A stretch of 43,626 nucleotides of DNA from a virus. The stretch is taken from positions 1-43,626 of the IMG/VR virus record IMGVR_UViG_3300037430_000005. One strand, 5' to 3'. The number at the start of each line of letters is the position of its first letter. Within the stretch, counting starts at the first letter, position 1. The notes below the pieces were generated by a model, which saw only the letters and a list, made by a program, of their open reading frames with translations, ran no database searches and was not told the origin of the DNA. Shown piece after piece: positions 1 to 43,626 of the stretch. The translations under genes and the position numbers were made by a program.

Positions 1-127
1 CCCACGTTTTGCCGGGGGCGTACTGCGTCATGACCAGGTAGTAGCCCCGTCCCGCTTGCACGGCTCGGGCAAAGGCCCACGTCCGGGCATCGGCCGCATG
101 GGAGTCGCGTTGAATGCGCCGCACCAA
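1..127. repeat. Terminal overlap, identical to 43500..43626 (127 bp). The contig closes into a 43,499-bp circle.
   Basis: Both ends were compared base by base and are identical. The portal reading frame continues across the junction. Confidence 0.95.
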
Positions 128-511
128 GCCTTCGCGCAGTTGGAGTTCGGTGTCATCAATCGGCGGGGCGAGCTCGCCGAAGTCATCCGCGGCCACGAGT
201 TCAATCCCGAGGTCGCTTTGGCGCTCTTGATTCAGGACTTGGCGGACGGGTTCGCGTTGCTTGTTGATGACGAAGCAGGGGCGAGCAGGGACGGGAGGCA
301 AGCCGTTTTGCGCCACTTGGGCGCGGCGGCGGTTCAGCGTGTCTTCGTCCCATTGCTGGCCGGCGAAGAAGGCCAGGTCATCCAGCTCACGCTCGCGCTG
401 CGCACTGTCCGCTTCTTCCGCTTGCTTAAACCGATCCCGGGCCAGGGTCAGGAAGGCGTCGAGTTCCTTCGCGGATCGTTTCTTCTTGGCTTTGGGGACA
501 CCGGGATCCAC
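1..511 (-). CDS. Portal protein, N-terminal segment (same gene as 41593..43626, joined across the circular junction)
   Basis: The minus frame is open from GTG at 511 to position 1 and is in frame with 41593..43626 through the overlap. The translation ...LARDRFKQAEEADSAQRERELDDLAFFAGQQWDEDTLNRRR... looks like a portal N-terminus. GTG 511 is the only canonical start before the upstream stop at 602..604. The listed + ORF 56..571 is its antisense shadow. Confidence 0.75.
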   Translation of the reverse strand, partial: MDPGVPKAKKKRSAKELDAFLTLARDRFKQAEEADSAQRERELDDLAFFAGQQWDEDTLNRRRAQVAQNGLPPVPARPCFVINKQREPVRQVLNQERQSDLGIELVAADDFGELAPPIDDTELQLREGLVRRIQRDSHAADARTWAFARAVQAGRGYYLVMTQYAPGKTW

Positions 512-650
512 CGGCTGGGCAGTCGGTTGATCCGGGGGCGGAGATCCGGCAGGCGGGTACGCCGTGGCTAGGTGCTCACTGGTGGTATGAGTGTAGGAAC
601 ACTATACGCTCTCTAGATGACAAAGTGGATACTTTATATGCGGGTAATTA

Positions 651-1088
651 TTACTCGGCCCCACGCTTCTGGGCCGCTGCGGCTTTCACCGCCGCCCGGC
701 TTCGGCGATGGTGGGCCAGCTCACACACGCGGCATACCCGATACCGCCCCCGTTGCTCGAGCGCGTGACCGCGAATGCATAACAGCGGATCGGAATCGCG
801 CCGGTTATGCCGTTGGGTGTAATGATCGGCCCAGCGGCAATTCTCCGGACTATAAGGCCCGTTCACATCAATCCGATCCAGCGTGAGGCCCGGCGGACAC
901 CGGCCCATGTCACTCAGAAACGCCAGATAATCGTGCCGCCATCGATCGCACACGATGATGCCTCTGGCCCCGTAGTGCTTGAACTTCTTATCCGTCTGGC
1001 AGTAGCAGCGGCTTTTCGTGCCAATCCACGCCCGATATTCGCGAGTCCCGGGACGGCCTTTCCCTTGCGGCGCTTCGCCATGTGTCAT
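651..1088 (-). CDS. Homing-endonuclease-associated DNA-binding protein (AP2/HNH-like motif), paralog of 19834..20505
   Basis: Motifs [51 protein letters not shown], plus a C-terminal Cys cluster CIRGH..CRVC. ATG 1088 overlaps the terL TGA as ATGA. An alternative ATG lies at 1097. Confidence 0.5.
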
Positions 1089-2410
1089 GACAGGCATACA
1101 AGGCCCACGCTCACAATCAGAAACAGCATTTCCGCCCACGCCTGCCCGCCCCGGCCGGGCGGTTGCCACTGCTTGATCCCCTTCTCGGTCGGCGTCTTAT
1201 GTCGGACCGCCAGATACCGAAAGGCATCCGCCCCATGACTCGCCGAATCGTGCACCGGGGTCGCCTTGAACTCCCGGAGCCGCTGGTTGTAATCCCGCCG
1301 GTAGTGCTGCAGGGCTTCTAACCCGGGCGCGGTTTTCGTCGCATCGAACCAGCACCGGGGAAACAGCATCCGGGCCGCATGAATCCCTTCTTCGATGGGC
1401 AGGTTCGGGCAGATGCGGAACTTGATCCCCAGACTCGCCGCCGTTTCAATCCGCGAGCGCCCACTACCGAGTTCCCGGACTTCGATATCATGCGGCGCCC
1501 AATGCTGGCCGTAGGTGTAGCGTTTCGTGGTCAGGACTTGCGCGTAGTGCGCGAGCCCTTCCCCTTGGGCTTCGTAGTAATCGATGATCCGAATTTCGCC
1601 GCCTCGGAGGGATTGACTAAACCATATCGCCGTAGAATCTCCCACACCAAGATCCCAGTCGGTATCGACCGGAAGTACAGGGTCGTACGGCACATTGGAC
1701 ACACGCCCACCAGTTCGCGCGGCCTCAAGCTCTGCACTGTAGATCGCCCCTTTGACGGCCGCGTCGAACGAGCATTCAAACTCTTGCGCGTACTCATCGG
1801 CGGTCATCACTTTCCGGGCTTCCGCCAGCTCCAGCGGCGTCAGGATGCCCGTCTCCGACGCTTTGTAGACCGCGCTGAACCAACTCGGCTCGCTCTGGGC
1901 ATACTTGTGGAGCTCGTAAAACTGGTTCTTCCCATTGGGCGTCCCCAGGAACAAGGCCCACCCCGCCCGATCGGAGAGCGCCGGCCGGAGCACGGTCGAG
2001 AAGATGTCCGAGGCGTGCAAGCCGTATTCATCGGGAATGACCCCGTCCAGATACAACCCGCGCAAGCTGTCCGGGTCATCGCCCCCATACACCCGCACCT
2101 GGCCCCCATTGGGGTAATCGATCCGCAACTCCGACTCGTTGAACTTCACCCCGGGAATCGGCCGCGCGTAGTGCTTGCAGTAATCCCAGACGGTCGCCTT
2201 GCCTTGCCGATACGTCGGGCCGATGTAGGCGAACCGGGGCCGTTCCTTCGGGCACATCAAGGCCCCTTGCTGCAAGAGGTTCACGGCCAGGACGCTCTTG
2301 CCCCACCGCCGATGACACACCAACACGCCAAAGCGATGCGCCCGCATGGCCTTGGCGACGACGCGCTGTAAGGGCCGGGGTTGATACGGAATCTGGACTT
2401 CAGTCAGCAT
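1085..2410 (-). CDS. terL: Terminase large subunit
   Basis: 441 aa. Walker A-like CHRRWGKS and Walker B-like [10 protein letters not shown]. Nuclease motifs [13 protein letters not shown] and [13 protein letters not shown]. Lies upstream of the portal. Confidence 0.85.
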
Positions 2411-2822
2411 CGCCCAGGACGTGAATGATCTTCAACCCGCCCGAGAGGTCAATGTGCTGCTCTTGCTCCGCGGGCTTATCAAGCGCCCGGTTCAGTAGGT
2501 CCGTGAAGGCTTGCACCGAGGGGTCTTTTTCCCAGACCTCAATGGTTTCTTCCCCGACCTGCCCGGCCATCGCGGGCCCGACCCGAATGAATTTACCCGT
2601 CTTTTTGTCGCGCGTCACGAGATAGCTCAAGCCTTTCGCGTTCGCAATCTGGGCCGCAATCAGGGGTTGCAGTTCCGCCATGATCTGCAGCCGGGCGACT
2701 TCCCTGGCCGCTTCCTTCGTCACGGTCGTGGCGAGTTTGGTGCCCTTCGGCATCCCCGCGCCCTTCCGTGCGCCGCCGTGGGTGAGTTTCAAGATTTCAA
2801 GCGCTCGCCGGAAACGAGCCAT
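2400..2822 (-). CDS. Putative terminase small subunit or DNA-binding packaging protein
   Basis: 140 aa, overlaps the terL start by 11 nt. Basic GGARKGAGMPKG N-terminal motif. The call rests mainly on position. Confidence 0.4.
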   Translation of the reverse strand: MARFRRALEILKLTHGGARKGAGMPKGTKLATTVTKEAAREVARLQIMAELQPLIAAQIANAKGLSYLVTRDKKTGKFIRVGPAMAGQVGEETIEVWEKDPSVQAFTDLLNRALDKPAEQEQHIDLSGGLKIIHVLGDAD

Positions 2823-3274
2823 TCAGGATGCGGGCACGCGACTAAGTGAGCCAGCGCCTTCAGACACCGCCGGTGCCAGGTCCGCGCCTCGGGGTCATGC
2901 ACCTCCCGAATTGACTTGAACCGCTGGATCAGGGCCTTCGCACGAAGACGCTGGCGTTCCTCAAACGACCTCATCCCTGGCGCGACGTTACATAGGCCGT
3001 TCGCTTGGTAAATCTCCTGACGCTCACGGTCAATAGCCTGCGACTCAGTCAACCCATCAGCCAGACACGTCACCGTTGGGCGGACACCGCGGCGCAAGAG
3101 GGCCAGAATCCTCACCGCCAGTGCCTGATTGTGACTGGTGCCCGCGCGCGCCTGCCGCTCGTGCTGGTAACAGCGCGAACCCGTGCCCTTCCCCACGTAG
3201 AACACGCCGCCGTCGGTCGGATCGCTCAAGGCGTAGACGTAATAGCCGACGAAGCGCGTCTGTTTCGGGGTCAT
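2789..3274 (-). CDS. GIY-YIG domain nuclease
   Basis: N-terminus YYVYALSDPTDGGVFYVGKGTGSRCYQH (GIY..YIG spacing), followed by RERQEIYQANG. Confidence 0.6.
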   Translation of the reverse strand: MTPKQTRFVGYYVYALSDPTDGGVFYVGKGTGSRCYQHERQARAGTSHNQALAVRILALLRRGVRPTVTCLADGLTESQAIDRERQEIYQANGLCNVAPGMRSFEERQRLRAKALIQRFKSIREVHDPEARTWHRRCLKALAHLVACPHPEWLVSGERLKS

Positions 3275-3361
3275 CTTGATCCAGTATGCGCCCTTAGTCG
3301 CTCATCCTCGCGCCTTCGGCTCGGGGGAGGCCCTAAACGTACGAAAATACAACGCCTTATA

Positions 3362-3423
3362 CGCGAAGGCGACCGACAGGTGACTCGTCACCGTCGGCTT
3401 ACCGCGTCCTCGATGCGGAGTCA
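3362..3423 (+). repeat. Structured intergenic repeat R1 (CGCGAAGG-N28-CTTACCGCG)
   Basis: Box1 at 3362..3369, box2 at 3398..3406. Internal hairpin CCGACAGGTGAC/GTCACCGTCGG. The tail abuts the RHH stop codon at 3421. Confidence 0.85.
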
Positions 3424-3600
3424 TTCATCAGATTCACGAAACAACACCGCATCCACGCCTTCCCGACGCAGCGAGACGTTCAGGGCACGGCGGATATACT
3501 CTGCGACCGAGATGTGCCGCAGCCGCGCTGCGTGCTTCAGCCAGTCGTGTTCCTCGACCGTCGCCTGCAATCGAATGGTGGACGCGGTAAGTGTCCTCAT
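3421..3600 (-). CDS. Ribbon-helix-helix (CopG/Arc-type) DNA-binding protein, 59 aa
   Basis: Not in the ORF track because it is under 60 aa. Hand translation: MRTLTASTIRLQATVEEHDWLKHAARLRHISVAEYIRRALNVSLRREGVDAVLFRESDE. ATG 3600 overlaps the upstream TGA as ATGA. AAGGAG Shine-Dalgarno (SD) site at 3617..3622. Confidence 0.7.
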   Translation of the reverse strand: MRTLTASTIRLQATVEEHDWLKHAARLRHISVAEYIRRALNVSLRREGVDAVLFRESDE

Positions 3601-3625
3601 GGCTGCTCTGTCGGTCTCCTTCGCG
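3566..3625 (-). repeat. Structured repeat R2 (CGCGAAGG-N26-CTTACCGCG), inverted relative to R1
   Basis: Box1 at 3618..3625, box2 at 3583..3591 (minus strand). Contains the SD site, start codon and first codons of the RHH gene. Confidence 0.85.
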
Positions 3626-3800
3626 TATGAACGTCTTCCGTATCTTCTTTATTCTCTTGAGGTTGCGCGGGCACGGCGGGGGGAAGGGCGGCAGCGGGTG
3701 GCTCGTCAGGGTCCGAGCGTGGGGCCGAACACTCCGGCTCGTGAACAATCTCTCCGTCAACTTCCAGTGCGCTCCCGCAATAGCCGCAGGCATATGGCAT
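3597..3800 (-). CDS. Hypothetical small protein with an N-terminal Cys pair
   Basis: 67 aa, MPYACGYCGS...EPEC. Abuts the neighbouring genes, with stop/start coupling on both sides. Confidence 0.5.
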   Translation of the reverse strand: MPYACGYCGSALEVDGEIVHEPECSAPRSDPDEPPAAALPPAVPAQPQENKEDTEDVHTRRRPTEQP

Positions 3801-4022
3801 TTACTTGTCCTCCGCGAGCATCCATGCCCACAACTTCAACAATGTGTCAGCGTCAAAGGCTTGCCCGGTTTCGATCCGCATCAACGTCGCGTGTCCGATT
3901 CCAATCTGCGGCGCGAGGTCACGTAATGAGAGCCCGCGCACAGTGCGATACAGACGGAACATCTCGCCGAGGCGCGTCTGGCGCTGTATACGAGCGCGCA
4001 GCGTGGACGGTCGTTTAAGCAT
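3801..4022 (-). CDS. XRE-family helix-turn-helix regulator
   Basis: In-frame ATG at 4022. GEMFRLYRTVRGLSLRDLAPQIGIGHATLMRIETGQ is a typical XRE HTH. Confidence 0.65.
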   Translation of the reverse strand: MLKRPSTLRARIQRQTRLGEMFRLYRTVRGLSLRDLAPQIGIGHATLMRIETGQAFDADTLLKLWAWMLAEDK

Positions 4023-4467
4023 CGCCGTGCGGCCCCTGCCCGTCACAGTGACGACATTGGTCGAGTGGGTGATAACAGATCGCGCAGTAGCCGAAGGAAC
4101 CTGCTGGCCGCTTCTCCTCTGGGGGACACGCCGCGACATCTTCCGGCCCCGGACGGAGAGCGACCGCTAAAGCCGCTTCCAGTTCTTCCGCCCGCAAGTT
4201 GCGGTAGAACGCATCATCGGGCGTCCCGACGGGTTGGGACCATCCGAGCTTATAACGCGCGGAGTCGCGCTCAGCGGTCAGGGTGCGAATCTGAGCTTCC
4301 AATGACTCGACTTCTGAAGCTGGGGGACACGCCGCGACGAGGTCGGCCCACTCCACCCACGTCCCTTCCGCGTCAGGCTCCAGATGAATGAGGCCGGATG
4401 CGCCCGCTAATCGCATACGGTATCGTCGCAGCGTCTCCACCCACGCGGGGAGTGTCTTAATAGTCAA
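4015..4467 (-). CDS. Hypothetical protein with a C-terminal Cys/His cluster
   Basis: The start is uncertain: TTG 4467 with GGAAAGGA upstream, or ATG 4416. The C-terminus reads YCAICYHPLDQCRHCDG. The longer listed N-terminus would run through repeat R3. Confidence 0.5.
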   Translation of the reverse strand: MTIKTLPAWVETLRRYRMRLAGASGLIHLEPDAEGTWVEWADLVAACPPASEVESLEAQIRTLTAERDSARYKLGWSQPVGTPDDAFYRNLRAEELEAALAVALRPGPEDVAACPPEEKRPAGSFGYCAICYHPLDQCRHCDGQGPHGDA

Positions 4468-4485
4468 CGCTTTACAATCCTTTCC

Positions 4486-4545
4486 CGCGAAGGGGACAGG
4501 CCGAGCGTCCCCCTGATCACTTACCGCGTCCACCAGCACGCTTAG
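4486..4545 (+). repeat. Structured repeat R3 (CGCGAAGG-N26-CTTACCGCG)
   Basis: Box1 at 4486..4493, box2 at 4520..4528. Internal hairpin GGGGAC/GTCCCC. Overlaps the stop and last codons (GRGK*) of 4517..4741. Confidence 0.85.
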
Positions 4546-4741
4546 ACGGAGGCACGGGACGTGCGGCCCGTCGTGCATCCTCTTCGCGCCAGTCCAACAT
4601 CGTCGTCACCATCGCCTTGACCGCCTGCGGCACATACCCCGCTGCGAGATCGGCCGCTTGCTGTTCGTTGACAAGTAAATAAAACTCGGTTTCGTGCTCC
4701 TGGTTCCGTTGGGCGAGCTCGGCGCGGAGGGCGTCCGTCAT
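4517..4741 (-). CDS. Hypothetical protein, 74 aa
   Basis: ATG 4741 overlaps the stop of 4738..5115 as ATGA. Translation MTDALRAELAQRNQEHETEFYLLVNEQQAADLAAGYVPQAVKAMV... Confidence 0.55.
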   Translation of the reverse strand: MTDALRAELAQRNQEHETEFYLLVNEQQAADLAAGYVPQAVKAMVTTMLDWREEDARRAARPVPPSKRAGGRGK

Positions 4742-5115
4742 GTTTCCTTGATCACGATCCCGTATTGCGCCTCGACGTGTTTCTTCTTCCACCGATAGAG
4801 GGGGGTTTTGAAGCCTTTCACGTCCTCGACCACATACGGCGTCGTGCGCCTGTCGGAGTACTTGAAATCCCCCCGATACTCCCCGATCCGTCGCGCGGCC
4901 GGCGTCCGAAACGCCCCCGCCAGATAGCCCGTCGTGGACTCCACCAGTAAGGGGAACCGCGGTTGCAGTTGAAGATCCCAAATCTTCCCCGCCTTCTCCA
5001 GCAGCTTCAATTCCTGATACCGCCGCGCTTCCTTCGCGGAATGGAACGTAATCCCGTCCACCGTCGTGGGCACGGCGCCATACTTGGACCGCTTGCGCGA
5101 TGGCCCGACCCTCAT
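4738..5115 (-). CDS. DUF1064-like putative endonuclease or resolvase
   Basis: KYGAVPTTVDGITFHSAKEARRYQELKLLEKAGKIWDLQLQPRF ... YRGDFKY ... VVEDVKGFKT follows the DUF1064 pattern. Confidence 0.55.
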   Translation of the reverse strand: MRVGPSRKRSKYGAVPTTVDGITFHSAKEARRYQELKLLEKAGKIWDLQLQPRFPLLVESTTGYLAGAFRTPAARRIGEYRGDFKYSDRRTTPYVVEDVKGFKTPLYRWKKKHVEAQYGIVIKET

Positions 5116-5300
5116 TCCGTATACCCCTTGAGATCCGCCTGCGCCTTGACCGCCCGCTGCGCCTCATAAAACGTCATGCGCTGCAACGCGTACGATCCAC
5201 ACGGGGTACACGGCCCATACGCGGCCTGATCATCCCGTTGGACCCGATTGCCGCGCCAGCCGCAAAGCTTACAGATCACGGCGTAACGAGGTTTCCTCAC
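5112..5300 (-). CDS. Small zinc-ribbon protein
   Basis: 62 aa with a GTG start. CKLCGW...CTPCG. ATGA coupling with the downstream gene. Confidence 0.5.
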   Translation of the reverse strand: MRKPRYAVICKLCGWRGNRVQRDDQAAYGPCTPCGSYALQRMTFYEAQRAVKAQADLKGYTE

Positions 5301-5320
5301 GAACGATCACGACGATCATG

Positions 5321-5383
5321 CGCGAAGGGGACATGCAGAGCGTCCACCGTGCCGCTTACCGCGTCCCCCATCTCACAGGTCAT
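5321..5383 (+). repeat. Structured repeat R4 (CGCGAAGG-N26-CTTACCGCG)
   Basis: Box1 at 5321..5328, box2 at 5355..5363. The tail CCCATCTCACAGG ends at the stop of 5380..5823. Confidence 0.85.
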
Positions 5384-5823
5384 CGGCCAAACCGCGTCGG
5401 CTTCTTGCGTGACGTGCCCGCTTCCTGGCTGAAATCATCTGCACTCTTGGGTTTCAACTTGAACCGTTCGCCGGCCGCACAGGTGCACGGCGTCCCGTAC
5501 TCATGTTGATAGTTAGAGAGCGGGGCCGTCACACACAGCCGGCGATACTTACCCGGCCGCTCGTGCCAGGTGTCCGTCCGGCTCGAGACACCGTTGCAGC
5601 GATCCCCCCGCCGGCAGAGCTTCGTGATCAACCCGGTGTCCTGGCACTGCGAGCAGAGGTATTTCCATTCGCGCACCTGGGGCCAGGCGGCGCGCAAGGT
5701 GCGCTCGAGCGTGGCGTTGAGCTCGGCTGGCGAGGCGCCTTCCGCCCGCGCCAGATCGCGCAGCCGGAGCGCTTCCTTCAGCGTCGCCGCGAGCCCTTCC
5801 GCGGTCACGAGGGGCGGCGTCAT
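5380..5823 (-). CDS. Cys-rich hypothetical protein
   Basis: 147 aa. CSQCQDTG...C..C...CTC. ATGA overlap with the upstream gene. Confidence 0.55.
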   Translation of the reverse strand: MTPPLVTAEGLAATLKEALRLRDLARAEGASPAELNATLERTLRAAWPQVREWKYLCSQCQDTGLITKLCRRGDRCNGVSSRTDTWHERPGKYRRLCVTAPLSNYQHEYGTPCTCAAGERFKLKPKSADDFSQEAGTSRKKPTRFGR

Positions 5824-6572
5824 GCGGGCACCGGATGCCGGGTTTCCCAGGCCGAGAGCCGATCCGACAACCAGCTGAACTTGGCGCGGAACACTTCAAT
5901 GCCCCGGTCGCTGGCGACGATAAACTCGTCGTCTGTTTTGTCCGACAGGAGAATTTGGGCGTATTTTTTAAGGCGATCGAGGTCCGTCGCGCCGAGCATT
6001 TCCTTCACCATCGCCCCGTGTTTCGCCCAACTGACGAGGTAGTCCGCGCCTGAGCGTCGGGCTTTGTATTCGCTCTGAAACCAGACGAGAAATTCACGGA
6101 CGCGGGGGTCCGCCGGCTTTTTCGGCGGCTCAACAACCGAAGGTTGTTTCTGTACTTTGGGATTGGGATTGGGAGTCGTGTTACCAACACCGTTACCAAC
6201 GCCGGTGTACGCCGCCTGTAACGGTGTTACAGCGCCCGTACGGAGCCGTCGCACCCGTTCAGTTGTTTCGGCCCGTTTCTTGAGGATTTTGGCCTTCGAG
6301 GCTTGATATTTCAGATAGTCATGGACGAGAAAGCCGTCCACGCCCCTGCGTGTGGTCGCCGACCAGAGGCGTAAGTCACACAATTTTGTGGAAAAAACTT
6401 CAGGATGGTCCGCCGGCACGAGCCGCGCCACTTGACTCACCGGGATGAACCCGTTCGTGAGCAGCCGATTGCAGTAGCAGAGGCCGGCGACGTAGAGCCA
6501 CGCGCCCAGCGGCCCCGCCGAGACGATCTTCGGATGGTCGGGAAAATGATCATCGATTCGCACCCACGGCAT
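5820..6572 (-). CDS. Putative replication-associated DNA-binding protein (replisome-organiser-like N-terminus)
   Basis: 250 aa. N-terminus WVRIDDHFPDHPKIVSAGPLGAWLYVAGLCYCNRLLTNGFIP. Located in the early operon. The function is inferred weakly. Confidence 0.3.
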   Translation of the reverse strand: MPWVRIDDHFPDHPKIVSAGPLGAWLYVAGLCYCNRLLTNGFIPVSQVARLVPADHPEVFSTKLCDLRLWSATTRRGVDGFLVHDYLKYQASKAKILKKRAETTERVRRLRTGAVTPLQAAYTGVGNGVGNTTPNPNPKVQKQPSVVEPPKKPADPRVREFLVWFQSEYKARRSGADYLVSWAKHGAMVKEMLGATDLDRLKKYAQILLSDKTDDEFIVASDRGIEVFRAKFSWLSDRLSAWETRHPVPA

Positions 6573-6826
6573 TACTTCGGTGCCACCTTTCGCGCATCGC
6601 CCGCTGTGGACTTGATTGTTGGCTATCTGACAGAACGCCGATCGTTACGTGCGTTACACTCCCCCGGGATGGCCCAGATCGTGATCTTCCCCGCCGTCGA
6701 ACCCGTCACCTGTGGATCCTGGGCGGGCGTCCCGGTCCATGTCTGGACACCGGCATCCCTCCCTGGATCGCCCTGCGTCTGTGGACGATCCGTGCTGCCG
6801 ACGTACGACGACGACGAATACTTTCC

Positions 6827-6893
6827 CGCGAAGGGTCGAGATCAGGTAATTCCTTCCTGCCACTTACCGCGCCGCCCATCTCATGATTCATAG
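6827..6893 (+). repeat. Structured repeat R5 (CGCGAAGG-N28-CTTACCGCG)
   Basis: Box1 at 6827..6834, box2 at 6863..6871. The tail CCCATCTCATGATTCAT covers the stop codon of 6881..7249. Confidence 0.85.
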
Positions 6894-7249
6894 AGCAGGG
6901 ACCGCACAGCGGCATCCTTTGCTTCGAGCAACTTCCGCAGCGCCACGGTCCGCTCGGGGTTGCGCGGGTAAGTGGCTTCCAGATGGACCGCGAGATCACA
7001 AAACGGCCGACTCCCGGTCTGTAACTGCGCCGGCAGATGCGCGTACCGAAAGAACTGCATCAAGGGCTCCTGAACGGCTTTCCCGGCCTGCTGTGTCCGC
7101 TCTACCGCCTCGACCTTTTCTTTCATTGCCTTGATCCGGATTTCGGCAGCAGTCGGATGCATCCGTTCTAATTGGTCGAGCACCTCACGCCGCGTGTCGC
7201 CTTCCGCTTCGCCCAACACGTTGCCGTCCCGGTCAAACGCTTGTCCCAT
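6881..7249 (-). CDS. Hypothetical phage protein
   Basis: ATG 7249 is preceded by AAAGGAG. 122 aa, ...FFRYAHLPAQLQ...ALRKLLEAKDAAVRSLL. Confidence 0.6.
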   Translation of the reverse strand: MGQAFDRDGNVLGEAEGDTRREVLDQLERMHPTAAEIRIKAMKEKVEAVERTQQAGKAVQEPLMQFFRYAHLPAQLQTGSRPFCDLAVHLEATYPRNPERTVALRKLLEAKDAAVRSLLYES

Positions 7250-7366
7250 GTGCGCGCTCCTTTGAAGGTGGCCCGACAAAAATCGCGGGCGGCTGCGGAA
7301 TCTCGGCATTGATCGGTCGCCACAAATGCAAGGGAATTATATACTTGAGTGCGAAGCATGATTGAA

Positions 7367-7807
7367 TCACGATTCTGTCTTGCAGTCGGCCGTCTCCCTG
7401 TCGTGTTCGTGCTTGCAGACAGGGCAGATGACTCCCGATGTGAAGTACTCGCGCAGCCGGTCCCAACAGCCCTCGCAAAACGGGCCGACGAAATCAGCGT
7501 AGGCCGGGTGTGGCTTCGCCGACTCGCCGCAATTGGTGCAGATGGGAGGACCAGCACGCCAAGGCACGCCATCGGCAGAATGAATCTGATGGTCGCGGTG
7601 ATATTCACAGTCCTTGCACCAGATGTCGCGGTCGTCTCCTGGCTCATGGGGCGTGCGCGAATTGAACGGGTGCGGCACCAGTTCTTCGTCCGGACATTCG
7701 TGGTCAAGATCGAAGACGAACCCAGAGTGGCAGTTGCAGCAATGAACATCCACCGCCGTGCCGTGCTCGCAGACGTGATCGCCGATGTCGTTGACCGTGA
7801 CTTTCAT
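7367..7807 (-). CDS. Cys/His-rich (multi-zinc-site-like) protein, cargo of the IS element
   Basis: ATG 7807 with AAGGAG upstream. Motifs HVCEH..HCCNCH..HEC..WCKDCEYH..CTNC..CEGC..CPVCKHEH. Confidence 0.6.
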   Translation of the reverse strand: MKVTVNDIGDHVCEHGTAVDVHCCNCHSGFVFDLDHECPDEELVPHPFNSRTPHEPGDDRDIWCKDCEYHRDHQIHSADGVPWRAGPPICTNCGESAKPHPAYADFVGPFCEGCWDRLREYFTSGVICPVCKHEHDRETADCKTES

Positions 7808-7808
7808 G

Positions 7809-7940
7809 TCACTTCTCCTTCGCGATCTTCGTGGCCCGGCGCTTCCGCCGTCGGGCGGGTTTACTCTTTGCCTTCGGGCGGTAGGCCAGCACCACGTCCA
7901 CAATCGCGTCCAGTTGTTTTGGAACCTTCGTCTTCGTCAT
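7809..7940 (-). CDS. Small basic protein (43 aa), cargo of the IS element
   Basis: Hand translation MTKTKVPKQLDAIVDVVLAYRPKAKSKPARRRKRRATKIAKEK. ATG 7940 overlaps the upstream TGA as ATGA. Confidence 0.4.
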   Translation of the reverse strand: MTKTKVPKQLDAIVDVVLAYRPKAKSKPARRRKRRATKIAKEK

Positions 7941-8332
7941 GGCCGGTTCTCATCGCCGTCCATCGCGTCAGTTCCTGCGAACGGTGGGTAGGGCTCGACG
8001 CGCCCGCTCTCCACCTTAGCGATGGCGGCTTCAGCTTTGGCGTATGGACAGTTGTCCCAGTGCGTCTTAGCCGGATTTCGGAGCACGCCGGAATCACACA
8101 TCGGGCAACCCCATCGCTCAGCGAAGATTCCCCGCAGGGCCGCGAGCAGGTCCGGCGCGGCGGCGATCAATCGGGCGTTAGCAGCGTTCTCCGCACGCGA
8201 CAGACCCGATCCAATATCCGGCGTGCAAGGCGCGGTGATTGCGAAGTGGCTGACCTTCGCGATGGCCATCCCATCGCCTTCGTTGATTTCCCACGGTCCA
8301 GGTGTATGCGTCGCGGTCCAAGTTGTGTCCAT
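7937..8332 (-). CDS. Hypothetical protein (GPWE...ANARLIAAAPDLL motif), cargo of the IS element
   Basis: 131 aa. The SD site TAGGAG overlaps the transposase stop, so the gene is co-transcribed with tnp. Confidence 0.6.
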   Translation of the reverse strand: MDTTWTATHTPGPWEINEGDGMAIAKVSHFAITAPCTPDIGSGLSRAENAANARLIAAAPDLLAALRGIFAERWGCPMCDSGVLRNPAKTHWDNCPYAKAEAAIAKVESGRVEPYPPFAGTDAMDGDENRP

Positions 8333-8341
8333 CGCAATCTC

Positions 8342-9265
8342 CTACTGAATCAGTGCCTTGTAAGTGAGTCGTTTGTCGGCCCTCCCGTCCACGAACGAGT
8401 CGAGCCGGTCGAGCGTGTGAATCTTGACGTTGCCTTCGTTCAGGCGGAACGTGAACTCGTCCACGTAGCGCGGGAGATGCTTCGGGCTGGCGTGATGGTA
8501 GACACCCATCAGCCCGCGCTTCAGGACCGCCCAAACACTCTCAATGCTGTTCGTGTGCGCCGCGCCGCGTGCGTATTCCCCGAGCGAGTGGTTGATGGTG
8601 TCGTGCCGAAAGAACAGCCCGTCGAGCCCGTCGAAGATGGCGCTGTCGTCGGTGTAGAGTTGCGAGCCCGCTTCGACGTTCCGGTGAATCTCGCCGTGAA
8701 CCTCATCGAACGTCATCTGACCGGACGGCCGCGCCTGCATCCGGCCGCCGCGTTCCTTCATGCCGAGCACGGCCGTTTTGCCGACTGGCCCGCGTCCCGC
8801 GTGCAGCTTTTTGTTCTCGTGCTTGTTCCCCTCCAGGCCGCCGACGAAGGTTTCGTCAATCTCGATGATGCCGCGCAACTTCCGCAGGTTCCGGCCGCCG
8901 CACGCTTCGCGGAGTCGGTGCAACTGGAACCATGCCGTCTTCTGGGTCACGCCGATCTGCTTGGCGAGCTGGAGACTGGAGATCCCCTTGCGGGCCGTGA
9001 CGAGCAGATACATGGCGTAGAGCCACTTGTGCAGCGGGATGTGCGACCGCTCAAGGATCGTGCCGGTTCGCACGGTGAAGACTTCCCGGCAGGGGTTGCA
9101 GCGGTAGTAGCCGACGCGCTTCGTGCTCACGACGCCAGCCTGACCCTTACAGACCGGGCAAACGGGGCCAACCGGCCAGAGTCGAGACTCGAAATACACG
9201 CGGGCCGACTCCTGATTGGGGAACCGCTCGAACAGTTGGAAGGTACTGATAGTGCTTTTCGCCAT
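8342..9265 (-). CDS. tnp: IS1595-family DDE transposase
   Basis: 307 aa. N-terminal zinc ribbon CPVCKG...YRCNPC. DDE-region motifs IIEIDETFVGG, LYTDDSAIF and HTNSIESVWAVLKRG. Confidence 0.85.
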   Translation of the reverse strand: MAKSTISTFQLFERFPNQESARVYFESRLWPVGPVCPVCKGQAGVVSTKRVGYYRCNPCREVFTVRTGTILERSHIPLHKWLYAMYLLVTARKGISSLQLAKQIGVTQKTAWFQLHRLREACGGRNLRKLRGIIEIDETFVGGLEGNKHENKKLHAGRGPVGKTAVLGMKERGGRMQARPSGQMTFDEVHGEIHRNVEAGSQLYTDDSAIFDGLDGLFFRHDTINHSLGEYARGAAHTNSIESVWAVLKRGLMGVYHHASPKHLPRYVDEFTFRLNEGNVKIHTLDRLDSFVDGRADKRLTYKALIQ

Positions 9266-9371
9266 GCCCTAATTGTAGCAAAAACGCCGTGCGCACTCAA
9301 GTATATAATTCCCCAATAGAGACACATCGCCAGCGCGGTACCGCAGTGGTGACAGGCTTGGACGTCGTGGC

Positions 9372-9677
9372 TCACGCGAAGTCCTTATCCCAGGCAATCG
9401 CCACATCGCCAGCGATCGGATTCGTCGTGCCGGGCTTGCATACGGAGTGATACAGCTTGGTGGCGGCCGGGTTGATCGGTTTGCCGTCGATCAAGCCGAC
9501 GTCATCCACGAGCATGATGCGCCCGTCGCGCAGATTCACCGTGTCGATGGTGTCCGCGCCGATCATGCGCTGGCACCAATTGAGCAAGATAGAACGGCCG
9601 ACATGGTGTTCTTCGTCCTGGCCGTTCGTGCGGAGAATTGTCACGACGGCGAGTTTCTTCATCGTTTCAGTCTTCAT
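9372..9677 (-). CDS. DUF3846-like protein
   Basis: ...RMIGADTIDTVNLRDGRIMLVDDVGLIDGKPINPAATKLY...IAGDVAI. The start is ATG 9677 or 9662. Confidence 0.5.
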   Translation of the reverse strand: MKTETMKKLAVVTILRTNGQDEEHHVGRSILLNWCQRMIGADTIDTVNLRDGRIMLVDDVGLIDGKPINPAATKLYHSVCKPGTTNPIAGDVAIAWDKDFA

Positions 9678-9909
9678 CTGCGTAGCCACAATCCCAGTCG
9701 TGGTAATCCGTGAACAGCGCGCACCCACAGTCGGGACAATGCGGATCGTCCACGCATTCAGGACACGTCTGATCACACGCGCGGCACCACGAGAGCTGAT
9801 GATCGCCGCAGAACTCGTGGACGGCCGCGTGGCCCGTGAAGTCACGGCACCACGGATCGCGGTAGCCGTCGTCGTCCTGCGGGTAGGGTTCTTCGTCTTC
9901 GGTGCTCAT
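9667..9909 (-). CDS. Acidic Cys-rich small protein
   Basis: 80 aa. WCRD..H..H.FC..H..WCRACDQTCPEC..HCPDCGC. Its leader and start codon lie in repeat R6. Confidence 0.6.
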   Translation of the reverse strand: MSTEDEEPYPQDDDGYRDPWCRDFTGHAAVHEFCGDHQLSWCRACDQTCPECVDDPHCPDCGCALFTDYHDWDCGYADED

Positions 9910-9970
9910 GCGGTCACCATCGTCAACGCGGTAAGTGGACGCTGGGAATTACCTGTCGGTTACCTTCGCG
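9907..9970 (-). repeat. Structured repeat R6 (CGCGAAGG-N27-CTTACCGCG)
   Basis: Box1 at 9963..9970 overlaps the last codons and TAA of 9960..10163. Box2 is at 9927..9935. The tail ACGATGGTGACCGCATGAGC supplies the start of 9667..9909. Confidence 0.85.
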
Positions 9971-10163
9971 CATAAAATTCTTGATCTTCGTCGTGCCCGC
10001 GTCGGGCGATCACCCGCAGTCGATCCAATCGATCACTGGCTTCCTGATCCCACGGCCGCGATCGAAAGCGGACATCTTCCTCCCGTCGTTGCAGGAAGAC
10101 GCGGACGTAGATGCCCCCCATCGCCACCACAAAGACGCCGACGACGAGCAGGACATACCTCAT
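9960..10163 (-). CDS. Small membrane protein
   Basis: 67 aa with the N-terminal hydrophobic helix MRYVLLVVGVFVVAMGGIYV. Confidence 0.5.
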   Translation of the reverse strand: MRYVLLVVGVFVVAMGGIYVRVFLQRREEDVRFRSRPWDQEASDRLDRLRVIARRGHDEDQEFYARR

Positions 10164-10510
10164 AGCTTGAACGCCAGCGCCTCGCGCGGCCCCTTGACGA
10201 CGATCTCGTCATCGGCATTCCCCGTGATCGTGATCCGTCCCGCATGCTCGAGCCGATGATGCGCGACGCAGAGGTAACAGAGATTCGAGGGCGCCCATAG
10301 GAGCCGCTTGGATTTCGAGCGATAGATGATGTGGTGCAAGTGAATCCCATCCTCCCGGCAGCCGGGGACACTGCAGCGCCGGCCGTCACGGAGTCGCACG
10401 GCTTTGCGTGCCGCCGCTTCCAGGGCCTTGCCGGTGAGCCGTTTCGTCCGCTTGAGCTCCACACCGAGCTTGCCCTTGGGAAACGCGAGCTGGGAGGTAT
10501 CCATGCCCAT
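10160..10510 (-). CDS. HNH endonuclease
   Basis: CSVPGC..GIHLHHIIYRS...NLCYLCVAHHRLEH. ATG 10510 shares one base with the upstream TGA (TGATG). Confidence 0.7.
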   Translation of the reverse strand: MGMDTSQLAFPKGKLGVELKRTKRLTGKALEAAARKAVRLRDGRRCSVPGCREDGIHLHHIIYRSKSKRLLWAPSNLCYLCVAHHRLEHAGRITITGNADDEIVVKGPREALAFKL

Positions 10511-12354
10511 CACGCCGCCCCCGCGAACGACGTCGGATCGCCAAATTGCAACACCGTCACCAGCGTCTGTCGGCCGGGTACGTTCGCCAGCGGCGTCAGG
10601 TGCAGATGCCATTTCTTCTCGCCCGCGGCCACGGCGGTGCCGGGCCACGCGACGGCCTGATCCACCACGGTCGCCACGAGGTCATCGCGCTGCCAGGTGA
10701 GACGGGCCATGCCTGACGGGATCGGCCACTCGGCGACGTTGCCGGTGATCGTCGGGACCACGGGACAATGCCAACGCCATTGCCGTAAGGGATTGCTTTT
10801 GATGCGCGTCTGCATCGCGGCACTGTAGCGGGTGAAATTCGCCAAGAGCTGCGGATCGTCCAGATCGGACGTGTCGGTCACGGTGATCCTGTCCACGGCG
10901 TCCGCGTGCCGCCACTCGATCGTGCGGGTGTACTCCTTGAGGAACGGCGGGATTTTGTAATAGTTGGCCGCGGGAGACAGTACATGGCCGCGCGTCGTGC
11001 CGGCGACGAAGAACACGCCAGGCGCGGTGATGAGGCGGTCCGCGATCCGCGATTCGACGGATGAGCCGAAGCCGGCCAGGAGCATCACGTTGGCGCCTTC
11101 GCCCGTCGTCGTGACCCCGCCGTACGTGATCGGATGCGTCAGCGCCCAGCTGCCTTGGCGGTACAGTTGCACGTCCCCGAAATACGTCACGCCATGATCG
11201 ACGCCGCCATTCGGGTGCGTCGGCGGGAAGTGCGTCATCAGGTGCGAGGCGTCCGCCTGCCACGAGCTGCGGGCACTGACGATCCCTTGCCCGGTCGCGT
11301 TGAAGATCAGCGGGAGCGCGTCGCGGGTGCGCGTCGGGCCATACGGATCAAACAGGAGGAAGGATCGCGCGAGCGGCGGCGTGGCGGCCGTGCCGTACTG
11401 CGCCGTCATGTCCACGACGAACTGGCGCGCATCGGACGAGTCGAAGCACATCGCGGACGCCACCCAATAGGGCGGGCGCACCTTATGCGGTTCCTGCTCG
11501 TCCCCCCATTGAAAGCTCTGCTTCAGATCCGGCGTGATTAGGTGCGTGTAGCGTTGGGCGGCGTGCGCCTGCCACGCCACGACCTCGGGGAAGTGCTCGA
11601 TCCCCACGGCGGCGGCCCCGAGCAGCAGCAGTCGCACGGTCCCCAGGTTGTATTCGGAGCCTTCGATCCACTCCCCGCCTGCCGCCATCTCGACGTAATC
11701 GCGCACGCAGTTGCGGAGCGTGAGCCGGTCCCGGCCCGTGCTGTCATACCCGCCCACGCACGGACGGATGAACAACGCTTGCGCGGGGCCATCATCCGGG
11801 AACGCCTTCGCATAGCAGGCGAGCCCCATGTAGACGCCTGTCACCTGATCAGAATCGACTGTTCGCAGCGGCATCGCCGCGGGTAGCGAGGGGTTCGTCA
11901 ACGCGGAGGTCCACATCGCATCGAGTTGCGCCAGGAATTGCGCGCGTTGCGCCTCGCTCAGCCCCGGCCAGAGCCAGTCGAGGATCACAACCCGTTCCAT
12001 CGCGTATTCCCGCACGTTGTCCTGCTGAAAGGTCGTGGCCGTGAGGAAGCCTTGCAGTTTCGCCCACGCCTTCGCGACGAATGCCACATCCCCTGTCGCC
12101 TGATACGCGATCGTCGCCCACAGGCCCGTGTCCGCGTAGACGGTGCCACTCAGCGCAGCCGTGCGGATCAGGGTCCACCACGGATGGGTCTCGGCGACCA
12201 TGCGGTTGAAGGTCGCTTGCCGGGTCGGCGTCCAGAGCAAGCGGGGGGCGCGGCCCGTGGGACTCGTCACCGGCGGCGGGATCACCACAGGCGGGAGTTG
12301 ATGCGCTTCAATCAACAGGCGCAAGGATTCGATGAACTCAGGATCAGTGCTCAT
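10510..12354 (-). CDS. Polysaccharide-lyase-like protein (heparinase II/III or alginate-lyase type architecture)
   Basis: 614 aa. The N-terminal half is helical and rich in W and A. The central motif is HFPPTHPNGGVDHGVTYFGDVQLYRQGSWALTHPITYG. The C-terminal half looks beta-rich. Assignment is by motif resemblance only. Confidence 0.4.
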   Translation of the reverse strand: MSTDPEFIESLRLLIEAHQLPPVVIPPPVTSPTGRAPRLLWTPTRQATFNRMVAETHPWWTLIRTAALSGTVYADTGLWATIAYQATGDVAFVAKAWAKLQGFLTATTFQQDNVREYAMERVVILDWLWPGLSEAQRAQFLAQLDAMWTSALTNPSLPAAMPLRTVDSDQVTGVYMGLACYAKAFPDDGPAQALFIRPCVGGYDSTGRDRLTLRNCVRDYVEMAAGGEWIEGSEYNLGTVRLLLLGAAAVGIEHFPEVVAWQAHAAQRYTHLITPDLKQSFQWGDEQEPHKVRPPYWVASAMCFDSSDARQFVVDMTAQYGTAATPPLARSFLLFDPYGPTRTRDALPLIFNATGQGIVSARSSWQADASHLMTHFPPTHPNGGVDHGVTYFGDVQLYRQGSWALTHPITYGGVTTTGEGANVMLLAGFGSSVESRIADRLITAPGVFFVAGTTRGHVLSPAANYYKIPPFLKEYTRTIEWRHADAVDRITVTDTSDLDDPQLLANFTRYSAAMQTRIKSNPLRQWRWHCPVVPTITGNVAEWPIPSGMARLTWQRDDLVATVVDQAVAWPGTAVAAGEKKWHLHLTPLANVPGRQTLVTVLQFGDPTSFAGAA

Positions 12355-12677
12355 GCGTTATGTAAGCGGCCGCGGGTCTCCCCCGTCGCGGCCAACCGGG
12401 TCTCACGCTCTTCCGGCCCCGCCAGACTGACGGGCGCCTGAGGCGTTGGAGGACGAGGACTTCTGCCGCGCCCGTGTTGCTGGCGCTCTTGCGCGAGCGC
12501 CGCCCGCCGCTCCGCTTCCCCCTGACACAAGTCACAGAGCGGGGCGAGCTCATAGGGGTCATCCAGGCACCGGAGCAGGAGCCGATCACAGCCCACGCGG
12601 CTACAGGTCCGGCGCACGAGGCCGGGATCGTAGTCATCGAGCTCCCGGTCATCCGCCGGCTGATCGAAGCGACTCAC
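12351..12677 (-). CDS. Hypothetical protein with a Cys cluster
   Basis: 108 aa, with ATGA overlaps at both ends. Confidence 0.5.
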   Translation of the reverse strand: MSRFDQPADDRELDDYDPGLVRRTCSRVGCDRLLLRCLDDPYELAPLCDLCQGEAERRAALAQERQQHGRGRSPRPPTPQAPVSLAGPEERETRLAATGETRGRLHNA

Positions 12678-13486
12678 GCCGCGGCTCCACTGCGCCGGGC
12701 GCGGTAGTCCTGATCGTTCTGATAGGTCCAGGCCCAGAGTTGCTTCGTCGCCAGGAACACGGGGAACAGCTCTCGTGCGGGCGGGACGGTCACCACTTCA
12801 AAGGCGGGGTCGGTGTCCACCTTCGGCAAGCGGAGAATCAAGGCCGAGGCCGGCAACGCAAACCCCATCTCCTCGAGCGCCACACTGTAGGCGGCCGATT
12901 GCAGGAAGCTCTCCGGGTAGACGGCTTTCCCGCTCTTGAAGTCCAGCAAGGTCAACACGCCGTTGACGCGGGCGAGCAGATCCATCGTCCCGGCGTACTG
13001 GTGGACCTTGGAATAGACCGTGTGTTCAATCACGACCGGCTTGAGGTTGACCGACTTCGCGAAGTCCTCGAAGGCCATCACGGCCCAGAGCGCCTTGTCG
13101 CTGATGACCGGCTTCGGCCCGGCGTCGGCCCCGATCGCGGTGCGCATCATCCACTCGATCATCTTGTGGATTTGCGTCCCGATTTCGCCGGCCTTGGCCA
13201 ATTCCTTCTGATGCGCTTTGACGAGCCCGAGTCGCGCGGTCAACGTCGCCAGATAACTCTCGCGGGGCATCTGCGGCGGGACCAGTTGGGCGCACCATTC
13301 CTGATAGAGATCCGCCGCGGCTTCGGTGCAGGCCGCGCGCTCGGTTGATGCAGACCAGGCGATAAGGGCCGGCTTCCCGATGCAGCCGAGAATATGCGTC
13401 ACGCTGGGATAGGAGGCGCCGTCAATCTCATAGAAGCGGCCGTTGACCGCGGAGTCTTTGCGTACAACTTTCGTTTTGGTAGGCAT
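12674..13486 (-). CDS. PD-(D/E)XK (Cas4/RecB-like) exonuclease
   Basis: Start ATG 13486. YPSVTHILG ... GTQIHKMIE ... GTMDLLARVNGVLTLLDFKSGK ... QSAAY. Confidence 0.65.
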   Translation of the reverse strand: MPTKTKVVRKDSAVNGRFYEIDGASYPSVTHILGCIGKPALIAWSASTERAACTEAAADLYQEWCAQLVPPQMPRESYLATLTARLGLVKAHQKELAKAGEIGTQIHKMIEWMMRTAIGADAGPKPVISDKALWAVMAFEDFAKSVNLKPVVIEHTVYSKVHQYAGTMDLLARVNGVLTLLDFKSGKAVYPESFLQSAAYSVALEEMGFALPASALILRLPKVDTDPAFEVVTVPPARELFPVFLATKQLWAWTYQNDQDYRARRSGAAA

Positions 13487-13497
13487 GGGGCTTTCAA

Positions 13498-13947
13498 CTA
13501 AAACGGGATGTCCGCATCGTCGAAGGGATAGATGTCCGTCTCGAGCTCCGGGTCCGGTGTCAGCGCGTGTGCCGGCGCGGGCTTCGGTTTCGGCGGCGGC
13601 GCGGCGGGGGTCATGTGGATCCGGCTCTTCCCGTTGGGCGACTTGATCCGCACCACGTCGTAACTCTCGCCGCCGTAATCCGCTTCCGCGGTGTAGAGCT
13701 TCACGGCCGTGCCTGGCCACTCTTCGGTCATGCCCGAGCCGGAAATTTCAATAATCTTGTTGGCGTTCGTCTTGTTCAGGACGATGCCCTTTTCCTTGCC
13801 CGCAAAGTAGACGACCGGCTTCATCTCGCGCGTCCGGCCGACGGGTTCAAACTCCACCCGCTCAATCGTCACCACCGGCTCGTGCCCTTTCAGGTCGTGG
13901 GCTTTCAGGTATTTCGTCGGAAACACGTCATTAATGTTGGGGGACAT
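13498..13947 (-). CDS. Putative ssDNA-binding protein with an SSB-type C-terminal tip
   Basis: Start ATG 13947, 149 aa. A Pro-rich linker is followed by ...IYPFDDADIPF at the C-terminus. Confidence 0.4.
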   Translation of the reverse strand: MSPNINDVFPTKYLKAHDLKGHEPVVTIERVEFEPVGRTREMKPVVYFAGKEKGIVLNKTNANKIIEISGSGMTEEWPGTAVKLYTAEADYGGESYDVVRIKSPNGKSRIHMTPAAPPPKPKPAPAHALTPDPELETDIYPFDDADIPF

Positions 13948-13949
13948 AA

Positions 13950-14240
13950 TTACTTTCGGGGATCCACGCCCCACGGCGTGCTCGGGGTGATCGATCCGAT
14001 GACCTTCGCGGCTTCGGCCCGCGCCAATCCCGCGGCCAACTCAAACAGCGGCGCGTTCGGTTTCACGGCCTCGATCACGGCTTCGGCCATCGTGATGTAG
14101 GTGTGCCGTTCGGGCAGGGACAACGCCTCCCAATGGATCACGTCCAGCTGATAACACGTCGCCCGCGCGAGATAGATCACATGGGCCAACTGCGCCAACG
14201 CGGCTGCTTTTGGTAATCCACACAAAGGTGACGGACTCAC
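13950..14240 (-). CDS. Hypothetical protein
   Basis: GTG 14240 overlaps the upstream TGA as GTGA. 96 aa. Confidence 0.45.
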   Translation of the reverse strand: MSPSPLCGLPKAAALAQLAHVIYLARATCYQLDVIHWEALSLPERHTYITMAEAVIEAVKPNAPLFELAAGLARAEAAKVIGSITPSTPWGVDPRK

Positions 14241-14392
14241 GGCTGCCCCGCCGCCAAGAACACCACGACACAGGTCGGGCACATCGAATGGGAGGTCGGC
14301 AGGGTCGGATCGCCGACGTGTTCGATCCGGCGGCACCACGCACACTGGATCGTGAAGTCTTCCGGCACCGGCGCGAGGTCTGGGTTGTTCAT
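14237..14392 (-). CDS. Small zinc-ribbon protein (51 aa)
   Basis: Hand translation MNNPDLAPVPEDFTIQCAWCRRIEHVGDPTLPTSHSMCPTCVVVFLAAGQP. High third-position GC. ATGA overlap with the upstream gene. Confidence 0.55.
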   Translation of the reverse strand: MNNPDLAPVPEDFTIQCAWCRRIEHVGDPTLPTSHSMCPTCVVVFLAAGQP

Positions 14393-14592
14393 GGTCTGGC
14401 TCGGAATCGTGGCCGCGGTAACTCTTTCGGTGGACGCTCTGCGTATCGCCGTCGCGGGAAGATTTCTTGGTACGCTTCGTCGTCGTAGTCCTCATCCGCT
14501 GCTGTGACGTCTCCGCGGATCGCTTTCCCGATCCCCACGGCGACACACAGCACCAAGGCGACGCCGAGCAGGATCCAGCCCCAGGGATTCAT
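14389..14592 (-). CDS. Small membrane protein whose C-terminal ~25 aa are encoded by repeat R7
   Basis: MNPWGWILLGVALVLCVAVGIG is a transmembrane helix. The tail FPRRRYAERPPKELPRPRFRARP is read from the repeat. Confidence 0.5.
   Translation of the reverse strand: MNPWGWILLGVALVLCVAVGIGKAIRGDVTAADEDYDDEAYQEIFPRRRYAERPPKELPRPRFRARP
14390..14456 (-). repeat. Structured repeat R7 (CGCGACGG-N26-GTTACCGCG), a divergent copy
   Basis: Box1 at 14449..14456, box2 at 14414..14421. The tail ends at ATG 14392. Confidence 0.75.
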
Positions 14593-14855
14593 ACGGGGCT
14601 GTTCTTGAGATACCGCGTGACCAGCTCCCCGCTGTACCGCTTCTTCCGCCCCACGGGTCGGCGAAATTCAAACCGCTTCAGCTTCCCGGCTTTCTGAAAC
14701 GCGTAGAACGTCGCGGGCCGCAGGTTGAGGGCGCGCATCAATTCCCCGGCGCCCATCGCGTTCGGTAAGGGTTCGCCGACGTGATACGGCCTGGCAGGCT
14801 CGTGGATCACCGCAGACGGCTTCTGGTCTTCCAACAGTCCAACTGGCTCGGTCAT
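14589..14855 (-). CDS. HTH (excisionase/MerR-type HTH_17) protein, first gene of the early leftward operon
   Basis: ATG 14855. The listed 14891 start is a TTG that coincides with a TTGACA -35 box. GELMRALNLRPATFYAFQKAGKLKRFEF...YSGELVTRYL. Confidence 0.55.
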   Translation of the reverse strand: MTEPVGLLEDQKPSAVIHEPARPYHVGEPLPNAMGAGELMRALNLRPATFYAFQKAGKLKRFEFRRPVGRKKRYSGELVTRYLKNSPV

Positions 14856-14862
14856 GTCGGCT

Positions 14863-14891
14863 AGTGTATACGTCCGATAGTCTCCTGTCAA
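14863..14891 (-). promoter_or_regulatory. Candidate early promoter: -35 TTGACA, 17-nt spacer, -10 TACACT (or TATACA with 15 nt). It would give a near-leaderless transcript.
   Basis: The minus strand reads TTGACAGGAGACTATCGGACGTATACACTAGCCGACATG. Confidence 0.4.
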
Positions 14892-14916
14892 GTGTCTGAG
14901 GGTCTGTTGGCCATGC

Positions 14917-14938
14917 GTACGGATCCATGGATCGGTAC
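14917..14938. promoter_or_regulatory. 22-bp near-perfect palindrome, candidate operator
   Basis: GTACGGATCCATGGATCGGTAC. The 12-bp core GATCCATGGATC is perfect and the outer GTAC arms are also symmetric. It lies between the divergent repressor and the early operon. Confidence 0.4.
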
Positions 14939-15165
14939 GATGATCCGACAGTCACGGCTGAGGTAGGCGGTTTGTCAGTGCCGTTGTGACGAATCGATAG
15001 CGAAAGTCTGTAGGCGACGGTAGGACAGGACCGGAGTCGGTCAGAACTGGCTAGATTTATGGCTAGACGCTATGCGACACTGTGCCCAATTATTCCAGTA
15101 TCGACTTCCCGATATTCCACATGGGTATATCTGTCGTCATAAATCGTAAATCCGATGAGTCTGTG

Positions 15166-15615
15166 ATGAGCGACACGACTGTAGCTTTTACTGTAGGGGA
15201 CGTGATCCGCAAACTCCGCAAAGATCGCCATTGGTCTATCCGCAAGCTGCAACACGAAAGCGGCATCGGTCGGATGACGATCTCCGCGATCGAACGCAAC
15301 GAATCGAACTACCAGAAAGACACGCTCGATGCGCTCGCCCTCGCGTTCAAGATGAAAAGCGGCGCCGAGCTGGAAGCCCTGGCGAGTCTGTCGCCGTCGC
15401 GCACGCGTCGTGCGACCGATAGCGATCTCGCGCCGGAATGGATCGCGTTCACGCGGCGCGTGATGCGGCTCAATCGCCAGGCGCAAGGCGCGTTGCATGT
15501 GATCGTGTTGGCGTTTGAAGACGCGGGCGCCGTGAGCCCGCACGACGCCCCGGAGGCCGACGACCCCGCCGCGCCGGCGCCCGCCCATCCCCATCCCCCG
15601 GCACATCAGGGCTAA
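15166..15615 (+). CDS. CI-like XRE-family repressor
   Basis: ATG 15166. VGDVIRKLRKDRHWSIRKLQHESGIGRMTISAIERNESNYQKDTLDALALAF. Divergent from the early operon and adjacent to the integrase. Confidence 0.7.
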   Translation: MSDTTVAFTVGDVIRKLRKDRHWSIRKLQHESGIGRMTISAIERNESNYQKDTLDALALAFKMKSGAELEALASLSPSRTRRATDSDLAPEWIAFTRRVMRLNRQAQGALHVIVLAFEDAGAVSPHDAPEADDPAAPAPAHPHPPAHQG

Positions 15616-15724
15616 CCGCCCACACTCCAGGCTGGTACACTTGACGCTATCTTTGCGCCGTGGAATAGGCTAGACTCCGGTCAAATGTCAGCCATCCGAC
15701 AGAGCGAAAGGGCTGAGGTGTGTT

Positions 15725-15928
15725 ATGGCCCCGTCGTCGTTGGCGTCGATCGTTGCGCCCGTCGTCCACCTGATTCATCCCCACCAGACCGCGGTGCTCC
15801 AGCTCCTGATGCGGCATGCGATTGCGTTGCTTGCCCTCGAGGGGGACGCCTTCGTGCAGACGGCCGATGATCTGCTGGTGTCCCGCCTGCGCGATCTCGC
15901 GGCCGTCGCGGACAAGCTCCCCCACTAA
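15725..15928 (+). CDS. Hypothetical protein (67 aa)
   Basis: High third-position GC in this frame. Convergent with int, overlapping it by 4 nt. The overlapping minus ORF looks worse. Confidence 0.4.
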   Translation: MAPSSLASIVAPVVHLIHPHQTAVLQLLMRHAIALLALEGDAFVQTADDLLVSRLRDLAAVADKLPH

Positions 15929-16926
15929 CGGGCGAAGCGGCCGGTGAGCAGATCGCTGACGCGTCGTTGCCGGCTCGCCTGTAAGGGCCCGTAGTACGCG
16001 CGGGTCGTCTCGATCTGGGTATGGCCCAGGAGCCCTTGCACGTCGCCCAGATCGGCGCCGGCCTCGAGCGCGGCAAAGGCAATCGCATGCCGCGCGTTAT
16101 ACGGCCGAATGCCTTTCGGCCAGCCGCACGACCGTAAGAGCCGCGCTTGCTTCGTCGTATCAAACCACCCCCAGGCGTGGGCCACGATGAACAACCGCCA
16201 CGCGGCAAGTTGATCGCGATTGAGATAGACGGGATGCGCGGGTTCGTTCTTGGCGCTGCGCACGATCCAGATCTTCTTTCGGAGCTGCACGTCTTCCGGC
16301 GTGGCGGCCATCAACTGCCCGGCTCGCTGGCCTGTCGTGACGAGGACGCGATACCGCGCATACGCCTGGGCGTTGCCGGTGCGCTTCAACCGCTCCCCCA
16401 CCCGGCGAATCGTCTCGAGCGGCACGTCCACGGGCTGCGCCTTCGGCGTTTTGGGTTTCTTCGCGTCGGCGATGGGATGGCGGGCATGCTTGCCTTGGAG
16501 CGTTTGATAGAGCTCGCGCAGCACCCGGCAGCGATGCAGGATCGTTTTGTCGCTGACGCCATCGATCTGCCACGCTGCAATCGCCAGGTTCACATGCTCC
16601 GTCTTGATCCGGCTGAGCGCCCACGACCCCAAGCGCGGGAGCCACGCGCGCAGATGGGACCGATCCGCAGGGCCACTCACCCGGCCAGCGATCTGTTTGA
16701 CGTACGTGGTCACGGCCTCCGTCAATGTCCCGCGCAGCATTGGCACCGCGGCGTCGGCCGCCCGATCCAACAGCTCAGCCGTGGTCCGCGCTCGCCACGC
16801 CTGCATCAACAGCACGTCCATATCGGGCGGGAAGCGTTTCGTCCGGACCTGGCCCTTCGCCTTCACCCGGACATCAAAGCCATACCGATCCCGATGAATC
16901 CCGGTCGCCACCAACGTCCGGTCCAT
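15925..16926 (-). CDS. int: Tyrosine integrase
   Basis: ATG 16926 with GAGAGGA upstream. C-terminal catalytic region RPYNARHAIAFAALEAGADLGDVQGLLGHTQIETTRAYYG. Confidence 0.85.
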   Translation of the reverse strand: MDRTLVATGIHRDRYGFDVRVKAKGQVRTKRFPPDMDVLLMQAWRARTTAELLDRAADAAVPMLRGTLTEAVTTYVKQIAGRVSGPADRSHLRAWLPRLGSWALSRIKTEHVNLAIAAWQIDGVSDKTILHRCRVLRELYQTLQGKHARHPIADAKKPKTPKAQPVDVPLETIRRVGERLKRTGNAQAYARYRVLVTTGQRAGQLMAATPEDVQLRKKIWIVRSAKNEPAHPVYLNRDQLAAWRLFIVAHAWGWFDTTKQARLLRSCGWPKGIRPYNARHAIAFAALEAGADLGDVQGLLGHTQIETTRAYYGPLQASRQRRVSDLLTGRFAR

Positions 16927-17094
16927 GTGTCCTCTCTTTTTTGGGTCGTGGCCGAGCCCAACGACGGGCCTCCACCCCACCCCCTCCATTCCGCTGTCCG
17001 AAAACGGGTGGAGTTTACTAGAGATTTCAAGAGGTGGCAAATGAACGCACTTCGGGCGGGAATCGGCGGAATCGGTGAATTTGCTGAGGAAAAG

Positions 17095-17144
17095 TGGTTG
17101 CGGGGGCGGGATTTGAACCCGCGACCTTTGGGTTATGAGCCCAA
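17095..17144 (-). other. attP core: 3' ~50 nt of an initiator-type tRNA-Met(CAU) gene, not a complete tRNA
   Basis: The minus strand reads TTGGG-CTCATAA-CCCAA AGGTC GCGGG-TTCAAAT-CCCGC CCCCGCA ACCA. No D-arm or 5' acceptor strand is present upstream. It lies 170 bp from int. Confidence 0.75.
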
Positions 17145-17302
17145 CGCCCGATCCCTGATCAGGTCAGCTTTGCGCCTGTTCCACGTGGAACGGCTGGACT
17201 CCACTCTCGTGCCTCCACTCCGCGGATCGTCGCTCCTGGGGCACGCCAGCCGCCTTCCTGCCCCGATGGCGTGACAGACCGTGCAGCGGCCGCCGATTCC
17301 CC

Positions 17303-17331
17303 TTGCGGCACATATGCTAATCTGCTAATCT
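17303..17331 (+). promoter_or_regulatory. Candidate promoter of the plus-strand island (-35 TTGCGG, 17 nt, -10 TAATCT), overlapping the tandem GCTAATCT GCTAATCT
   Basis: The 8-mer tandem repeat is at 17316..17331. ATG 17338 follows 6 nt later, suggesting a leaderless transcript. Confidence 0.3.
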
Positions 17332-17337
17332 GTGTTC

Positions 17338-17541
17338 ATGAAGCCGGTTGACCCGCTCGCCACCCTCCGCGCCTTCGTGGCGACCCATCCGACGCAACAG
17401 AGCGCCGCCGCGGCCCTGGAGATGAGCCCGGCGTATCTCAGCGACCTCTTGAACGAGCGGCGGGATTTCAGCGCCGCTGTCCTCGCGCGTCTGGGCCTCA
17501 CGCAGATTGTCGTGAAAGCCAGCAAACCCATCGGCCGGTAA
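17338..17541 (+). CDS. Small HTH (Cro/YdaS-like) DNA-binding protein
   Basis: MKPVDPLATLRAFVATHPTQQSAAAALEMSPAYLSDLLNERRDFS. Confidence 0.55.
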   Translation: MKPVDPLATLRAFVATHPTQQSAAAALEMSPAYLSDLLNERRDFSAAVLARLGLTQIVVKASKPIGR

Positions 17542-17556
17542 GAAAGTCTGTCCGCC

Positions 17557-18072
17557 ATGCCCCGCCTCCTGATCGCCCTCGTCGCCAGTCTCCTGATCGC
17601 CTCCCCTGTCGTCGCCGCCCCGGCCTGGCCCCACTGCGCCGTGGGGTTGCCGACGATTCTCTCCAGCCTCTATGCCCCGGCCGGCGTGTATGACGGCATT
17701 GGCGGACCCCCCGTCACCGTGCAGCAATCCACGGTCTTTCTCGCCGGGAGTGCCTTCAACTGGGTCACGGGCCAGATGCCGCACGACATCACGGTGGAGT
17801 TCGTCTCGTGGACGGATGCCCCCGGCGGCCCGGATTGGGTCACCGCCCCGGGCACCGTTGCCCGGATGCAGTCCTATACCCTGTTGAAGCGGCCGGATGT
17901 CAGCGCCCACGCGGCGGCCACGATGAAATGGAAGCACATCTCGGCCTTTACCGGCTTCGCGCTCTACTTCATCGACCCGCCGCCGTTCGATACGCGCTTT
18001 CTTCGGATCACCTACCGGGATCCGTACTGTCCCACGACGACGCAGTACGTGCCCGTCACCGTTGTCCCCTAA
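17557..18072 (+). CDS. Secreted protein of unknown function
   Basis: Signal-peptide-like MPRLLIALVASLLIASPVVAAPA. Very high third-position GC. The long antisense ORF 17317..18540 is a shadow. Confidence 0.65.
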   Translation: MPRLLIALVASLLIASPVVAAPAWPHCAVGLPTILSSLYAPAGVYDGIGGPPVTVQQSTVFLAGSAFNWVTGQMPHDITVEFVSWTDAPGGPDWVTAPGTVARMQSYTLLKRPDVSAHAAATMKWKHISAFTGFALYFIDPPPFDTRFLRITYRDPYCPTTTQYVPVTVVP

Positions 18073-18102
18073 TAACCCATCGGTCCGATTGAAAGTGACA
18101 CC

Positions 18103-18297
18103 ATGAAGCTGTTGATGATCGCCGCCGTCCTCGCGCTCAGTCTCGCCTCCCTCGCGGCCGTCGGCACCGAAACCTGCTTTCTCGAGAGTGAGCAGGACGC
18201 CGGGATGAACAAGATTTGTTTCTATAGCTGCGTGAGTGGGGATGCCGCGATCACGATCAAGGCCGTGCAACTCTGTCCGCTCAGTATTAAACGCTAG
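18103..18297 (+). CDS. Small secreted 4-Cys protein
   Basis: MKLLMIAAVLALSLASLAAVG signal-like N-terminus. The mature part has 4 Cys. Confidence 0.55.
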   Translation: MKLLMIAAVLALSLASLAAVGTETCFLESEQDAGMNKICFYSCVSGDAAITIKAVQLCPLSIKR

Positions 18298-18319
18298 AAG
18301 GAAGAGACGAACGATCAGG

Positions 18320-18387
18320 CGCGAAGGCCGCCGACAGCTAACTCGTCGGCGGCCCCTTACCGCGGCCACGGAGGTGACCTCATGAGC
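18320..18387 (+). repeat. Structured repeat R8 (CGCGAAGG-N28-CTTACCGCG)
   Basis: Box1 at 18320..18327, box2 at 18356..18364. Internal hairpin CCGCCGAC/GTCGGCGG. The tail ACGGAGGTGACCTCATGAGC supplies the SD site and start of 18382..18795. Confidence 0.85.
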
Positions 18388-18795
18388 CACGTAACACTGA
18401 CGCTCACGCGGCGACAACTCGCTATCCTGGGGGCAGTGCTGGGTCGGTGCGAGGGCTGGGATGATCCGCGTGAACTGCAGCGGTTCGTCTCCATCGCGGC
18501 TGACAGCGTGCGAGAGGGCTGGACTGAGACCGAGATGCACGCGCTCGGGGAACTGCTAGCCGAGGCCGATAACCGGATCCGTGTGCCGTGCGAACCTGAT
18601 CTCGCGCGGCTCCAGCGTGGGCTCGCGCGGCTCAACCCGATGCAACGCTCATCGCCGGAAACCCGCTCCTGCGTCTTCTGCGGTGCGGACAAAGGCCACA
18701 GCTACGTGACCGGCGACCGCACGCCGCACACGCCCGATTGTGAATGGCGGCTCGCGTGTGAAGCGCGCGGCATTCCGTGGAATCATGTCTTATGA
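18382..18795 (+). CDS. Hypothetical protein (137 aa), bracketed by R8 and R9
   Basis: GGAGGTGA SD site 7 nt upstream. C-terminal Cys cluster CVFCG...H..C..C. Confidence 0.6.
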   Translation: MSHVTLTLTRRQLAILGAVLGRCEGWDDPRELQRFVSIAADSVREGWTETEMHALGELLAEADNRIRVPCEPDLARLQRGLARLNPMQRSSPETRSCVFCGADKGHSYVTGDRTPHTPDCEWRLACEARGIPWNHVL

Positions 18796-18847
18796 GATGG
18801 TCGCCGCGGTAAGTGTTCGGGTGACTGCTCACCATGTCCCATTCGCG
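18785..18847 (-). repeat. Structured repeat R9 (CGCGAATG-N26-CTTACCGCG), inverted relative to R8
   Basis: Box1 at 18840..18847, box2 at 18805..18813. The tail ACCATCTCATAAGACAT covers the stop of 18382..18795. Confidence 0.8.
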
Positions 18848-18866
18848 TACAAAGACGTTCTTCTTC

Positions 18867-19049
18867 TTAATCCGTCTTCCCGTGACTGATATGGATCGAC
18901 TTCAAGAACCGGGCATCCATTTCTGTCACATGGTACGGCGGGGCGGTACACCACGTCGTCACTTGCTTGCACAAGACGCAGACCACCGGCACGTCCCCGG
19001 TAATCACCAACTCCTGCCCACAACTCATACACCAGAGCAGGACGGCCAT
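18867..19049 (-). CDS. Small zinc-ribbon protein
   Basis: 60 aa. CMSCG...CVLCK. Confidence 0.45.
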   Translation of the reverse strand: MAVLLWCMSCGQELVITGDVPVVCVLCKQVTTWCTAPPYHVTEMDARFLKSIHISHGKTD

Positions 19050-19050
19050 G

Positions 19051-19332
19051 TCATGAGCCCGGATGCCGGAGGGCCGCCTGGAGCGCTCGCGCCGTTAACC
19101 ACGTCCCATGCAGCTCGTAGTACTCACGCACCAACAGAATTTCGAGCTGCAAGGTGTCCAGATCCGCCGTCGCGTCCGCCCAATTCGACGGCCGATCATC
19201 GGGCACGCGGATCCAGTCCTCCCGATCACAATTGACGCACGCCGACGGAATGACGACCCCGATCGCGCCCCACTGCGCCTGACAGAAGCGACATGCGAGC
19301 AGGGTGAAGGGGGCCGCCGTCAACGCGGTCAC
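19051..19332 (-). CDS. Hypothetical protein
   Basis: 93 aa. CRFC...CVNC. ATGA overlap with the upstream gene. Confidence 0.5.
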   Translation of the reverse strand: MTALTAAPFTLLACRFCQAQWGAIGVVIPSACVNCDREDWIRVPDDRPSNWADATADLDTLQLEILLVREYYELHGTWLTARALQAALRHPGS

Positions 19333-19811
19333 GGATGGCTCGCCAGCCAGTTCGCGTCAACCGCCGCACTCCGCACGAGCAGTTCACGATAGGACGCCAG
19401 CACTTCCGCCGATAGTGGTTCGTCAAACGCGCGGGCCACCAACCGCCGCAGAATGGACTTGGCGAGTTCGACGTACGGCTCGTACCGCGCATGGGCTTCG
19501 CCAGTGAGATTCTTGAGCCCCGCGTCTAGGCCCGCTTGGGCTTTGACCTGCCAGCCCTCGCCGCGGGTCTGCACCAAGTCCAGCAATGAACTGTGCAGGG
19601 TCACGAGCCGCCGCGTGATGGGTGTGCTGAACGGCACTTGGTTGAACGAGTGCGTGATGATCGCGACGTCGCGGCCATCATCGATCGCCTTGACGAACTG
19701 ACCGTTGTCGTACGCCATCGACGCGTCAGGTGTGAGGTTGGGCGGGCGATTTCGTGAGCATCCCACTGTCAGCATGACTGAAATAAGGCACAAAACACTA
19801 AGCAGATACAT
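19329..19811 (-). CDS. Lipoprotein (candidate exclusion or surface-modifying function)
   Basis: ATG 19811. MYLLSVLCLISVMLTVGC has a lipobox LTVG|C. Confidence 0.55.
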   Translation of the reverse strand: MYLLSVLCLISVMLTVGCSRNRPPNLTPDASMAYDNGQFVKAIDDGRDVAIITHSFNQVPFSTPITRRLVTLHSSLLDLVQTRGEGWQVKAQAGLDAGLKNLTGEAHARYEPYVELAKSILRRLVARAFDEPLSAEVLASYRELLVRSAAVDANWLASHP

Positions 19812-19833
19812 CTGTGACGTTCTATACTGTTGC

Positions 19834-20505
19834 ATGGGTCGTCCAGCCTTGGCTCCACCCGCGATCGGGTCTCGCTTCGGCAATCTCACTGTTACCGGCT
19901 ATCCAGATAGGGTCCGTGGTCGAGTCTTTTGTACGGTTCGATGCGATTGCGGAACGGTCGTGAGTTTGGAAGCGAGCAGGCTGCGGCGTGGCAATGACCG
20001 ATCCTGCGGCTGTTGGAAACGGAACCAGCTTGCGAACGCCAGTCGCACGCACGGCGCGGCGGGCGTCGGCAAGCAAACGCCTGAATACAAAGCGTGGTGC
20101 GCGATGAAGCGCCGCTGCTACAACCCGGCCGAAGACAGCTATCCGTACTACGGCGGGAAAGGGATCACGGTCTGCGATGAATGGCTGCACTCCTTTCCTC
20201 AGTTCCTGGCAGATGTTGGCCCTAAGCCCACCCCGAAACATTCGATTGACCGAATCAACAACGATCTGCCGTACCGTCCTGACAACGTGCGCTGGGCCAC
20301 ATCCTTGGAGCAATGCCAGAACCGCTCGGTCAGCCGTTATGTGAACTACAAGGGCGAACGCCTGCCGTTGGCTGAACACGCGCGGCGGGCGGGGTTGCCG
20401 CCGAAGGTGGTAGACAGACGACTGCGCCGCGGGTGGCCGCTACACGTTGCACTGACGAGGTCGCTTGATCGGAAGAAGCATCAGTCTCCACCCAACGCGG
20501 CATAG
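19834..20505 (+). CDS. Homing-endonuclease-associated DNA-binding protein, paralog of 651..1088
   Basis: FGNLTVTGY...CDCG...SCGC ... TPEYKAWCAMKRRCYNP...YYGGKGITVCDEW..FLADVGPKP..HSIDRINNDLPYRPDNVRWAT..EQ. It is the only plus-strand gene inside this minus-strand block. Confidence 0.55.
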   Translation: MGRPALAPPAIGSRFGNLTVTGYPDRVRGRVFCTVRCDCGTVVSLEASRLRRGNDRSCGCWKRNQLANASRTHGAAGVGKQTPEYKAWCAMKRRCYNPAEDSYPYYGGKGITVCDEWLHSFPQFLADVGPKPTPKHSIDRINNDLPYRPDNVRWATSLEQCQNRSVSRYVNYKGERLPLAEHARRAGLPPKVVDRRLRRGWPLHVALTRSLDRKKHQSPPNAA

Positions 20506-21560
20506 AACGCCTCCGCGCACGCACGCTCTCCGTCGGTAAACAGTCGCGCGTCATTCCACGCGTCATGATGAAAGGTGCCGCCAGCGGCACAGCACGCCGA
20601 CTGGCCCATCAACCGCGCCACGCCGACATCGAAGCCGTATTGCGCTGGCTTGATCGTTTCTTCGGGGATGTATGGGCACGGCGTCGGGTAGGTGTCTTGG
20701 AACACATACGCCGAGTAGTTGCTGCTGATCTTCGCCAACCCACCGGAGCGCCGGCCGTGATACGTCGCGTAGTCCCACAGCGGTTTGACCGGCTGCGCAT
20801 CGCTCAGGCCGGAGCCGTGCGAGCTCAACACCCCGTCAGGTTTGCGAAACGCCTGCGCGTTGATGGCTTGGGTCGCATGCTTGTCTTCGTTGACGAGTTC
20901 CACAAGCATCCACGGAAAGACGCGGATCGTCTCGATGGTCTGCCGATAGAAGTCCTGTTGTTCAATCGGGTCCGGCATCATCTTTTTGGTATCGGCGAAG
21001 ATGGTCCATTCGCCATAGAGCCCGGCATCCCCAACTTGCGTACAGGTCGCGATCACGGCCTCCCAATAGCCGGGGCTGTGCGTGTTGAACTCCCAACCCG
21101 TGTTCGGACTCTTCATTGCTAAGATCCGTACGAGATTCGCGCCTGCGGCTTTCCGGTCCTCGAGCAGCGGCGTGATATCAACGCCTCTCAGCACACACTC
21201 CGCTAACCGAAAATCAGTCGAACCTTTGATGAGAAACCGGGAGTCCCCCTGCATGAAATGATCGCCTTCGATCCGCAACCCCGTGCCAGTTGACGCCTGG
21301 GGTTCGAGGTAGCAGTCCGTCCAGTCGATGTCCCCAAACGGCGGCGGCCCCGGGTCGAGATTGATACTCGCGCTGTAGCTCGCATAGCCGTCCTTTCCGA
21401 TCGCGAGTTGGACTTGATGCCAGTCGCTCGAAATCCCCTCGAGCCGGACCCGGCCATTGGCTTCGGTCGTACCGCAGACGTCGTTCACGCACACCGAGGC
21501 CCCTTCGAGCGGGGCGTTGCTGTTGAGGTCGCGGACGGTGACGGAAAAGGCGCGGGTCAT
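20481..21560 (-). CDS. Glycoside-hydrolase-like protein (GH5-type TIM-barrel motifs) with an N-terminal CarboxypepD_reg-like domain
   Basis: ATG 21560. VTVRDLNSNAPLEGASVCVND..TTEANGRVRLEGI, then ANLVRILA and LVELVNEDK (NE acid/base-like). The listed start 21596 lies inside the inserted element's inverted repeat. Confidence 0.45.
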   Translation of the reverse strand: MTRAFSVTVRDLNSNAPLEGASVCVNDVCGTTEANGRVRLEGISSDWHQVQLAIGKDGYASYSASINLDPGPPPFGDIDWTDCYLEPQASTGTGLRIEGDHFMQGDSRFLIKGSTDFRLAECVLRGVDITPLLEDRKAAGANLVRILAMKSPNTGWEFNTHSPGYWEAVIATCTQVGDAGLYGEWTIFADTKKMMPDPIEQQDFYRQTIETIRVFPWMLVELVNEDKHATQAINAQAFRKPDGVLSSHGSGLSDAQPVKPLWDYATYHGRRSGGLAKISSNYSAYVFQDTYPTPCPYIPEETIKPAQYGFDVGVARLMGQSACCAAGGTFHHDAWNDARLFTDGERACAEAFYAALGGD

Positions 21561-21566
21561 TCTTTG

Positions 21567-22030
21567 GGGACTTATATCGTTGACTCCCGTGTTCACTTTC
21601 GGCTCACGCGCGAACGGGCCAACTGAAAGTCCCAGGCTGATCGCCCACCGTGCGCGAAGTCGCCCAGAACACGTCGTTGCTGTCGAGGAACACCTGACCG
21701 TTCACGGCGCTCTCGGCAGACGGTCCCCACACGCGCACGATGAGCATCGGGAATGTATCCCCCTCAGCGACGTCGTTGCCGATGTGCGCCTGAGCGCCAG
21801 CAGGCCACGCGGACACGTCTTCACCGCCTTGCGGGTTCACGAGTTTGCTTTTCATGCGATCCGCGATGGCCTTCCCCGTCGTGCGACGGCGCATGATCTG
21901 CTCGACGTCTTGCGCGCTCAGCCGGTAGTGAACGATGCGACCAATCGACGGAATCTGTTCGCTCATCTGTGTCTCCTTGAAGCCAACGTGTTCTGTTCCG
22001 ATTCATGAGGGAGTCAACGATATAAGTCCC
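21567..22030 (-). mobile_element. 464-bp non-autonomous (MITE-like) element with perfect 22-bp inverted repeats, an 8-bp target duplication and one cargo gene
   Basis: IR at 21567..21588, GGGACTTATATCGTTGACTCCC. Its exact reverse complement is at 22009..22030. Direct repeat ATTCTTTG at 21559..21566 and 22031..22038. Confidence 0.85.
21604..21966 (-). CDS. Hypothetical protein (120 aa), cargo of the 464-bp element
   Basis: AAGGAG 6 nt upstream of ATG 21966. MSEQIPSIGRIVHYRLSAQDVEQI... Confidence 0.65.
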   Translation of the reverse strand: MSEQIPSIGRIVHYRLSAQDVEQIMRRRTTGKAIADRMKSKLVNPQGGEDVSAWPAGAQAHIGNDVAEGDTFPMLIVRVWGPSAESAVNGQVFLDSNDVFWATSRTVGDQPGTFSWPVRA

Positions 22031-22205
22031 ATTCTTTGGGCACCGTGTGCGGGGCCGGGAGCACGGCCGCGATCTCCGTGACGGCGTCGATCAGCGCGAG
22101 CAACGTCTGCTCCACCTCAGCCACGGCAGCGTGGATACCGGGGGCCGTGCGGATCGTGTGCGCGTGCTTTGCTGCCCGATCCAACGCCTCTGCGAGTTCA
22201 TTCAT
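22014..22205 (-). CDS. Hypothetical protein whose last 5 codons (WDLYR*) are read from the inserted element
   Basis: 63 aa. The original end is reconstructed as ...HTVPKE*. Confidence 0.55.
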   Translation of the reverse strand: MNELAEALDRAAKHAHTIRTAPGIHAAVAEVEQTLLALIDAVTEIAAVLPAPHTVPKEWDLYR

Positions 22206-22488
22206 AGATCACCACTTTCACCGTCTGCTGATTCACGGTGCGCGCCGACCGATACGAGAGCCGATTCCGGCAGTCGGCGCAACTGAGCACCGCCTGATAG
22301 TCCTTGGGGATGACAAACACGGTCAGCACCGTCACCCGGATCACCGGAGGGAGCCGCCCGCCTTTGCAGCGATCACACCGCCTCATCGGGCCATCCACCG
22401 CGTCCGCGATGGTCTGCACCGGCGGCGGATCGAAGCGCCGATCATCAATCTCGCGCCGATCACCGACGGTCCACCGAAGCCCGCCCAT
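22198..22488 (-). CDS. Hypothetical protein with CxxC pairs
   Basis: 96 aa. CDRC...CADC. High third-position GC. Confidence 0.55.
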   Translation of the reverse strand: MGGLRWTVGDRREIDDRRFDPPPVQTIADAVDGPMRRCDRCKGGRLPPVIRVTVLTVFVIPKDYQAVLSCADCRNRLSYRSARTVNQQTVKVVIYE

Positions 22489-22521
22489 GTCATCGCAGCC
22501 CCATCTTCCGCAACCAGATGT

Positions 22522-22845
22522 TCACGCGCCGTAGCATCTCGGTGTCCACGGCGGCATCGTGCGCACGGTCGCGGGCGCCTGACTCCATTCGATCCAGCAC
22601 CGCCCGACGATCGAGCGCCGTGACGTCCGGCCTTTCAGCGCGATCCGGAACAGGTACGCCTGGGTCTTGCCCGTCACCTGTTGCACCACGGTCGGCGTCA
22701 GGGACCGGGTGAGGGTCATCAACCGCAAGTGCCCCGGCTGGCGGGGACTCGGGACCGCCAGCAAACAGAGCGAATGCGCGCCCCGCCGCTGACTGGTCAC
22801 GCTCCCCTGTAAGCGTCGGCCGCAGAGATAGCAGATCCAGGCCAT
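22522..22845 (-). CDS. Hypothetical protein (frame chosen by third-position GC)
   Basis: 107 aa. This frame has clearly higher GC3 than the overlapping 22490..22849 frame. Possible HTH at LTPTVVQQVTGKTQAYLFRIALKG. Confidence 0.4.
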   Translation of the reverse strand: MAWICYLCGRRLQGSVTSQRRGAHSLCLLAVPSPRQPGHLRLMTLTRSLTPTVVQQVTGKTQAYLFRIALKGRTSRRSIVGRCWIEWSQAPATVRTMPPWTPRCYGA

Positions 22846-23037
22846 TCATCCCGACCGTCCGACCCGCAGCGGCAACGGAATACCGAGGATCGAACAGAGC
22901 GCAACGACGACGACGATCACGAGCACGACGTAGAGGATCGTGGCCACGAAGGGCGGGAGTTGCGGCGCGAACTGTTGCAGCACCCACCAGACCAACGCGA
23001 CGAGAATGAGCAACCCCAAGAGCGCCATCAGATCCAT
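22846..23037 (-). CDS. Small two-TM membrane protein (holin-like)
   Basis: 63 aa with two hydrophobic helices. Confidence 0.5.
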   Translation of the reverse strand: MDLMALLGLLILVALVWWVLQQFAPQLPPFVATILYVVLVIVVVVALCSILGIPLPLRVGRSG

Positions 23038-23038
23038 G

Positions 23039-23692
23039 TCAGCTCCCTCCTATGCGCGCGAGAATGAACGTGGCCACCGCCATCACGACGATGATGATCG
23101 AGATGCCAATCGCGATATACGCCCGCGTGTCGTCTTTGGTGCGCCGATGGCCCTGCTGTTCCCCGGAGGCCAGATTCAGCCGCGCGTCCAGCCCGTCGAG
23201 CCGTTTACTGTTCGCGTCGATCTTCTCCGTCATCGATCCGAAGCGCGTATCGGCTTCCGAGCGCGTGATCAACGACGCCACCATCGTGTTCAACATCTGC
23301 CGCAGTTCGTTCAACGCTTCAAAGCGTTTATCCGCCGCCAGCTCCGCCTTGCTCACCGCCCGATCCGCCGCCGCCAGGGCGGCTTGCACGGCTTCCTGCG
23401 CCGTTTTGAGCGCCGTTTGCATGGCGGTTTGCTGGCTGAGAAACGCCGCGCTCAGCGCATCGCTCTGCGCTTCGAACCGTTGCTGATACCGCAGGTCGCT
23501 CGCCTGACTCGCCGCCTCCGCTGCCGCTTTCGCCGCGAGCACCGCCGCTTTCGCCGCTTCACTCGAGGACAGGAGCGCAATATCCTGAGCGTTGAGCTTG
23601 TCCTTCAAGCTCTCCGTCAACAGGTTGAACCGCGTCTCGATGTAGGTGGACAACGAGGGGCCCGGCTCCGGACAGTCGGCGCGGGCTGTCAT
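23039..23692 (-). CDS. Coiled-coil protein with a C-terminal membrane anchor
   Basis: 217 aa, A/Q/E-rich heptad-like. C-terminal AYIAIGISIIIVVMAVATFILARI. Confidence 0.5.
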   Translation of the reverse strand: MTARADCPEPGPSLSTYIETRFNLLTESLKDKLNAQDIALLSSSEAAKAAVLAAKAAAEAASQASDLRYQQRFEAQSDALSAAFLSQQTAMQTALKTAQEAVQAALAAADRAVSKAELAADKRFEALNELRQMLNTMVASLITRSEADTRFGSMTEKIDANSKRLDGLDARLNLASGEQQGHRRTKDDTRAYIAIGISIIIVVMAVATFILARIGGS

Positions 23693-23988
23693 TAGTCGCT
23701 CACGACCGGGGGATCCGGGGGACCAATCTTCGGCACCTCCACGGGCGTGCTCGAGCCCGGGACACTCAACACCACGGGCCGCACCGTCAACTTCCGCAGC
23801 ACCATGTTCACGAGGCCGACGCCGATCAGAACTTTCGGGAGCCAGGCGAGCGGGATGAGGGCGACGATTTCAGGCTCGGCGGAGAGGCCGATCACGGCGG
23901 TGATCACGGCGACCCAGAAGGTGCGGGAGCTGAAGAGGCTGATGGCCCAGTACTCGACCGTCGGCGGGGGACGGGGATCCGCGATCAT
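23692..23988 (-). CDS. Membrane protein (holin-like)
   Basis: ATG 23988 overlaps the upstream TGA as ATGA. 98 aa with 2-3 hydrophobic segments. Confidence 0.5.
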   Translation of the reverse strand: MIADPRPPPTVEYWAISLFSSRTFWVAVITAVIGLSAEPEIVALIPLAWLPKVLIGVGLVNMVLRKLTVRPVVLSVPGSSTPVEVPKIGPPDPPVVSD

Positions 23989-24206
23989 GGCGTGGCCTCC
24001 GCTTTCTTGACGTAGTCCCCGGCGGCCGTCAGATCGTAGCCGTCGCGGCTCAATTCTTTGACCAAGGCATCGAGGCGGAGCTGCGCGTTGTCGCGCGTGA
24101 GAATGGCGATCGTGAGTTGCGCTTTCTGCGCGTCCGTCAACGTCGGCGCGGGCGCGTCGGCGTGGGCCGACAGACTCAGCAAGAGGACCGCGACGAGGAT
24201 CCGCAT
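23985..24206 (-). CDS. Small secreted protein
   Basis: MRILVAVLLLSLSAHADAP signal-like N-terminus. Confidence 0.5.
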   Translation of the reverse strand: MRILVAVLLLSLSAHADAPAPTLTDAQKAQLTIAILTRDNAQLRLDALVKELSRDGYDLTAAGDYVKKAEATP

Positions 24207-24553
24207 CAGGGCACCGACCCCGCGACGGTGCCCACGATCCGCCCATCGGCGATCAGGCGATCGAAGATCCGCTGATTGAGGCTCCGCGTGCTGAGATTCA
24301 CTTTATTCAACTGAATCAGGAGCGTCGTCGCCGTGGCGCCTTCGTAGACTTGATCGGTGTACGCGCCGTCTTCGCCTTTCAGCGTGATCACGATCTGCGG
24401 CGTGGGCTCCCATTTCAAGAGGAGCGCACTGACGCTGTACCCGGTGACTTGCGCGGGTTGGGGCTTTGGGGTCGTGAGGGCGAGCCGTTCCTGAGCCGCG
24501 AGCCCAAGGACGAACGTGGCGGCGACGGCGAGCATGATGAATGTCTGTTTCAT
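24206..24553 (-). CDS. Small secreted protein
   Basis: ATG 24553. MKQTFIMLAVAATFVLGLAAQE signal-like N-terminus. 115 aa. Confidence 0.5.
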   Translation of the reverse strand: MKQTFIMLAVAATFVLGLAAQERLALTTPKPQPAQVTGYSVSALLLKWEPTPQIVITLKGEDGAYTDQVYEGATATTLLIQLNKVNLSTRSLNQRIFDRLIADGRIVGTVAGSVP

Positions 24554-24558
24554 GGTGG

Positions 24559-25740
24559 TTAGAAGCCGCGACAGATGACATGGATTTTCGACCCGTCGAA
24601 GATGTCGAGCGCCCCGGTGAGCGTGACCTGTGTGGTGGTGGTCGTCACCTCGTAGACTTGCGTATTCACGCCGCCCGTATTGCCATTCGACGCCACGCAG
24701 GCGGGCGCATTCGCAAAGGTGGCGTTGAAATTCACCACGCCGGTCGTCGTCACGCCCGTCCCGACGGTCACCGTAAAAAAGGAGGCTTTCCCGGCAATAC
24801 TCGGCGAGGCCCCGAAGCCGCTGGCGATCGTCGGCGTGGCCACGGCATCGGTGAGGTTGGTGCCGCCGAGCGAGAGGCCCGTGGTGGTCAGCGTCATCTT
24901 CTGCGCCCCGCTCAGATCCCATGTGTGCGACAAGGCATCAGTAATGATCCCCAGATACGCGCCCCCCGTGCGATTGAAGGCGGTAATTTGGGGGGCCGAT
25001 CCCCCGATCAGTTCCATGCCGGAGCCCGTCGCGGGATTGCCGGTCCCCTGCACCGCCAGATAGTTCGTCAGCGTCAGGGTTGCGGGGACCGCCGTGGCCG
25101 CCAACGTCAGGCGCCCTTGCTGATCCACCGTGAACGTCGGCCAGGCACTCGTACTCCCATACGCGCCCGGGGTCACGGCCGTGTTGTTCAACGTGATCGT
25201 CGTGGCCGCCGCGTTGCCCGTCGTGACCGAGGACGTAATCCCGGTGCCCGAGGCGACCGTCGCCACGTAGTTGCCCGTGCTGACCGCGGAGGTCGGAATC
25301 CCGGTGAGGCCCGCACCCGATCCGGTATGCGCGCCGCTCAGCGTCGTGGCCGCCAGCGTGCCCGCCATCGTCACGGTCGTGCCCACTTGCGTGAGCAAGC
25401 TGTTGCCCATCGCCGCGACCCCGGTAAACATGCCGATCGTATTCGTGGTGCCCGCAATGGTCGAGCCCGTGGCCAAAGTGACCCCGTTGAACTGCAGCGC
25501 CCCGGCGATGTTGTAGAGCTTGTTCGTGGTGATCGTCGGCGCCGCATAGGGGTCAATCGTGATCGTCGCGAGCCGCGCCCCGCTATTCGCCGCGGGCGTC
25601 CCCGTCGCCAAGGGACAGCCGATACACACCCCGGTCGCGGTCGCATCGGTGGCGGTAATCGTGGTAAACGCGCCCGGTCGCGGTTGCGCCGACGCACTCG
25701 CCGCGATCAGCACGCCCCCGAGCGCCAGTATCCATTTCAT
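24559..25740 (-). CDS. T/G/A-rich fibre-like protein with a signal-peptide-like N-terminus and a C-terminal Phe
   Basis: MKWILALGGVLIAASASAQP. Fibre-type motif GLTGIPTSAVSTGNY. Ends ...HVICRGF. Confidence 0.4.
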   Translation of the reverse strand: MKWILALGGVLIAASASAQPRPGAFTTITATDATATGVCIGCPLATGTPAANSGARLATITIDPYAAPTITTNKLYNIAGALQFNGVTLATGSTIAGTTNTIGMFTGVAAMGNSLLTQVGTTVTMAGTLAATTLSGAHTGSGAGLTGIPTSAVSTGNYVATVASGTGITSSVTTGNAAATTITLNNTAVTPGAYGSTSAWPTFTVDQQGRLTLAATAVPATLTLTNYLAVQGTGNPATGSGMELIGGSAPQITAFNRTGGAYLGIITDALSHTWDLSGAQKMTLTTTGLSLGGTNLTDAVATPTIASGFGASPSIAGKASFFTVTVGTGVTTTGVVNFNATFANAPACVASNGNTGGVNTQVYEVTTTTTQVTLTGALDIFDGSKIHVICRGF

Positions 25741-25743
25741 GCG

Positions 25744-26427
25744 TCAGCCTGTCTTAATGATCGAGATGCCCCAGGCAAAGCCGGAGCCCGCCGTAATTTT
25801 CGTTTTGATCGCGTAGGTATGCGCCGATCCCCCCGCGGCAAACGTGATCGCGCTGCTCTGCCCACTCGCCCCCGTCGCACTCGTCCCTGTCACCGTCGCA
25901 ATCGGCGTATCCGGCAACCCGGCCAGCAGATCCACAAGCGCCACGCTCACCGTCCCGCCGCCCGTGCTCAGGATCATCGCCTGGAGGACGTACGTCCCAC
26001 TCGCAATAGTCGCCGCATCGATGACGTACAACCCCGTCCCGGCGTGCGTTTTGTCCACCGTGGCCCCACTCGGATAGGCCGCGAGGGTAATCGGGGAGGT
26101 CGAATCCCCGCCCAGGTAGATCACTTCGTAGACGCCCGAGGCGTTGAGGCCCACCGCACTCACCGGATCGACGGTCCAGATCAAGGTATTCGTGGCGTCG
26201 TACAGGATCCATTTCTGCGCCAGGGCCGGCATGTAGATCGTGAGCCAGCCGCCCGAATCGAGCACCGCCGGGAAGGGATGCGCCGCTTGTAAGAGGGCAT
26301 CGGTATAGATCGGGCTCGGGGTCGCGGTCCCACTCGCGTACGTATAGAGCTTCCCCAAGGCCAAGGGATCACCGTTGGCGTCGAAGAACTGTTGGCGGGC
26401 GACGGGGGCCAGTGTCCCGGTGGGCAT
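25744..26427 (-). CDS. Tail fibre or spike protein (N-terminal attachment-type motif)
   Basis: QQFFDANGDPLALGKLYTYASGTATPSPIYTD resembles conserved fibre N-termini. Follows the ejection-protein genes. Confidence 0.45.
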   Translation of the reverse strand: MPTGTLAPVARQQFFDANGDPLALGKLYTYASGTATPSPIYTDALLQAAHPFPAVLDSGGWLTIYMPALAQKWILYDATNTLIWTVDPVSAVGLNASGVYEVIYLGGDSTSPITLAAYPSGATVDKTHAGTGLYVIDAATIASGTYVLQAMILSTGGGTVSVALVDLLAGLPDTPIATVTGTSATGASGQSSAITFAAGGSAHTYAIKTKITAGSGFAWGISIIKTG

Positions 26428-26552
26428 GTGCTAGACTCCTGATCCCGGCATGGAGTTCCTTCTGGGCGGCGTCGCGGCGGTCCTGGCCGTCTTCGCGTAC
26501 TGGACGCTCATCGCCCTGTGGGAGTGGTACGACCATCGCGGGGCGCGGCATG

Positions 26553-27836
26553 TCATGGCGTCGCCTCATCGGCGGCGCCCGCCAGATACGACGCGACCGC
26601 CGCCGCCAGCTTCGGCGCCCCCTTCAAAATCTGCTGCACGCCGGGTTTCCTGAGCGCCAAGGCCAGATTGGACATCCCCGCCGGGGAGGTCATCATCCCG
26701 CCGACGACGGCCCCGCCCAGCGCCCCCTTCGTCCCGCCCTGCTGCGCGCCGGCCGCGCCCCCGAGCAACGCCCCCGCGCCGGGTCGGACCATCGCCGTGT
26801 AGAGGTTGGACCCTGCGCGCGTGCCCTTGTTGATGCCTTGCACCGCGCCGATCATTTCTTGGGCGGCAGCATTCCCCGACCGATAGCCCGTGTGGCCCGC
26901 GGCCGTCGTGAGATCCCCGATCTGCTGATTGAGACTCGCGGCCATGTCCGCCTTGGCTTGGGCTTGCACGGCCACGTTGGGCCGCCCCAGGCCCATCTTC
27001 TCGGCCGTGTAGAGGGCTTTTGATTCCCGCTGTAAACTCGCCTTGAGCGCGTCGGCTTCGTGGGCGGTGAGGGCGCCGGCGCGGCCCGTGGTCATCTTGC
27101 GTTCCAAGCTCGCGAGCGTCGCGAGCCCGCCTTCAATGTCGCCGCCGTTCAGCACCTTGGGGAGCGTCTTGGCGAGCCCATCCGTCGCGGCGGTGATCGG
27201 GACGGTGACGCCTGCCGCATGCGCGGCATCGAGCGCCGCGTTCGCTTCGGCTTTCCCGACCCGCAAGAGGGCCCGCGCTTTGGCCAGTCCGCCCTTGCTC
27301 ACCGTCAACGAATGTTCGATCATCGTCTCGGAGAGATTCGGAAATTCCCGCGAGAGTTTATCTGTCAGATTCAGGGCGCGGTTCATCAGCCACGGGGCGG
27401 CTTTGCTCGCCACCTTCCCGATCCCCGCCCCGACCGCTTGCCCGGCGCCTTGAATGGCCCCTTGCACGCCGATGTCCGTCGCCGCGTCGGCCGCACTCGC
27501 TGGCGCCGCCGCCCCGCGGGCCCGGTTGATCAGTTGCTTCGCGGCTTCCCCAGCCCCGCCGCCGAGCGTCGCCCCGCCAATGCCGCCGGGCACACCCCCG
27601 ACGCCCATCCCGGCCACCGCGCCCCCAATGCCGCCGACGATGCCCCCGGCAATCCCGCCGAGGGCCGGTAAGGCATCCACCGCCGTATCGGTCCACGAAC
27701 GCCCGGGCGGCGCTGCCGGGGCCGCCTGGGGCTGTGGCGCCGTCGTCTTGTGCTGCTGGATCACGAGTGCGATGTTGTCTTCCGGTTCGCCGGCCGCGAC
27801 CATGCGCTCGACGATGGCTTGTAAGGGATCGGGCAT
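26553..27836 (-). CDS. Ejection or internal virion protein (Gly-rich membrane-type segments)
   Basis: 427 aa. GGIAGGIVGGIGGAVAGMGVGGVPGGIGGATLGGGAG. Position equivalent to the P22 gp7/20/16 block. Confidence 0.4.
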   Translation of the reverse strand: MPDPLQAIVERMVAAGEPEDNIALVIQQHKTTAPQPQAAPAAPPGRSWTDTAVDALPALGGIAGGIVGGIGGAVAGMGVGGVPGGIGGATLGGGAGEAAKQLINRARGAAAPASAADAATDIGVQGAIQGAGQAVGAGIGKVASKAAPWLMNRALNLTDKLSREFPNLSETMIEHSLTVSKGGLAKARALLRVGKAEANAALDAAHAAGVTVPITAATDGLAKTLPKVLNGGDIEGGLATLASLERKMTTGRAGALTAHEADALKASLQRESKALYTAEKMGLGRPNVAVQAQAKADMAASLNQQIGDLTTAAGHTGYRSGNAAAQEMIGAVQGINKGTRAGSNLYTAMVRPGAGALLGGAAGAQQGGTKGALGGAVVGGMMTSPAGMSNLALALRKPGVQQILKGAPKLAAAVASYLAGAADEATP

Positions 27837-29179
27837 CAGCCGCCCCCGTATTTCTTCAACAGCTCCGCCGCCTTCGCCGCCGCGTCCGGTTTCGCCTCAT
27901 CGGTACGCTTGGTGAATTTCGACGTGTCATAGTTCGCATCGGCCAGGGCTTCCAGCTTGCGCGTGTTCCGTTGGCCGATCGCCTTCTCGAGCCCGTTCAG
28001 CTTGGACACGACGGTGCTATCTGGATCCTTGATCGTCGGCAAAATCTTTTCGTACTTCGCTTCGTCCTCTTTGCGGAGCACGCCGCCTTCCAACGCTTTC
28101 CCGATCACTTGTTTCACGCGGTCGATCGTCGCTTGCCGGTTTTTCGCGGCACTCGGCAGGTACGGCACCGCCGCCGTCATCTGGGCCGTGAATCCCGTGG
28201 ACCCTTTCGTGGTGGTCAACTCTTTGCGCAAGATTTGCAGCTCATCGAGGGCCGTCTGATAGTTCGCCAGATCGCCCGCATCGCCGGAGGTCACCGAGCG
28301 GCCCTGTTCGCGCGTGCTCGCCGGCAGATCCCCGGGGCGGTACTCGCCTTCGCTGATGCGCGTGGCTTTGCCGTCGCGCATGACCCACAGCTTCCCGCCC
28401 TCGCCCGCCGGGGCGCGGCCTGCGGCGTTGATCTGCCCTTTCATGTTCAACAGGCGCTTGGTTTCGGGCCCATCCTTCGCGGCAATCGCCGCCGCGAGTT
28501 GCGCATCGAGGTCCGGCGCTTTCGGTTCCACGACGGGCTTCGCGGGGCCACTCGCCAGCACGGTCCCTGATGCATCGAAGCGTTGTTGTCCTTCCCCGAG
28601 CGTGAACCCTTCTTTCGTCGGCGCTTTCGGCCGCATCCCGTCCACGATGGCCTTGAGGGCGGGCGTCCCGCCTTCGAGCAGGGATTGGCGAATCTGATCC
28701 GCCTGCGGCTTGAAGTCCGGTTCTTCGGCTTCGATCATCTTGAGCGTCGCTTCCGCCACGACCGGGGAATAGTTGCTCTGCGCGATGTCCTCGAGATGCC
28801 CGCCAATCCAGGCTTTCGTACTCGCCTGCAGTTGTTGCTTCAACTGTTTGGTCTGCAGAATGTTCTGTTGATGCGCTTCGTACCGCCCGCGCGCCGCTTC
28901 AAACTTCCCCGGCGCCTTGACGCGGATTTCTTCCAACAGCGATTCCGGCGTGAGATCGGGATTCCCGATCACGGCTTTGTACTGCTCGAGCTCGTCCGCC
29001 TCGACCTGACCCGCCTGCAACTGTTGCGCGTTCTGTTGAAACGCCTGGCCCCGCAAGGCGCTCTGTTCCTGTTGCGCTTGTTGCTGTGCGCGACGATCCT
29101 GCACATCCGCCAACTGCTTGAACGGATCGTTGAAGGGCACCGCCTGCCCACTCATCGGAATGCGGGGATCGAGGGGCAT
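27836..29179 (-). CDS. Ejection or internal virion protein
   Basis: 447 aa with a Q-rich coiled N-terminus. Called by position. Confidence 0.4.
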   Translation of the reverse strand: MPLDPRIPMSGQAVPFNDPFKQLADVQDRRAQQQAQQEQSALRGQAFQQNAQQLQAGQVEADELEQYKAVIGNPDLTPESLLEEIRVKAPGKFEAARGRYEAHQQNILQTKQLKQQLQASTKAWIGGHLEDIAQSNYSPVVAEATLKMIEAEEPDFKPQADQIRQSLLEGGTPALKAIVDGMRPKAPTKEGFTLGEGQQRFDASGTVLASGPAKPVVEPKAPDLDAQLAAAIAAKDGPETKRLLNMKGQINAAGRAPAGEGGKLWVMRDGKATRISEGEYRPGDLPASTREQGRSVTSGDAGDLANYQTALDELQILRKELTTTKGSTGFTAQMTAAVPYLPSAAKNRQATIDRVKQVIGKALEGGVLRKEDEAKYEKILPTIKDPDSTVVSKLNGLEKAIGQRNTRKLEALADANYDTSKFTKRTDEAKPDAAAKAAELLKKYGGG

Positions 29180-29181
29180 GA

Positions 29182-31023
29182 CTAGGCCAGCACTCCATAG
29201 CCCGGCTGCCCGGGGTTATACGGCCGCGTCGCGAGATAGCCGCCGCCGGTCTGCGGGGTCTGATTCGCCACGTAGTTCCCAGCAAGATTCCCGAGCTGCC
29301 CGAGGCTCTGGCCCCACGCGTCACTGCTGCCGATCTGCCCCGCGGCATTCGCGTTGCCGATCCCTTGCTGAATGTCGCCTTGTTGCTGTCCGTAGCCTTG
29401 CGCGTTCGGGGCGCCCGGTTGCCCGAGATTCGCCAGCTGATAATTCTGGCCCCACGCGTTTTGATTGAGCGCCAAGCCTTGATTGAACTGCTGCCCGGAC
29501 GTCTGGAGCCCGAGCTGCCCTTGCTGATAGGCGTTTTGTGAATCCTGGCTCCGGTTCCCGAGCGCGAGATTCCCGAGGCCGAGCTGATATTGATTGCCCG
29601 CCGAGTAATACCCCAGGCCCAGATTGCCTTGCGCTTGGTAGTTCGCCAGGTTCTGTTGGTTGTTCAACTGATTCGCGTTGTAGTCCTGCGTGTACTGTTG
29701 CTGTTGCGCGCCTTGATTCAACCCGTAGGTCGTCGCCGCTTGGCCGTACTGCTGCGCTTGATTCGCCTGGTTCGCTTGATACGCCCCTAAGCCCTGTTGG
29801 TAGTTCTGCTGTTGCGCCGCCGCCGCTTGCGCCGCATTCATCCCGTAGGTATTCGCGGCTTGCCCGTACTGTGCGGCTTGCGCTTGCGCTTGGGCGGCAT
29901 TATTCGCCTGCCCATACGCCAGCGTGTTCTGGTTGTTCGCCTGCCCGTATTGCAACCCGGTCTGGGCGTTCGCTTGCTGCGTCGCGAGGTTCCCTTGGTT
30001 GTTCGCCTGATTCGTCTGGAAGCCTTCTTGGTAATTCTTCTGCGATTCGCCCAAGCGCCGACCATACACGTTCTGATATTCCTGGCTCGCGGATTCCTGG
30101 CCGTAGTCCGACAAGCCCTTTAAGGTGTTGCCCGAGTGCAGCACGCCCTTCCCCGCGGCGGAGTTCTGAATGGCGTCCAGCCCTTGCTTCAGGCGGAACT
30201 GATAGCCGGGATCCTGCGCCGCTTCTTCCGCCGTGGGGGCTTGGAAGCCCGGTGGCAGGTTGAAATTGTTGTACTGCGCGCCCTCCGGCGTCTGCAGGTG
30301 TTGCTGCTGCATCGTCTGCGGCGTGGGCACACTCGAGCCGGGATTGAAATCCGCCCCGGGTTGATACGGCGCCGGCCCTTGAAACGCCGCCCCAGGCGTG
30401 GAGGGGGCTTGGAACGCGCCTTGCGGATTTTGCGCGGGCGTGAAGGGCGTCACGGTCGGCGCGGGACCGGCTTGCCCGCCGCCATACGCCCCGCCCGCTT
30501 GAAACCCGCCCCCGGTCTGCGGTGTCCCGCCCTGGCCCAAGCTACTCAACGGCTGTCCGCTGCCGGCATAGCCGAAACGAGAAGTCCCGGCCGCGCCCGC
30601 CGCATCCGACGCTTTGGCATTGGCGGCGGCATAGTTCCCTTTGATGCCGTCCTTCGCCATGCCGCTATTCACGCCCAACGAGTTCACGCCCGCGACGCCG
30701 TTCTTATCCCAGGCCGGTCCACTGATCGCCGTCCACTGCACCGCGCCGTTGGCGTTGCGGACGTCGTAGGTACTCCCGCCCGGCCCCGTGATCTTGTCGG
30801 CGCCCGCTTGCGTCCAGCCCTCGAAGCCGGGTTGCTTCAGCAAGCCTTCGACGTCGCCCGGATGCTGCTGCAGATACCGCCCGCCTTGATACTTGTTCGT
30901 GGTCCCGAGACTCGGATCGGCCACCTTGCTCTGGACGAAGCCCTGCATGGTGCTGTTGGCGGCCGTGCCTTGATACGGCGCGAACTGCGGCGCACTCACG
31001 CCGTTGTCGTCGAACCAACTCAC
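29182..31023 (-). CDS. Q/N/G/A-rich ejection-module protein with degenerate YGQANN-type repeats
   Basis: 613 aa. The central motif DPGYQFRLKQGLDAIQNSAAGKGVLHSGNTLKGLSDYGQESASQEYQNVYGRR is flanked by low-complexity Q/N/G tracts. Confidence 0.45.
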   Translation of the reverse strand: MSWFDDNGVSAPQFAPYQGTAANSTMQGFVQSKVADPSLGTTNKYQGGRYLQQHPGDVEGLLKQPGFEGWTQAGADKITGPGGSTYDVRNANGAVQWTAISGPAWDKNGVAGVNSLGVNSGMAKDGIKGNYAAANAKASDAAGAAGTSRFGYAGSGQPLSSLGQGGTPQTGGGFQAGGAYGGGQAGPAPTVTPFTPAQNPQGAFQAPSTPGAAFQGPAPYQPGADFNPGSSVPTPQTMQQQHLQTPEGAQYNNFNLPPGFQAPTAEEAAQDPGYQFRLKQGLDAIQNSAAGKGVLHSGNTLKGLSDYGQESASQEYQNVYGRRLGESQKNYQEGFQTNQANNQGNLATQQANAQTGLQYGQANNQNTLAYGQANNAAQAQAQAAQYGQAANTYGMNAAQAAAAQQQNYQQGLGAYQANQANQAQQYGQAATTYGLNQGAQQQQYTQDYNANQLNNQQNLANYQAQGNLGLGYYSAGNQYQLGLGNLALGNRSQDSQNAYQQGQLGLQTSGQQFNQGLALNQNAWGQNYQLANLGQPGAPNAQGYGQQQGDIQQGIGNANAAGQIGSSDAWGQSLGQLGNLAGNYVANQTPQTGGGYLATRPYNPGQPGYGVLA

Positions 31024-31577
31024 GGCACCACCGTGGCGCCTTTCTGGACCGCGCGATCAGCCATGTCTTGCGGCAACATCGCGATTTCCCCCGTCGGCGC
31101 TTTGACTTTGACAAGGGCGGGCGCGGCCATCGGCGGGGCCTGACCCGGCAGCGGGGGGGCGCCCATCATCTGCTGCGCGGCGCCTTGGCCCTGCTGCGCC
31201 TGAGCGCCGATGCGCCCGAAGATCCCGCCCGGCGGTTGACCTGGCGGTTGGCTGAGGCCCGAGAGCGTGCCGCCGCCGGGCGGTGGACCTTGCGGATCGC
31301 CCATCGGGGGCGGGGGCGCACTCATCGGGACTTGGCCGTGCCCGCTGTACTGCCCCGCCATCTGGCGCAGATTCCCCACCGCCCCCGCGCCGGCCTGTTG
31401 ATAGGGGCTGAAGTCTTTCCGCTGTTGTTCGTAGCCCGCTTGCTGCGACGCCATCGCCGCGCGCCCCGCGGCGTCCTGCGTCTTGGCGGCAGACTTCGCC
31501 GCTTTGGCTTTGGAGGCGGCCCCGGCCACGGAGCTGGCCACGGAGATCCCGATCATCGTGCCCGTGACGCCACTCAT
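31020..31577 (-). CDS. Gly/Pro/Gln-rich virion-module protein
   Basis: ATG 31577 overlaps the upstream TGA as ATGA. 185 aa. Confidence 0.45.
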   Translation of the reverse strand: MSGVTGTMIGISVASSVAGAASKAKAAKSAAKTQDAAGRAAMASQQAGYEQQRKDFSPYQQAGAGAVGNLRQMAGQYSGHGQVPMSAPPPPMGDPQGPPPGGGTLSGLSQPPGQPPGGIFGRIGAQAQQGQGAAQQMMGAPPLPGQAPPMAAPALVKVKAPTGEIAMLPQDMADRAVQKGATVVP

Positions 31578-32122
31578 GTGATCGCTCCCTCGCAAAACAC
31601 AATCTGTAAGAGCCGCGCCGAGTCGGCATCCGTGCCGTAGTTCTCGCGAATCGCCCGGCTGTGAAAGCACGCCGCCGGAAACACGACCAGCCGGTTGAAT
31701 TTGGCTTCGATGAGCGCCACACGCTCCCACGCGTCCGGCGTGAACCAATCCGCCGCTTCCCGGTTGTCCCGCGTCCGTGTGGCCCCACTCGGTACATGCT
31801 TCAAAAAGTGCGTCCCATCGCCCGCCGGCGGATCGGGTTGCAGATAGAGGAGCGCGGTGACCGTGCCCATACTCGTATCCGTGTGGACGGTGTGCGGTTC
31901 CTCCTGCCCTTCAGGACTCAACCGAAAGAAGCTGAGCGTCGGCCGGAGCGTGGGATACGTCGCCACGAGCTGCATCGGCACGGTGGGATCCGCACACGGC
32001 GCCATCCCATGAAACACCACGGGGCCGTCATGCACATCGCGAAACCGCTGCGCGAGCGCCCGCGCCCGGTACGTCACCGGGTCGGCCAGGAAGTCGTCAT
32101 GCACCGCGATCAAATCGCCCAC
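31574..32122 (-). CDS. Cupin or 2OG-Fe(II)-oxygenase-like protein
   Basis: 182 aa. Possible HxD...H triad from PHTVHTDTS and NRLVVFPAACFHSR. Confidence 0.35.
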   Translation of the reverse strand: MGDLIAVHDDFLADPVTYRARALAQRFRDVHDGPVVFHGMAPCADPTVPMQLVATYPTLRPTLSFFRLSPEGQEEPHTVHTDTSMGTVTALLYLQPDPPAGDGTHFLKHVPSGATRTRDNREAADWFTPDAWERVALIEAKFNRLVVFPAACFHSRAIRENYGTDADSARLLQIVFCEGAIT

Positions 32123-32583
32123 GGCGTCGCCTCATCCCTCGTCGTTAACGCTTTCACCCACCCGGTCTCGAGCGGGACATAGCCCGCGTGCTGATAGATC
32201 GTCGCCACCCGTTCTTCGCCCGTCGGACTCACCATCTGCATCGAGGTGGCGTCCTGGGATCGGGCCCACGCTTCCGCCGCATGCAGCAGCCGGATCCCGA
32301 TCGACCCTCGGGCGTCAGGCGCGACAAACCAGAAACACTCCCCGCAACTGCGGTCCCCGGTCCACACATGCGGCGCACACAGCAAGCCAATCGCGCCCAC
32401 GACCTGCCCGTCCACGTCGCCGACGAACACGATCCCATCCGGCACCGTGATCAAGTGCGTGATCAACGCCGCCATCACGTCCGGCTGATCCGTGAAATGC
32501 GCGCCGTAGATACTCGAGGCCAGAAACGTCCCCCCCAAGGTCACGAGCGCCGGCACATCACGGAGCGTGGCGGGGCGGATCAT
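32110..32583 (-). CDS. GNAT-family N-acetyltransferase
   Basis: 157 aa. QVVGAIGLL...WFVAPDARGSIGIRLLHAAEAWARSQ...YQHAGY. Confidence 0.6.
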   Translation of the reverse strand: MIRPATLRDVPALVTLGGTFLASSIYGAHFTDQPDVMAALITHLITVPDGIVFVGDVDGQVVGAIGLLCAPHVWTGDRSCGECFWFVAPDARGSIGIRLLHAAEAWARSQDATSMQMVSPTGEERVATIYQHAGYVPLETGWVKALTTRDEATPWAI

Positions 32584-32852
32584 TTCGCGGCCACCGTCCA
32601 GGCCGTCCCGTTGTAAAAGGCGAGCACATGGAGCGCCCCGCCGCCGGTAATCGTCGCGCCCCAGACCGCCGTCATGCTATCGGTCACGGGCCGCACCATG
32701 CCTTCGGTCGGCACCGCGGGGAGTTCCGTCACGAGGATCGGCGTGACCCGCGCGTTCAGTTCGTTGACCAGTTTCGAGAACCAGAGCGCCCAGATCGGAT
32801 CGACCAACCGCGCCACGCCGATCAGCGTCGTCAACGTGGGCGCGGGATTCAC
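32580..32852 (-). CDS. Hypothetical virion-module protein
   Basis: GTG 32852 overlaps the upstream TGA as GTGA. 90 aa. Confidence 0.4.
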   Translation of the reverse strand: MNPAPTLTTLIGVARLVDPIWALWFSKLVNELNARVTPILVTELPAVPTEGMVRPVTDSMTAVWGATITGGGALHVLAFYNGTAWTVAAK

Positions 32853-34288
32853 GAGAGCCCCGGCGTCACGGTGATCTGGGCGTCCACGAGCCGCCAAGGG
32901 ACAGGGTCTGACATCACGACCCGTGGCACGAAATTCCGGTACTGCCCGAGACTCGTCCAAAACACGTGCGTGGAGAAATTCCCTTGCGCACCGGCACTGC
33001 GCCAGCGTTCAAAGCCCCACGTCACCCCGCCATCTTTCGACACTTGCAACATGCACTGCGGATCAGATCCCTGCCCCGTGGACACCCCGAGGCCCACGTC
33101 CAGCACGATCTGGAAGCGGTTCACCGTAAACCGTTTCTGCTCGAGCGCCAGGCGCGGCGGTTGCCGCACGCGGCGAATGAGCGAGCCGTCCACGTCGGTT
33201 TGCGTCGTGACGTCCATCGTGTAGATCGTGCCGGTCAAGCGATCCCCGGCAAGATTCTGATCGGGCAAGGCGACGAACCACATCGGGCGGTAGGCGTGAA
33301 AATCGCCCGTCGTGACGTTCCAATACGCCCGTTCGTGCCAGAGATTCGTCACCCCGTCATACACCCAGGTGGCATCCCCGGTGGGTAAGGTCAGCACGTA
33401 GAAAGGATGCCCGTTGCTCAGGTAACAATCGCCAATCGCATCGGCACTCGCCGTGTAGTGCTGGATCGCGTATTCCACGGCATGCGTACTGATCCGCCCG
33501 GGCACATACCCTTGCGTCCGCACCACGTTGCCGTGCCCCTGCGTGTTGTGCGCGAGCCAGATGAGCGAGGATCCCATCGCCGCACCGGAGAAGGGGGCTT
33601 GAATCCCCTCTTCCATGAACGCCTCTTGAATCGGGGCGAACGGGAACGGGCTCGTGCCGGCGTCCCACCAGACTTCCGAGGTGACTTCGCCCAGGAGATA
33701 GATCAAGCGGTTGACGACGTAGAGCGCAATCCAGGGATCCGGGGCGTTGCTGCGCTGGACCACCATCGTCGGATTCCAGACGAGCCCGTTCAGGAGATCA
33801 CTGACCCGGAGCGTCGAGGTCGCGGCGTCCAGGGCGAGAAAGCGCCCGTCGAGATACGCGCCCATCGTGCAACCACTCGCCAACACCGTCGTGAACACAT
33901 GCGAGGTCAGATCGAGGATGTAGCCTTGATCGCCGCTCGTCACGAACAACTGGCCGCCGGCATCGCCGTTACTGCAGATCGTGGCGGGGTTGGCATCGGC
34001 CACGAGCGTCCCGCGGAGCGTCGAGCTCCAGACCCCGGCGGCCGTATGGAAGACTTCATACAGCGCATAGCCGGCGACGGTGAACACGCGCCCGTGCTCA
34101 TACCACACGGCGCGGGAGGGCGCTTGCGCAAAGGTGACGCGCGCCGTAAACCCGGGACAGGGCAAGAGCACCCCGCCCTCCGTCGCGCCGCCGATGGCTT
34201 CCGGGTACAGATTGATCGTGCGTTCCCGATCGGCCAGGGTGCTCTGGTTCGGGTTGGAGGGGCCGATCCAGCCGGGATAGGCTCCCAT
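32849..34288 (-). CDS. Tail hub or packaged-DNA stabilisation protein (P22 gp10-like)
   Basis: 479 aa. N-terminal RTINLYPE...PCPGF...V.G..LYEV and C-terminal VSKDGGVTWG...VFWTSLGQYRNF parallel the P22 gp10 layout. Confidence 0.5.
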   Translation of the reverse strand: MGAYPGWIGPSNPNQSTLADRERTINLYPEAIGGATEGGVLLPCPGFTARVTFAQAPSRAVWYEHGRVFTVAGYALYEVFHTAAGVWSSTLRGTLVADANPATICSNGDAGGQLFVTSGDQGYILDLTSHVFTTVLASGCTMGAYLDGRFLALDAATSTLRVSDLLNGLVWNPTMVVQRSNAPDPWIALYVVNRLIYLLGEVTSEVWWDAGTSPFPFAPIQEAFMEEGIQAPFSGAAMGSSLIWLAHNTQGHGNVVRTQGYVPGRISTHAVEYAIQHYTASADAIGDCYLSNGHPFYVLTLPTGDATWVYDGVTNLWHERAYWNVTTGDFHAYRPMWFVALPDQNLAGDRLTGTIYTMDVTTQTDVDGSLIRRVRQPPRLALEQKRFTVNRFQIVLDVGLGVSTGQGSDPQCMLQVSKDGGVTWGFERWRSAGAQGNFSTHVFWTSLGQYRNFVPRVVMSDPVPWRLVDAQITVTPGLS

Positions 34289-34503
34289 TAGGAGGCCGCG
34301 GTGATAATGCCGCCCTTCACGGTCAGCGAGATCACGGCGGCGGGGCCAAACGTCACGAGGCCCAACGTGCCACCCGCACTGTAGCGCGTGGCATCGACGG
34401 TGCCCGTGACGGTCGTGGCGCCGGCGGCCAGGGTGCCGCCAATCGTGACGTTGCTGCCGTCACTCACGATGCCGCCGAAGACCATAAAGATCGAGGCTGC
34501 CAT
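34288..34503 (-). CDS. Small hypothetical virion-module protein
   Basis: 71 aa, G/T/A-rich. Confidence 0.4.
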   Translation of the reverse strand: MAASIFMVFGGIVSDGSNVTIGGTLAAGATTVTGTVDATRYSAGGTLGLVTFGPAAVISLTVKGGIITAAS

Positions 34504-34515
34504 GCTGTTCCCTTC

Positions 34516-34869
34516 TCAGTTCGCCCGGAGGACCGCGGAAATCGTCCCGCCGCCGCCGATCAACGTACTGATCCGCACCCGCACATAGGCGTAACAGGCG
34601 GGCGCGGGCAGATGCACCGCCACCATGGCCCCGGCGCTGAAGGTGGAGGCCGCGACGGTCGCCCCGATCGCGCTCCATGTCCCGCTATAGATCCCGGTGA
34701 GCAGGGGGTCGTAGTCCGCCTCTTCGATCGTCACGACCCCCGAGGAGGTGGTCCCGACGGAGCTCAGGAAGATCGTGATCTGGTTATAGCCGCGCACATC
34801 CACCGGCAGGCCGGTCTGCGCGGCGGATTGCGTGGTCAAGAGCGGGACGCGGATCGAGGGTCCAACCAT
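34516..34869 (-). CDS. Hypothetical virion-module protein
   Basis: 117 aa. Confidence 0.45.
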   Translation of the reverse strand: MVGPSIRVPLLTTQSAAQTGLPVDVRGYNQITIFLSSVGTTSSGVVTIEEADYDPLLTGIYSGTWSAIGATVAASTFSAGAMVAVHLPAPACYAYVRVRISTLIGGGGTISAVLRAN

Positions 34870-35612
34870 CAGAGGTTCCCCGTTTGAATGTTGTAGCCGC
34901 CGCCGCCCATGGCGAAGTCGTTCTCGAGGTCGGTCATCTGCAGATTCGCGCGCTTCAGCGTCGCGAGACTCAGCCGGGCCAGCGTCGCGAGATCCGGGCT
35001 GATGGCCACGCCCCGACTCGGCGCCAGCCGCACGGCCAGGTTGTAATCCAAGGCTTCGACGTAGCCATCCGGCAACGTGTACGACGTGCTCAGGTTCGCA
35101 AAGATCGGCAGCTGTTCCCCGCGGTAGAGCACGAGACTATGGATCGCCGTATCCGGCACGGGCCACAACACGATCTCGCCATTCGGCACCGCCGGGGTGT
35201 AGTACACCGCCGTGAAGAGGGGGCTGCTCAGATCCTTGACCCGAATGTCGGCCCACTGCTGATCGTTCAGGACGGCCCGCGGCACTTCCACTTGCGGCGC
35301 GACCCCACTCAACAGAATCCCCGCGCCTTCGAGATCATGCGGGACCGTGGCACTCACGAAATTCGTCCCCGTCACCGTCGGCCCGATCAGGTACGGATTC
35401 ACCTCACTGCCCTTGTTCGCCACCAAGGGCCAGACGGTGCGCGAGATGAGCGGGATCGTCAACGGCTGCAGCGCCCAGCTCCCGACCATGGAGTTCAAGC
35501 GGGCGAGCGCGTTGGTGGCTTCCATCCCGTCGATCGCATCGCCCAGCGCCGTCACGCCCAAGGTCTGTAAGGCCCGGGTCACGACGTCGAGCCCGGTGAC
35601 GATCTCGCTCAC
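34869..35612 (-). CDS. Head-to-tail adaptor (P22 gp4 / T7 gp11-like)
   Basis: N-terminus DVVTRALQTLGVTALGDAIDGMEATNALARLNSMVGSW and C-terminus GGGGYNIQTGNL match the gp4/gp11 pattern. Confidence 0.5.
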   Translation of the reverse strand: MSEIVTGLDVVTRALQTLGVTALGDAIDGMEATNALARLNSMVGSWALQPLTIPLISRTVWPLVANKGSEVNPYLIGPTVTGTNFVSATVPHDLEGAGILLSGVAPQVEVPRAVLNDQQWADIRVKDLSSPLFTAVYYTPAVPNGEIVLWPVPDTAIHSLVLYRGEQLPIFANLSTSYTLPDGYVEALDYNLAVRLAPSRGVAISPDLATLARLSLATLKRANLQMTDLENDFAMGGGGYNIQTGNL

Positions 35613-35764
35613 TTGCCCCGCTTCGGCTTCGGCGGATCCGGCTCAGGCGTCGTGCCCAGCCAGTGGGCCTCGTCCTCCGGTGACGCCACAAGCACGGGCA
35701 CCCCGCCGGGCGCGGTGATCCATTTCGGGTACTCTTGATACCCCGGTGGATGCGTCTCTTTCAT
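35609..35764 (-). CDS. Small protein with a QEYPKW motif (51 aa)
   Basis: ATG 35764. MKETHPPGYQEYPKWITAPGGVPVLVASPEDEAHWLG. Confidence 0.4.
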   Translation of the reverse strand: MKETHPPGYQEYPKWITAPGGVPVLVASPEDEAHWLGTTPEPDPPKPKRGK

Positions 35765-35768
35765 CGCC

Positions 35769-36053
35769 TTACGCGGCCGGGTCCGGGTTGTCGGGATCCG
35801 CGGCGATCCCTTCGAGCTTCGCCACGACCGCATCGGCCAGGACTTGCACTTCGGCGACTTCCGCCTCCGTCATCCCCGGCACGATCTTGTCTTTCAGGCG
35901 TTGAATATCCGCCGCGATGTTGTCCGTGGCGGTATCGATCTTCTTCAACGCCGCTTTGAGCTCAGCACTCGCCATGAGTAAACGCTCCCCTTGATGATGA
36001 ATCGCGGTGATCAGCGCGACCAGTTGTCGCGCGTCCCGTCCCCAGATGGGCAC
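35769..36053 (-). CDS. Small coiled-coil head-module protein
   Basis: 94 aa. Confidence 0.45.
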   Translation of the reverse strand: MPIWGRDARQLVALITAIHHQGERLLMASAELKAALKKIDTATDNIAADIQRLKDKIVPGMTEAEVAEVQVLADAVVAKLEGIAADPDNPDPAA

Positions 36054-36057
36054 GGCC

Positions 36058-36438
36058 TTACGCGACGGTGCCCAGATTCAGCGAGTAGACCGCCCAGCCG
36101 CCATTGGGCGCCGCCATCAACGTCACGTTCGACCCGATGAAGGCCGCCGCGGTCCACTTGGTTTTCGCGCCGGTGGTGCCGTCGAAGATCCCCCCCGACT
36201 GCGCGGTCACGACATGCGCCACCGCATTCCCGGCCATGAACGTGATCGTGAACCCGACCGGCACGCTCGAGGCCGGCGCCAGCGTCACGGCCGCCGCCGT
36301 GGCTTTCACGATCCAGTAGACCCCGCCGCCCGTCAGCGCCGGCTGCACGAAGGCATCCGCGATGGTCTGCACCGTGAGCGGCGGTTCCGCCTGCGGGACT
36401 TTCGGGAGAAACGCGCCCCCCATTTGGCCGATTGGCAT
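36058..36438 (-). CDS. Head-module protein, paralog of the C-terminal half of 36912..37529
   Basis: FTITFMAGNAVAHVVTAQSGGIFDG...AAAFIGSNVTLMAAPNGGWAV aligns with RITFTSTAAVAHVITTAAIFNNG...FAAFVGAGFSAVAVNGLWMI. Confidence 0.5.
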   Translation of the reverse strand: MPIGQMGGAFLPKVPQAEPPLTVQTIADAFVQPALTGGGVYWIVKATAAAVTLAPASSVPVGFTITFMAGNAVAHVVTAQSGGIFDGTTGAKTKWTAAAFIGSNVTLMAAPNGGWAVYSLNLGTVA

Positions 36439-36902
36439 TAGATCGTCTCCTTCGTCTTGCGGACGTACGGCCGGCGTTTCTTGATCGGGCGTTCGGGGAT
36501 CACCGGCACATGCGCCGGGGTACTCTCATCGACGGCCGCCGCTTCGGCCTTCGCCTGTTCGCTCATGCGGCGTTCGGCAAAAGCCCGTTCAGCGGCGGCC
36601 TGAGCGATCGCGCGGTCCTGCGCGTGGACCCGTGCGATCGCCCCTTCCTGACTCGTGGACCACCCGCGACTGAGCAGGGTGGCTTCTTCGACGTCATTCG
36701 CCGCTTGAATGAACCCGCTGATCGCGGGCCCTCCGGTGGCGGCTGTCGCCATGTACAGACACTTCGGATATTCCTGAAACGGCGGGCTCACCGGCCGGCC
36801 TTGCTGGCGCAGCATTTCGGCGGACACCAGCTCCGTCGGCCGGAGCTCCCACTTCGCTAACTCCTTGACGTAGTGACTCTCCGGGGTCCATTGCAAACCC
36901 AT
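36438..36902 (-). CDS. Hypothetical head-module protein with a QEYPK motif
   Basis: 154 aa. PPFQEYPKCLY...EEATLLSRGW. Confidence 0.45.
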   Translation of the reverse strand: MGLQWTPESHYVKELAKWELRPTELVSAEMLRQQGRPVSPPFQEYPKCLYMATAATGGPAISGFIQAANDVEEATLLSRGWSTSQEGAIARVHAQDRAIAQAAAERAFAERRMSEQAKAEAAAVDESTPAHVPVIPERPIKKRRPYVRKTKETI

Positions 36903-36911
36903 CGCGTCTCC

Positions 36912-37529
36912 TTACGTGAAGGCCGTCGCCGCCGCGATCGGCAGCGCGGTAATCATCCAGAGCCCATTGACCGCCACGGCCGAGAACCCCGCGCCGACAA
37001 AGGCCGCAAAGGTCGCCGTGCTCCAGGGGCCGCCGGTGATGCCGTTGTTGAAGATCGCCGCCGTCGTGATGACATGCGCCACCGCGGCGGTGCTCGTGAA
37101 CGTGATGCGTCGGCCATTCGCCGCCGTGGACGGGGCCGCGAGCGTGGTCGCGCTCAAGGCCGTCGCCTTCGTGACGATGTAGATCGTGTCGCGCACCGGG
37201 ACCGGAATGATCGCCGTGTTCACGCCGATCGTCAGGATGTCACTATCCCAGGCCGGCAACTGCGACACCGCCACCGCGCCGAAGACGGGGAAATCGGACG
37301 GCAGGCCCGTGATGATGTTCGTAAGCGCCTGATGCGTCGCCGCGGTGGAGCCTTCCGAGCCCCGGTTCCGCACGACCACCGAGGTCGTACTCGGGACGCT
37401 GACGACGTAACTGATCTCGGAATCGAGCCGGACAATATTGCCCGCGACAAAGCCGGTGGAGCTCGTGACGGGAATCGTGAGATCCGACAGGCCGACGGCG
37501 GCCGTGGTCGTGGTTTGTGCGATGGCCAT
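36912..37529 (-). CDS. Head-associated (decoration or fibre-like) protein
   Basis: 205 aa. The N-terminus is LTIPVTSSTGFVAGNIVRLDSEISYVVSV...VVRNRGSEGSTAATH. Confidence 0.45.
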   Translation of the reverse strand: MAIAQTTTTAAVGLSDLTIPVTSSTGFVAGNIVRLDSEISYVVSVPSTTSVVVRNRGSEGSTAATHQALTNIITGLPSDFPVFGAVAVSQLPAWDSDILTIGVNTAIIPVPVRDTIYIVTKATALSATTLAAPSTAANGRRITFTSTAAVAHVITTAAIFNNGITGGPWSTATFAAFVGAGFSAVAVNGLWMITALPIAAATAFT

Positions 37530-37542
37530 GCTTTAAACTCCT

Positions 37543-38358
37543 TCAGTGAATGTGCTTCAACGCGGTCAAGTATTTCGCGTCGCCACGCTTGATCCGACCG
37601 CGTATTTCATTGCGCGTCAGTCCGGTCGCCGTCTGCGCGTCCGTCGTGCAGGCGTAAACCACACCATCGAGTTCAATCGCCCGAGCGTTCCAATTCTTCG
37701 CACCACTACGCGCGGCGGACATCTTGGCTTTCGTTTCGGCCGAGTGGGTCTTGCCGATATTCCATTTCCCCATGCCGGGCGCAAGCATCGCCTTCGGTGG
37801 AGCCGCGTAAACGGCCAACCCCGCCCTTAACCGATTGGTCATCTGTCCACGCGAGAGGCCCGTGGCCGCCATCGCATCAAGAATCGATGGGTAGGTCACG
37901 TCGTGATACGTCACAGACCGAGCCCGCAGATTCGCACTGCCGCGGCGCTCTTGCGCGCGAGCGCACAACTTCGCGTACGCCTCAGGAGTCTGCGTGAACT
38001 TCTTCCCGAGATTCGCCTGACGAAGCTTCGCGCGTGTGACCGCCGAGACAACACGACCTTGTAATCCCGGCCCACCGGGCGTTGAGTTGTAGCCATTCGG
38101 CACGAGTGTGTTGTAGAGCGCGATCGCGTCTCGTTCCTTCTGATACGCCTCTTCTTTGGAAGCACATCGAACAACCGTCGTCGTCTCGAAGTTCTCCCAT
38201 CCGTCCTGACGAATAGCGACCGCAAGCGGCCACGTCAGGCCACGCTCAGCCATCCCGCGATGCTGGGACTGGCGTTGATAGAGCGGCTTGCTTGTCACGC
38301 CGATGTAGCTCATGCCGGTCATGCGATTCGTGATCTTGTAAACCTGAAACGGTGTCAT
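37543..38358 (-). CDS. GIY-YIG homing endonuclease (I-TevI-like modular architecture)
   Basis: VYKITNRMTGMSYIGVT..R..H. ..EEAYQKERDAIALYN. NUMOD3-like repeats GRVVSAVTRAKLRQANLGK and GKTHSAETKAKMSAARSG. Two C-terminal HTH-like repeats (ATGLSRGQMTNRLR and ATGLTRNEIRGRIKRG). Confidence 0.8.
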   Translation of the reverse strand: MTPFQVYKITNRMTGMSYIGVTSKPLYQRQSQHRGMAERGLTWPLAVAIRQDGWENFETTTVVRCASKEEAYQKERDAIALYNTLVPNGYNSTPGGPGLQGRVVSAVTRAKLRQANLGKKFTQTPEAYAKLCARAQERRGSANLRARSVTYHDVTYPSILDAMAATGLSRGQMTNRLRAGLAVYAAPPKAMLAPGMGKWNIGKTHSAETKAKMSAARSGAKNWNARAIELDGVVYACTTDAQTATGLTRNEIRGRIKRGDAKYLTALKHIH

Positions 38359-38403
38359 GCCTGAGCCCCCTTAATGGAAGCTCAAGTATAACACTACATC
38401 ACA

Positions 38404-39636
38404 TCAACTCCAAGCGCGAAGGGCAAAATACGGCAACATGGCCGCAACTCCCCCAATACTGTCAATTCTACTCGGAAGTTGATCGGTCTGAATGTTGTAC
38501 TGTTCGACGAACCGCAGCGAGAGGTTGAAATCGCCCCCGCCATTCACCCGTTTCGCAATCGCGCCCGGCAGACTCTTGGGGAGATCGACCATGACGAAGG
38601 CAAAGGCCGCGGGATTGAAGAGCAGCGATTGGCGAGAGGTCTGCGCGGCCATGGTGGCTGCGACAGTCCCGGTCGCCCCGAGCCACTGGATCGCGGCGCC
38701 GTTGCCGGGCGCGGCCGTGACCGTCTGGAGCGGCCCGGAGGTGATGATCGGCGGCGAGATCGCAAAGGTGCCCGTGGTCGTCCCGGCCAGGGGCGCCGTC
38801 AACACGAACTGCTGCAGATCCCCGGTGTCCACGTAGCTCACCGGGTTCACCGCATTGACCCCGGCGATGGTGAAGACGTCCCCCTGCACCATCGCATACG
38901 TGCCCATGCCGGAGAGGGCCAGCGTCGAGCCGGTTTGTCCACCAGAGGACGTGATGGGCGTGGCGGTCGTGAACGTGCCGGTCGTGAACGTCGGCATGTT
39001 CGGATCCCAGTACCAGCTATCCACCCCCAACGCGGGCCCGGAGAACTGGCCACTGCGGAAGTACTTGCTGATCTGGGCTTGCGGGTTGAACAGCGCGAAA
39101 TTCGCACTCAGCAACCGGCTCTGGCTCTTGGGGTCGAGCACCGCGACGAACTCTTCAGGAACACCCACGTTGCGCATCTTGGCCACGCCGTCGGTGTAAA
39201 TCTGATCGTCCGCAATCGGCGTCCCGGGTGACCCGATGCTGTAGTACACCTGCTTGAAGACTTCCGCCCCGGCCACGACGTCCCATTTGTTCGCCTGGGC
39301 CCGGCCCGCGGGTTTGGTGTAGCGGTTCTGGACTTCTTCCACGACCAGCGCATCGTCCGCGCTCGACCACCCCATCCCAATCTGGAACTGATGGTTGATG
39401 GTCATCGGGACGGTCTGGTTCAGGATGGGCTGCTCGACCAGCGCCTGGCCTTCGCTGACCACCCAGCGCTGTTGAATGCGGACTTGGACCGTGTACCCGA
39501 TCTGGGCGCCTTGGGGTTTATTCTCCCAGGTGTTGTCCCAGGTGCGATCGAACTGGCCGATCAACTTCAAGTTATTTTTGAAGTTCACGGCCACGTCTTT
39601 GGTGACCCATGAAGGCGTAATAAAAGTGTTCGCCAC
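38404..39636 (-). CDS. Major capsid protein (P22 coat-like, HK97 fold)
   Basis: 410 aa. MANTFITPSWVTKDVAVNFKNNLKLIGQFDR... and GDVFTIAGVNAVNPVS resemble P22 gp5-family coats. Follows the scaffold-like gene. Confidence 0.75.
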   Translation of the reverse strand: MANTFITPSWVTKDVAVNFKNNLKLIGQFDRTWDNTWENKPQGAQIGYTVQVRIQQRWVVSEGQALVEQPILNQTVPMTINHQFQIGMGWSSADDALVVEEVQNRYTKPAGRAQANKWDVVAGAEVFKQVYYSIGSPGTPIADDQIYTDGVAKMRNVGVPEEFVAVLDPKSQSRLLSANFALFNPQAQISKYFRSGQFSGPALGVDSWYWDPNMPTFTTGTFTTATPITSSGGQTGSTLALSGMGTYAMVQGDVFTIAGVNAVNPVSYVDTGDLQQFVLTAPLAGTTTGTFAISPPIITSGPLQTVTAAPGNGAAIQWLGATGTVAATMAAQTSRQSLLFNPAAFAFVMVDLPKSLPGAIAKRVNGGGDFNLSLRFVEQYNIQTDQLPSRIDSIGGVAAMLPYFALRAWS

Positions 39637-39663
39637 AGCGCACCCGCTTGGTGCGACCGGCGC

Positions 39664-40719
39664 TTACTTCCGCTTGTAGAAATACGATTCGTGGCTTTCC
39701 AGTGAATCGTCGTCCTCGGGCGGATCGTCGCCGATCTTCTGGGGGCCCGTCCGCACTGGATTGGGCGGTCGTGGCGCCGCGACTAAGACTGGAGGTCTGG
39801 AGGCCGATCCAGTACTGACGGCCATGCCGGACCCGTTCGCGGGGGATCGTTGCTGGGCTGCAACGGGGAGTTTTGATTCTAACACCTTCCGCACGAGATT
39901 GATAGCACTCGGATGGTTCACGCTCCGCGCTTCCTCTGCCAGGGATCGATACTCGTCCTGATGACTCGCCAGCCAGTACGCCAGATCGGCACTCCGATCA
40001 CTACTCAGGATCGCGTCGCGGAACACGTCCGGGTAGAGGATGTGATCGGCGCTCGCCAGCACCGCATCGAAGTCGGGATAGACCTTCCGGGCCTCCTGCG
40101 TTTTGGTGGCGTAGGCGGTCAGCCGTTCGTGGTGCGTCTTCTGCTGCTGCTCTTGGGCTTGTTTGGCTTCGCGCGCCGCCTCACGCTGCTCGTACTTCCA
40201 ATCGGCCAGATCTTCGCTGAAGTCGGCATACGTGGCGTACTTGTCGCCGATCTCGTCTTCGCTGGGTTTCGTGCGCGTCGGCGGGGGTGTCCAGGCGTGG
40301 GGAGGTGCCGCCGGTCGAGACGCCTCGCTCGCAACCGGCCCTTGGGGGAGAGCCGGTCCCACAGGCGCGCGATCATCCCGAGCCGGCGGCGGGGTGTGCT
40401 TGGCTTTCCATTCGTCGCGTTCCGCTTCGGCTTGGCGCAGTTTGGCGGTTAAGTCACGGATTCTTGGTACGTCTTCCGGATTGGCTTGCTGACTCCGCGC
40501 GCGATGCCGCGGCGTCTTGGCAAACCGGCCCTGATCGTCGCGCGCGGACGCATCAGGGAGCGGATCGGCGGCCACCGGTTTCTCGGGCGTCGGTTCGTGC
40601 TCATCTGGCAACTCGCCGGTACCATTAGGTCCAAAACTGGCCTCGTGGTCTTCGAGCGAGCCAGTATCGGCGTCTGATGTAGCGTTCGACGGGAGGCCGG
40701 ACAGGTCTTCGTCGGTCAT
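39664..40719 (-). CDS. Scaffolding-like protein
   Basis: 351 aa, acidic N-terminus and charged helical middle. Lies between the portal and coat genes. Confidence 0.45.
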   Translation of the reverse strand: MTDEDLSGLPSNATSDADTGSLEDHEASFGPNGTGELPDEHEPTPEKPVAADPLPDASARDDQGRFAKTPRHRARSQQANPEDVPRIRDLTAKLRQAEAERDEWKAKHTPPPARDDRAPVGPALPQGPVASEASRPAAPPHAWTPPPTRTKPSEDEIGDKYATYADFSEDLADWKYEQREAAREAKQAQEQQQKTHHERLTAYATKTQEARKVYPDFDAVLASADHILYPDVFRDAILSSDRSADLAYWLASHQDEYRSLAEEARSVNHPSAINLVRKVLESKLPVAAQQRSPANGSGMAVSTGSASRPPVLVAAPRPPNPVRTGPQKIGDDPPEDDDSLESHESYFYKRK

Positions 40720-41207
40720 ATGGCCTGCTCTTGCGTGGCGCGACGTTCCGTATACCGCGCCACCTTACACGCCCGACAATAGTTGTCGAGCCCTCCACGA
40801 TGTCCCTTACTGACCGTAAAGTGGTCAAGCGCCTTCACCAGACGGCAGCGGGAACAGATGCGATCCGTCCACGGGTTACCGCCCGCTTGTTGGACACGCC
40901 GCCGTGCATGCAGGTGCCGGTGATACGCCTGGTCCTGACAAATGACCAGCCGCGCGTGGGGATTGGGTGGATCCTCATCAGGATGATGCACCACAGCCGT
41001 ACGGGGCAATGGTTTACCGAGAACCGCCGCGGCTCGAAGGCGATGCAGTTTGCCGGCAGACGTTTCCAGGTATCCGCCAACAGTAGGAGGCGGACGACGA
41101 TGCCCGAAAACGAACCGCCGCGCCTGCCCAGCGACGACGCCCTCATCACGTTGTGTGCGCGTGACGATCGTCGTGGGTTGTCCACACCCGCACTCGCAGA
41201 GTTTCAT
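40716..41207 (-). CDS. HNH homing endonuclease
   Basis: ATG 41207 overlaps the upstream TGA as ATGA. CECGCG...FVFGH, HRL..AAVLGKPLP..AVVHHPDEDP.N, H..LH, and C-terminal CSRC...CRAC. Confidence 0.6.
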   Translation of the reverse strand: MKLCECGCGQPTTIVTRTQRDEGVVAGQARRFVFGHRRPPPTVGGYLETSAGKLHRLRAAAVLGKPLPRTAVVHHPDEDPPNPHARLVICQDQAYHRHLHARRRVQQAGGNPWTDRICSRCRLVKALDHFTVSKGHRGGLDNYCRACKVARYTERRATQEQAI

Positions 41208-41596
41208 CGTCCCGTCAACAGCCAATTGAGCCGCCCCCAGAAGCCCCGCCGAGTGAACGCGCGGAACTGATCCGCGATCTCGTTCGTGACCACCATCGTC
41301 GTGTCAAAGGCGTTCACATGCACCCGTTCCACGCGGGCGCGTAAATCCTTCTCGATGTGGTCCACCTTGTCGTACATCGCCGCGAAGCTCGCTTCGACCT
41401 GTTCAAAGCGTTCGACCACGGCGCCCTGCGTCTCCGCGATGACATGGGCTAAGCCGTCCGTCGTACGCTTATGGGCAGCCTGTTGCGTCGGGTTCATCGG
41501 ACGTGTCCTTGATTGCAACGTCTGCGCATCAAGCCGCTCCCCCGTGCTGACGCGCACGTAGGTGTCCGTCGCCAGGTCATACACCAGATCAGTCAT
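41204..41596 (-). CDS. Hypothetical head-module protein
   Basis: 130 aa. ATGA overlap with the portal stop. Confidence 0.5.
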   Translation of the reverse strand: MTDLVYDLATDTYVRVSTGERLDAQTLQSRTRPMNPTQQAAHKRTTDGLAHVIAETQGAVVERFEQVEASFAAMYDKVDHIEKDLRARVERVHVNAFDTTMVVTNEIADQFRAFTRRGFWGRLNWLLTGR

Positions 41597-43626
41597 GCCT
41601 CAGCCATCGGCGGCGGCTGCAGCGCCGCTTGCGCTTCCTGCGCCTCGAGCGCGTGCGCCTGGCCGACTTCGGCTTGCTCGAGCCCTTGCTGATGGCTCAC
41701 GTCGCCCGCTTCTAAGGATTGCTCGTGGCCCAGCTGCGCCATCCCGGCTTCATGCGCCTGCCCTTGTTCCGCCTGCTGCATCTGCGCTGCTCGGGCGAGG
41801 GCATTCTCCGCGCTGTCCACTTCGGCCTGCATCTGCATCCCGCGAATCTTCAGTTCCTCGATCCGCAGTTTCGTCTCGTTGTCCATCGCCGCAATGCGGA
41901 GCTTGAGCTCGCCTTCCGCTTGCGCGATCTGGAGCTTGGCCTGGAGGTCCGCTTGCGAGGATTGCGCGTGACTCTGCGCGTCGATCTGTTTACCCTGCAG
42001 CGTCGCTTGCGCTTTGGCCGCATCCGTCGCCAGCTGTTGCTGCGCTTCCTGTAGGGCTTGCTGCATCTGCTGGAGCTGTTGCTGCAAGGCTTGCGTCTGC
42101 GGATCCGGCGCCGCTTGCCCGTTCTTCTGCGCACTCAGTAAGGCTTGCACCGGCGGCGCGAGCATGACCTTCGCCCGTTCCGCCATCTCCGTGTGCCCGG
42201 GCCCGTCTTGGTGCTTGAAGAAGAGATCCCCGAAGACGGCCATCAGGTTCGGGTCCGCGGCAATCATGTTGCCCACGAGCTCCGCTTCCTGCTGGCGGCG
42301 GGATTCAAAGCTCTTCGTGACCTTGATGATCACGTTGAAGTGCGCGTCTTTGGTGAGGGTGTACGTCTTGGCCTCGGGGGCCGGTTGCCCCGTCTGCGGA
42401 TCCACGGGCGCCGGTTGCGGCTTGCCCCCTTGCATGATCGAGGGCTGATGGAGCAACACGCTTTCGGGTTCGCCCTGGCCGTTGAGAATTCGGGCCATGC
42501 GCCCCGGCCGGTTGTAGATCGGATACAGCAGATTGTTGATGATCTGCGCTTCGTAGCGGATGCTCCGCTGCAGGTTGTCCAGAAAGTGCGACGTGCCCTG
42601 TTGATCCTGCTGGACAATCGCGTTGATGGCTTTGCCCGATTTGAGACTCGGATCCACGCGGCCCATCGAGGGGTCATGCACCGCCATCGTGCTCTGAATC
42701 GCCTGATCGAACATCGAGACCGATCCCGCAATGGCCTGGATCGGCGTATCGACTTGCGTGCGAATCGGCGGGCCGACTTGATTGCCTTCTAAGTCGCGCG
42801 TGCGATACGGCAGATAGGGCAAGGTGCGCGTATTCGCCACCTGATACCACTGCTCGTAGCTTTCGACCTGCCCTTCCGCGACTTGGAACGGGGGAATCGG
42901 GGCCAAGCCCACCGTCTCCACCCATTTCGAGACCATCGCGTTGAAGCCTTGCTGACTATCCCGTGACGGCCGCACCATGCCTTCGTACCGCCGCTCGTCG
43001 TCATAGGGCTGGAGCTCTTCGCCCACGACTTTCACGATCGGCAGATCGGGCCCGGGCCAGTCGGTCTCATCGAGGATTTGCGTGCCGTCGAGTTGCGCCC
43101 AGCAAATCGTTTTCTCGATGACTTCGCGCGTGTCCACGGGATCGGATCCGTCGGGGAGTTCCTCGTCCCAATAGACGGACCCGTCCGCGAGCACGGCCAG
43201 CGTCTTCGTCTCGCGCTTCGTGTAGTAGTAATCGACCACGCGACAGGACCGCGTTTCCCCTTCGCTCGTAAACCAGCCGGGGTAGTCATCCCCGAGCGCG
43301 CGGAACTCGTCACTGTCGGCCCGGGTCAAGGGATTCGGCGAGCCATTCGCCAACCGGGGATACGTCGCTTTGTATTCCGCCCACGGCATATCGCGCCCGA
43401 CAAAGCCCCACTCGGCATCGCTACCGTCGGGTTGTTCATGGGCAGGATCCAGGCTCACGGCCGCCTGGTTGTAGATGCGCTTGACGTAAATCTCTTGATC
43501 CCACGTTTTGCCGGGGGCGTACTGCGTCATGACCAGGTAGTAGCCCCGTCCCGCTTGCACGGCTCGGGCAAAGGCCCACGTCCGGGCATCGGCCGCATGG
43601 GAGTCGCGTTGAATGCGCCGCACCAA
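41593..43626 (-). CDS. Portal protein (main part, 5' end continues at 511..1 across the circular junction)
   Basis: 677 aa in the window, and the ORF runs off the window edge. Long Q/A/E-rich C-terminal helix resembling the P22 portal barrel. Total about 805 aa if it starts at GTG 511. Confidence 0.85.
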   Translation of the reverse strand: MVRRIQRDSHAADARTWAFARAVQAGRGYYLVMTQYAPGKTWDQEIYVKRIYNQAAVSLDPAHEQPDGSDAEWGFVGRDMPWAEYKATYPRLANGSPNPLTRADSDEFRALGDDYPGWFTSEGETRSCRVVDYYYTKRETKTLAVLADGSVYWDEELPDGSDPVDTREVIEKTICWAQLDGTQILDETDWPGPDLPIVKVVGEELQPYDDERRYEGMVRPSRDSQQGFNAMVSKWVETVGLAPIPPFQVAEGQVESYEQWYQVANTRTLPYLPYRTRDLEGNQVGPPIRTQVDTPIQAIAGSVSMFDQAIQSTMAVHDPSMGRVDPSLKSGKAINAIVQQDQQGTSHFLDNLQRSIRYEAQIINNLLYPIYNRPGRMARILNGQGEPESVLLHQPSIMQGGKPQPAPVDPQTGQPAPEAKTYTLTKDAHFNVIIKVTKSFESRRQQEAELVGNMIAADPNLMAVFGDLFFKHQDGPGHTEMAERAKVMLAPPVQALLSAQKNGQAAPDPQTQALQQQLQQMQQALQEAQQQLATDAAKAQATLQGKQIDAQSHAQSSQADLQAKLQIAQAEGELKLRIAAMDNETKLRIEELKIRGMQMQAEVDSAENALARAAQMQQAEQGQAHEAGMAQLGHEQSLEAGDVSHQQGLEQAEVGQAHALEAQEAQAALQPPPMAEA
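43500..43626. repeat. Terminal overlap, second copy of 1..127
   Basis: Identical 127-mer at the window start. Confidence 0.95.

Follow-up and report, generated by a model that had tools for sequence, protein, structure and literature searches.

A repeat of ~85 nt stands in nine copies at gene boundaries of an uncultivated soil phage, among its early and lysogeny genes, and it is best explained as a lineage-restricted, selectively maintained gene-junction element that divides the early, accessory and lysogeny genes into cassettes. The repeat itself is genuine and undescribed, and it recurs, conserved, in a few other phages. The window analysed was the full 43,626 nt of IMG/VR virus record IMGVR_UViG_3300037430_000005. 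The exact pattern CGCGAAGG-N24-30-CTTACCGCG matched it seven times, compared with no match in 100 shuffles, while R7 and R9 were copies with one or two mismatches. An nhmmer profile recovered exactly these nine copies (E 1e-11 to 1e-17) and no tenth one in the window, the next best match scoring 7 bits. Nor did the profile place any copy in the structural half of the genome. These searches bore out the positions and strands (five copies on + and four on -) given in an earlier note on this DNA, and its statement that the structural half was free of copies. The unit of ~60 bp that it had described proved to be longer, ~85 nt, once a GA-rich 5′ flank was included.

Each copy consists of this flank, CGCGAAGG (box 1), a variable spacer of 26-30 nt, CTTACCGCG (box 2) and a short tail, with a T-rich stretch just before box 1. 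When 16 copies from seven contigs were compared, 14 columns were invariant, all of them inside the two boxes, which form an imperfect inverted repeat (CGCGAAG / CGCGGTAAG). Spacers measured 26 nt in eight copies, 27 in two, 28 in four, 29 in one and 30 in one. The shared tails reported earlier were also found (CCATCTCA in R4, R5 and R9; ACGRWGGTGACCKCATGAGC in R6 and R8). Roughly eight copies were in sense orientation, four were antisense and four lay at convergent junctions; the eight sense copies were each followed, 17-21 nt downstream, by a start codon, and their tails contained a ribosome binding site (RBS). The boxes were invariant regardless of reading frame, coding status or orientation to the local genes, which fits recognition of double-stranded DNA better than a role as RNA or peptide. 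The conserved part of the repeat is its primary sequence, not a structure.

The copies supply stop codons or an RBS and ATG to the adjoining genes. R1 (3336..3421, + strand, core 3362-3406, type A spacer of 28 nt, strong inner hairpin) is antisense to the surrounding - genes at the early/late boundary, 87 nt before the start of gene 2789-3274; a terminator-like match on the opposite strand (-3371..3353) overlaps its box 1. R2 (3568..3651, -, core 3583-3625, A/B hybrid spacer of 26 nt) is wholly coding: it encodes the last nine codons and TGA of gene 3597-3800 and also holds the ATG (3600) and first seven codons of a ribbon-helix-helix (RHH) gene, the two genes being joined by an ATGA overlap. 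R3 (4460..4543, +, core 4486-4528, type B spacer) is antisense to - genes, and its box 2 and tail provide the last codons (…GGRGK) and TGA of gene 4517-4741. R4 (5295..5378, +, core 5321-5363, type B spacer), also antisense, separates the - genes 5380-5823 and 5112-5300, the latter with a GTG start. At a convergent junction, R5 (6801..6886, +, core 6827-6871, type A spacer) is read through in sense by the + gene 6669-6893, and its tail contains the TGA of the - gene 6881-7309. R6 (9912..9996, -, core 9927-9970, type A spacer, tail 1 with RBS and ATGAGC, sense) has the TAA of 9960-10163 directly after box 1, and gene 9667-9909 starts with its ATG 17 nt past box 2. R7 (14399..14482, -, core 14414-14456, CGCGACGG…GTTACCGCG, type B spacer, sense) is read through by ORF 14389-14592, and the ATG of 14237-14392, in an ATGA overlap, comes 21 nt past its box 2. 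R8 (18294..18379, +, core 18320-18364, type A spacer, sense) has the strongest inner hairpin and a tail 1, and an ATG at 18382 follows 17 nt downstream. Finally, R9 (18790..18873, -, core 18805-18847, CGCGAATG, type B spacer) occupies a convergent junction, its tail holding the TGA of the + gene 18382-18795, with the stop of the - gene 18867-19049 20 nt upstream. The gene ends that had been ascribed to repeats are genuine (ARR* of 9960-10163, RGK* of 4517-4741 and the last ~22 codons of 14389-14592). The rule that each copy touches a stop or start codon is only approximate: R1 lies 14 nt past the RHH stop (3421), and the gaps at R4 are 16 nt to a stop and 20 nt to a start.

The copies, conserved and placed at junctions, are also mosaic in their modules and coincide with homology breakpoints. 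Seven further copies were found in six other phage-like metagenome contigs that otherwise share almost nothing with the window phage. Only three true matches occurred in 241 M metagenome records, and the repeat was absent from 120 genome loci and from 41 TerL relatives. L156 retains the R7 locus, as L020 probably does too. There, the element alone aligned at the nucleotide level (~78% identity) while the homologous flanking genes gave no nucleotide alignment, so that the element outlasts its neighbours. Homology with L170 stops where R3 starts, and the L170 ortholog at that point ends without the element; in L160 the element follows a block that is also present, but without a copy, in the window. 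Identity between spacers ranged from 43 to 79%, with no sign of a recent burst. Types of flank, spacer and tail have been reshuffled around the boxes: all six combinations of 5′ flank and spacer type were present, tail 2 occurred with both spacer types, and tail 1, through ATGAGC or GTGAGC, led into four ORFs, unrelated to one another, in three phages. Genes of the R1-R3 block and those between R8 and R9 showed atypical codon usage. A copy was present at two of the three convergent junctions, and all three divergent ones lacked one; a convergent "bracket" pattern was seen in three of eight adjacencies against two expected, which is not statistically distinctive.

We tentatively read the repeat as a bipartite recognition site on double-stranded DNA at cassette junctions that also serves as a recombination joint. 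Both boxes together would form the site, and a sequence-specific protein, of phage or host, would contact them across the length-constrained spacer; such binding may act, for instance, as insulation, roadblock or architecture. The repeat patches would serve as joints for cassette exchange, possibly by recombination using the boxes, because the same patches are present at many junctions and in several phages. Over time, the tails would have come to carry a ready-made RBS and ATG or a stop codon for the adjoining gene. Several observations sit uneasily with this reading. Operators do not usually have half-sites that lie ~36 bp from each other with a fixed 2-nt asymmetry, the early promoter and the immunity region are free of copies, in contrast to what true stoperators show, and boxes of 8-9 bp are short for homologous recombination. 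Complementary boxes with a constant AC bulge are equally expected of an RNA or single-stranded-DNA stem, the tight placement of sense copies before starts suggests a transcript-level role, and the module mosaicism could stem from gene conversion or divergence instead. Among the roles listed in the earlier note, cassette boundary and multi-copy binding site survived and are favoured by sequence conservation in either orientation, the narrow spacer range, the breakpoints and the supply of starts and stops, whereas RNA hairpin and mobile element lost ground.

It is doubtful that the repeat acts as RNA or single-stranded DNA, with the two boxes paired in a stem of 7 bp that has an AC bulge and encloses a variable loop; a factor recognising this stem would then set transcript boundaries (processing, stabilisation, termination, insulation) or control translation of the next cistron in an ESAS-like manner. 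The boxes are indeed mutually complementary in 16/16 copies (four CG pairs plus A-T at 15/51, bulge constant), the CGCG stem closes the minimum-free-energy folds of most copies, the start codons behind the eight sense copies are real, and several copies lie where terminators are expected, at convergent junctions and the early/late boundary. The antisense strand tends to fold slightly better than shuffles (mean z -0.5, against -0.2 in sense, when the spacer alone is shuffled). However, five of the seven pairs are invariant and no compensatory change was found in this stem across the 16 copies, so the pairing is hypothetical rather than supported; RNAalifold kept the invariant CGCG/CGCG pairs only, with a covariation term of zero. 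The spacer hairpin with compensating changes that had been claimed did not hold up either, as no compensatory pair was seen, ~4/16 spacers folded better than shuffles (R8, L160 and, in antisense, R1 and R7 stood out) and inner hairpins were absent in ~12/16. Whole cores beat shuffles in R8 (z -4.45) and weakly in R1, and in no others, and L161, the closest relative of R1 (79% spacer identity), lacks R1's hairpin. No U-tract followed the stem in either orientation, except accidentally at R1, the one copy matched by a terminator scan, through an accidental second hairpin. Moreover, a hairpin could form without its sequence being strictly invariant in both orientations, an RNA-binding factor specific for sequence could make no use of that invariance on the complementary strand, and an Rfam search found nothing. 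Lack of covariation, folding mostly no better than shuffles and lack of a U-tract weaken the hairpin, terminator and processing options, and the repeat as a folded RNA is not supported.

A selfish miniature mobile element of MITE or REP type is unlikely. Its boxes would be terminal inverted repeats used by a transposase such as the IS1595-like DDE protein encoded between R5 and R6 (8342-9265) from its own promoter, with copies surviving only at harmless insertions. This would account for invariant, imperfectly inverted termini around a free interior, for both orientations, for the restriction to the plastic genome half and, within it, to gene boundaries, for the presence in phages with nothing else in common and for stop and start donation as by MIRUs, RPEs and Correia elements. 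Against it, no copy shows a target-site duplication, the transposase gene has neither matching inverted ends nor a duplication, and L012 has two copies and no transposase. The copies are also old and diverged, constrained in spacer length and extremely rare, and at the R7 locus the element has been retained in diverged phages better than the genes around it. Still less probable are promoter modules, each copy driving its own strand so that sense copies express the next gene and antisense copies make antisense RNAs. The spacing of sense copies, the RBS in their tails and the A/G-rich and T-rich stretches before box 1 would suit such modules, and class I repeats of 58 bp in halovirus HF2 were shown to carry promoters (PMC8707807). 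Nevertheless, no sigma-70-like -35/-10 site coincides with any copy, which upholds the earlier exclusion of a simple promoter; the evident phage promoters, of canonical form (TTGACA-17-TACACT, TTGAGT-17-TACAAT), are found at other places, all three divergent intergenic regions lack a copy, and transcription from about half of the copies would enter convergent or upstream genes at their 3′ ends, where no ORF could be expressed. The exclusion of a CRISPR array was likewise right. That the repeat is a by-product of a conserved C-terminal peptide (an acidic tail, then RR…PP..LPRP, in small membrane proteins) with no function as nucleic acid is scarcely credible. Translated in one frame, the 5′ flank often yields an acidic/aromatic tail (DDDEYF, DEDQEFY, EAYQEIF, DDDDEVF), type B copies are open in that frame, and homologous small membrane proteins read through the R7 and L156 copies. 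The boxes, however, are constant at all three codon positions and on the opposite strand, frames differ between copies as spacer length ranges over 26-30 nt, and copies are broken by stops, untranslated or read in antisense (for instance RGK* at R3 and a TAA inside box 2 in L001).

Returning to a DNA recognition site, two neighbouring genes may encode its partner. The RHH gene (3421..3600, -; NikA-like / DUF6290, below the curated cut-off) is bracketed by R2, which contains its start codon, and R1, making its product a candidate DNA-binding partner. The + gene that ends in R5 (6669..6893) encodes a small 4-Cys protein (MAQIVIFPAVEP…) with no homologue in the protein index. It is the sole gene common to the window and the element-bearing L012 (59% identity over 44 aa), a weak co-occurrence (n=2) that makes this protein a second candidate.

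Among known systems, the stoperators of Cluster A mycobacteriophages (L5, Bxb1) are asymmetric sites, present many times over in short gaps between genes, to which a phage protein binds on double-stranded DNA; each measures 13 bp, matches the early-promoter operator exactly and is oriented consistently with transcription. The repeat is similar to them in being multi-copy and asymmetric, in its location and, putatively, in its recognition by a protein on double-stranded DNA, but it is absent from the promoter/immunity region, bipartite over ~45 bp and mixed in orientation. REP/BIME, MIRU, Correia and RPE-type repeats are short, imperfectly palindromic sequences that lie where genes meet, in either orientation and also as inverted pairs, and MIRU and RPE can supply stop or start codons or be read through. 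The repeat resembles them in all these placements, whereas they are high-copy host chromosomal elements, usually built as a full palindrome or with long inverted ends, and with target duplications, and it is phage-borne, very rare, non-palindromic inside and free of duplications. The HF2 repeats are similar in being ~58 bp long, multi-copy and between genes of a tailed virus, but they contain AT-rich archaeal promoters and run in the same direction as the genes (PMC8707807), and the repeat has no evident promoter. Promoter-early stem-loop (PeSL) cassettes of T4-type phages likewise place short conserved motifs around small accessory ORFs in plastic regions, coincide with insertion or replacement breakpoints between phages and have been proposed as recombination joints for modular shuffling (PMC2839356, PMC4122927). 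A PeSL, however, combines a sigma-70 promoter with a terminator stem-loop, always co-oriented with transcription (PMC2839356, PMC4122927), while the repeat has no promoter, no conserved stem-loop and mixed orientation. The SAS/ESAS of Cluster K mycobacteriophages (PMC3203893), whose role was still unassigned in 2025 (PMC12699233), are also multi-copy, keep to the non-structural half of the genome, are closely associated with translation starts, directly followed by a conserved RBS/start-associated sequence, and persist across related phages. ESAS repeats are of 17 bp with a 4-13-bp spacer, nearly all in one orientation and always upstream of genes (PMC3203893); the repeat has boxes of 8-9 bp, a spacer of 26-30 nt, about half of its copies antisense or at convergent gene ends and no sequence similarity to GGGATAGGAGCCC. 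The earlier view that this is not a described element agrees with Rfam and the literature searched. By analogy, the repeat may be placed alongside ESAS, stoperators and PeSLs as an element of the same kind, although it belongs to none of these families.

A profile built from the aligned copies and their flanks matched the window exactly nine times (E 1e-11 to 1e-17), in agreement with the nine gene-junction copies, five on the + strand (R1, R3, R4, R5 and R8) and four on the − strand (R2, R6, R7 and R9), that the earlier note had located. Their confinement to the early/lysogeny half of the genome was also confirmed, the next best profile match in the window scoring only 7 bits. The exact pattern CGCGAAGG-N24-30-CTTACCGCG was present seven times in the window versus none in 100 shuffles, and R7 and R9 were slightly degenerate copies. 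Distances between copies ranged from 0.2 to 4.5 kb, with both strands used. The repeat unit extends beyond its first description: ahead of box 1 it includes about 25 nt of GA-rich, 3-periodic sequence and a brief T-rich segment, and past box 2 a short tail. The 3′ tails shared within subgroups of copies and the gene ends read out of repeats were found as claimed.

The phage genome carrying these copies is complete, with about 43.5 kb and 63% G+C. The same sequence appears as contig Ga0418691_31480 of JGI metagenome 3300044699 and, at 100% identity, as a Logan contig, leaving no variation to compare, and a near-identity search of GenBank phages with the window produced neither a match nor a near relative. 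An exact 127-nt direct repeat at the termini (1-127 and 43500-43626) stems either from circular assembly of the contig or from direct terminal repeats; the length of the JGI contig is 43501 bp. The large terminase matches its counterparts in Pelagibacter podophages at 49% identity, and the portal is P22-like. The − strand carries the majority of genes. On it, the early genes extend from about 14855 to about 3400, and their products include an exonuclease, a 614-aa protein, an IS1595-like DDE protein, a replication initiator, a DUF1064 resolvase, an HTH protein (3801-4022) and an RHH protein (3421-3600, bracketed by R2 and R1); the terminase and structural genes come next. The lysogeny module comprises a CI-like gene (15082-15615, +), the integrase (15925-17040, −) and + strand genes from 17332 to 18795. 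This integrase is the sole tyrosine recombinase, an ordinary phage enzyme beside a tRNA-type attP: it adjoins the 3′ half of an initiator tRNA-Met (CAT) gene (…GGGCTCATAACCCAAAGGTCGCGGGTTCAAATCCCGCCCCCGCAACCA; 17095-17169, −), the likely attP core, which Rfam called as tRNA (31.6 bits) or tmRNA-like and in which ARAGORN found no complete tRNA. A connection between the repeat and attP or the integrase was rejected, the attP being simply that 3′ half.

Several other features of the genome were recorded. A strong early promoter (14891-14863, −; TTGACA-17-TACACT) has a −10 element ending 7 nt ahead of the gene at 14589-14855. The IS1595-family transposase-like gene (8342-9265, −; Zn-ribbon plus DDE_Tnp_IS1595, E 5e-39) has its own promoter (9300-9272, TTGAGT-17-TACAAT) with the ATG 7 nt past the −10, and is probably leaderless. 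Inverted ends and a target duplication were sought for this gene and none was found, and it may be domesticated; its reading as an intact insertion sequence with box-matching ends was discarded, since the 14-nt arms lie inside neighbouring genes and show no duplication. A small 4-Cys protein gene (6669-6893, +), uncalled by JGI and antisense to the early operon, has a TACACT −10 element 8 nt ahead of its ATG, and the same start context is kept in the contig L012 (1763-1512, −). Early transcripts may be leaderless, likewise those of the transposase and 4-Cys genes. The immunity region (14831-14953) contains three CCRACAGWC sites (9 in the genome versus 4.3 expected) and a 24-bp palindrome (CGTACGGATCCATGGATCGGTACG, 14916-14939), all of them probable operators; the type-A spacers of the repeat are likewise built around the heptamer CCGACAG. 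At least six zinc-ribbon-like mini-proteins of the CxxC…CxxC type are encoded in the early region. The genes at 9960-10163 (−) and 14389-14592 (−) and one in the contig L156 encode related small membrane proteins that form one family, with a single membrane pass and an acidic C-terminal tail; next after each of them comes a gene for a small CxxC…CxxC protein. The C-terminal 65 aa of a 137-aa protein (18610-18795, +; LQRG..RL.PMQRSSPET.SC.FC..DK..SYVTGDRTPH…CEWR.ACEARGIPW.HVL) form a domain without match in Pfam or PHROG that is widespread in soil phages (P0001-P0009), fused to unrelated N-termini.

Elsewhere, exact-pattern scans followed by profile scoring brought the total to 16 copies on 7 contigs. 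The IMG/VR contig L012 carries a convergent pair (L012a and L012b; 3978-4054, +, and 4854-4933, −), L020 and L001 one copy each, and the short JGI soil contigs L156, L160 and L161 one copy each; the remaining matches were chance, including all of the at least 120 single matches listed from the genome collection, a listing that leaves room for copies in host genomes. Directly past its element pair, L012 has ORFs resembling, by eye, a NeuB-type sialic-acid synthase, a methyltransferase and a UDP-GlcNAc 2-epimerase (4977-7503, +). The 41 loci (453 kb) surrounding related terminases, which reach 74% identity, were free of copies, as was the one distant relative recovered with the exonuclease as anchor, and the 614-aa protein as anchor recovered no relative. 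Scans with box 2 plus tail returned coding look-alikes only, and those with the type-B spacer plus box 2 returned only the known copy in L020. Given the few true copies and these null scans, the element is rare, its range being limited to a few soil phages. None of four homologues of the gene between R8 and R9 (L163, L165, L167 and L168) had an adjacent element, and co-mobility of this gene and the element was therefore rejected. The window shares little with the other element-bearing phages: the 4-Cys protein with L012, an 82-aa protein with L020, the R7-locus genes with L156 and an 85-nt non-coding block with L160. In a protein index, the 4-Cys protein retrieved nothing and the 82-aa protein only itself. 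The 85-nt block (560-648, +), between the portal and 145-aa genes, is ~85% identical to L160 860-945 (−), where a repeat copy lies ~20 nt past it; possible identities of the block are an sRNA or a late regulatory region.

Alignment of the 16 copies revealed invariant columns in both boxes, CGCGA..G and TTACCGCG, and near-invariant positions at a CAG at fixed spacer offset and a C two bases past box 2. Spacer length was 26 nt in eight copies, 28 nt in four, 27 nt in two, and 29 and 30 nt in one each, and by sequence the spacers could be loosely divided into types A (CCGACAGGTR…) and B (…GCAGAGCGTCCACC), R2 being one of the hybrids. The boxes are read as xRR…LPR in R7 and L156, yet they are unchanged in R5, which is read in another frame, in R6 and R1, where stops cut the reading, and where they are read on the opposite strand, as RGK* at R3 or with a TAA inside box 2 in L001. 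Box invariance across these four reading situations therefore rules out that the motif is a by-product of a conserved peptide. Around R7, nucleotide alignment of the window with L156 and L020 is confined to the element (~78% identity), while the flanking genes are homologous and no longer alignable at that level, so that, to judge from these alignments, the element is more constrained than the neighbouring genes.

Secondary structure did not follow this conservation. It had been proposed that compensating changes maintain a hairpin in the spacer; this did not hold as a family-wide property. Folded alone against dinucleotide shuffles, only R8 was better than expected (z −4.45), R1 weakly so, and when only the spacer was shuffled R8, L160, R1 (antisense) and R7 (antisense) stood out, with a mean z of −0.2 in sense and −0.5 in antisense. 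L161, the nearest relative of R1, has CCGACAGGTGACTCGT as R1 does, and its complementary arm is gone. Pairing of box 1 with box 2 (CGCG/CGCG plus AAG/CTT with an AC bulge, 7 pairs) is possible from their sequences; over the 16 copies, five of the seven pairs are invariant, one varies to G-U and none is changed on both sides, and the covariation check accordingly returned no compensatory change. RNAalifold retained just the four invariant CGCG/CGCG pairs, with a covariation term of 0, and no copy matched Rfam at gathering score or E <= 5. Structured cis-RNA families are defined by a conserved secondary structure with covariation support, which the repeat does not display. Intrinsic (Rho-independent) terminators consist of a stable G+C-rich hairpin followed immediately by a U-tract; the copies do not fit this description: a terminator scan matched R1 alone, through a secondary hairpin and TTGTATTTTC, most copies fold no better than shuffles, and past the box stem the flank is C-rich in sense and A-then-U-rich in antisense. 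Long-range pairing of bracketing copies into double-stranded RNA was also rejected, partners being no more alike than non-partners (spacer identity 0.50-0.61).

Copies are closely tied to gene ends and starts. Eight sense copies lie just upstream of real genes, seven of them (R6, R7, R8, L012b, L020, L156 and L161) 17-21 nt from the start codon and the other, R2, containing the ATG; the upstream ORF on the same strand often runs into the copy, and several such ORFs encode the small acidic-tail membrane proteins. Four antisense copies (R1, R3, R4 and L012a) separate co-directional genes, 0-16 nt from the upstream stop, and four (R5, R9, L160 and L001) lie at convergent gene ends; in the window, copies occupy two of three convergent and none of three divergent junctions. 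Tail 1 (ACGAnGnnGACCnCATGAGC; R6, R8, L012b and L161) supplies a ribosome-binding site, a start codon and a Ser codon to four unrelated proteins, and in three of the four copies with tail 2 (CCATCTCA; R4, R5, R9 and L012a) its other strand contains the TGA stop of a gene that is convergent or lies upstream. Convergent pairs bracket the RHH gene (R2, R1), the 137-aa gene (R8, R9), a seven-gene block (R6, R5) and two genes in L012. With 3 of 8 adjacencies versus 2 expected from random orientation, this pattern was not treated as evidence by itself.

Copies also coincide with limits of homology. Across the two boxes, the types of 5′ flank (GATCAKG, TTTCC, other), spacer and tail turn up in every combination. 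L170, a related phage locus whose terminase is 69% identical, has the DUF1064 resolvase and an ortholog of the gene at 4517-4741; the two proteins are similar through …EEDxRRAARPV and not beyond, the ortholog ending in RKAAK* and the window protein in PPSKRAGGRGK*, with its last codons and stop from R3, and from this junction to the terminase everything differs. As the only "empty" comparison, L170 represents a replaced region rather than a precise empty site. A different gene lies between the element and the conserved 82-aa gene in L020, and in L160 the element follows a block that the window has without it. In these few comparisons (R3 against L170; the R7 locus against L020 and L156; L160 against window 560-648), copies thus occupy breakpoints between related phages, the position typical of PeSL cassettes. 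Scored against the codon usage of the phage itself, low values were obtained for genes of the R1-R3 block, for the gene between R8 and R9 and for the small ORFs running into copies.

What the element does can be ranked by probability. Because of the strict sequence invariance, the indifference to strand and frame, the narrow spacer range and the lack of conserved folding, we tentatively favour, as the most likely reading, a putative double-stranded DNA site for a sequence-specific factor touching both boxes. Such binding could act as a roadblock, insulate cassettes or serve an architectural role. Recombination at the shared patches would be a consequence of this primary role and would explain the mosaic modules and breakpoints. 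Candidate partners are the RHH protein, whose gene starts inside R2, and the neighbouring HTH protein, both by position only, and the 4-Cys protein, the only gene in common with L012, by a single co-occurrence. A stem formed by the boxes in RNA or single-stranded DNA, which would fit the box complementarity with its constant AC bulge and the tight start-codon spacing equally well, is possible and somewhat less probable. In a more speculative version, in which the element would be a new class of phage "cassette punctuation" and which is improbable as a whole, a trans-acting factor would recognize the 7-bp bulged stem; the consensus past it, K-C-C-A, resembles a tRNA acceptor end, with a perfect NCCA in R2, R3, R7, R8 and L020. 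Through the stem, this factor would either cut polycistronic early transcripts into cassette mRNAs or, if folded single-stranded DNA were the substrate, capture and exchange cassettes integron-like within the phage genome.

A selfish origin is doubtful. MITE or REP-like elements have terminal inverted repeats, target-site duplications, near-identical recent copies and empty sites in relatives. Terminal inverted repeats (CGCGAAG … CTT(AC)CGCG) are present in all 16 copies, but no copy is flanked by a duplication, the copies have diverged (spacer identity 43-79%), the R7 locus is retained, spacing is constrained, the element is rare and the IS1595-like gene has no matching ends. That the repeat acts as a promoter is unlikely, because the recognizable promoters of this phage are canonical and situated elsewhere; ECF, sigma-32, sigma-54 and Caulobacter-type patterns compared by eye with the copies gave no consistent match.

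The repeat is real, conserved and undescribed, and as it stands constitutes a well-documented orphan motif with a putative function only. Stoperators, SAS/ESAS and PeSLs are rare handles on how small early phage genes are regulated and reshuffled, the majority without a mechanism, and the repeat adds a clear case from an uncultivated lineage of soil podophages. It combines two invariant boxes, a constrained spacer length and use in either orientation with start and stop signals donated to neighbours and coincidence with homology breakpoints. If a binding protein or recombination activity were found, it would show in concrete terms how temperate phages insulate or exchange cassettes, and would also offer a search motif for accessory-gene junctions in metagenomic phages.

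Among known systems, stoperators are repressor-bound, have the sequence of the early-promoter operator and follow the direction of transcription; the interval 14800-15120 contains no copy, its motifs being CCRACAGWC and the 24-bp palindrome, and, unlike stoperators, the repeat is mixed in orientation relative to transcription. Integron attC sites have R″/R′ cores (RYYYAAC/GTTRRRY), a folded bottom strand with extrahelical bases, an IntI integrase and one site per cassette in the same orientation, whereas the repeat has other core sequences, inconsistent interior folding, mixed orientation and only the ordinary phage integrase. CRISPR arrays or solitary units keep a conserved repeat interior and regular spacing; here the interior is variable and the copies are irregularly dispersed. 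PeSLs mark breakpoints where sequence was inserted or replaced, and couple a sigma-70 early promoter with a terminator stem-loop in the orientation of the genes (PMC2839356, PMC4122927), while no copy has a promoter-like site or a conserved stem-loop and both strands are used. SAS are 13-bp sequences (GGGATAGGAGCCC) a few bp before start codons, and ESAS are upstream 17-bp inverted repeats with a 4-13-bp spacer in a single orientation (PMC3203893), whose function in Cluster K phages is still unknown (PMC12699233); the repeat differs in sequence, box length, spacer (26-30 nt) and orientation, sharing the general architecture alone. Altogether, the repeat departs from the defining features of each of the four known groups that it resembles. 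In kind, it is like the PeSL cassettes of T4-type phages as a breakpoint-associated, putative recombination joint, like Cluster K ESAS/SAS in its inverted repeats with a variable spacer, its association with starts and its restriction to the non-structural half, and it also resembles stoperators and the host interspersed repeats that donate stops and starts.

Follow-up and report, generated by a model that had tools for sequence, protein, structure and literature searches.

Two-box repeats at gene junctions of a phage genome, with an inverted pair around a ribbon-helix-helix gene

Analysis was performed on the IMG/VR virus record IMGVR_UViG_3300037430_000005 (positions 1 to 43,626, all 43,626 nt of which are referred to as the window), and feature coordinates are collected in table 1. 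At the locus a 67-aa ORFan, a 59-aa ribbon-helix-helix (RHH) gene and a GIY-YIG endonuclease-like gene lie on the minus strand, the RHH gene being flanked by two inverted copies, R1 and R2, of a repeat. R1 is located where the early genes meet the terminase (late) genes. The 67-aa ORF had no homologue among 5.8 billion proteins, and the GIY-YIG gene, of atypical codon usage, had no relative in the viral contigs of IMG/VR.

Table 1. Coordinates of repeat copies, genes and associated features in the window.
Feature	Position	Strand	Remarks
GIY-YIG endonuclease-like gene	2789..3274	-	88 nt downstream of R1; overlaps start of next gene (2400-2822)
Terminator-like hairpin	3353..3371	-	CGCCTT-cgcgtat-AAGGCG followed by TTGTATTTT; formed by box1 and adjoining flank of R1, downstream of RHH gene
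R1 core	3362..3406	+	box1 CGCGAAGG, 29-nt spacer with 11-bp palindrome, box2 CTTACCGCG; with flanks ~3335-3415
59-aa ribbon-helix-helix gene	3421..3600	-	conserved domain at residues ~8-57; JGI annotation DUF1778-like
R2 core	3583..3625	-	27-nt spacer; with flanks ~3573-3655
67-aa ORFan	3597..3800	-	CxxC...C motif; stop TGA overlaps RHH ATG; C-terminal tail TRRRPTEQP encoded by R2
R3	4486..4528	+	box2 overlaps last codons of 74-aa gene; box1 and flank (PFAGKD) in frame with downstream gene 4015-45xx
R4	5321..5363	+	79-nt insertion (5301-5379) between 147-aa and 62-aa genes
R5	6827..6871	+	in overlap of convergent genes 6669-6893 (+) and 6881-7309 (-)
R6	9927..9970	-	TAA of upstream gene directly after box1; next ATG 17 nt past box2
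R7	14414..14456	-	box1 CGCGACGG; inside 3′ tail of 67-aa membrane-protein ORF 14389-14592, just downstream of cro-like gene
R8	18320..18364	+	10-bp palindromic stem; 18 nt upstream of ATG of gene 18382-18795
137-aa gene	18382..18795	+	no assigned function; enclosed by R8 (+) and R9 (-), second facing pair around one gene
R9	18805..18847	-	box1 CGCGAATG; fills 71-nt gap between convergent genes 18382-18795 (+) and 18867-19049 (-)

The 59-aa protein was modelled with AF2 (pLDDT 84.8), giving helices at residues 15–27 and 32–46 that follow an extended N-terminus. Foldseek comparison of the model returned Arc, AmrZ, CopA, ParD and AtaR as best matches (TM 0.6–0.9), and nearly all of the top 25 were RHH proteins (Arc TM 0.70–0.89). 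The RHH identity proposed in the initial annotation was thereby borne out, and the predicted fold places the protein in the Arc/MetJ/CopG superfamily. Its beta-alpha-alpha fold is that of P22 Arc/Mnt, CopG, omega-type repressors and the DUF1778/TacA antitoxins. It differs from all of these in belonging to a small family of its own, in falling below Pfam cut-offs and in having no adjacent toxin. Homologues numbered 65 among 1.84 billion cluster representatives. The family has a conserved C-terminal motif, GVDAVL(L/F)RE; over 18 family members, Pfam matches were to NikA-like (13), DUF6290 (8), TacA1 (6) and RHH_1 (2), all below the curated cut-offs. Assignment as the TacA/DUF1778 antitoxin of a TacAT pair was rejected (TacA1 E 0.034; 14.6 bits, the cut-off being 21), and no GNAT toxin or other toxin partner was found beside the gene, its neighbours being the 67-aa ORFan and the GIY-YIG gene.

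An inverted arrangement of R1 and R2 around one RHH gene had been described before and was confirmed: box1 (CGCGAAGG) is outermost and box2 ((C)TTACCGCG) innermost in both copies, and the 59-aa ORF is, as claimed, the sole well-supported gene between them. The cores do span 264 bp (3362–3625), but with flanks the bracketed unit extends to ~320 bp (roughly 3335–3655). R2 holds the last nine codons and the stop codon of the 67-aa ORF, plus the ATG and first 8–9 codons of the RHH gene, of which codons 4–6 (L-T-A) are box2 and codons 7–9 the repeat tail. Since the conserved RHH domain starts at residue 7–9, residues 1–8 are derived from the repeat, and the reported fusion of R2 to the 5′ end of the gene was upheld. 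Other details had to be corrected. Only the ATG and two further codons lie between the R2 boxes, where the ATG and about nine codons had been counted, and box1 of R2 does not serve well as the suggested Shine-Dalgarno site, the AAGGAG being 15 nt before the ATG and too distant for a good site. Translational coupling would be the likelier route to RHH initiation, because the RHH ATG overlaps the TGA of the upstream ORF (ATGA). R1 lies 14 nt past the RHH stop codon, box2-first relative to minus-strand transcription, and folds with −21.3 kcal/mol (z −1.9); no stable hairpin was predicted for R2 (z +1.0 to +1.4). The outer 21 nt of the two copies differ at one position.

R1 and R2 belong to a larger family. 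The two-box pattern CGCGAAGG-N27-29-CTTACCGCG was found nine times in the window, against 0.007 expected from Markov-1 simulations (maximum 1), and CGCGAAGG alone 16 times against 4.6 expected. Likeness reaches past the boxes, for ~20–30 nt of a purine-rich tract outside box1 and ~10–16 nt beyond box2, so that the layout of an element of ~80 nt is purine-rich tract, CGCGAAGG, variable 27–30-nt spacer, CTTACCGCG and short tail. Both 8-mers are invariant across 17 aligned copies while the spacers drift, and this strict conservation implies recognition of both by some factor. Identity between R1 and R2 is 67%, and neither is the other's closest copy, R1 being nearest to R6 and R2 to R4 and R9.

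All nine copies are at gene borders between 3.3 and 18.9 kb, in the early and lysogeny region, and none is in the structural module. Their orientation relative to local transcription is mixed, four being box1-first (R2, R6, R7 and R8) and five box2-first (R1, R3, R4, R5 and R9), and the next start falls anywhere from within the element itself to >80 nt away. The elements also supply protein ends: C-terminal tails are element-derived in the 67-aa ORF, the 9960–10163 ORF, the 14389–14592 ORF and the gene 6669–6893, the last of which takes its C-terminal ~25 aa from R5. No paralogy was found among the genes flanking the repeats, as would mark segmental duplication. A switch of orientation around a replication origin was also considered and rejected (7/9 copies fit, not significant for nine elements).

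Members in other phages were sought by a metagenome pattern scan, in which at least 120 matches, mostly due to chance, were obtained and the real members were sorted out with an nhmmer profile. By profile search the same boxes were found in L030, L142/L210, L220 (=L045), L123 and L208, with a weak copy in L229; between these box-bearing phages and the window few proteins, or none, are detectably shared. No repeat copies and no RHH, 67-aa or GIY-YIG homologues were found in 41 TerL relatives (37–76% identity, best segment), and the seven contigs with the closest DUF1064 homologues (66–78% identity), searched for close relatives of the R3/R4 region, were all non-syntenic, a single one having a weak copy. 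A subfamily pattern scan of GTDB genomes gave three chance matches and identified no prophage or host, and a literature search for the box sequences returned nothing relevant.

Copies differ in presence at orthologous junctions. Between the 147-aa and 62-aa genes the window has GCCGATGA, 79 nt (R4) and then GTG, and L142 has GCCGATGA with an overlapping start (ATGA) and no repeat. The 3′ end of the 60-aa Zn-ribbon gene carries an R9-type copy in the window and, at a conserved position, in L123, but none in L220. One copy in L220 lies in frame inside a 504-aa ORF. The tails of R6, R8 and L030A run into GGTGACCnCATGAGC, which provides a Shine-Dalgarno site and start codon. In R4 and L030B a mini-ORF opens at the upstream stop codon or right beside it and closes within a GTGA shared with the following gene; these mini-ORFs are still notable, even though a coding repeat was rejected as the main constraint (see below). 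The four closest neighbour pairs, R1/R2, R8/R9, L030A/B and L142A/B, all face each other (4/4, nominal p = 0.004, for a post hoc choice of pairs); with all close pairs counted, 4/7 are facing (p = 0.07).

The account that we favour, while judging it somewhat less than an even bet, is that R1 and R2 are nothing out of the ordinary within a family of ~80-nt junction elements, selfish or recombinogenic in nature, that delimit exchangeable accessory genes. The elements sit in either orientation at the stop/start junctions of early and lysogeny-region genes of this temperate soil phage. They would be gained and lost precisely there, and would be tolerated through their translational transparency, since they can end a frame, provide the start of one, carry a mini-ORF that is read through or add a peptide in frame. 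The RHH gene would be an accessory gene with one junction element on each side; as it has an element in each flanking junction, the 264-bp interval would reflect element location and not a transposable unit. Because common ~80-nt border sequences would give co-infecting phages patches of homology, genes between two elements, such as RHH, could behave as exchangeable modules. Spread may have occurred by recombination or through some enzyme; for the elements, neither a mobilising enzyme nor a target duplication nor defined ends could be identified, and there was no sign of recent bursts of copies, since copies within the genome are just 56–71% identical pairwise.

Rickettsia palindromic elements (RPEs) and Neisseria Correia elements are small non-autonomous dispersed repeats of ~80–150 nt. 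The R family resembles them in being short, in occurring in both orientations, in leaving frames open in or at the ends of coding sequences, in being polymorphic at orthologous sites and in contributing protein tails. RPE-like behaviour was seen as presence/absence at junctions (R4 against L142, and the R9 type against L220) and as the in-frame copy in L220. Unlike RPEs and Correia elements, the R family has no long terminal inverted repeats, TA duplication or conserved hairpin, resides in phage genomes and not in a bacterial chromosome, and has copies that are strongly diverged except in the two 8-mers.

It is possible, if doubtful, that the boxes are instead operator-type sites of a phage regulator, either the RHH protein alone or RHH with a partner, with R1/R2 autoregulatory and the other seven copies forming an early-region regulon. 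Invariant 8-mers with drifting spacers, the restriction of copies to gene borders of the early and lysogeny region and the RHH fold supported by AF2 and Foldseek are consistent with this, and box1 and reversed box2 (CGCGAAGG / CGCGGTAAG) form a quasi-inverted pair, which would explain the indifference to orientation. The combination of 56–71% divergence and invariant 8-mers would suit protein-binding sites under selection no less well than selfish DNA, and presence/absence polymorphism is also expected of evolving regulatory sites. A distant RHH-family gene of L059, the only other such match in ~230 loci, is likewise enclosed by two facing copies of a repeat, but the repeat is L059's own and has different boxes; this hints at a specific link of enclosed genes to repeats beyond pure chance placement. 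L232, which was retrieved by way of its RHH homologue, also contains a dispersed two-box repeat of its own. Among the loci examined, RHH genes and dispersed repeats coincided in 3/3 against about 1/19 (Fisher p = 0.003, from partial loci and with a crude repeat detector). Around the RHH homologue of L233, however, no dispersed family was seen, and L234 has only direct start-associated repeats.

In the operators known for Arc, CopG, MetJ and omega the subsites are spaced by roughly one helical turn, whereas the present boxes are 35–37 bp apart, unlike known RHH operators. Identical boxes are present in L142, L030 and L220, whose available 11–14 kb contain no RHH-family gene; conversely, the contigs of the closest RHH homologue (54% identity), which occurs in two different contexts without R-type repeats, have no such boxes. 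For the boxes to be the same in phages whose remaining DNA-binding proteins are 35–40% identical, the binder would have to be very conserved, and the copy in frame within an ORF of L220 also speaks against regulatory sites. The lysogeny-switch palindrome (14916–14939) is unrelated to the boxes, and CI/Cro operators were rejected on the same ground.

SAS/ESAS of Cluster K mycobacteriophages, stoperators of Cluster A and the phiC31 CIR sites are comparable multi-copy, phage-specific conserved motifs. Like these, the R elements occupy the short gaps between genes in a temperate phage, and R2, R6 and R8 run into a ribosome-binding site and start codon. SAS and stoperators have an orientation and position that is fixed relative to a gene or to transcription; in contrast, the R copies are reversed in 5/9 cases, the motif is bipartite with a variable 27–30-nt spacer, and it is unlike the lysogeny-switch palindrome. 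With four copies box1-first and five box2-first, constant orientation and position fail, and SAS/stoperator-type sites were rejected.

A further reading, which we consider unlikely, is that the R elements are very small (~80-nt) non-autonomous mobile elements of phage operons that insert exactly at stop/start sites such as ATGA. Coupling would be kept through a stop, start or read-through mini-ORF of their own, and opposed copies would capture and move the enclosed gene. An RHH-family protein might then recognise the boxes, and such a component would explain the bracketing by a different repeat in L059.

Transcription signals were considered in the form of an RHH ‘moron’-type autonomous unit, with R2 as a promoter/translation-start module and R1 as its terminator. 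In R1 an 11-bp palindrome is accompanied by another hairpin, which precedes TTGTATTTT on the sense strand, and R1 lies at the early/late boundary, R5 and R9 are between convergent genes where terminators are expected, and R6, R8 and L030A tail into GGTGACCnCATGAGC. Nevertheless the unit is quite improbable. A sigma-70-like hexamer pair was absent in both orientations (judged by eye, with none flagged at the repeats in the scan), the same promoter scan giving TTGACA-17-TACACT in the switch region. Five of nine copies are opposed to local transcription. Among 12 copies folded, z was markedly negative only for R1 and R8 (about −1.3 to −4.1) and was about −1.3 to +1.4 for the rest, so that hairpins are not conserved (z about 0 in most copies), and no covariation was seen. 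T-rich tracts are interrupted and not beside a stem, R1 excepted; intrinsic terminators were rejected, since a GC-rich hairpin directly before a U-tract in sense orientation is found at R1 only. A structured RNA was likewise rejected: with RNAalifold on 17 copies only invariant box-end pairs (CGCGG with TCGCG) were obtained, with no compensatory changes, and Rfam at the gathering threshold gave nothing at the repeats.

Promoter-carrying intergenic repeats are known in halovirus HF2, where families of ~30–60 bp are reported to be AT-rich and promoter-bearing (PMC8707807). The R elements are likewise a repeat family between virus genes, but compared with the HF2 repeats they are GC-rich, of mixed orientation and without a recognisable promoter.

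In the initial annotation the RHH gene was likened to a gene carried between terminal inverted repeats; we regard a mobile cassette of R1-RHH-R2 with ~60-bp terminal inverted repeats, the solo copies being remnants or non-autonomous relatives, as highly unlikely. The reading draws on the four inverted pairs with box1 outermost around one or two genes (R1/R2, R8/R9, L030A/B and L142A/B), on the near identity of the outer 21 nt of R1 and R2 and on the RHH-family gene within a facing pair in L059. But R1 and R2, at 67% identity, are no more alike than random family members, each being as close or closer to other copies, while the other facing pairs are even less alike and R8 and R9 come from different spacer subfamilies. 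Direct target duplication is absent at all four facing pairs: the plus-strand flanks at R1/R2 read ...TTATA on the left and TATGA... on the right, and no shared flank was found at R8/R9, L030A/B or L142A/B. The ATA at both flanks, for which a short duplication had been one of two suggestions, stays ATA at the left end of the plus strand but reads TAT at the right end, an inverted and not a direct symmetry. The genes enclosed by facing pairs are mutually unrelated, and in L123 R9 is syntenic with the neighbouring 60-aa gene and not with the enclosed one. Nor was the R1-RHH-R2 unit recovered elsewhere: blastn of 2400–5400 against GenBank phages gave no match, and RHH homologues exist in other contexts without these repeats.

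No cognate transposase is linked to the pair. The only transposase in the genome is of IS1595 type (8342–9265), and its terminal inverted repeats (GGGAATTATATACTTGAGTGCG) are unrelated to the boxes. This IS1595-family element and the derivatives bounded by its terminal repeats (7332–9313; 21567–22030) resemble the R1/R2 arrangement in placing a gene between inverted repeats. They differ in having 22-bp perfect terminal repeats, a DDE transposase (Pfam E 5e-39) and exact 8-bp duplications in the small derivatives, none of which is present at R1/R2. The element at 21567–22030 served as a positive control, with 22/22 identical terminal repeats and the 8-bp duplication ATTCTTTG; the corresponding type of element in L142 has the target duplication CTTGAAAG.

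A coding repeat (peptide M-G-D-A-V-S...V-P-F-A on the box2-first strand) as the main constraint was rejected because the invariant bases include third codon positions (alignment by eye), the 27–30-nt spacers break the frame and 3/7 of the 27-nt copies are antisense to real genes. A host REP-like origin was rejected as well, with no multi-match contig among the 120 metagenome matches listed and three chance matches in the subfamily-specific GTDB scan.

Phage-specific dispersed repeats at gene borders are among the few sequence features able to explain clean single-gene swaps in temperate phages. The junction elements favoured here offer concrete cases: the exact 79 nt gained or lost where stop and start overlap, the donated protein ends, and identical 8-mers across phages with few or no detectable shared proteins. 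For annotation, gene starts and ends beside the repeats have to be read as partly repeat-derived, as in RHH residues 1–8 and several C-terminal tails. If the RHH protein binds the boxes, the family would constitute a new dispersed regulon in an uncultured soil phage group; if the elements are mobile, they would represent a new class of translation-neutral junction element.

The repeat family was defined by the pattern box1 CGCGAAGG (at most one mismatch), 27–29 nt, box2 TTACCGCG, which gave nine copies (R1–R9) in the window against 0.007 in simulated sequences. On alignment, the repeat was longer than its boxes, by a purine-rich tract of approximately 20–30 nt on the outer side of box1 and by approximately 10–16 nt past box2. 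All nine copies lie at gene borders, within the 3.3–18.9-kb early and lysogeny region. Four of them (R2, R6, R7 and R8) are box1-first with respect to local transcription, with a start codon 17–22 nt past box2 or within the element, and five (R1, R3, R4, R5 and R9) are box2-first and start at a stop codon or at most 17 nt from one; R5 and R9 each occupy the gap where two convergent genes meet.

Features of the window and of compared phage loci or contigs (L-numbers); TIR, terminal inverted repeat; RHH, ribbon-helix-helix
Feature	Position	Strand	Remarks
R1	3362-3406	+	
R2	3583-3625	-	
R3	4486-4528	+	
R4	5321-5363	+	
R5	6827-6871	+	
R6	9927-9970	-	
R7	14414-14456	-	
R8	18320-18364	+	
R9	18805-18847	-	
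Large-terminase-like gene	1085-2410		adjoins P22-type portal gene
GIY-YIG-like gene	2789-3274		atypical codon usage; adjoins RHH unit
RHH gene	3421-3600	-	
Replication initiator	5820-6572		
Small gene MAQIVIFP...CVCG...	6669-6893	+	within minus-strand early operon; missed by simple ORF ranking
IS1595-family insertion sequence	7332-9313		1982 bp; perfect 22-bp TIRs GGGAATTATATACTTGAGTGCG
Weak HNH match	10160-10513		Pfam HNH E 0.004, under cut-off
cro/excisionase-like gene	14589-14853		
Promoter-like TTGACA-17-TACACT	14891-14863		switch region
Near-perfect 24-bp palindrome	14916-14939		CGTACGGATCCA/TGGATCGGTACG; between divergent cro-like and CI-like genes
CI-like repressor	15082-15615		
Integrase	15925-17040		tRNA-like stretch alongside
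Partial tRNA match	17106-17169	-	Rfam 31.6 bits, model positions 9-63; 66 nt from integrase gene
464-bp element	21567-22030		TIRs GGGACTTATATCGTTGACTCCC, 22/22 identical; exact 8-bp target duplication ATTCTTTG
L142 sister element	8555-8908		354 bp; 8-bp duplication CTTGAAAG; 95-aa ORF 8588-8875
L142 element, same TIR family	7941-8050		~110 bp; without ORF
L059 two-box repeat	2853-3770, 8106-8170, 9285-9358	both	
L232 linker repeat and two-box repeat	7896-7956, 8652-8712, 8881-8941; also 2749, 4111, 6066, 9244, 11356, 11583		
Nearest RHH homologue	L095 2075-2283; L096 1208-1419		17-nt direct repeat TGACCCCAAGCCCGCCA; upstream genes differ
504-aa ORF, repeated 'AACPP' motifs	L220 8003-9517		homologous to window gene 4015-45xx

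The phage is temperate and tailed, with a G+C content of 63.5%, and 100% identical sequence is present in a contig from a JGI soil metagenome and in a Logan assembly. Bases 1–127 exactly duplicate 43500–43626, most likely reflecting a circular assembly with k-mer overlap, so that the genome is approximately 43 499 bp. Early genes occupy the minus strand, running leftward from approximately 14.9 kb and continuing into the terminase gene and the structural genes; the terminase was assigned by its position beside the portal gene and had no Pfam match. The palindrome is a likely lysogeny-switch operator, and the tRNA-like stretch, at which ARAGORN called no tRNA, is probably an attP core from a host tRNA gene. 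Judged from sequence, at least the GIY-YIG-like and weak HNH genes look like free-standing homing-type endonuclease genes. ORF 651–1169 was HNH-like by eye, with no Pfam match.

R1 and R2 had been described in the initial annotation as facing each other, box1 outermost, around a gene for a 59-aa RHH protein; this description is correct and the pattern is far beyond chance. The RHH assignment was confirmed by the homologue family, which is small (65 members among 1.84 billion cluster representatives) and has a conserved C-terminal GVDAVL(L/F)RE, by a confident AlphaFold model (pLDDT 84.8) and by its best structural matches (Arc, AmrZ, CopA, ParD and AtaR); the Pfam matches, to NikA-like, DUF6290 and TacA1, each stayed below threshold. 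The reading of the gene start has to be revised. Box1 of R2 had been taken as the Shine–Dalgarno site, but AAGGAG is 15 nt from the ATG, and because this ATG and the stop codon of the preceding 67-aa ORF overlap, translational coupling is the likelier start mechanism. Just three codons, not approximately nine, lie between the boxes, and residues 4–6 are encoded by box2 itself. Since family homology begins at residue 7–9, residues 1–8 derive from the element.

A profile built from the copies recovered these boxes in further phage contigs from soil and groundwater, among the matches listed: two copies each in L030 and L142/L210, two and a degenerate remnant in L220 (=L045), one each in L123 and L208, and one weak copy in L229. 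Few or no detectable proteins are common to the window and these contigs, and 41 TerL relatives contained no repeat copies. The orthologous junctions of the 147-aa and 62-aa genes in the window and L142 both contain GCCGATGA. In the window it is followed by 79 nt that include R4 and then by GTG; in L142 no element is present, and the stop overlaps the ATG of the downstream gene. Behind a 60-aa Zn-ribbon gene, a copy is present in the window and L123 and absent in L220.

Parts of several reading frames come from the elements. They encode the C-terminal ends of the 67-aa ORF, of ORFs 9960–10163 and 14389–14592 and of the plus-strand gene 6669–6893; in the last, the C-terminal ~25 residues come from R5, and the L030 homologue (~59% amino-acid identity, about 1512–1765, minus strand) has a different end. 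Inside the 504-aa ORF of L220, an in-frame CGCGAATG...CTTACCGCG element occupies 8198–8272, and the window homologue has at that point a shorter, degenerate version (…IRTLTAERD…). On the sense strand of R4 and of L030B (a copy in L030), a mini-ORF begins at or beside the upstream stop and overlaps the following gene at its end as GTGA, so insertion need not break translational coupling.

Facing pairs around one or two genes were R1/R2, R8/R9, L030A/B and L142A/B. With all close neighbour pairs counted, their excess was 4/7 (p=0.07), the enclosed genes are mutually unrelated, and R9 is syntenic in L123 with its outer neighbour gene, all of which argue that the two members of a facing pair are independent junction elements. 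In other genomes the RHH gene is itself mosaic. Its nearest homologue (54% identity) has two different upstream genes and a 17-nt direct repeat either side, one copy at the homologue's codons 2–7 and the other where the next ORF starts. A homologue in L234 has direct start-associated repeats on both sides, and in L232 a repeated LLVSGTPGEE linker precedes the RHH domain in an in-frame fusion. LLVSGTPGEE and the acidic tract after it form an in-frame linker repeat common to three consecutive L232 proteins, one ending in the RHH domain.

The main rival, a dispersed regulon of candidate binding sites, possibly for the RHH protein, is considered unlikely. The TerL relative L059 carries a different two-box repeat of its own (GCGCGATCTCGGCG, 22–24 nt, GAAGACCTCGCRTCG) with the same purine-rich and TCTTAT lead-in as the window's, and two facing copies of the L059 repeat enclose an RHH-HTH fusion gene (3148–3483), the only other RHH-family match among about 230 loci (E 2.6e-5). 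L232 has a third two-box family, GTCGTGCGRTAGCTG ... CGCCCTCCGTGG, in both orientations, and RHH-family genes co-occurred with dispersed repeats (Fisher p=0.003, on partial loci and with a crude repeat detector). For these reasons RHH proteins may recognise, or travel with, such repeats. However, L142, L030 and L220 carry the window's boxes but no RHH gene in the 11–14 kb at hand, and the box-to-box distance of 35–37 bp is unlike known RHH operators.

The proposal of a 264-bp mobile gene cassette between ~60-bp TIRs fails its defining tests, and the repeats were rejected as ends of a transposon. Identity between R1 and R2 is 67%, ordinary for the family (56–71%), and neither is the other's nearest copy; no direct duplication surrounds R1/R2 or any other facing pair, and the ATA flanks suggested as a possible short duplication are inverted, not direct. 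The sole transposase of the genome (IS1595-type, DDE, 8342–9265, Pfam E 5e-39) belongs to an element whose TIRs are unrelated to the boxes; this element also carries passenger ORFs 7809–7940 and 7937–8332 and shows no 8-bp duplication at its ends, and a transposase of 68% identity, accompanied by similar TIRs, is present in phage contig L228. The 464-bp element, placed in the structural gene block with one 120-aa ORF (21604–21966), serves as a positive control for TIR and duplication hallmarks in the same genome and is a genuine case of a TIR-flanked gene; it apparently derives, as a non-autonomous form, from the IS1595-type element. The larger of the L142 elements, whose ORF looked by eye like a DUF4326-like candidate, is nested between that phage's two CGCGAAGG-type repeats.

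A coding repeat was rejected as the primary nature of the family, as invariant bases include third codon positions (alignment by eye) and the spacer varies from 27 to 30 nt across aligned copies. A structured RNA or terminator family was rejected on folding z-scores (12 copies; clearly below zero only for R1 and R8, about −1.3 to −4.1, the remainder about −1.3 to +1.4), on RNAalifold (17 copies; no covariation, pairs only between invariant box ends) and on Rfam, which gave no match at the repeats. Sigma-70 promoters were rejected by promoter scan and inspection, and kinship with the switch palindrome was rejected, the repeats not resembling it.

The most economical reading, which we put forward tentatively and hold to be somewhat short of probable, is that R1 and R2 are members of a family of small junction elements common to soil phages that share few or no detectable proteins. 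Such elements would be gained and lost at gene borders, would be neutral to translation and may delimit exchangeable accessory genes.

Follow-up and report, generated by a model that had tools for sequence, protein, structure and literature searches.

A probable IS1595-family transposon with a two-gene core and variable passenger slots in the early region of a temperate phage

A transposase gene of the IS1595 type lies among phage genes in the 43,626-nt stretch of DNA analysed here (IMG/VR record IMGVR_UViG_3300037430_000005, positions 1 to 43,626; hereafter the window), together with three small open reading frames (ORFs). Which of these genes belong to the insertion sequence (IS), and which to the phage? 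A first-pass annotation of the letters had placed all four in one element and had called the three small ORFs cargo. We consider it likely, from sequence evidence, that the locus holds an intact IS1595-family transposon, from a clade resembling ISNwi1, with a two-gene core and two variable slots, and that the whole unit from inverted repeat (IR) to IR is mobile.

Genes for TerL, a major head protein, an integrase and an exonuclease are present in the window, and a replication initiator adjoins the IS. As far as its genes tell, the host sequence is a temperate phage with the 1,982-bp element in its early region. Slot A is the interval between the transposase gene and the gene for a 43-aa peptide; slot B is the interval between the peptide gene and the distal IR (Table 1).

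Table 1. Features of the 1,982-bp element and of the related 464-bp cassette, in window coordinates.
Feature	Position	Strand	Basis or remark
Whole transposon, IR to IR, 1,982 bp	7332..9313	-	four translationally coupled minus-strand genes
IRL, transposase-proximal terminal inverted repeat	9292..9313	.	GGGAATTATATACTTGAGTGCG on minus strand
IRR, distal terminal inverted repeat	7332..7353	.	
Promoter-like site, TTGAGT, 17-nt spacer, TG-TACAAT	9272..9300	-	consensus scan only
IS1595-family transposase, 307 aa, N-terminal zinc ribbon and DDE domain	8342..9265	-	Pfam PF12760, PF12762; NCBIfam NF033547
Slot-A passenger, 131-aa phage-type protein	7937..8332	-	phrog_1273; PF27050 Phage_P22_Y8K6 (precomputed annotation)
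Conserved small basic protein, 43 aa, core gene of the clade	7809..7940	-	HMM, coding pattern
Slot-B passenger, 146-aa Cys/His-rich mosaic of three small modules	7367..7807	-	
Transposase-less cassette (MIC-like), 464 bp, same end family	21567..22030	-	perfect 22-nt IRs 21567-21588 and 22009-22030
Single cassette passenger ORF, 120 aa, own AAGGAGA Shine-Dalgarno	21604..21966	-	phrog_19300, E 5.4e-25
Left target site duplication of the cassette, ATTCTTTG, 8 bp	21559..21566	.	right copy 22031-22038

The IR arms are 22 nt long, 100% complementary and start with GGG, and they bound 1,982 bp as the first-pass annotation had reported; terminal IRs are a trait of the IS1595 family. With up to 3 mismatches allowed, the 22-mer was found in the window at these two sites only, and in 0 of 100 shuffles. 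Exact and degenerate scans of the window revealed no IR-like sequence beside the transposase stop, in agreement with the earlier reading, and only 9 nt separate this stop from the next start codon. A candidate -35 element, recognised by consensus match, lies inside IRL upstream of the transposase ATG, and the TTGAC or TTGAG at IR positions 14-18 was conserved across the clade. The flanks of the element, AAATGCAA and CAATAGAG, agreed at 4 of 8 positions, so that this copy lacks the 8-bp target site duplication (TSD) of the IS1595 family, as had been noted before. Its own insertion by transposition is therefore not directly documented. The trinucleotide CAA, common to both junctions, was rejected as a 3-bp TSD, since chance alone would produce it in about 1 of 64 cases and TSDs of the clade are 8 bp long. 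A TSD is the record of an insertion event, and later rearrangement can erase it.

Pfam and NCBIfam agreed on the transposase, which the earlier annotation had likewise called IS1595-type with a zinc ribbon and DDE motifs. DDE_Tnp_IS1595 (PF12762) matched as a full-length domain (profile positions 1-153 of 153; E 5.4e-39), Zn_ribbon_IS1595 (PF12760) matched residues 16-60 (E 1.8e-9), and transpos_IS1595 (NF033547) scored 198 bits against a cut-off of 75. An N-terminal zinc ribbon occurs in all IS1595 subgroups except IS1016 (PMC8101967). When 21 ISfinder references, represented by partial sequences of their DDE domains (PMC8101967, S2 File), were compared by BLASTP, ISNwi1 (85 bits, 35%), ISSpo8 (58) and ISPepr2 (57) scored highest, with ISSod11 (55) and ISAba36 (55) close behind; the margins of this BLASTP ranking are small. 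Identity to ISNwi1, ISSpo8 and ISPepr2 was only 29-35% over the partial reference sequences, suggesting a separate clade. The ends GGGAATTAT and GGGACTTAT fit ggnnatTAT, which we take to be the end consensus of the ISNwi1 subgroup. A 'distant' blastn search of positions 5000-12000 against 50,697 phage records returned only a 67-nt match to Myxococcus phage Mx4. Using tblastn with the transposase, phage records gave only ~37% relatives in gut phage fragments and no annotated relative. Matches among plasmid records reached 47% identity at most, and all were named 'IS1595 family transposase', with no subgroup names.

Relatives of the element were assessed in a census of 125 unique delimited elements. 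A perfect 8-bp TSD was present in 98 of them and absent in 27, and the TSDs were 83% A+T; comparison of these junctions shows that the relatives target A/T-rich 8-bp sites and duplicate them. Perfect 8-bp TSDs were seen in L001 (1,474 bp), L002 (2,000 bp), L003 (1,945 bp) and L006. The first three of these have the same ends as the window element and different passengers, and the IRL end is identical in L001 and L002. Passengers of identically ended relatives include C5 DNA methyltransferases, PAPS-reductase-like enzymes and small Cys-rich proteins. In L001, L002 and L003/L004, where the IRs are identical or near-identical to those of the window, the perfect TSD surrounds the whole IR-to-IR unit, which argues that the cargo moves with the element. 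The earlier claim that the non-transposase genes lie inside the element is thus borne out by three independent relatives.

Nearly all delimited relatives (123/125) exceeded 1,350 bp in length and so carry extra genes. Their cargo amounted to 221 ORFs in 197 clusters. The annotatable part consisted mostly of DNA methyltransferases (C5, 8; N4/N6, 3; D12; N6; Eco57I-type), and further cargo included Vsr, Mom, PAPS-reductase-like and QueC-like genes. Comparison across these elements shows that passengers are freely exchanged and that their sources are, for the most part, the gene pool of phages and genes for DNA modification. Relatives were found in at least 157 IMG/VR viral contigs, where primase, helicase, exonuclease, integrase and terminase genes flank them, and also in soil MAGs of many phyla.

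Between the two passengers of the window element lies the 43-aa ORF. Its coupling to the 131-aa ORF through an ATGA overlap was as the first-pass annotation had described; its listing as a third cargo gene did not hold, while that of the 131-aa and 146-aa ORFs did. A peptide HMM had hits in 81 of an initial set of 85 sequence sources (the window and 84 loci) and in 99/125 delimited elements, down to ~58% transposase identity; the 26 elements missed were mostly more distant ones. One identical peptide stood directly behind the transposase in 8/8 different contexts read, and more than 4,100 unannotated sequence clusters matched the peptide. Lysine and arginine make up 16 of its 43 residues, and a motif, LD.I.D.VL.YRPK.K.K, with a basic tail was conserved in elements whose transposases are 58-100% identical to the window's. 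An AF2 model predicted a helix, a loop and a basic helix (pLDDT 86). Differences in the peptide gene numbered 1077, 791 and 3358 at the three codon positions, and synonymous changes outnumbered non-synonymous ones in the peptide frame (2578 vs 1337) and in neither of the other frames (369 vs 3650 and 145 vs 3763). In most elements with no slot-A gene the peptide starts at -1, +2 or +5 nt from the transposase stop, and 31 of 43 elements have a cargo ORF whose start codon falls -19 to +5 nt from the peptide stop. The peptide was kept also where slot B measures 5-29 nt with nothing downstream to couple; in elements with no slot-B cargo, its ORF runs into the IR and stops at the TAA of the IR.

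A profile search of PDB with the peptide gave nothing meaningful, and tblastn against phage records gave no match, a search in which the low-complexity filter may have interfered. Judged by its conservation and coding pattern, the gene for the 43-aa peptide belongs to the conserved core of the IS clade, as its second gene, and is not cargo. 'A single transposase gene' is the usual content given for IS1595 elements (PMC8101967), members with passengers being a recognised exception; the window element departs from this usual trait, with the conserved 43-aa ORF and two passengers present.

The two passengers were found as first described. In slot A, the 131-aa ORF has an AGGAG Shine-Dalgarno sequence overlapping the TAG stop of the transposase. 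The protein was matched by 3,087 representative clusters; one relative sits in slot A of L054 and another outside any IS in L007, and a PDB sequence search found nothing. In slot B, the 146-aa ORF encodes a zinc-finger-like mosaic protein with 14 Cys and 13 His and starts 1 nt after the peptide stop, the final codons of the peptide gene containing AAGGAG. In L248, a stand-alone gene situated between terS and terL is ~90% identical to the 5' 235 bp of the 146-aa gene, and the homology ends exactly at gene boundaries. The AF2 model of the 146-aa protein had a pLDDT of 77, and structure prediction, proposed in the first-pass annotation, led to no significant PDB fold match. A RING/E3-like identity was rejected, the Foldseek matches against PDB being insignificant (best E 0.62). 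Our Pfam search matched neither passenger nor the 43-aa peptide, and PADLOC matched 0/5 element proteins.

The window also contains the 464-bp cassette, whose ends had been reported to be related to those of the larger element. Its IR, GGGACTTATATCGTTGACTCCC, agreed with the 1,982-bp element IR at 16/22 positions and with the L003-type IR at 19/22, and the degenerate pattern shared by both window IRs was found at these four ends only and in 0 of 100 shuffles. The cassette is flanked by two identical copies of the 8-mer ATTCTTTG. With IS-type IRs, one ORF, no transposase and a TSD of the family length, it has the features of a mobile insertion cassette (MIC). The 120-aa cassette protein is of phage type (phrog_19300) and had no Pfam or NCBIfam match. 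Among all fetched loci, the only further transposase-less cassettes were L247 and L180, both imperfect and TSD-less, and a nested case in L050. The cassette may be non-autonomous and depend on a transposase of this clade acting in trans; mobilisation by the co-resident copy is uncertain because the IRs of the two differ at 6/22 positions.

Another division of the locus would be a plain 1.1-kb IS with a transposase only, sitting beside native phage genes, the repeat at 7332 being an unrelated solo end. The missing TSD would fit this, as would passengers that look like typical phage genes, co-oriented with the phage operon and matching the phage in GC. Moreover, modules found in the 146-aa gene, and genes related to the 131-aa one, occur as ordinary phage genes without any IS (L248, L250, L007). 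The first-pass annotation had named cargo genes at this position in IS-free phages as evidence against its own reading; such genes do exist in these three, and none was found at this position or in relatives of this phage. Their presence therefore shows where the cargo came from and does not place it outside the element. A plain IS is difficult to reconcile with a transposase stop that has no IR near it and is followed so closely by the next start codon, with a peptide gene of the IS clade placed between the two passengers, and with the perfect TSDs round the whole unit in same-ended relatives with other passengers. The distal IR, with ~30 internal nt, is also 94% identical to the corresponding end of L001. 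We regard the plain IS as highly improbable and as already largely refuted. The 43-aa ORF could also be read as having no protein function of its own, either as a translated coupling spacer or as conserved subterminal DNA bound by the transposase. It is very short, overlaps the transposase stop and carries the next gene's Shine-Dalgarno in its last codons, and its running into the IR in elements with no slot-B cargo would suit such a role. Neither a spacer nor a DNA site, however, would preserve an amino-acid motif across so wide a range of transposases. The concentration of changes at third codon positions, the strong synonymous excess in the peptide frame only, the retention of the peptide where nothing follows it and the confident helix-loop-helix model likewise argue for a protein, and a non-protein role appears unlikely.

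The absent TSD bears on a different matter, the history of this copy. We lean slightly towards the view that the copy did not enter this site by transposition in its present form but is a hybrid, formed by homologous recombination of two IS copies that were carried by a single phage or by two co-infecting ones, or left by an IS-mediated adjacent deletion; in either case the two flanks would come from different original target sites. Perfect IRs and intact genes, yet no TSD, are consistent with this. The 8-mers on the two sides have 5/8 and 6/8 A/T, which is relatively high for a genome of ~62% GC, and genuine targets of the clade are A/T-rich as noted above. TSD-less copies were commoner in viral contigs (17/58) than in genome contigs (10/67), and some phage contigs contain two copies, as does the one that carries both L050 and L051. 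On the other hand, no second copy of the 1,982-bp element was found in the window, and no relative was found that shows which segment was deleted or exchanged. Neither IMG/VR nor exact-protein or flank-probe searches yielded an IS-free relative of the phage with an uninterrupted junction. Relatives of the downstream neighbour at 6881-7249 in IMG/VR had no second gene in common with the window, and no confirmed relative of the DUF3846 neighbour was found. The exact-protein look-ups returned only the same phage with the IS (Logan SRR12917227), and the 21-nt flank probe returned one unrelated match in metagenome contigs, probably by chance. A hybrid origin concerns how this copy arose and is compatible with the reading of the locus as a transposon with a two-gene core.

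Such a two-gene-core transposon would be transcribed from the promoter with its -35 element in IRL, and read-through from early genes of the phage, which point the same way, may add to this. Ribosomes would be handed along the genes through the overlap of the transposase stop with a Shine-Dalgarno, the ATGA and the 1-nt spacer, so that a slot-B gene could do without its own signals for translation. The small protein may act as a DNA-binding accessory subunit or regulator of transposition, and may also serve as a coupling platform for downstream cargo. Replacement of one flank after insertion, by adjacent deletion or by recombination between two copies, would account for the absence of a TSD from the window copy.

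Passenger genes are already known from IS1595 'transporter IS' (tIS) elements (Siguier, Gagnevin & Chandler 2009, as cited in PMC3129680 and PMC8101967). The window clade resembles these in its transposase, with zinc ribbon and DDE_Tnp_IS1595 domain, in terminal IRs starting with GG, in the 8-bp TSDs of relatives and in carrying non-transposition genes inside the IRs. It differs from the tIS, as these are presented in the citing papers, in its conserved second gene and in having passengers in defined, translationally coupled slots; the window copy differs further in residing in a phage genome and in lacking a TSD. The 464-bp cassette is similar to MICs such as IS231-MIC231 of Bacillus cereus (De Palmenaer et al. 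2004, as cited in PMC3129680) in its IS-type IRs, single ORF, TSD and lack of a transposase, with an autonomous relative in the same genome. Unlike IS231-MIC231, it is IS1595-like rather than of the IS4/IS231 family and resides in a phage, and its IRs are not identical to those of the co-resident autonomous element, given the 6/22 differences.

A functional resemblance to integron platforms was also apparent, in that a conserved platform gene is followed by diverse, tightly packed ORFs which, by analogy, would often be promoter-less and expressed from upstream signals. In contrast to integrons, the element has no integrase and no attC or attI, the DDE transposase would move the whole unit, and the cargo breakpoints in the window element coincide with gene boundaries. 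It is possible, though we hold it doubtful, that the clade is a dedicated phage-adapted gene shuttle, whose core would give transcription and coupling to slots that move methyltransferases, other DNA-modification enzymes and small zinc-binding proteins between phages and across bacterial phyla. In a shuttle of this kind the small basic protein would be a DNA-binding cofactor and the zinc-binding phage proteins candidates for anti-restriction or host takeover; it would amount to an integron-like cassette platform run by a DDE transposase. In the literature searched, no description of a conserved small ORF in IS1595 elements was found, and 'ISNwi1' occurred only in unrelated genome reports. The conserved peptide, the slot layout and the frequency of the clade in phages appear to be undescribed, unlike the carriage of passengers by IS1595 elements as such.

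Insertion sequences in phage genomes are thought to be rare and mostly harmful. The clade described here was nonetheless found in viral contigs in the numbers given above, with an identical peptide in eight different phage contexts, and it nearly always carries extra genes, with a prominent share of DNA-modification (anti-restriction) functions. Should the elements pass between phages and hosts, they would offer a rapid exchange route for accessory and counter-defence genes, one independent of homologous recombination between phages. The unannotated 43-aa protein is a candidate for a transposition factor not seen before in this family, whose members are described as single-gene. In gene calling the peptide comes out as 'hypothetical' and the passengers as ordinary phage genes; recognising the boundaries of the element would change how mosaicism in such phages is interpreted.

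The inverted repeats, ORFs, flanks and second element of the first-pass annotation were all present as described, and Pfam and NCBIfam matches agreed with its IS1595-type transposase. The perfect 22-nt inverted repeat (IR) pair bounds 1,982 bp; no further copy of the 22-mer was found in the window at ≤3 mismatches (0/100 shuffles). Every gene between the repeats lies on the minus strand, and the four form a chain in which each stop overlaps or abuts the next start signal. The flanking 8-mers (AAATGCAA and CAATAGAG) were identical at only 4/8 positions; the window copy is therefore without an 8-bp duplication (TSD), as had been noted.

Features of the window element, the 464-bp element and their surroundings
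Feature	Position	Strand	Remarks
Large terminase	1085-2410		
Replication-initiator-like gene	5820-6572		one flank of IS region
TTGATCGGTCGCCACAAATGCAA, 23 nt	7309-7331		abuts IS
IRR, distal IR	7332-7353		
Slot-B passenger, 146 aa	7367-7807	-	14 Cys, 13 His; start 1 base past peptide stop
Peptide, 43 aa	7809-7940	-	ATGA junction with 131-aa ORF; 16 Lys/Arg
Slot-A passenger, 131 aa	7937-8332	-	AGGAG overlapping transposase TAG
Transposase, 307 aa	8342-9265	-	Pfam Zn_ribbon_IS1595 and DDE_Tnp_IS1595; NCBIfam IS1595 model
IRL, transposase-proximal IR	9292-9313		
CACATCGCCAGCG, copy 1	9323-9335		intergenic gap just outside IRL
DUF3846 gene	9372-9680		other flank of IS region
CACATCGCCAGCG, copy 2	9402-9414		within DUF3846 gene 3' end
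80-aa ORF	9667-9909	-	acidic, Cys-rich; just upstream of DUF3846 gene, outside IS
HNH-endonuclease-like ORF	10160-10648		weak Pfam matches, below cut-off
Tyrosine-integrase gene	15925-17040		
359-aa gene	20481-21560	-	ATG at 21560-21558
Mechanical ORF	20481-21596		GTG start
464-bp cassette	21567-22030		
Major head protein	38404-39636		
Terminal ORF	41593-43626		runs off end of window

A consensus match placed a promoter-like site at the transposase-proximal end, with its -35 (TTGAGT) within IRL and an extended -10 just 5' of the transposase ATG. Transcription is predicted to start there, and a TTGAC/G motif at the -35 position of the repeat is kept across the clade. A 13-nt perfect direct repeat (CACATCGCCAGCG) with a spacing of 79 nt lies on this side of the element. 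On the opposite side, TTGATCGGTCGCCACAAATGCAA recurs identically in an unrelated metagenome sequence (L251 3166-3188; L252 357-379) with no other homology to the window, a match that is probably due to chance given the collection size.

The window transposase has thousands of metagenome relatives at ≥70% identity. Three of the closest (82-89% transposase identity) were fetched and had the same ends and different contents. After the transposase, L001 (1,474 bp, TSD TTCCAGAG) carries two small ORFs, L002 (2,000 bp, TSD TTGTATTT) a PAPS-reductase gene and L003, equal to L004 (1,945 bp, TSD CAAGGTTA), a PAPS-reductase-like gene. All three duplications were perfect and enclosed the complete IR-to-IR unit. 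A wider set comprised 80 viral-contig loci (from 157 IMG/VR matches) and 80 genome loci, from which 125 unique elements could be delimited via GGGAATTATATAC-type ends. A perfect 8-bp duplication, 83% A+T, was seen in 98/125. Delimited elements measured 1,170-4,453 bp (median 1,846 bp), and 123 of the 125 exceeded 1,350 bp and therefore carry more than the core. These independent insertions, with duplications around whole units, support the earlier placement of the cargo inside the mobile unit. In the window, both passengers are inside the element because the conserved peptide gene sits between them. The feature is real, and its first-pass interpretation was largely correct.

One part of that interpretation did not stand. 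The 131-aa and 146-aa proteins are passengers, but sequence comparison indicates that the 43-aa peptide, which had been counted as a third cargo ORF, is encoded by a conserved core gene of the clade. The peptide region had 77-85% DNA identity in L001, L002, L003, L006 and L007, with ORFs on both sides not conserved. All close relatives share this peptide (motif ..K.LDA[IV].D.VLAYRPKAKSKPARRRKRRA.KIAK..), and its start codon falls at -1, +2 or +5 nt from the transposase stop when nothing intervenes. A peptide HMM matched in 81 of the first 85 sequence sources searched (84 loci and the window) and in 99/125 delimited elements, down to ~58% transposase identity. Substitutions fell mostly at the third codon position (1077, 791 and 3358 at positions one to three). 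In the peptide frame 2578 were synonymous vs 1337 non-synonymous; the other two frames gave 369 vs 3650 and 145 vs 3763. The third-position bias and a synonymous excess in the peptide frame only therefore indicate a protein-coding gene under purifying selection and not a mere conserved DNA site.

When 5.8 billion proteins were searched with a peptide profile, >4,100 clusters of 40-48-aa 'hypothetical proteins' matched, with no Pfam domain. One identical 43-aa sequence (P0122) was ATGA-coupled behind an IS1595 transposase in 8/8 places read, with flanks that were all different and many of them clearly phage (holin and lysozyme, integrase, VapE, Cro, Aca2). AlphaFold2 modelled the peptide as a helix (residues 8-19), a loop (YRPKAKSK) and a basic helix (27-42) at pLDDT 86; no relative was found in PDB or PADLOC. 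IS1595 members 'have a single transposase gene' according to a family summary (PMC8101967). No description of the clade's second gene was found in the literature searched.

The gene order of the clade is IRL, slot 0, transposase, slot A, peptide, slot B, IRR, in which the slots may be empty or filled; in the window the 131-aa gene occupies slot A and the 146-aa gene slot B. When slot B is empty, the peptide ORF extends into IRR and ends at the repeat's own TAA. Of 43 elements with cargo in slot B, 31 had an ORF of ≥45 aa beginning -19 to +5 nt from the peptide stop. One relative (L050, 4592-7523 of IMGVR_UViG_3300048824_000144) has a perfect TSD (ATCATTTT) at its outer ends and an additional internal IRR-like copy at 5334-5355. 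Its order is IRL, 720-bp cargo, IRR', 650 bp, transposase, peptide, IRR, and a second element copy (L051) lies on the same contig. L050 may show an intermediate stage in the capture of upstream cargo via a cassette.

The cargo of 120 elements comprised 221 ORFs in 197 clusters and is therefore extremely diverse. The majority of cargo ORFs ≥70 aa (n=115) were without annotation. Annotated cargo, in which DNA modification predominated (examples L008, L007 and L002), included C5 methyltransferases (8), N4/N6 methyltransferases (3), methyltransferases of D12, N6 and Eco57I type, Vsr, a Mom-family protein (1), PAPS-reductase-like proteins (3 by Pfam, 5 by PHROG) and a QueC-like protein (1).

The 131-aa protein belongs to phrog_1273/PF27050 (Phage_P22_Y8K6), a large function-unassigned phage family of ~110 aa; one relative is the slot-A passenger of a distant element (L054) and another lies in phage contig L007 outside any IS. 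The 146-aa protein is a Cys/His mosaic of three modules (residues 1-42, 40-80 and 80-145), each 75-92% identical to portions of other small proteins in differing combinations. Modules 1 and 2 form a stand-alone gene in a phage contig (L248), where it lies between terS and terL, and that contig has no IS and no IR motif. DNA identity between the window and L248 is ~90%, beginning at the Shine-Dalgarno and stopping at the gene end. Module 3 is cargo in another IS (L249), and module 2 occurs in a further IS-free phage (L250). These occurrences in IS-free phages argue that the phage accessory-gene pool is the source of the passengers and that the recombination breakpoints fall at gene boundaries. 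The objection raised beforehand concerned cargo genes at this position in phages lacking the IS; such genes were found in IS-free phages, but neither at the window locus nor in relatives of the window phage.

Small Cys/His-rich modules (~35-65 aa, mutual identity 75-92%) form a pool with many recombined combinations in phage genes and IS cargo (window 7367-7807; L248 6001-6249; L249 6001-6363; L250 6001-6567; L005 1642-2037). The module CxGRYPVPQTxPPRDEPFDVTYRC is common to L005 cargo and the proteins P0246 and P0254. The AlphaFold2 model of the 146-aa protein (pLDDT 77, pTM 0.41) had no significant PDB match, the best being RING-like at E ≥0.6.

The genome in the window is that of a temperate phage, as its tyrosine-integrase gene indicates, and also encodes an exonuclease and a head-closure protein. 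Its 43,626 bp and the terminal ORF cut off by the contig end suggest that the genome is nearly complete and may be permuted. No close relative was present among 50,697 deposited phage genomes; the phage recurred, with its IS, in Logan assembly SRR12917227. The 80-aa ORF had no Pfam or PHROG match and is another small zinc-finger-like protein of the same early region.

A perfect TSD was missing from 27/125 delimited relatives, with a higher proportion in viral contigs (17/58) than in genome contigs (10/67). Like genuine targets, the sequences on either side of the window copy are relatively A/T-rich. The simplest reading is that its TSD was lost in a secondary event, when two copies recombined or when the IS mediated a deletion next to itself. 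Such a deletion would also compensate for the 2 kb gained in a capsid-limited genome. An IS-free relative of the window phage was searched for and none was found.

The 464-bp element has perfect 22-nt IRs, and their reported 16/22 identity to those of the window element was reproduced; within the window the shared pattern occurs at these four ends only. Identity to the L003-type IR was 19/22, and the element has the clade's end type. With a perfect 8-bp TSD (ATTCTTTG), one 120-aa ORF (phrog_19300) with its own Shine-Dalgarno and no transposase, it qualifies as a mobile insertion cassette. Its exact IR was found in only one other viral contig, in an imperfect cassette with no TSD. The cassette sits 6 nt upstream of the ATG of the 359-aa gene, whose start codon overlaps the TSD by 2 nt (21558-21566 region). 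The mechanical ORF therefore extends into the cassette IR, so cassette sequence has replaced the upstream signals of the 359-aa gene.

Genome-contig relatives (58-71% identity) came from MAGs of Acidobacteriota, Alphaproteobacteria, Nitrospirota, Planctomycetota, Verrucomicrobiota and others, and from a few cultured sphingomonads. The window subclade (≥81% identity) was seen in metagenomic and viral contigs only. A Nitrospirales chromosome (OZ253473.1) holds at least 7 copies of a related element; seven of them (L203-L209), identical and 1,692 bp long, carry a 167-aa upstream passenger and gave no peptide HMM match. Their TSDs, all different and A/T-rich (six perfect, one 7/8), indicate recent activity in that genome. 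The flanks of viral copies encode primase, helicases, RecE-like exonuclease, HNH nucleases, methyltransferases, integrase and terminase. Where both flanks had a clear strand, 12 viral copies were co-oriented vs 3 opposed, and in genomes 6 vs 8, which hints weakly that co-orientation is selected for in phages.

Domain architecture and IRs, together with TSDs in relatives with identical ends, place the window element in the IS1595 family. Among partial reference sequences of seven IS1595 subgroups, the three ISNwi1 references scored best against the window transposase, at 29-35% identity and by small margins. The ends appear to fit the ISNwi1 end consensus, and the element probably represents a distinct clade near that subgroup. 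Passenger-carrying members ('transporter IS') are the topic of the family-defining paper, as cited in PMC3129680 and PMC8101967. The literature searched gave no description of the small conserved protein, of a translationally coupled slot layout, of cargo dominated by DNA modification, or of how frequent the elements are in phage genomes. The element itself is of known type; the novelty of the clade within IS1595 is its two-gene core and cargo platform.

What the first reader, a model, noticed from the sequence alone, without database searches (positions are those of the whole stretch)
18320..18847. 528-bp cassette: a 137-aa plus-strand gene bracketed by inverted repeats R8 and R9, sharing its leader and first codons with an unrelated gene
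R8 (+) and R9 (-) are inverted with box1 outermost. They enclose only 18382..18795.

The R8 tail ACGGAGGTGACCTCATGAGC provides the SD site and Met-Ser start. The R6 tail ACGATGGTGACCGCATGAGC (17/20 identical) does the same for the unrelated Cys-rich gene 9667..9909 on the other strand, about 9 kb away. Two different genes therefore share a portable 5' leader that includes the start codon.

R9 covers the stop codon and sits at the convergence point between the plus-strand island and the minus-strand genes.
Basis: seen in the sequence. Interest (0 to 1): 0.65.

Follow-up and report, generated by a model that had tools for sequence, protein, structure and literature searches.

The report
Phage gene-boundary repeats bracketing one gene
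The 137-aa gene really is flanked by two inverted repeats, but these are 2 of 9 copies of a gene-boundary repeat scattered through the early region of an uncultured soil temperate phage, so this is a shared regulatory "adaptor" and not a self-contained 528-bp mobile cassette.

Summary
**Observation: confirmed.** R8 (+) and R9 (-) lie at the stated coordinates with box1 outermost and enclose only ORF 18382-18795. The R8 and R6 tails match 17/20. R9 overlaps the stop codon.

**What it is.** R8 and R9 are two of exactly nine copies (3.3-18.9 kb, none in the structural genes) of one element:
- a purine-rich tract;
- box1, CGCGAAGG;
- a 26-30 nt spacer;
- box2, CTTACCGCG;
- a tail.

Seven more copies occur on six unrelated metagenomic contigs.
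- Forward copies end in an SD plus start codon. The leader ...GACCNC-ATGAGC heads four unrelated genes on three contigs.
- Reverse copies abut a stop codon. The tail TGAGATGG occurs four times, in two phages.
- Inverted pairs also bracket an RHH gene (R2/R1) and a two-gene unit in contig L023.

**Limits on the cassette idea.**
- Homologues of the 137-aa protein and of the Cys-rich protein elsewhere carry no such flanks.
- R8 and R9 are only 40% identical.
- No target duplication or recombinase link was found.

The "portable leader" stands. The "528-bp cassette" as a travelling unit does not.

**Mechanism (inferred).** No RNA fold, sigma-70 promoter, terminator or Rfam match was found, and reverse copies are as well conserved as forward ones. 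A DNA-level protein-binding site fused to translation signals is therefore the most likely function. The closest analogues are Cluster K mycobacteriophage SAS/ESAS and T4-type PeSLs.

**Rating.** Moderately interesting; a new variant of a known kind.

The parts
18294..18377 (+). R8, a forward copy of the boundary repeat. It has a purine-rich tract right after the TAG of the 64-aa gene, box1 CGCGAAGG (18320-27), a 28-nt spacer holding a 10-bp hairpin, box2 CTTACCGCG (18356-64), and a tail with the SD GGAGGTGA. The ATG at 18382 follows 17 nt after box2.
   Evidence: 46.3 bits
18382..18795 (+). 137-aa gene. The N-terminal ~75 aa are unique and predicted helical. The C-terminal ~62 aa form a conserved Cys/His domain (SCxFC...H...C, ending ...HVL) found in a very small family of phage proteins. 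Function unknown.
18792..18873 (-). R9, a copy on the minus strand. Its tail CCATCTCA is the complement of TGAGATGG and overlaps the TGA of the 137-aa gene. Box2 is at 18805-13 and a box1 variant, CGCGAATG, at 18840-47. Its purine tract starts right after the TAA of the 60-aa minus-strand gene.
   Evidence: 52.7 bits
18103..18297 (+). 64-aa gene upstream of R8, with a signal-peptide-like N-terminus (matches phrog_4641). Its TAG stop is in frame with the 137-aa ORF.
18867..19049 (-). 60-aa gene convergent with the 137-aa gene. R9 lies directly downstream of it, in the same orientation.
9912..9996 (-). R6, a forward copy with the same leader as R8 (ACGATGGTGACCGC-ATGAGC). It heads the Cys-rich 80-aa gene 9667-9909(-). 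The upstream ORF 9960-10163(-) reads through box1 and stops in the spacer.
   Evidence: 65.4 bits
9667..9909 (-). Cys-rich 80-aa gene that shares the R8 leader and its first two codons only. It has 8 homologues (64-78% identity). In every context fetched the gene has no element upstream; where no DNA was returned (P0010), the gene calls show it starting at the end of the upstream gene.
3337..3421 (+). R1, which lies 9 nt after the stop of the RHH gene and is inverted relative to R2. R2 and R1 bracket the RHH gene in the same way that R8 and R9 bracket the 137-aa gene.
   Evidence: 58.9 bits
3569..3650 (-). R2. The start codon of the RHH gene (3600) lies in its spacer, and the 67-aa ORF 3597-3800(-) reads through box1.
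   Evidence: 59.1 bits
3421..3600 (-). 59-aa ribbon-helix-helix protein, bracketed by R2 and R1. It is one candidate for the protein that binds the repeats.
   Evidence: NikA-like 5.6e-4, below the Pfam cut-off
4460..4540 (+). R3, a copy in reverse orientation inside the leftward operon.
   Evidence: 53.4 bits
5300..5375 (+). R4, a reverse copy. Its TGAGATGG tail holds the stop of gene 5380-5823(-).
   Evidence: 53.2 bits
6804..6884 (+). R5. Its TGAGATGG tail holds the stop of gene 6881-7249(-). A possible plus-strand ORF, 6669-6893, reads into it.
   Evidence: (44.3 bits)
14399..14481 (-). R7, a forward copy lying inside the 3' end of the 67-aa membrane-protein ORF 14389-14592(-). An ATGA overlap leads into the 51-aa gene 14237-14392(-). 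The syntenic copy is in L089.
   Evidence: (45.1 bits)

Best explanation
**What it is (shown).** The window is a complete, circularly assembled 43.5-kb temperate phage from a soil metagenome. R8 and R9 belong to a lineage-specific family of homologous gene-boundary modules, each about 65-85 bp. Every copy fills the whole gap between two genes:
- the stop of the co-oriented upstream gene, or its last codons;
- a purine-rich tract;
- box1, CGCGAAGG;
- a 26-30 nt spacer;
- box2, CTTACCGCG;
- a tail.

The tail comes in two kinds. It either carries an SD and the start codon of a gene leaving the element, or it butts against the stop codon of a gene arriving on the other strand (TGAGATGG). The 137-aa gene is an ordinary accessory gene of unknown function near attP. 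It happens to lie between one copy of each kind.

**How it most likely works (inferred).**
- The two invariant boxes are partial inverted repeats (CGCG-AAGG and CCTT-AC-CGCG). They are probably the binding site of a sequence-specific DNA-binding protein, from the phage or the host, that co-regulates early and accessory genes at the DNA level.
- The tail supplies a standard translation-initiation region.
- Because the same module recurs at many junctions and in otherwise unrelated phages, it probably also serves as a short stretch of homology at which genes are swapped. That would explain why unrelated genes carry the same leader.
For: **Family, statistics and location**
- Nine copies lie at 3.3-18.9 kb and none in the structural block from 19 to 43 kb.
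- Seven further copies score 46-56 bits on L023 (two copies), L036, L004, L089, L100 and L101. Chance hits to the seeding pattern score 20 bits or less.
- DNA similarity of those contigs to the window is confined to the element. Only one short ORF is shared at protein level.

**The same architecture occurs elsewhere**
- L023 has a forward copy with the ATGAGC leader, then two genes, then a reverse copy with TGAGATGG at the stop.
- R2 and R1 bracket the RHH gene.
- The R7 and L089 copies are syntenic.

**The leader is portable**
- Four unrelated proteins carry it, and the similarity ends at codon 2.
- Homologues of both window genes carry no element in any context for which DNA was fetched. In the contexts they start at or within the end of the upstream gene.

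**A DNA-level function is favoured**
- Forward copies score 45-65 bits and reverse copies 44-59 bits, so both are equally conserved.
- There is no consistent RNA fold in either orientation: z-scores run from about -2.7 to +1.3, and only R1 and R8 are significant.
- RNAalifold finds only the invariant CGCG/CGCG pairs, with no covariation.
- No Rfam family matches.
- No sigma-70-type promoter lies in any copy, and a terminator-like site overlaps only R1.

**Candidate binding proteins are encoded nearby**
- RHH protein, 3421-3600.
- HTH proteins at 3801-4139, 15202-15615 and 17332-17541.

**The analogy is documented.** Cluster K SAS/ESAS elements are confined to non-structural genes and lie just upstream of mostly ATG starts of unrelated genes. 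They are pairs of imperfect inverted repeats without RNA-pairing support, so their authors judged them likelier to be sites for DNA-binding proteins (PMC3203893).
Against: - No binding, transcription or translation data exist, and no RNA runs hold this phage. The function is therefore pure inference.
- The boxes are a poor palindrome, and the 26-30 bp spacing is unusual for a simple dimeric operator.
- The spacer varies by up to 4 nt, which would rotate the boxes relative to each other.
- Some copies lie inside coding sequence (R2, R7, L089, and box1 of R6). In the R7/L089 pair Arg codons are kept through CGA/AGA and CGG/AGG changes. There, part of the conservation is protein-coding constraint and not a DNA site.
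- The A-every-third-base pattern upstream of box1 also points to a coding history.
- The recombination role rests only on mosaic boundaries. No presence/absence polymorphism could be found.
Confidence: 0.5

Rival explanations
1. The elements are a family of non-canonical promoters, recognised by a modified host RNA polymerase or an alternative sigma factor. Box2 would lie near -10. Forward copies would drive the gene that follows from a short leader. Reverse copies would drive antisense transcripts into the 3' ends of convergent genes: the 137-aa gene, the RHH gene, 5380-5823 and 6881-7249.
For: - Seven of eight forward copies place a start codon 17-21 nt after box2, with an SD in between.
- The copies are restricted to early and accessory regions.
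- PeSLs are repeated intergenic modules that run from stop codon to start codon and contain promoters (PMC2839356).
Against: - No sigma-70-like hexamers lie in any copy, although a good TTGACA-17-TACACT promoter exists at 14891-14863.
- No phage RNA polymerase or sigma factor was detected.
- The box1-box2 spacing varies from 26 to 30 nt.
- In R2 the RHH start codon lies upstream of box2.
- Five of nine copies would fire against the genes they face.
Confidence: 0.2
2. The elements are mobile or recombinogenic boundary sites. On this reading the R8-gene-R9 unit, the R2-RHH-R1 unit and the L023 unit are gene cassettes moved or inverted by a recombinase acting on the boxes. This would resemble integron attC sites, MITEs or the ultra-small mycobacteriophage elements (MPME).
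For: - Inverted pairs bracket one or two genes in three places, in two phages.
- The element is shared by phages that share almost nothing else.
- The junction motif CTCATGAG is palindromic. It can supply ATG to an outgoing gene or TGA to an incoming one, and ATGAG occurs at both ends of the 137-aa unit.
- The homology between the window ORF 6669-6893 and L023 ends about where R5 begins.
Against: - Homologues of the bracketed genes never carry the flanks.
- R8 and R9 are only 40% identical.
- The copies of a pair are inverted and not direct, unlike integron cassettes.
- There is no integron integrase and no dedicated recombinase. The only tyrosine integrase sits beside a tRNA-type attP.
- The IS1595-family element has unrelated ends.
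- No excised, inverted or empty-site form was seen.
Confidence: 0.15
3. The elements act at RNA level. They might be a translational enhancer or coupling signal in forward copies and a terminator, processing or stability signal in reverse copies.
For: - The positions are tight against start and stop codons.
- R2, R7 and L089 have ATGA stop-start overlaps.
- R1 and R8 contain strong hairpins, z about -2.5.
- Read in reverse, R1 forms a terminator-like hairpin followed by a T-rich run.
- Box2 is complementary to the 16S 530-loop sequence GCCGCGGUAA. This last point is from memory and was not tested.
Against: - Seven of nine copies fold no better than shuffled sequence, and there is no covariation.
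- An RNA signal should work in one orientation only, yet both orientations are equally conserved.
- No Rfam match.
- No U-tract follows the reverse copies.
- An 8-mer match to rRNA is expected by chance about once in eight tries (my own estimate).
Confidence: 0.1

Closest known systems
Start-associated sequences and extended SAS (SAS/ESAS) of Cluster K mycobacteriophages (Pope et al. 2011, PMC3203893; function still untested in 2025, PMC12699233)
   Same: - Repeats are restricted to the non-structural half of a temperate phage genome.
- They sit a few bases upstream of start codons of genes from unrelated families, with a strong preference for ATG.
- An upstream gene's stop codon sometimes lies inside the repeat.
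- ESAS is a pair of imperfect inverted repeats with a variable spacer and no RNA-pairing support, so protein binding at the DNA is suspected.
- Occasional copies lie in the opposite orientation without a gene start.
   Different: - The sequences are unrelated (SAS is GGGATAGGAGCCC).
- ESAS arms are 17 bp with a 4-13 bp spacer. Here the boxes are 8-9 bp with a 26-30 bp spacer.
- SAS copies are almost all in one orientation. Here about half are reversed, and the reversed copies have their own conserved tail (TGAGATGG) at stop codons.
- Here the start codon and second codon are themselves part of the repeat.
- The host is unknown (soil metagenome).
PeSL (promoter-early stem-loop) regulatory cassettes of T4-type phages (Arbiol et al. 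2010, PMC2839356; PMC4122927)
   Same: - A repeated intergenic module runs from the upstream gene's stop codon to the SD and start codon of the downstream gene.
- It is concentrated in plastic regions next to ORFans.
- It is proposed to mediate modular shuffling by recombination between copies.
   Different: - PeSLs contain a consensus sigma-70 promoter and a stable stem-loop terminator, both shown experimentally. Neither is detectable here.
- PeSLs flank genes as direct repeats and give mini-circles. Here the bracketing pairs are inverted.
Stoperators of Cluster A mycobacteriophages (L5), cited in PMC3203893; details from my own knowledge
   Same: Many copies of an asymmetric site lie in short intergenic gaps of a temperate phage and would be bound by a phage regulator acting at the DNA level.
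   Different: Stoperators are 13 bp, number about 24-30 per genome across both arms, and keep one orientation relative to transcription. Binding by a repressor is not shown here.
Morons (promoter-gene-terminator units inserted between phage genes); from my own knowledge
   Same: A small accessory gene of unknown function lies near the attachment site, flanked by its own non-coding signals, in a block transcribed opposite to its neighbours.
   Different: No promoter or terminator could be demonstrated in the flanks. The flanks are members of a family that also occurs inside operons.

Membership tests
Cluster K SAS/ESAS | 13-bp SAS consensus GGGATAGGAGCCC, 3-7 bp upstream of the start codon | tested here: not met
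   The consensus here is different: box2 CTTACCGCG lies 17-21 nt before the start codon. Definition taken from PMC3203893.
Cluster K SAS/ESAS | Restricted to the non-structural gene region; heads genes of unrelated families; ATG preferred | tested here: met
   All nine copies lie at 3.3-18.9 kb. Seven of eight forward copies use ATG. The downstream proteins are unrelated.
Cluster K SAS/ESAS | ESAS: two imperfect 17-bp inverted repeats separated by 4-13 bp; nearly all copies in one orientation | tested here: not met
   The boxes are 8-9 bp and 26-30 bp apart. In the window, five copies lie on the + strand and four on the - strand, against mostly leftward genes.
PeSL | Sigma-70 consensus promoter within the motif | tested here: not met
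   The consensus scan finds 4 promoter-like sites in 3000-19500, and none lies in an element.
PeSL | Stable stem-loop acting as terminator or attenuator | tested here: not met
   Only R1 and R8 fold better than shuffles. The other seven do not, in either orientation, and there is no covariation.
Integron gene cassette / attC | attC with R''/R' core sites (RYYYAAC / GTTRRRY), one per cassette in direct orientation, with an integron integrase | tested here: not met
   The boxes are CGCGAAGG and CTTACCGCG, and the pairs are inverted. The only integrase is a phage tyrosine integrase next to a tRNA-type attP. The attC definition is from my own knowledge.
MITE / ultra-small mobile element (MPME-like) | Near-identical copies of the whole unit with terminal inverted repeats and target-site duplication; the unit is found with its flanks at new sites | tested here: not met
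   The bracketed cargo differs at each pair. R8 and R9 are 40% identical. Gene homologues elsewhere lack the flanks. The ends of the resident IS1595-family element are unrelated.
Intrinsic terminator | GC-rich hairpin followed directly by a U-tract | tested here: not met
   Of the terminator-like sites found, only one overlaps an element (R1, read in reverse). The folds of reverse copies are not significant.
Known RNA families (Rfam 15) | Covariance-model match | tested here: not met
   Only a tRNA fragment at 17106-17169 reaches the gathering score. No element matched, even at E up to 10.
Operator / stoperator-type protein-binding site | Sequence-specific binding by a phage or host regulator | not testable with these tools
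   Candidate binding proteins are encoded, but no binding data exist.

The most novel reading that the evidence does not exclude
The element may be a bidirectional "gene adaptor": a portable intergenic module with a defined palindromic junction (CTCATGAG). That junction gives an ATG to a gene leaving the module or a TGA to a gene arriving on the other strand. ORFs could then be plugged in at either orientation by recombination at the module. A dedicated protein binding the two boxes would place every captured gene under one common control. This would be a new mechanism of gene capture and co-regulation in temperate phages.
Probability: 0.1. Interest if true: 0.75.

Novelty: new variant of a known kind. 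Interest (0 to 1): 0.45.

Why it matters
- Dispersed gene-boundary repeats are known in a few well-studied phage groups (Cluster K SAS/ESAS, T4-type PeSLs, L5 stoperators). The function of SAS/ESAS is still unproven after 14 years.
- An unrelated family with the same logic, in an uncultured high-GC soil phage, suggests that such shared junction modules are a general way for phages to regulate and exchange accessory genes.
- This family has an unusual feature: two tail types tied to orientation. One carries the SD plus ATGAGC, and the other carries TGAGATGG at a stop codon. These give clean handles for reporter and binding experiments.
- For annotation, the practical lesson is that identical leaders, and even identical first codons, on different genes need not mean gene duplication.

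Tried and rejected
- **Structured RNA or hairpin.** Single-sequence folds in both orientations and RNAalifold give no consistent structure and no covariation. Rejected.
- **Rfam families.** No match.
- **Sigma-70 promoter or intrinsic terminator inside the element.** Not found. My hand checks for sigma-32, sigma-54, ECF and extended -10 matches were unconvincing; this is inference only.
- **Small peptide encoded by the element.** Spacer length varies by non-multiples of three (26-30 nt), and stop codons are scattered in every frame. Rejected as a general feature, although upstream ORFs do read into several copies.
- **MITE of the resident IS1595-family element.** The IS ends, GGGAATTATATAC..., are unrelated to the boxes.
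- **Integrase arm sites.** The copies lie 1.2 kb or more from the attP core at 17100-17146.
- **Presence/absence of the unit in relatives.**
  - The 614-aa early protein and the two flanking proteins have no relatives in IMG/VR.
  - No phage in INPHARED resembles the region.
  - The only other run holding the phage has about 2x coverage and no reads over the unit.
- **Exact-pattern scans.**
  - The IMG/VR scan found 4 real contigs among 38 hits.
  - The TGAGATGG scan added none.
  - The GTDB genome scan found none among 26 hits.
  - The metagenome scan found 3 real contigs among 30 hits.
- **Function of the 137-aa protein.**
  - No Pfam or PHROG hit.
  - The family is tiny.
  - The AlphaFold2 model is too poor for a fold search (pLDDT 65, pTM 0.36), so no search was run.
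- **A shared cognate protein.** The only ORF shared by the window and L023 (6669-6893) has no database homologues.
Full report
**1. Context**

The window carries a 127-bp identical overlap at its two ends. It is therefore a complete, circularly assembled genome of about 43.5 kb, with 63.5% G+C. It came from a soil metagenome.

It is a temperate tailed phage:
- a tyrosine integrase at 15925-17040(-);
- beside it a tRNA fragment, whose 47-bp core at 17100-17146 has host-level depth, so it is the attP core;
- a CI-like HTH protein at 15202-15615(+);
- a replication initiator at 5820-6572(-) and a large terminase at 1085-2410(-);
- an IS1595-family insertion at 7332-9313.

Nearly all genes run leftward. 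The exception is a short plus-strand island at 17332-18795, next to attP. It ends with the 137-aa gene of the finding. No phage in INPHARED resembles the region.

**2.

They are inverted with box1 outermost and enclose only ORF 18382-18795.
- The R8 and R6 tails match 17/20 and end in ATGAGC.
- R9 overlaps the TGA stop, and the next gene is on the other strand.
- The repeats are far beyond chance. CTTACCGCG occurs 8 times against 0.35 expected, and the two composite patterns 3 times each against 0.
- Two corrections are needed. Conservation extends outward through a purine-rich tract, to 18294 and 18873, the stop codons of the co-oriented neighbour genes. R8 and R9 are also the least alike pair of the family, 40% identical.

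**3. The family**

A profile built from 16 copies finds exactly nine copies in the window, at 44-65 bits. All lie between 3.3 and 18.9 kb, and none is in the structural genes.

Each copy has this anatomy:
- a purine-rich tract with A at every third base;
- box1, CGCGAAGG;
- a 26-30 nt spacer of two sequence types;
- box2, CTTACCGCG;
- a tail.

Exact-pattern scans of public collections gave seven further genuine copies, at 46-56 bits:
- four contigs from IMG/VR: L023 (two copies), L036 and L004;
- three short soil contigs: L089, L100 and L101.

All other pattern hits scored 20 bits or less, and none of the 26 hits in GTDB genomes was genuine. These contigs share essentially nothing else with the window. 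The element is therefore better conserved than the genes around it.

**4. Two tail types, tied to what abuts the element**

Forward copies are followed by a gene on the same strand, in two leader subtypes:
- ACGRNGNNTGACCNC-(A/G)TGAGC, 17-18 nt after box2. It occurs in R8, R6, L023 copy A and L101.
- ...GAGCCARACC-ATGAA, 21 nt after box2. It occurs in R7 and L089.

The proteins behind the first subtype are unrelated, and the similarity stops at codon 2.

Reverse copies butt against the stop codon of a gene on the other strand. R4, R5, R9 and L023 copy B all read TGAGATGG-N4-CGCGGTAAG.

Both tail types contain CTCAT, and in R8 the full motif CTCATGAG is a palindrome. The same junction can therefore hold an ATG for an outgoing gene or a TGA for an incoming one.

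**5. The bracket arrangement recurs, but the cassette does not travel**

Inverted pairs with box1 outermost occur in three places:
- R8/R9 around the 137-aa gene;
- R2/R1 around a 59-aa ribbon-helix-helix gene;
- L023 copies A and B around two genes that sit inside a co-directional array.

The bracketed genes are not tied to the repeats:
- The 137-aa protein has a conserved C-terminal Cys/His domain of about 62 aa and a variable N-terminus. The family is tiny: 8 hits among 1.84 billion representatives.
- Its homologues in L040, L042 and L044 sit in tight operons or next to a tRNA gene and have no repeat on either side. Their ...VL-stop ending is conserved without the repeat.
- Homologues of the Cys-rich gene overlap their upstream gene or otherwise lack the element (nhmmer scans).

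I found no target-site duplication and no dedicated recombinase. The IS ends show no similarity to the boxes, and no inverted or empty form was seen. The "528-bp cassette" as a unit is not.

**6. What the element is not**

- It is not a structured RNA. Only R1 and R8 fold better than shuffles, the reverse strand is no better, RNAalifold keeps only the invariant CGCG pairs with no covariation, and there is no Rfam match.
- It is not a sigma-70 promoter or an intrinsic terminator. The phage does have a good TTGACA-17-TACACT promoter at 14891-14863, which probably drives the early leftward operon.
- It is not a peptide gene. The spacer varies by one to four bases.
- Several upstream ORFs do read into the element in one frame (nCG CGA AGG, giving ..RR..). 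These are R2, R6, R7, L089 and L101.
- In the syntenic R7/L089 pair the upstream membrane-protein ORFs are homologous (E 3e-15). They keep Arg codons through CGA/AGA and CGG/AGG changes, so in some copies part of the conservation is coding constraint.

**7. Most likely mechanism (inference)**

Reverse copies are as well conserved as forward ones, which argues against a signal read on one RNA strand. The invariant parts are two short boxes that are partial inverted repeats. I therefore favour a DNA-level binding site for a regulator, fused to a standard translation-initiation region.

Candidate regulators are encoded close by. One of them, the RHH protein, is itself bracketed by two copies.

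The module's recurrence at many junctions and in unrelated phages makes it a plausible recombination linker. That would explain identical leaders on unrelated genes.

I put about 0.5 on this package. The classification as a dispersed gene-boundary repeat family is much firmer than the binding-site mechanism. The rivals are:
- a non-canonical promoter family (0.2);
- recombination or mobile cassette sites (0.15);
- an RNA-level signal (0.1).

**8. Comparison with known systems**

- The closest analogue is the SAS/ESAS system of Cluster K mycobacteriophages. It shares the genomic restriction, the position at ATG starts of unrelated genes, stop codons inside the repeat, and imperfect inverted repeats without RNA-pairing support. 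Its function is unknown and remained so in 2025.
- PeSLs of T4-type phages share the stop-to-start intergenic module and the shuffling role, but they have a real sigma-70 promoter and terminator.
- The present family fails the sequence and architecture criteria of both, so it is an analogue and not a member.
- It also differs in having an orientation-linked second tail at stop codons.

**9. Verdict**

This is a real, statistically solid feature. It is a new variant of a known kind of phage gene-boundary repeat. The "cassette" reading should be replaced by [quoted passage not shown]. Interest is moderate at 0.45. It would rise if binding or recombination at the boxes were shown.

Noticed in passing
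window 7332-9313: An IS1595-family insertion sequence of about 2 kb, with perfect 22-bp terminal inverted repeats (GGGAATTATATACTTGAGTGCG). The transposase lies at 8342-9265(-), and the ORF list shows further ORFs on both strands inside the element. It is inserted in the phage early region. Contig L101 matches only the left flank, 7284-7330.
   Followed up: partly
window 17100-17146 (Rfam tRNA hit 17106-17169): A 47-bp tRNA-derived core with depth of 33-126x, against about 9x for the phage. Loose ends in both runs lead into other contexts. This is the attP core next to the integrase, and the phage integrates into a tRNA gene.
   Followed up: partly
window 563-639; L100 863-939: A 77-nt non-coding block between convergent genes is 80.5% identical to a block in the otherwise unrelated contig L100. 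There it lies 18 nt from a copy of the boundary repeat. It may be a second conserved non-coding element of unknown function.
   Followed up: partly
window 6669-6800 (+); L023 1632-1763 (-): A patchwork of perfectly conserved blocks (GGATGGCCCAGATCGT, GTCCATGTCTGG, CTGCGTCTG) is shared with L023. In both phages it lies divergent from the replication gene. It can be read as a 74-aa ORF (MAQIV...) that runs into R5, but it has no database homologue. It is either a small gene or an origin/regulatory region.
   Followed up: partly
window 18295-18384 and 18867-18873: The TAG stop of the 64-aa gene is in frame with the 137-aa ORF, with no other stop between them. The 60-aa minus-strand gene is likewise in the same frame as R9, behind a single TAA. 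This may be chance (roughly 1 in 8 each, my own estimate) or a trace of readthrough or fusion history.
   Followed up: no
window 14389-14592 (-) and L089 219-446 (-): Homologous small membrane-protein ORFs (40.6% identity, E 3e-15) have a C-terminal tail, ..RRR.AERPP..LPRPR.RA.P, encoded by the repeat itself. Arg codons are kept through CGA/AGA and CGG/AGG changes, so this copy is under protein-coding constraint.
   Followed up: partly
box2 in all 16 copies (e.g. window 18805-18814): The reverse complement of box2 plus one or two bases, GCCGCGGTAA, equals the universal 16S rRNA 530-loop sequence, which is the 3' end of primer 515F (from memory). All copies share the 8-mer. A chance match is likely, so this is recorded only as a lead.
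   Followed up: no
window 3421-4139 (-): Three small putative nucleic-acid-binding proteins lie in a row just upstream of the GIY-YIG nuclease and the terminase genes. They are an HTH protein (3801-4139), a Cys-rich 67-aa protein (3597-3800) and the RHH protein (3421-3600). This may be a late-gene control region.
   Followed up: partly
window 1-127 and 43500-43626: An identical 127-bp terminal overlap shows that the contig is a circular assembly, either a complete genome or one with terminal redundancy.
   Followed up: no

Follow-up and report, generated by a model that had tools for sequence, protein, structure and literature searches.

The window analysed here, the whole 43,626-nucleotide stretch of the virus record IMGVR_UViG_3300037430_000005, carries at 21567-22030 an element of 464 bp, placed at the junction of two phage genes. 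The element and its immediate surroundings are laid out as follows.

20481-21560, minus strand: downstream phage gene, 359 aa, glycosidase-like, with a weak CarboxypepD_reg-like N-terminus; starts MTRAFS at the ATG at 21560
21559-21566: target-site duplication, copy 1, ATTCTTTG; the minus strand reads CAAAGAAT; present singly in the empty site of contig L016
21567-21588, plus strand: terminal inverted repeat at the end distal to the cargo start, GGGACTTATATCGTTGACTCCC; fits all invariant positions of the family consensus
21589-21603, minus strand: subterminal spacer from the cargo stop to the repeat; the minus strand reads GCCGAAAGTGAACAC
21604-21966, minus strand: cargo gene, 120 aa, phrog_19300; predicted small beta-barrel fold
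21967-22008, minus strand: 5' leader of the cargo, with the ribosome-binding site AAGGAG at 21973-21978
22009-22030, minus strand: terminal inverted repeat, second end; perfect reverse complement of 21567-21588
22014-22205, minus strand: upstream phage ORF, 63 aa; now ends ...HTVPKEWDLYR-stop, where the L016 ortholog ends ...HTVPKE-stop
22031-22038: target-site duplication, copy 2, ATTCTTTG

A preliminary description, based on the letters of the window alone, had reported perfect 22-bp inverted repeats flanked by an 8-bp target duplication that was ambiguous up to 11 bp, and both observations hold. The two 22-nt repeats are 100% complementary, and at up to three mismatches the repeat has just two matches in the whole window, which corresponds to a single element. 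The direct repeat ATTCTTTG can be extended to CATTCTTTGGG because the inverted repeat begins GGG and finishes CCC; the reading of a 22-bp repeat with an 8-bp duplication is settled by the L016 empty site and by the fact that all ends of the wider repeat family start GGGA. Between the repeats, 363 of the 464 bp are taken up by the one 120-aa ORF, with AAGGAG on the minus strand 6 nt upstream of its ATG. That the element has this single ORF and no transposase, as had also been proposed, agrees with the ORF reading and with Pfam and NCBIfam searches that gave no transposase match inside it; blastp with the transposase encoded elsewhere in the window found none there either. The motif GTGTTCACTT, which adjoins the repeat, is also seen in two other contigs, L019 and L008.

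What does the insertion do to the genes on either side? The second repeat (22009-22030) supplies the upstream ORF with the codons WDLYR and with a stop that lies within the repeat, and the original stop of this ORF, the TGA of an ATGA stop/start overlap, has been displaced by the element. The final two minus-strand bases of the first duplication copy are the "AT" of the downstream gene's ATG, which the duplication has thereby kept; the preliminary description had read both the new tail and the preserved start correctly. The insertion would be tolerated, since its cost is only a five-codon tail on the upstream protein and the downstream ATG is retained. The original translational coupling would be lost. 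Re-initiation after the cargo stop may take its place, since the spacer offers the downstream gene an in-frame GTG at 21596, 7 nt past that stop. No sigma-70-type promoter was found in 21400-22300, repeat and leader included, and the one terminator-like match in this interval lies outside the element. The cargo is probably expressed by read-through transcription, as it has the orientation of the surrounding operon and its own Shine-Dalgarno sequence.

The empty site and a second insertion

Searches of related sequences for an uninterrupted junction and for further copies, as the preliminary description had suggested, were both productive. Contig L016 (ENA ERZ27228497 k141_611281) comes from a related phage, with 80% identity in the glycosidase-like protein, and its uninterrupted site reads ...ATCGCGGCCGTGCTCCCGGCgCCGCACACGGTGCCCAAAGAATGACCCGCGCC..., with the empty-site sequence CCCAAAGAATGACC. 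The upstream ORF of L016 ends ...HTVPKE and its stop overlaps the MTRAFS start as ATGA, which is the junction that had been predicted from removing the element and one copy of the duplication. In blastn, the alignment of L016 with the window breaks at window positions 22030 and 21571; the breakpoints were taken from blastn and direct inspection, since a MAFFT alignment of the filled and empty sites placed the gap wrongly. Comparison of the two sites shows that the element entered the AT-rich octamer CAAAGAAT, where stop and start overlap as ATGA, and that the octamer was duplicated.

A second copy of the same cassette is present at a different locus in L019, with an 8-bp duplication of its own, CATCAGAA. 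The only blastn match between L019 and the window runs from 8459-8934 to 21567-22030, exactly repeat to repeat; otherwise the two phages are 25-40% identical at the protein level, and the two insertion loci are not homologous. These alignments show that the cassette entered the other phage by an insertion of its own, and the presence/absence polymorphism together with the independent insertion constitutes evidence, at the level of sequence, that the cassette is mobile. Relatives of the locus came only from a large protein collection: blastn of window 20400-23100 against 50,697 GenBank phage records gave no match, a search of viral contigs with the glycosidase-like protein gave no relative, and the 359-aa protein had no exact match on record. 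Two matches of the 20-mer end in bacterial genome contigs of Streptococcus orisratti were judged to be chance, as both fall within a repeated gene (40% GC) and neither is paired with a second repeat.

The window was assembled from a metagenome, which raises the question of whether the repeats and the duplication result from misassembly or coincidence. This explanation can practically be dismissed. The repeat had 0 matches in 100 shuffles, the empty site exists in L016, and the offset controls applied across the repeat family were negative throughout; in addition, the independently assembled Logan contig L010 (SRR12917227) is 100% identical over 1212 bp that cover the whole element, which is therefore no assembly artefact.

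The acquisition of single accessory genes by phages is usually ascribed to illegitimate recombination. The 120-aa gene could likewise have been inserted as an ordinary moron by illegitimate or homologous recombination, or by a homing endonuclease, with the repeats as incidental regulatory sequences; phage genomes are mosaic, the region upstream of the glycosidase-like gene varies among relatives, and an HNH endonuclease gene (19705-20505, plus strand) about 1 kb away is likewise absent from L016. However, neither process leaves perfect 22-bp terminal repeats enclosed by an exact 8-bp duplication, this architecture is seen 20 times with differing duplications, and the homology of two distant phages stops exactly at the repeat tips. 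The promoter and terminator searches described above also speak against a regulatory role of the repeats, and we consider this route of entry highly improbable compared with transposition of a cassette.

The cargo gene

The cargo is a conserved phage protein (phrog_19300) with 859 homologs, the closest of which, up to 92% identical, are encoded in operons without flanking repeats (L002-L006, L131-L133). Judging by this gene context, the cargo is an ordinary resident gene in other phages and is not a mobility gene. The cargo leader is homologous to the native region upstream of the L004 homolog, which indicates that the leader with its ribosome-binding site was captured along with the gene. The predicted fold, a small beta-barrel, is confident (pLDDT 86.6). 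No Pfam or NCBIfam match was obtained for the cargo, and a fold search of the PDB gave no significant match, the best being the tandem Tudor domain of UHRF1 (E = 0.5, TM 0.38). Among viral proteins it matches only an uncharacterised one from an Arthrobacter phage, and an exact look-up with the cargo sequence recovers L010 only.

IS1595-type elements with related ends

A candidate source of transposase lies in the same window, on the minus strand.

7332-9313, minus strand: IS1595-family transporter IS, 1982 bp; candidate source of transposase acting in trans
7332-7353 and 9292-9313: perfect 22-bp repeats of this IS, GGGAATTATATACTTGAGTGCG
7367-7807, minus strand: 146-aa Cys-rich ORF within the IS
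7809-7940, minus strand: conserved 43-aa basic ORF within the IS
7937-8332, minus strand: 131-aa ORF within the IS
8342-9265, minus strand: transposase within the IS

The preliminary description had linked the 8-bp duplication to IS1595-family transposases and had named the transposase at 8342-9265, and the domain searches bear this out: the protein has a DDE_Tnp_IS1595 domain (PF12762, E = 5e-39) and an N-terminal Zn_ribbon_IS1595 domain (PF12760, E = 2e-9), and scores 198 bits against NCBIfam IS1595 (NF033547), where the cut-off is 75. With three ORFs besides the transposase, the 1982-bp element is not a classical single-ORF IS and matches the "transporter IS" variant. Its repeats, GGGAATTATATACTTGAGTGCG, share the motif GGGA.TTATAT..TTGA.T with those of the cassette and agree with them at every family-invariant position. 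Over the full 22 positions the two kinds of end are identical at 16 and differ at 5, 12, 13, 18, 20 and 22, so that recognition of the cassette by this transposase is not assured. In the window the 1982-bp IS is flanked by AAATGCAA and CAATAGAG and has no 8-bp duplication, which leaves its recent activity in this genome unproven; searches for an empty site via relatives of a 157-aa neighbour, or by exact look-up of a 142-aa neighbour, found none. An element in L135 has repeats identical to those of this IS, a transposase that is 89% identical, and a perfect 8-bp duplication, TTCCAGAG. The chromosomal contig L134 holds an IS1595 transposase element with related repeats and the duplication CAATAAAG, and L018 has a perfect copy of the cassette repeat at a distance of 11 nt from another transposase (62% identical). 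Autonomous relatives encode an extra conserved basic ORF of about 43-60 aa, of which no mention was found in the accessible IS1595 papers. The end GGGAnTTAT may resemble the ISNwi1-group consensus of ISfinder.

The repeats belong to a family that extends well beyond this genome. A degenerate repeat pattern has matches in 110 viral-contig stretches, and 20 of 36 repeat pairs surveyed are flanked by perfect 8-bp AT-rich duplications, which are absent from the other 16, against 0 of 36 in controls offset by 8, 16 and 24. The family consensus draws on 40 ends that have duplications to validate them: every end begins GGGA, the invariant positions are 2-4, 7, 8, 10, 11, 15, 17, 19 and 21, and no conservation extends past position 22. 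AT content is 79% in the duplications, compared with 39% in the flanks; the family inserts at AT-rich sites in GC-rich phages, with a tendency towards gene boundaries. Elements of at least 1562 bp all have a transposase (and passenger genes), with the exception of one 1756-bp pair that also has no duplication. One element of 1133 bp retains a truncated transposase, and the others, of 295-1178 bp, have no transposase and are filled by cargo ORFs, usually one gene per cassette. At least 15 unrelated cargos are carried by cassettes with the same ends, among them a TnpB and DNA methyltransferases, the latter in eight cassettes. Related repeats bracket IS1595 transposases in the window, L018, L134, L135 and nine viral loci; as these sequences show, the same kind of ends encloses such transposases here, in many phages and in bacterial chromosomes. 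The cassette belongs to a large, apparently undescribed family of the IS1595 type that brings single accessory genes, frequently DNA methyltransferases, into phages. The mechanism is already known and the phage-borne family seems to be undescribed: no literature on IS1595-type cassettes in phages was found, in a search scope that excluded most subscription journals, including that of the 2009 IS1595 family paper, so an earlier description is possible.

Classification and mobilisation of the cassette

What kind of mobile element is this? It is very probable that 21567-22030 is a non-autonomous derivative of the IS1595 family, a mobile insertion cassette in which two 22-bp ends enclose one captured phage gene. 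By definition, a mobile insertion cassette combines the ends of an IS with one or more passenger genes that have no role in transposition; it lacks a transposase, and the cognate enzyme is presumed to mobilise it in trans (PMC3129680); the element here shows family-type repeats, an 8-bp duplication, a passenger gene in place of a transposase, and both polymorphism and independent insertion. It is reminiscent of MIC231, the IS231-derived cassette of Bacillus cereus (De Palmenaer et al. 2004, as summarised in PMC3129680), in having the ends of a known IS, no transposase, a passenger gene and presumed mobilisation in trans. Unlike MIC231, whose parent IS231 is in a different IS family, it has ends of the IS1595 type, lies in a phage genome, and belongs to a family with highly diverse cargo, usually one gene per cassette.

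IS1595-family elements make 8-bp, often AT-rich duplications and encode a zinc finger with DDE_Tnp_IS1595 (PMC8101967, PMC12561309), and some of them, termed "transporter IS", carry passenger genes (Siguier, Gagnevin and Chandler 2009, as cited in PMC3129680 and PMC8101967). The 1982-bp element resembles these in its two IS1595 domains, its ends starting with GG and its passenger genes, and its relatives make 8-bp AT-rich duplications; the 464-bp element differs from the transporter IS in that the transposase is absent.

The preliminary description had called the element MITE-like. MITEs are typically non-coding and multi-copy. The element has their small size, their terminal repeats and duplication, their lack of a transposase and, as presumed for the cassette, their mobilisation in trans; its interior, however, is almost entirely coding and there is one copy in the window, so neither strict feature of a MITE is present. 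The non-autonomous mobile element thus stands and the MITE label does not, and for a coding element with one copy in this genome, mobile insertion cassette is the better name.

A parallel in phages is found in the MPMEs, the ultra-small mobile elements of mycobacteriophages. MPME1, of 439 bp, and MPME2 have about 440 bp, terminal inverted repeats and one small ORF, and were likewise recognised in phages from filled and empty sites. Could the 464-bp element then be autonomous, with its ORF encoding a very small mobility protein of a new kind, active on the 22-bp repeats, along the lines considered for MPME? The similar length, the repeats around an ORF of about 120 aa (PMC3029335) and the lack of a known function for this ORF would fit. 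We nevertheless regard autonomy as very unlikely, as homologs of the ORF reside in repeat-free operons and the same ends carry many unrelated cargos. The cassette ends are those of elements with an IS1595 transposase, whereas no known transposase is associated with MPMEs. The clean 8-bp duplication, which fits IS1595, also sets the cassette apart, since MPMEs instead bring 6 additional bp at IR-L whose origin is unknown (PMC3029335), and its varying cargo contrasts with the identical sequence and fixed content of the MPME1 copies in the cases described (PMC3029335).

For the mobile insertion cassette, an IS1595-type DDE transposase, with an N-terminal zinc ribbon and HTH and a C-terminal DDE domain, would bind both ends, cut the target with an 8-bp stagger and join the element to it. 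The transposase would act in trans, its source being the 1982-bp element at 7332-9313 or a relative carried by a co-infecting phage, a prophage or the host. For mobilisation in trans, the evidence consists of the presence of cassette and IS1595 element in one 43.6-kb genome and of the similarity of their ends. Mobilisation by an IS1595-type transposase is well supported, whereas mobilisation by the window's own copy is plausible only, because the ends of that copy match at 16 of 22 positions and the exact repeat is found beside the L018 transposase.

Insertion sequences are considered uncommon in phages. Here sequence comparison shows a small gene with its ribosome-binding site to have entered a phage operon by transposition, with breakpoints resolved to the base, an empty site and an independent second insertion. 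Ends of this kind delimit 20 or more validated elements in viral contigs, and many of these are single-gene cassettes. We tentatively propose, at slightly below even confidence, a phage-adapted form of cassette exchange, in which a widespread IS1595-type transposase and the basic protein of about 45 aa shuttle single-gene cassettes among phages and hosts into AT-rich gene junctions, where insertions would leave operons intact. Their cargo would consist of orphan DNA methyltransferases from three or more families, a TnpB and numerous small uncharacterised proteins. If so, the system would be functionally equivalent to integron cassettes, but built on a transposon and serving phage accessory ("moron") genes, and would explain part of phage mosaicism and of the spread of anti-restriction genes; the methyltransferases of eight cassettes likely have anti-restriction functions. 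Active cassettes would provide a defined and experimentally tractable route of accessory-gene exchange among phages and between phages and their hosts, and their short (22-bp) ends form a natural collection for use with a compact DDE transposase.

The cassette and its empty site

The preliminary description had proposed perfect 22-bp inverted repeats, an 8-bp direct repeat and a 120-aa ORF with its own AAGGAG, and all of these are present.

Features of the 464-bp cassette (21567-22030) and its neighbors
21567-21588: 22-bp terminal inverted repeat, GGGACTTATATCGTTGACTCCC
22009-22030: its perfect reverse complement
21559-21566 and 22031-22038: 8-bp target duplication, ATTCTTTG, on both sides of the cassette repeats
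21604-21966, minus strand: cargo ORF, 120 aa
21973-21978, minus strand: AAGGAG ribosome-binding site ahead of the cargo ORF
22014-22205, minus strand: upstream ORF, 63 aa, entering the repeat, C-terminus ...PKEWDLYR*
21560, minus strand: ATG of the downstream gene, 359 aa, N-terminus MTRAFS

The window encodes terminase, major head, scaffold, head-closure, ejection and exonuclease proteins, and is a tailed-phage genome. The cassette repeat has no further match in it at three or fewer mismatches, and none in 100 shuffles. An independent Logan assembly (SRR12917227) is 100% identical to the window over 1212 bp across the cassette, which is therefore no assembly artefact.

Relatives of the downstream 359-aa protein are found in metagenomic contigs at 60-82% identity, and one of these, L016 (ENA ERZ27228497, k141_611281), possesses the predicted empty site, in which an upstream protein ends in ...PKE* and its TGA overlaps the downstream ATG. 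The L016 ortholog of the downstream protein is 80% identical, the upstream ORF ends in ...EIAAVLPAPHTVPKE*, and its TGA overlaps the ATG of MTRAFSVTVRD in the sequence ...CACACGGTGCCCAAAGAATGACCCGCGCC..., which is exactly the window minus strand less the 464-bp cassette and one copy of CAAAGAAT. The breakpoints were located by blastn: L016 490-650 corresponds to window 22205-22030 and L016 637-1723 to window 21571-20485, and the 14 nt common to both matches (L016 637-650) comprise the target octamer and bases ambiguous with the repeat tips. The cassette was thus inserted at an AT-rich stop/start junction with duplication of 8 bp, which added five residues to the upstream protein and abolished ATGA coupling to the downstream gene. 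Speculatively, a GTG at 21596, which follows the cargo stop by 7 nt and shares the reading frame of the downstream gene, could restore coupling while adding a 12-residue N-terminal extension, and the two 22-nt repeats could pair as a long-range duplex in a read-through transcript. Other genes lie upstream of the downstream-gene relative in contigs L011-L015 and L017, so this neighborhood is variable.

About 1 kb from the cassette, an HNH endonuclease gene (19705-20505, plus strand; phrog_374, E = 3e-56) runs counter to the genes around it and is missing from L016, in which 1723-1802 corresponds to window 20485-19739. This gene resembles a free-standing homing endonuclease that entered as another mobile insertion, independent of the cassette.

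Repeated insertion and a family of ends

The preliminary description proposed a search for further copies of the repeat in the host genome, and copies do occur in other contigs. Scanning metagenome contigs for its first 20 nt identified a groundwater phage contig, L019, with a 476-bp element (8459-8934) bounded by GGGACTTATATTATTAACTTCC and GGGACTTATATCGTTGACTCCA, which has the same subterminal sequences as the window cassette, a homologous 124-aa cargo and a different 8-bp duplication of its own, CATCAGAA. At the nucleotide level, the 10.4-kb L019 and the full window match only at 8459-8934 and 21567-22030, respectively, exactly from repeat to repeat; the head-gene proteins are only 25-40% identical and the insertion loci are non-homologous. 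The L019 cassette adjoins a portal-like gene and, judged from coordinates, its target TTCTGATG likewise spans a stop/start overlap (TGATG) of two genes. The cassette has moved more than once, by independent insertions.

Identity between the two copies is mosaic: the leader, roughly the initial 100 nt of the cargo and the adjacent repeat are 90-100% identical, but a large part of the gene's interior is 62-72% identical; recombination of the cargo with resident homologs may account for this. Exact 20-nt matches in two Streptococcus orisratti scaffolds (L021 and L022) were judged to be chance, as they fall within a repeated gene at 40% GC and have no partner repeat.

Matches to the pattern GGGACTTATATNNNTNACTYCC occur in 110 viral-contig stretches, and the repeat-like ends combine into 36-37 pairs spanning 295-2233 bp. 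Perfect 8-bp flanking repeats accompany 20 of 36 pairs; with the comparison shifted by 8, 16 and 24 nt, none of the 36 has them. The consensus of 40 validated ends is GGGA(C/A)TTATATACTTGACTCCC, with conservation collapsing past position 22, and A+T content is 79% in the duplications versus 39% in the flanks. A crude ORF-depth test, noisy because of long spurious ORFs in GC-rich DNA, suggests that insertions lie closer to gene boundaries than positions drawn at random (median 130 versus 225 nt, Mann-Whitney p = 0.003). Elements of at least 1562 bp encode a transposase 57-68% identical to that of the window, together with additional ORFs in every case, except for one 1756-bp pair with neither transposase nor duplication. 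A 1133-bp element retains a truncated transposase, and the remaining elements of 295-1178 bp have none, their interiors being essentially all cargo. A transposase homolog lies within the fetched stretch at 32 of 108 viral loci.

Three family ends are packed within 90 bp of one contig (L008 639-725), where a cassette-type end comes 12 nt after an end of the type found on the window's IS, and 8 bp, TTTGCGAA, separate the cassette-type end from another, oppositely facing end. Such crowding points to a hot spot at which insertions nest or abut.

The IS1595 link and proposed transposition in trans

How might an element without a transposase have moved? A degenerate search from the cassette repeat returned just two additional sites in the window, at 7332 (plus) and 9313 (minus), versus 0.01 expected, and these delimit an IS.

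Features of the window's IS
7332-9313: 1982 bp, with perfect 22-bp repeats GGGAATTATATACTTGAGTGCG at both ends
Four ORFs: transposase (8342-9265), 131-aa ORF, 43-aa basic ORF and 146-aa Cys-rich ORF

ATGA overlaps join some of its genes. As the preliminary description had implied, ORF 8342-9265 belongs to the IS1595 family: it contains DDE_Tnp_IS1595 (E = 5e-39) and Zn_ribbon_IS1595 domains, matches the NCBIfam IS1595 model, and is flanked by repeats identical to those of the cassette at 16 of 22 positions, including all family-invariant positions. The element is an IS1595-family transporter IS. The 8-bp duplication, also attributed to this family from the outset, agrees with its described features, which include a zinc finger and a DDE_Tnp_IS1595 domain (PMC8101967); ISApl4 is a documented case of AT-rich 8-bp direct repeats (PMC12561309). 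At least 7980 homologs of the transposase exist. One element (L135) has repeats identical to those of the window's IS, a transposase 89% identical and a perfect duplication, TTCCAGAG, and in a 3.04-Mb bacterial contig (L134) a 2392-bp member contains a 381-aa passenger ORF and is flanked by the duplication CAATAAAG. In contig L018 a perfect copy of the cassette repeat precedes a transposase homolog (62% identical) by 11 nt; the cassette ends are common to elements that encode an IS1595 transposase.

The window's IS lacks a target duplication here, its flanks being AAATGCAA and CAATAGAG; recombination between copies, adjacent deletion and flank decay are possible reasons.

The cassette is very probably a transposed, non-autonomous IS1595-type element. 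An IS1595-family DDE transposase would bind the 22-bp ends and integrate the cassette by cuts staggered by 8 bp, and would be supplied in trans by the resident 1982-bp element or by a relative in a co-infecting phage, prophage or host. Whether the 8342-9265 transposase is itself able to move the cassette we regard as evenly balanced. A preference for AT-rich targets in genomes of ~60% GC would steer insertions to gene boundaries, and selection would then purge disruptive ones.

In L018 (112-1863) the order is repeat, 90-aa cargo, inverted repeat (that of the window cassette), transposase, two small ORFs and inverted repeat, with no clean duplication seen; the left repeat might act as an end for a 346-bp cassette as well as for the entire 1752 bp, and cassettes could plausibly originate in this way. 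A tiny basic ORF (7809-7940, minus strand; MTKTKVPKQLDAIVDVVLAYRPKAKSKPARRRKRRATKIAKEK) is conserved beside the transposase in most autonomous members (also in L135, L134, L018, L082, L041, L127, L121, L109, L078, L073, L093 and L129) and missing from the 464-bp cassette. Its product may help as an accessory factor in DNA binding, and we found no mention of this ORF for IS1595 in a literature coverage that is incomplete, so that an earlier description is possible.

Known systems and cassette cargo

A mobile insertion cassette is defined by IS ends, no transposase and a passenger gene (PMC3129680), and by this definition the cassette is one; the mechanism is of an already known kind. The preliminary reading as a transposed insertion was correct, but its "MITE-like" label is ruled out in the strict sense, because the element is coding and single-copy. 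Mycobacteriophage MPMEs (PMC3029335) are alike in size and habitat, whereas the cassette differs from them in its duplication, variable cargo and transposase link. Our incomplete literature coverage, which an earlier description may have escaped, contained no account of a phage-borne IS1595-type cassette family or its methyltransferase cargo, and the family context lends the cassette moderate interest.

The 120-aa cargo protein is a member of phrog_19300 with 859 homologs, all unannotated; its only viral match is an uncharacterized Arthrobacter phage protein (E = 6e-8). The closest homologs (L131 and L132; 92% protein identity, 87% nucleotide identity in the coding region only) are in operons without repeats, beside lysis-type genes, and viral-contig homologs L002-L006 likewise lack repeats. 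Homology to L004 spans the leader, ribosome-binding site, ORF and a few bases beyond the stop, starting 4 nt inside one repeat. Because of this homology and the repeat-less homologs, the cassette interior looks like ordinary phage DNA captured between two ends. An AlphaFold model (pLDDT 86.6, confident) predicts an N-terminal strand, two helices and a small beta-barrel, with no significant match among solved structures. The cargo has the orientation of the operon and its own Shine-Dalgarno sequence, and therefore read-through transcription should express it.

Pfam identified the cargos of other cassettes as Dam methyltransferase (PF05869, two cassettes), N6/N4 DNA methyltransferase (PF01555, five), D12 methyltransferase (PF02086, one) and TnpB (OrfB_IS605 plus Cas12f1-like TNB, one); the others are small proteins matching no Pfam family. 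The eight methyltransferase cassettes, from three Pfam families, are transposase-less (L086, L065, L097, L126, L075, L034, L094 and L067), and cassette cargo seems enriched for likely anti-restriction functions. In contig L007 (9458-11004), an IS-type repeat abuts another methylase gene. A TnpB gene (382 aa, OrfB_IS605 plus Cas12f1-like TNB) lies between family repeats, with no 8-bp duplication, in contigs L030 (2751-3928) and L095 (3886-5063); the TnpB nuclease of one mobile element appears to ride as cargo inside the ends of another.
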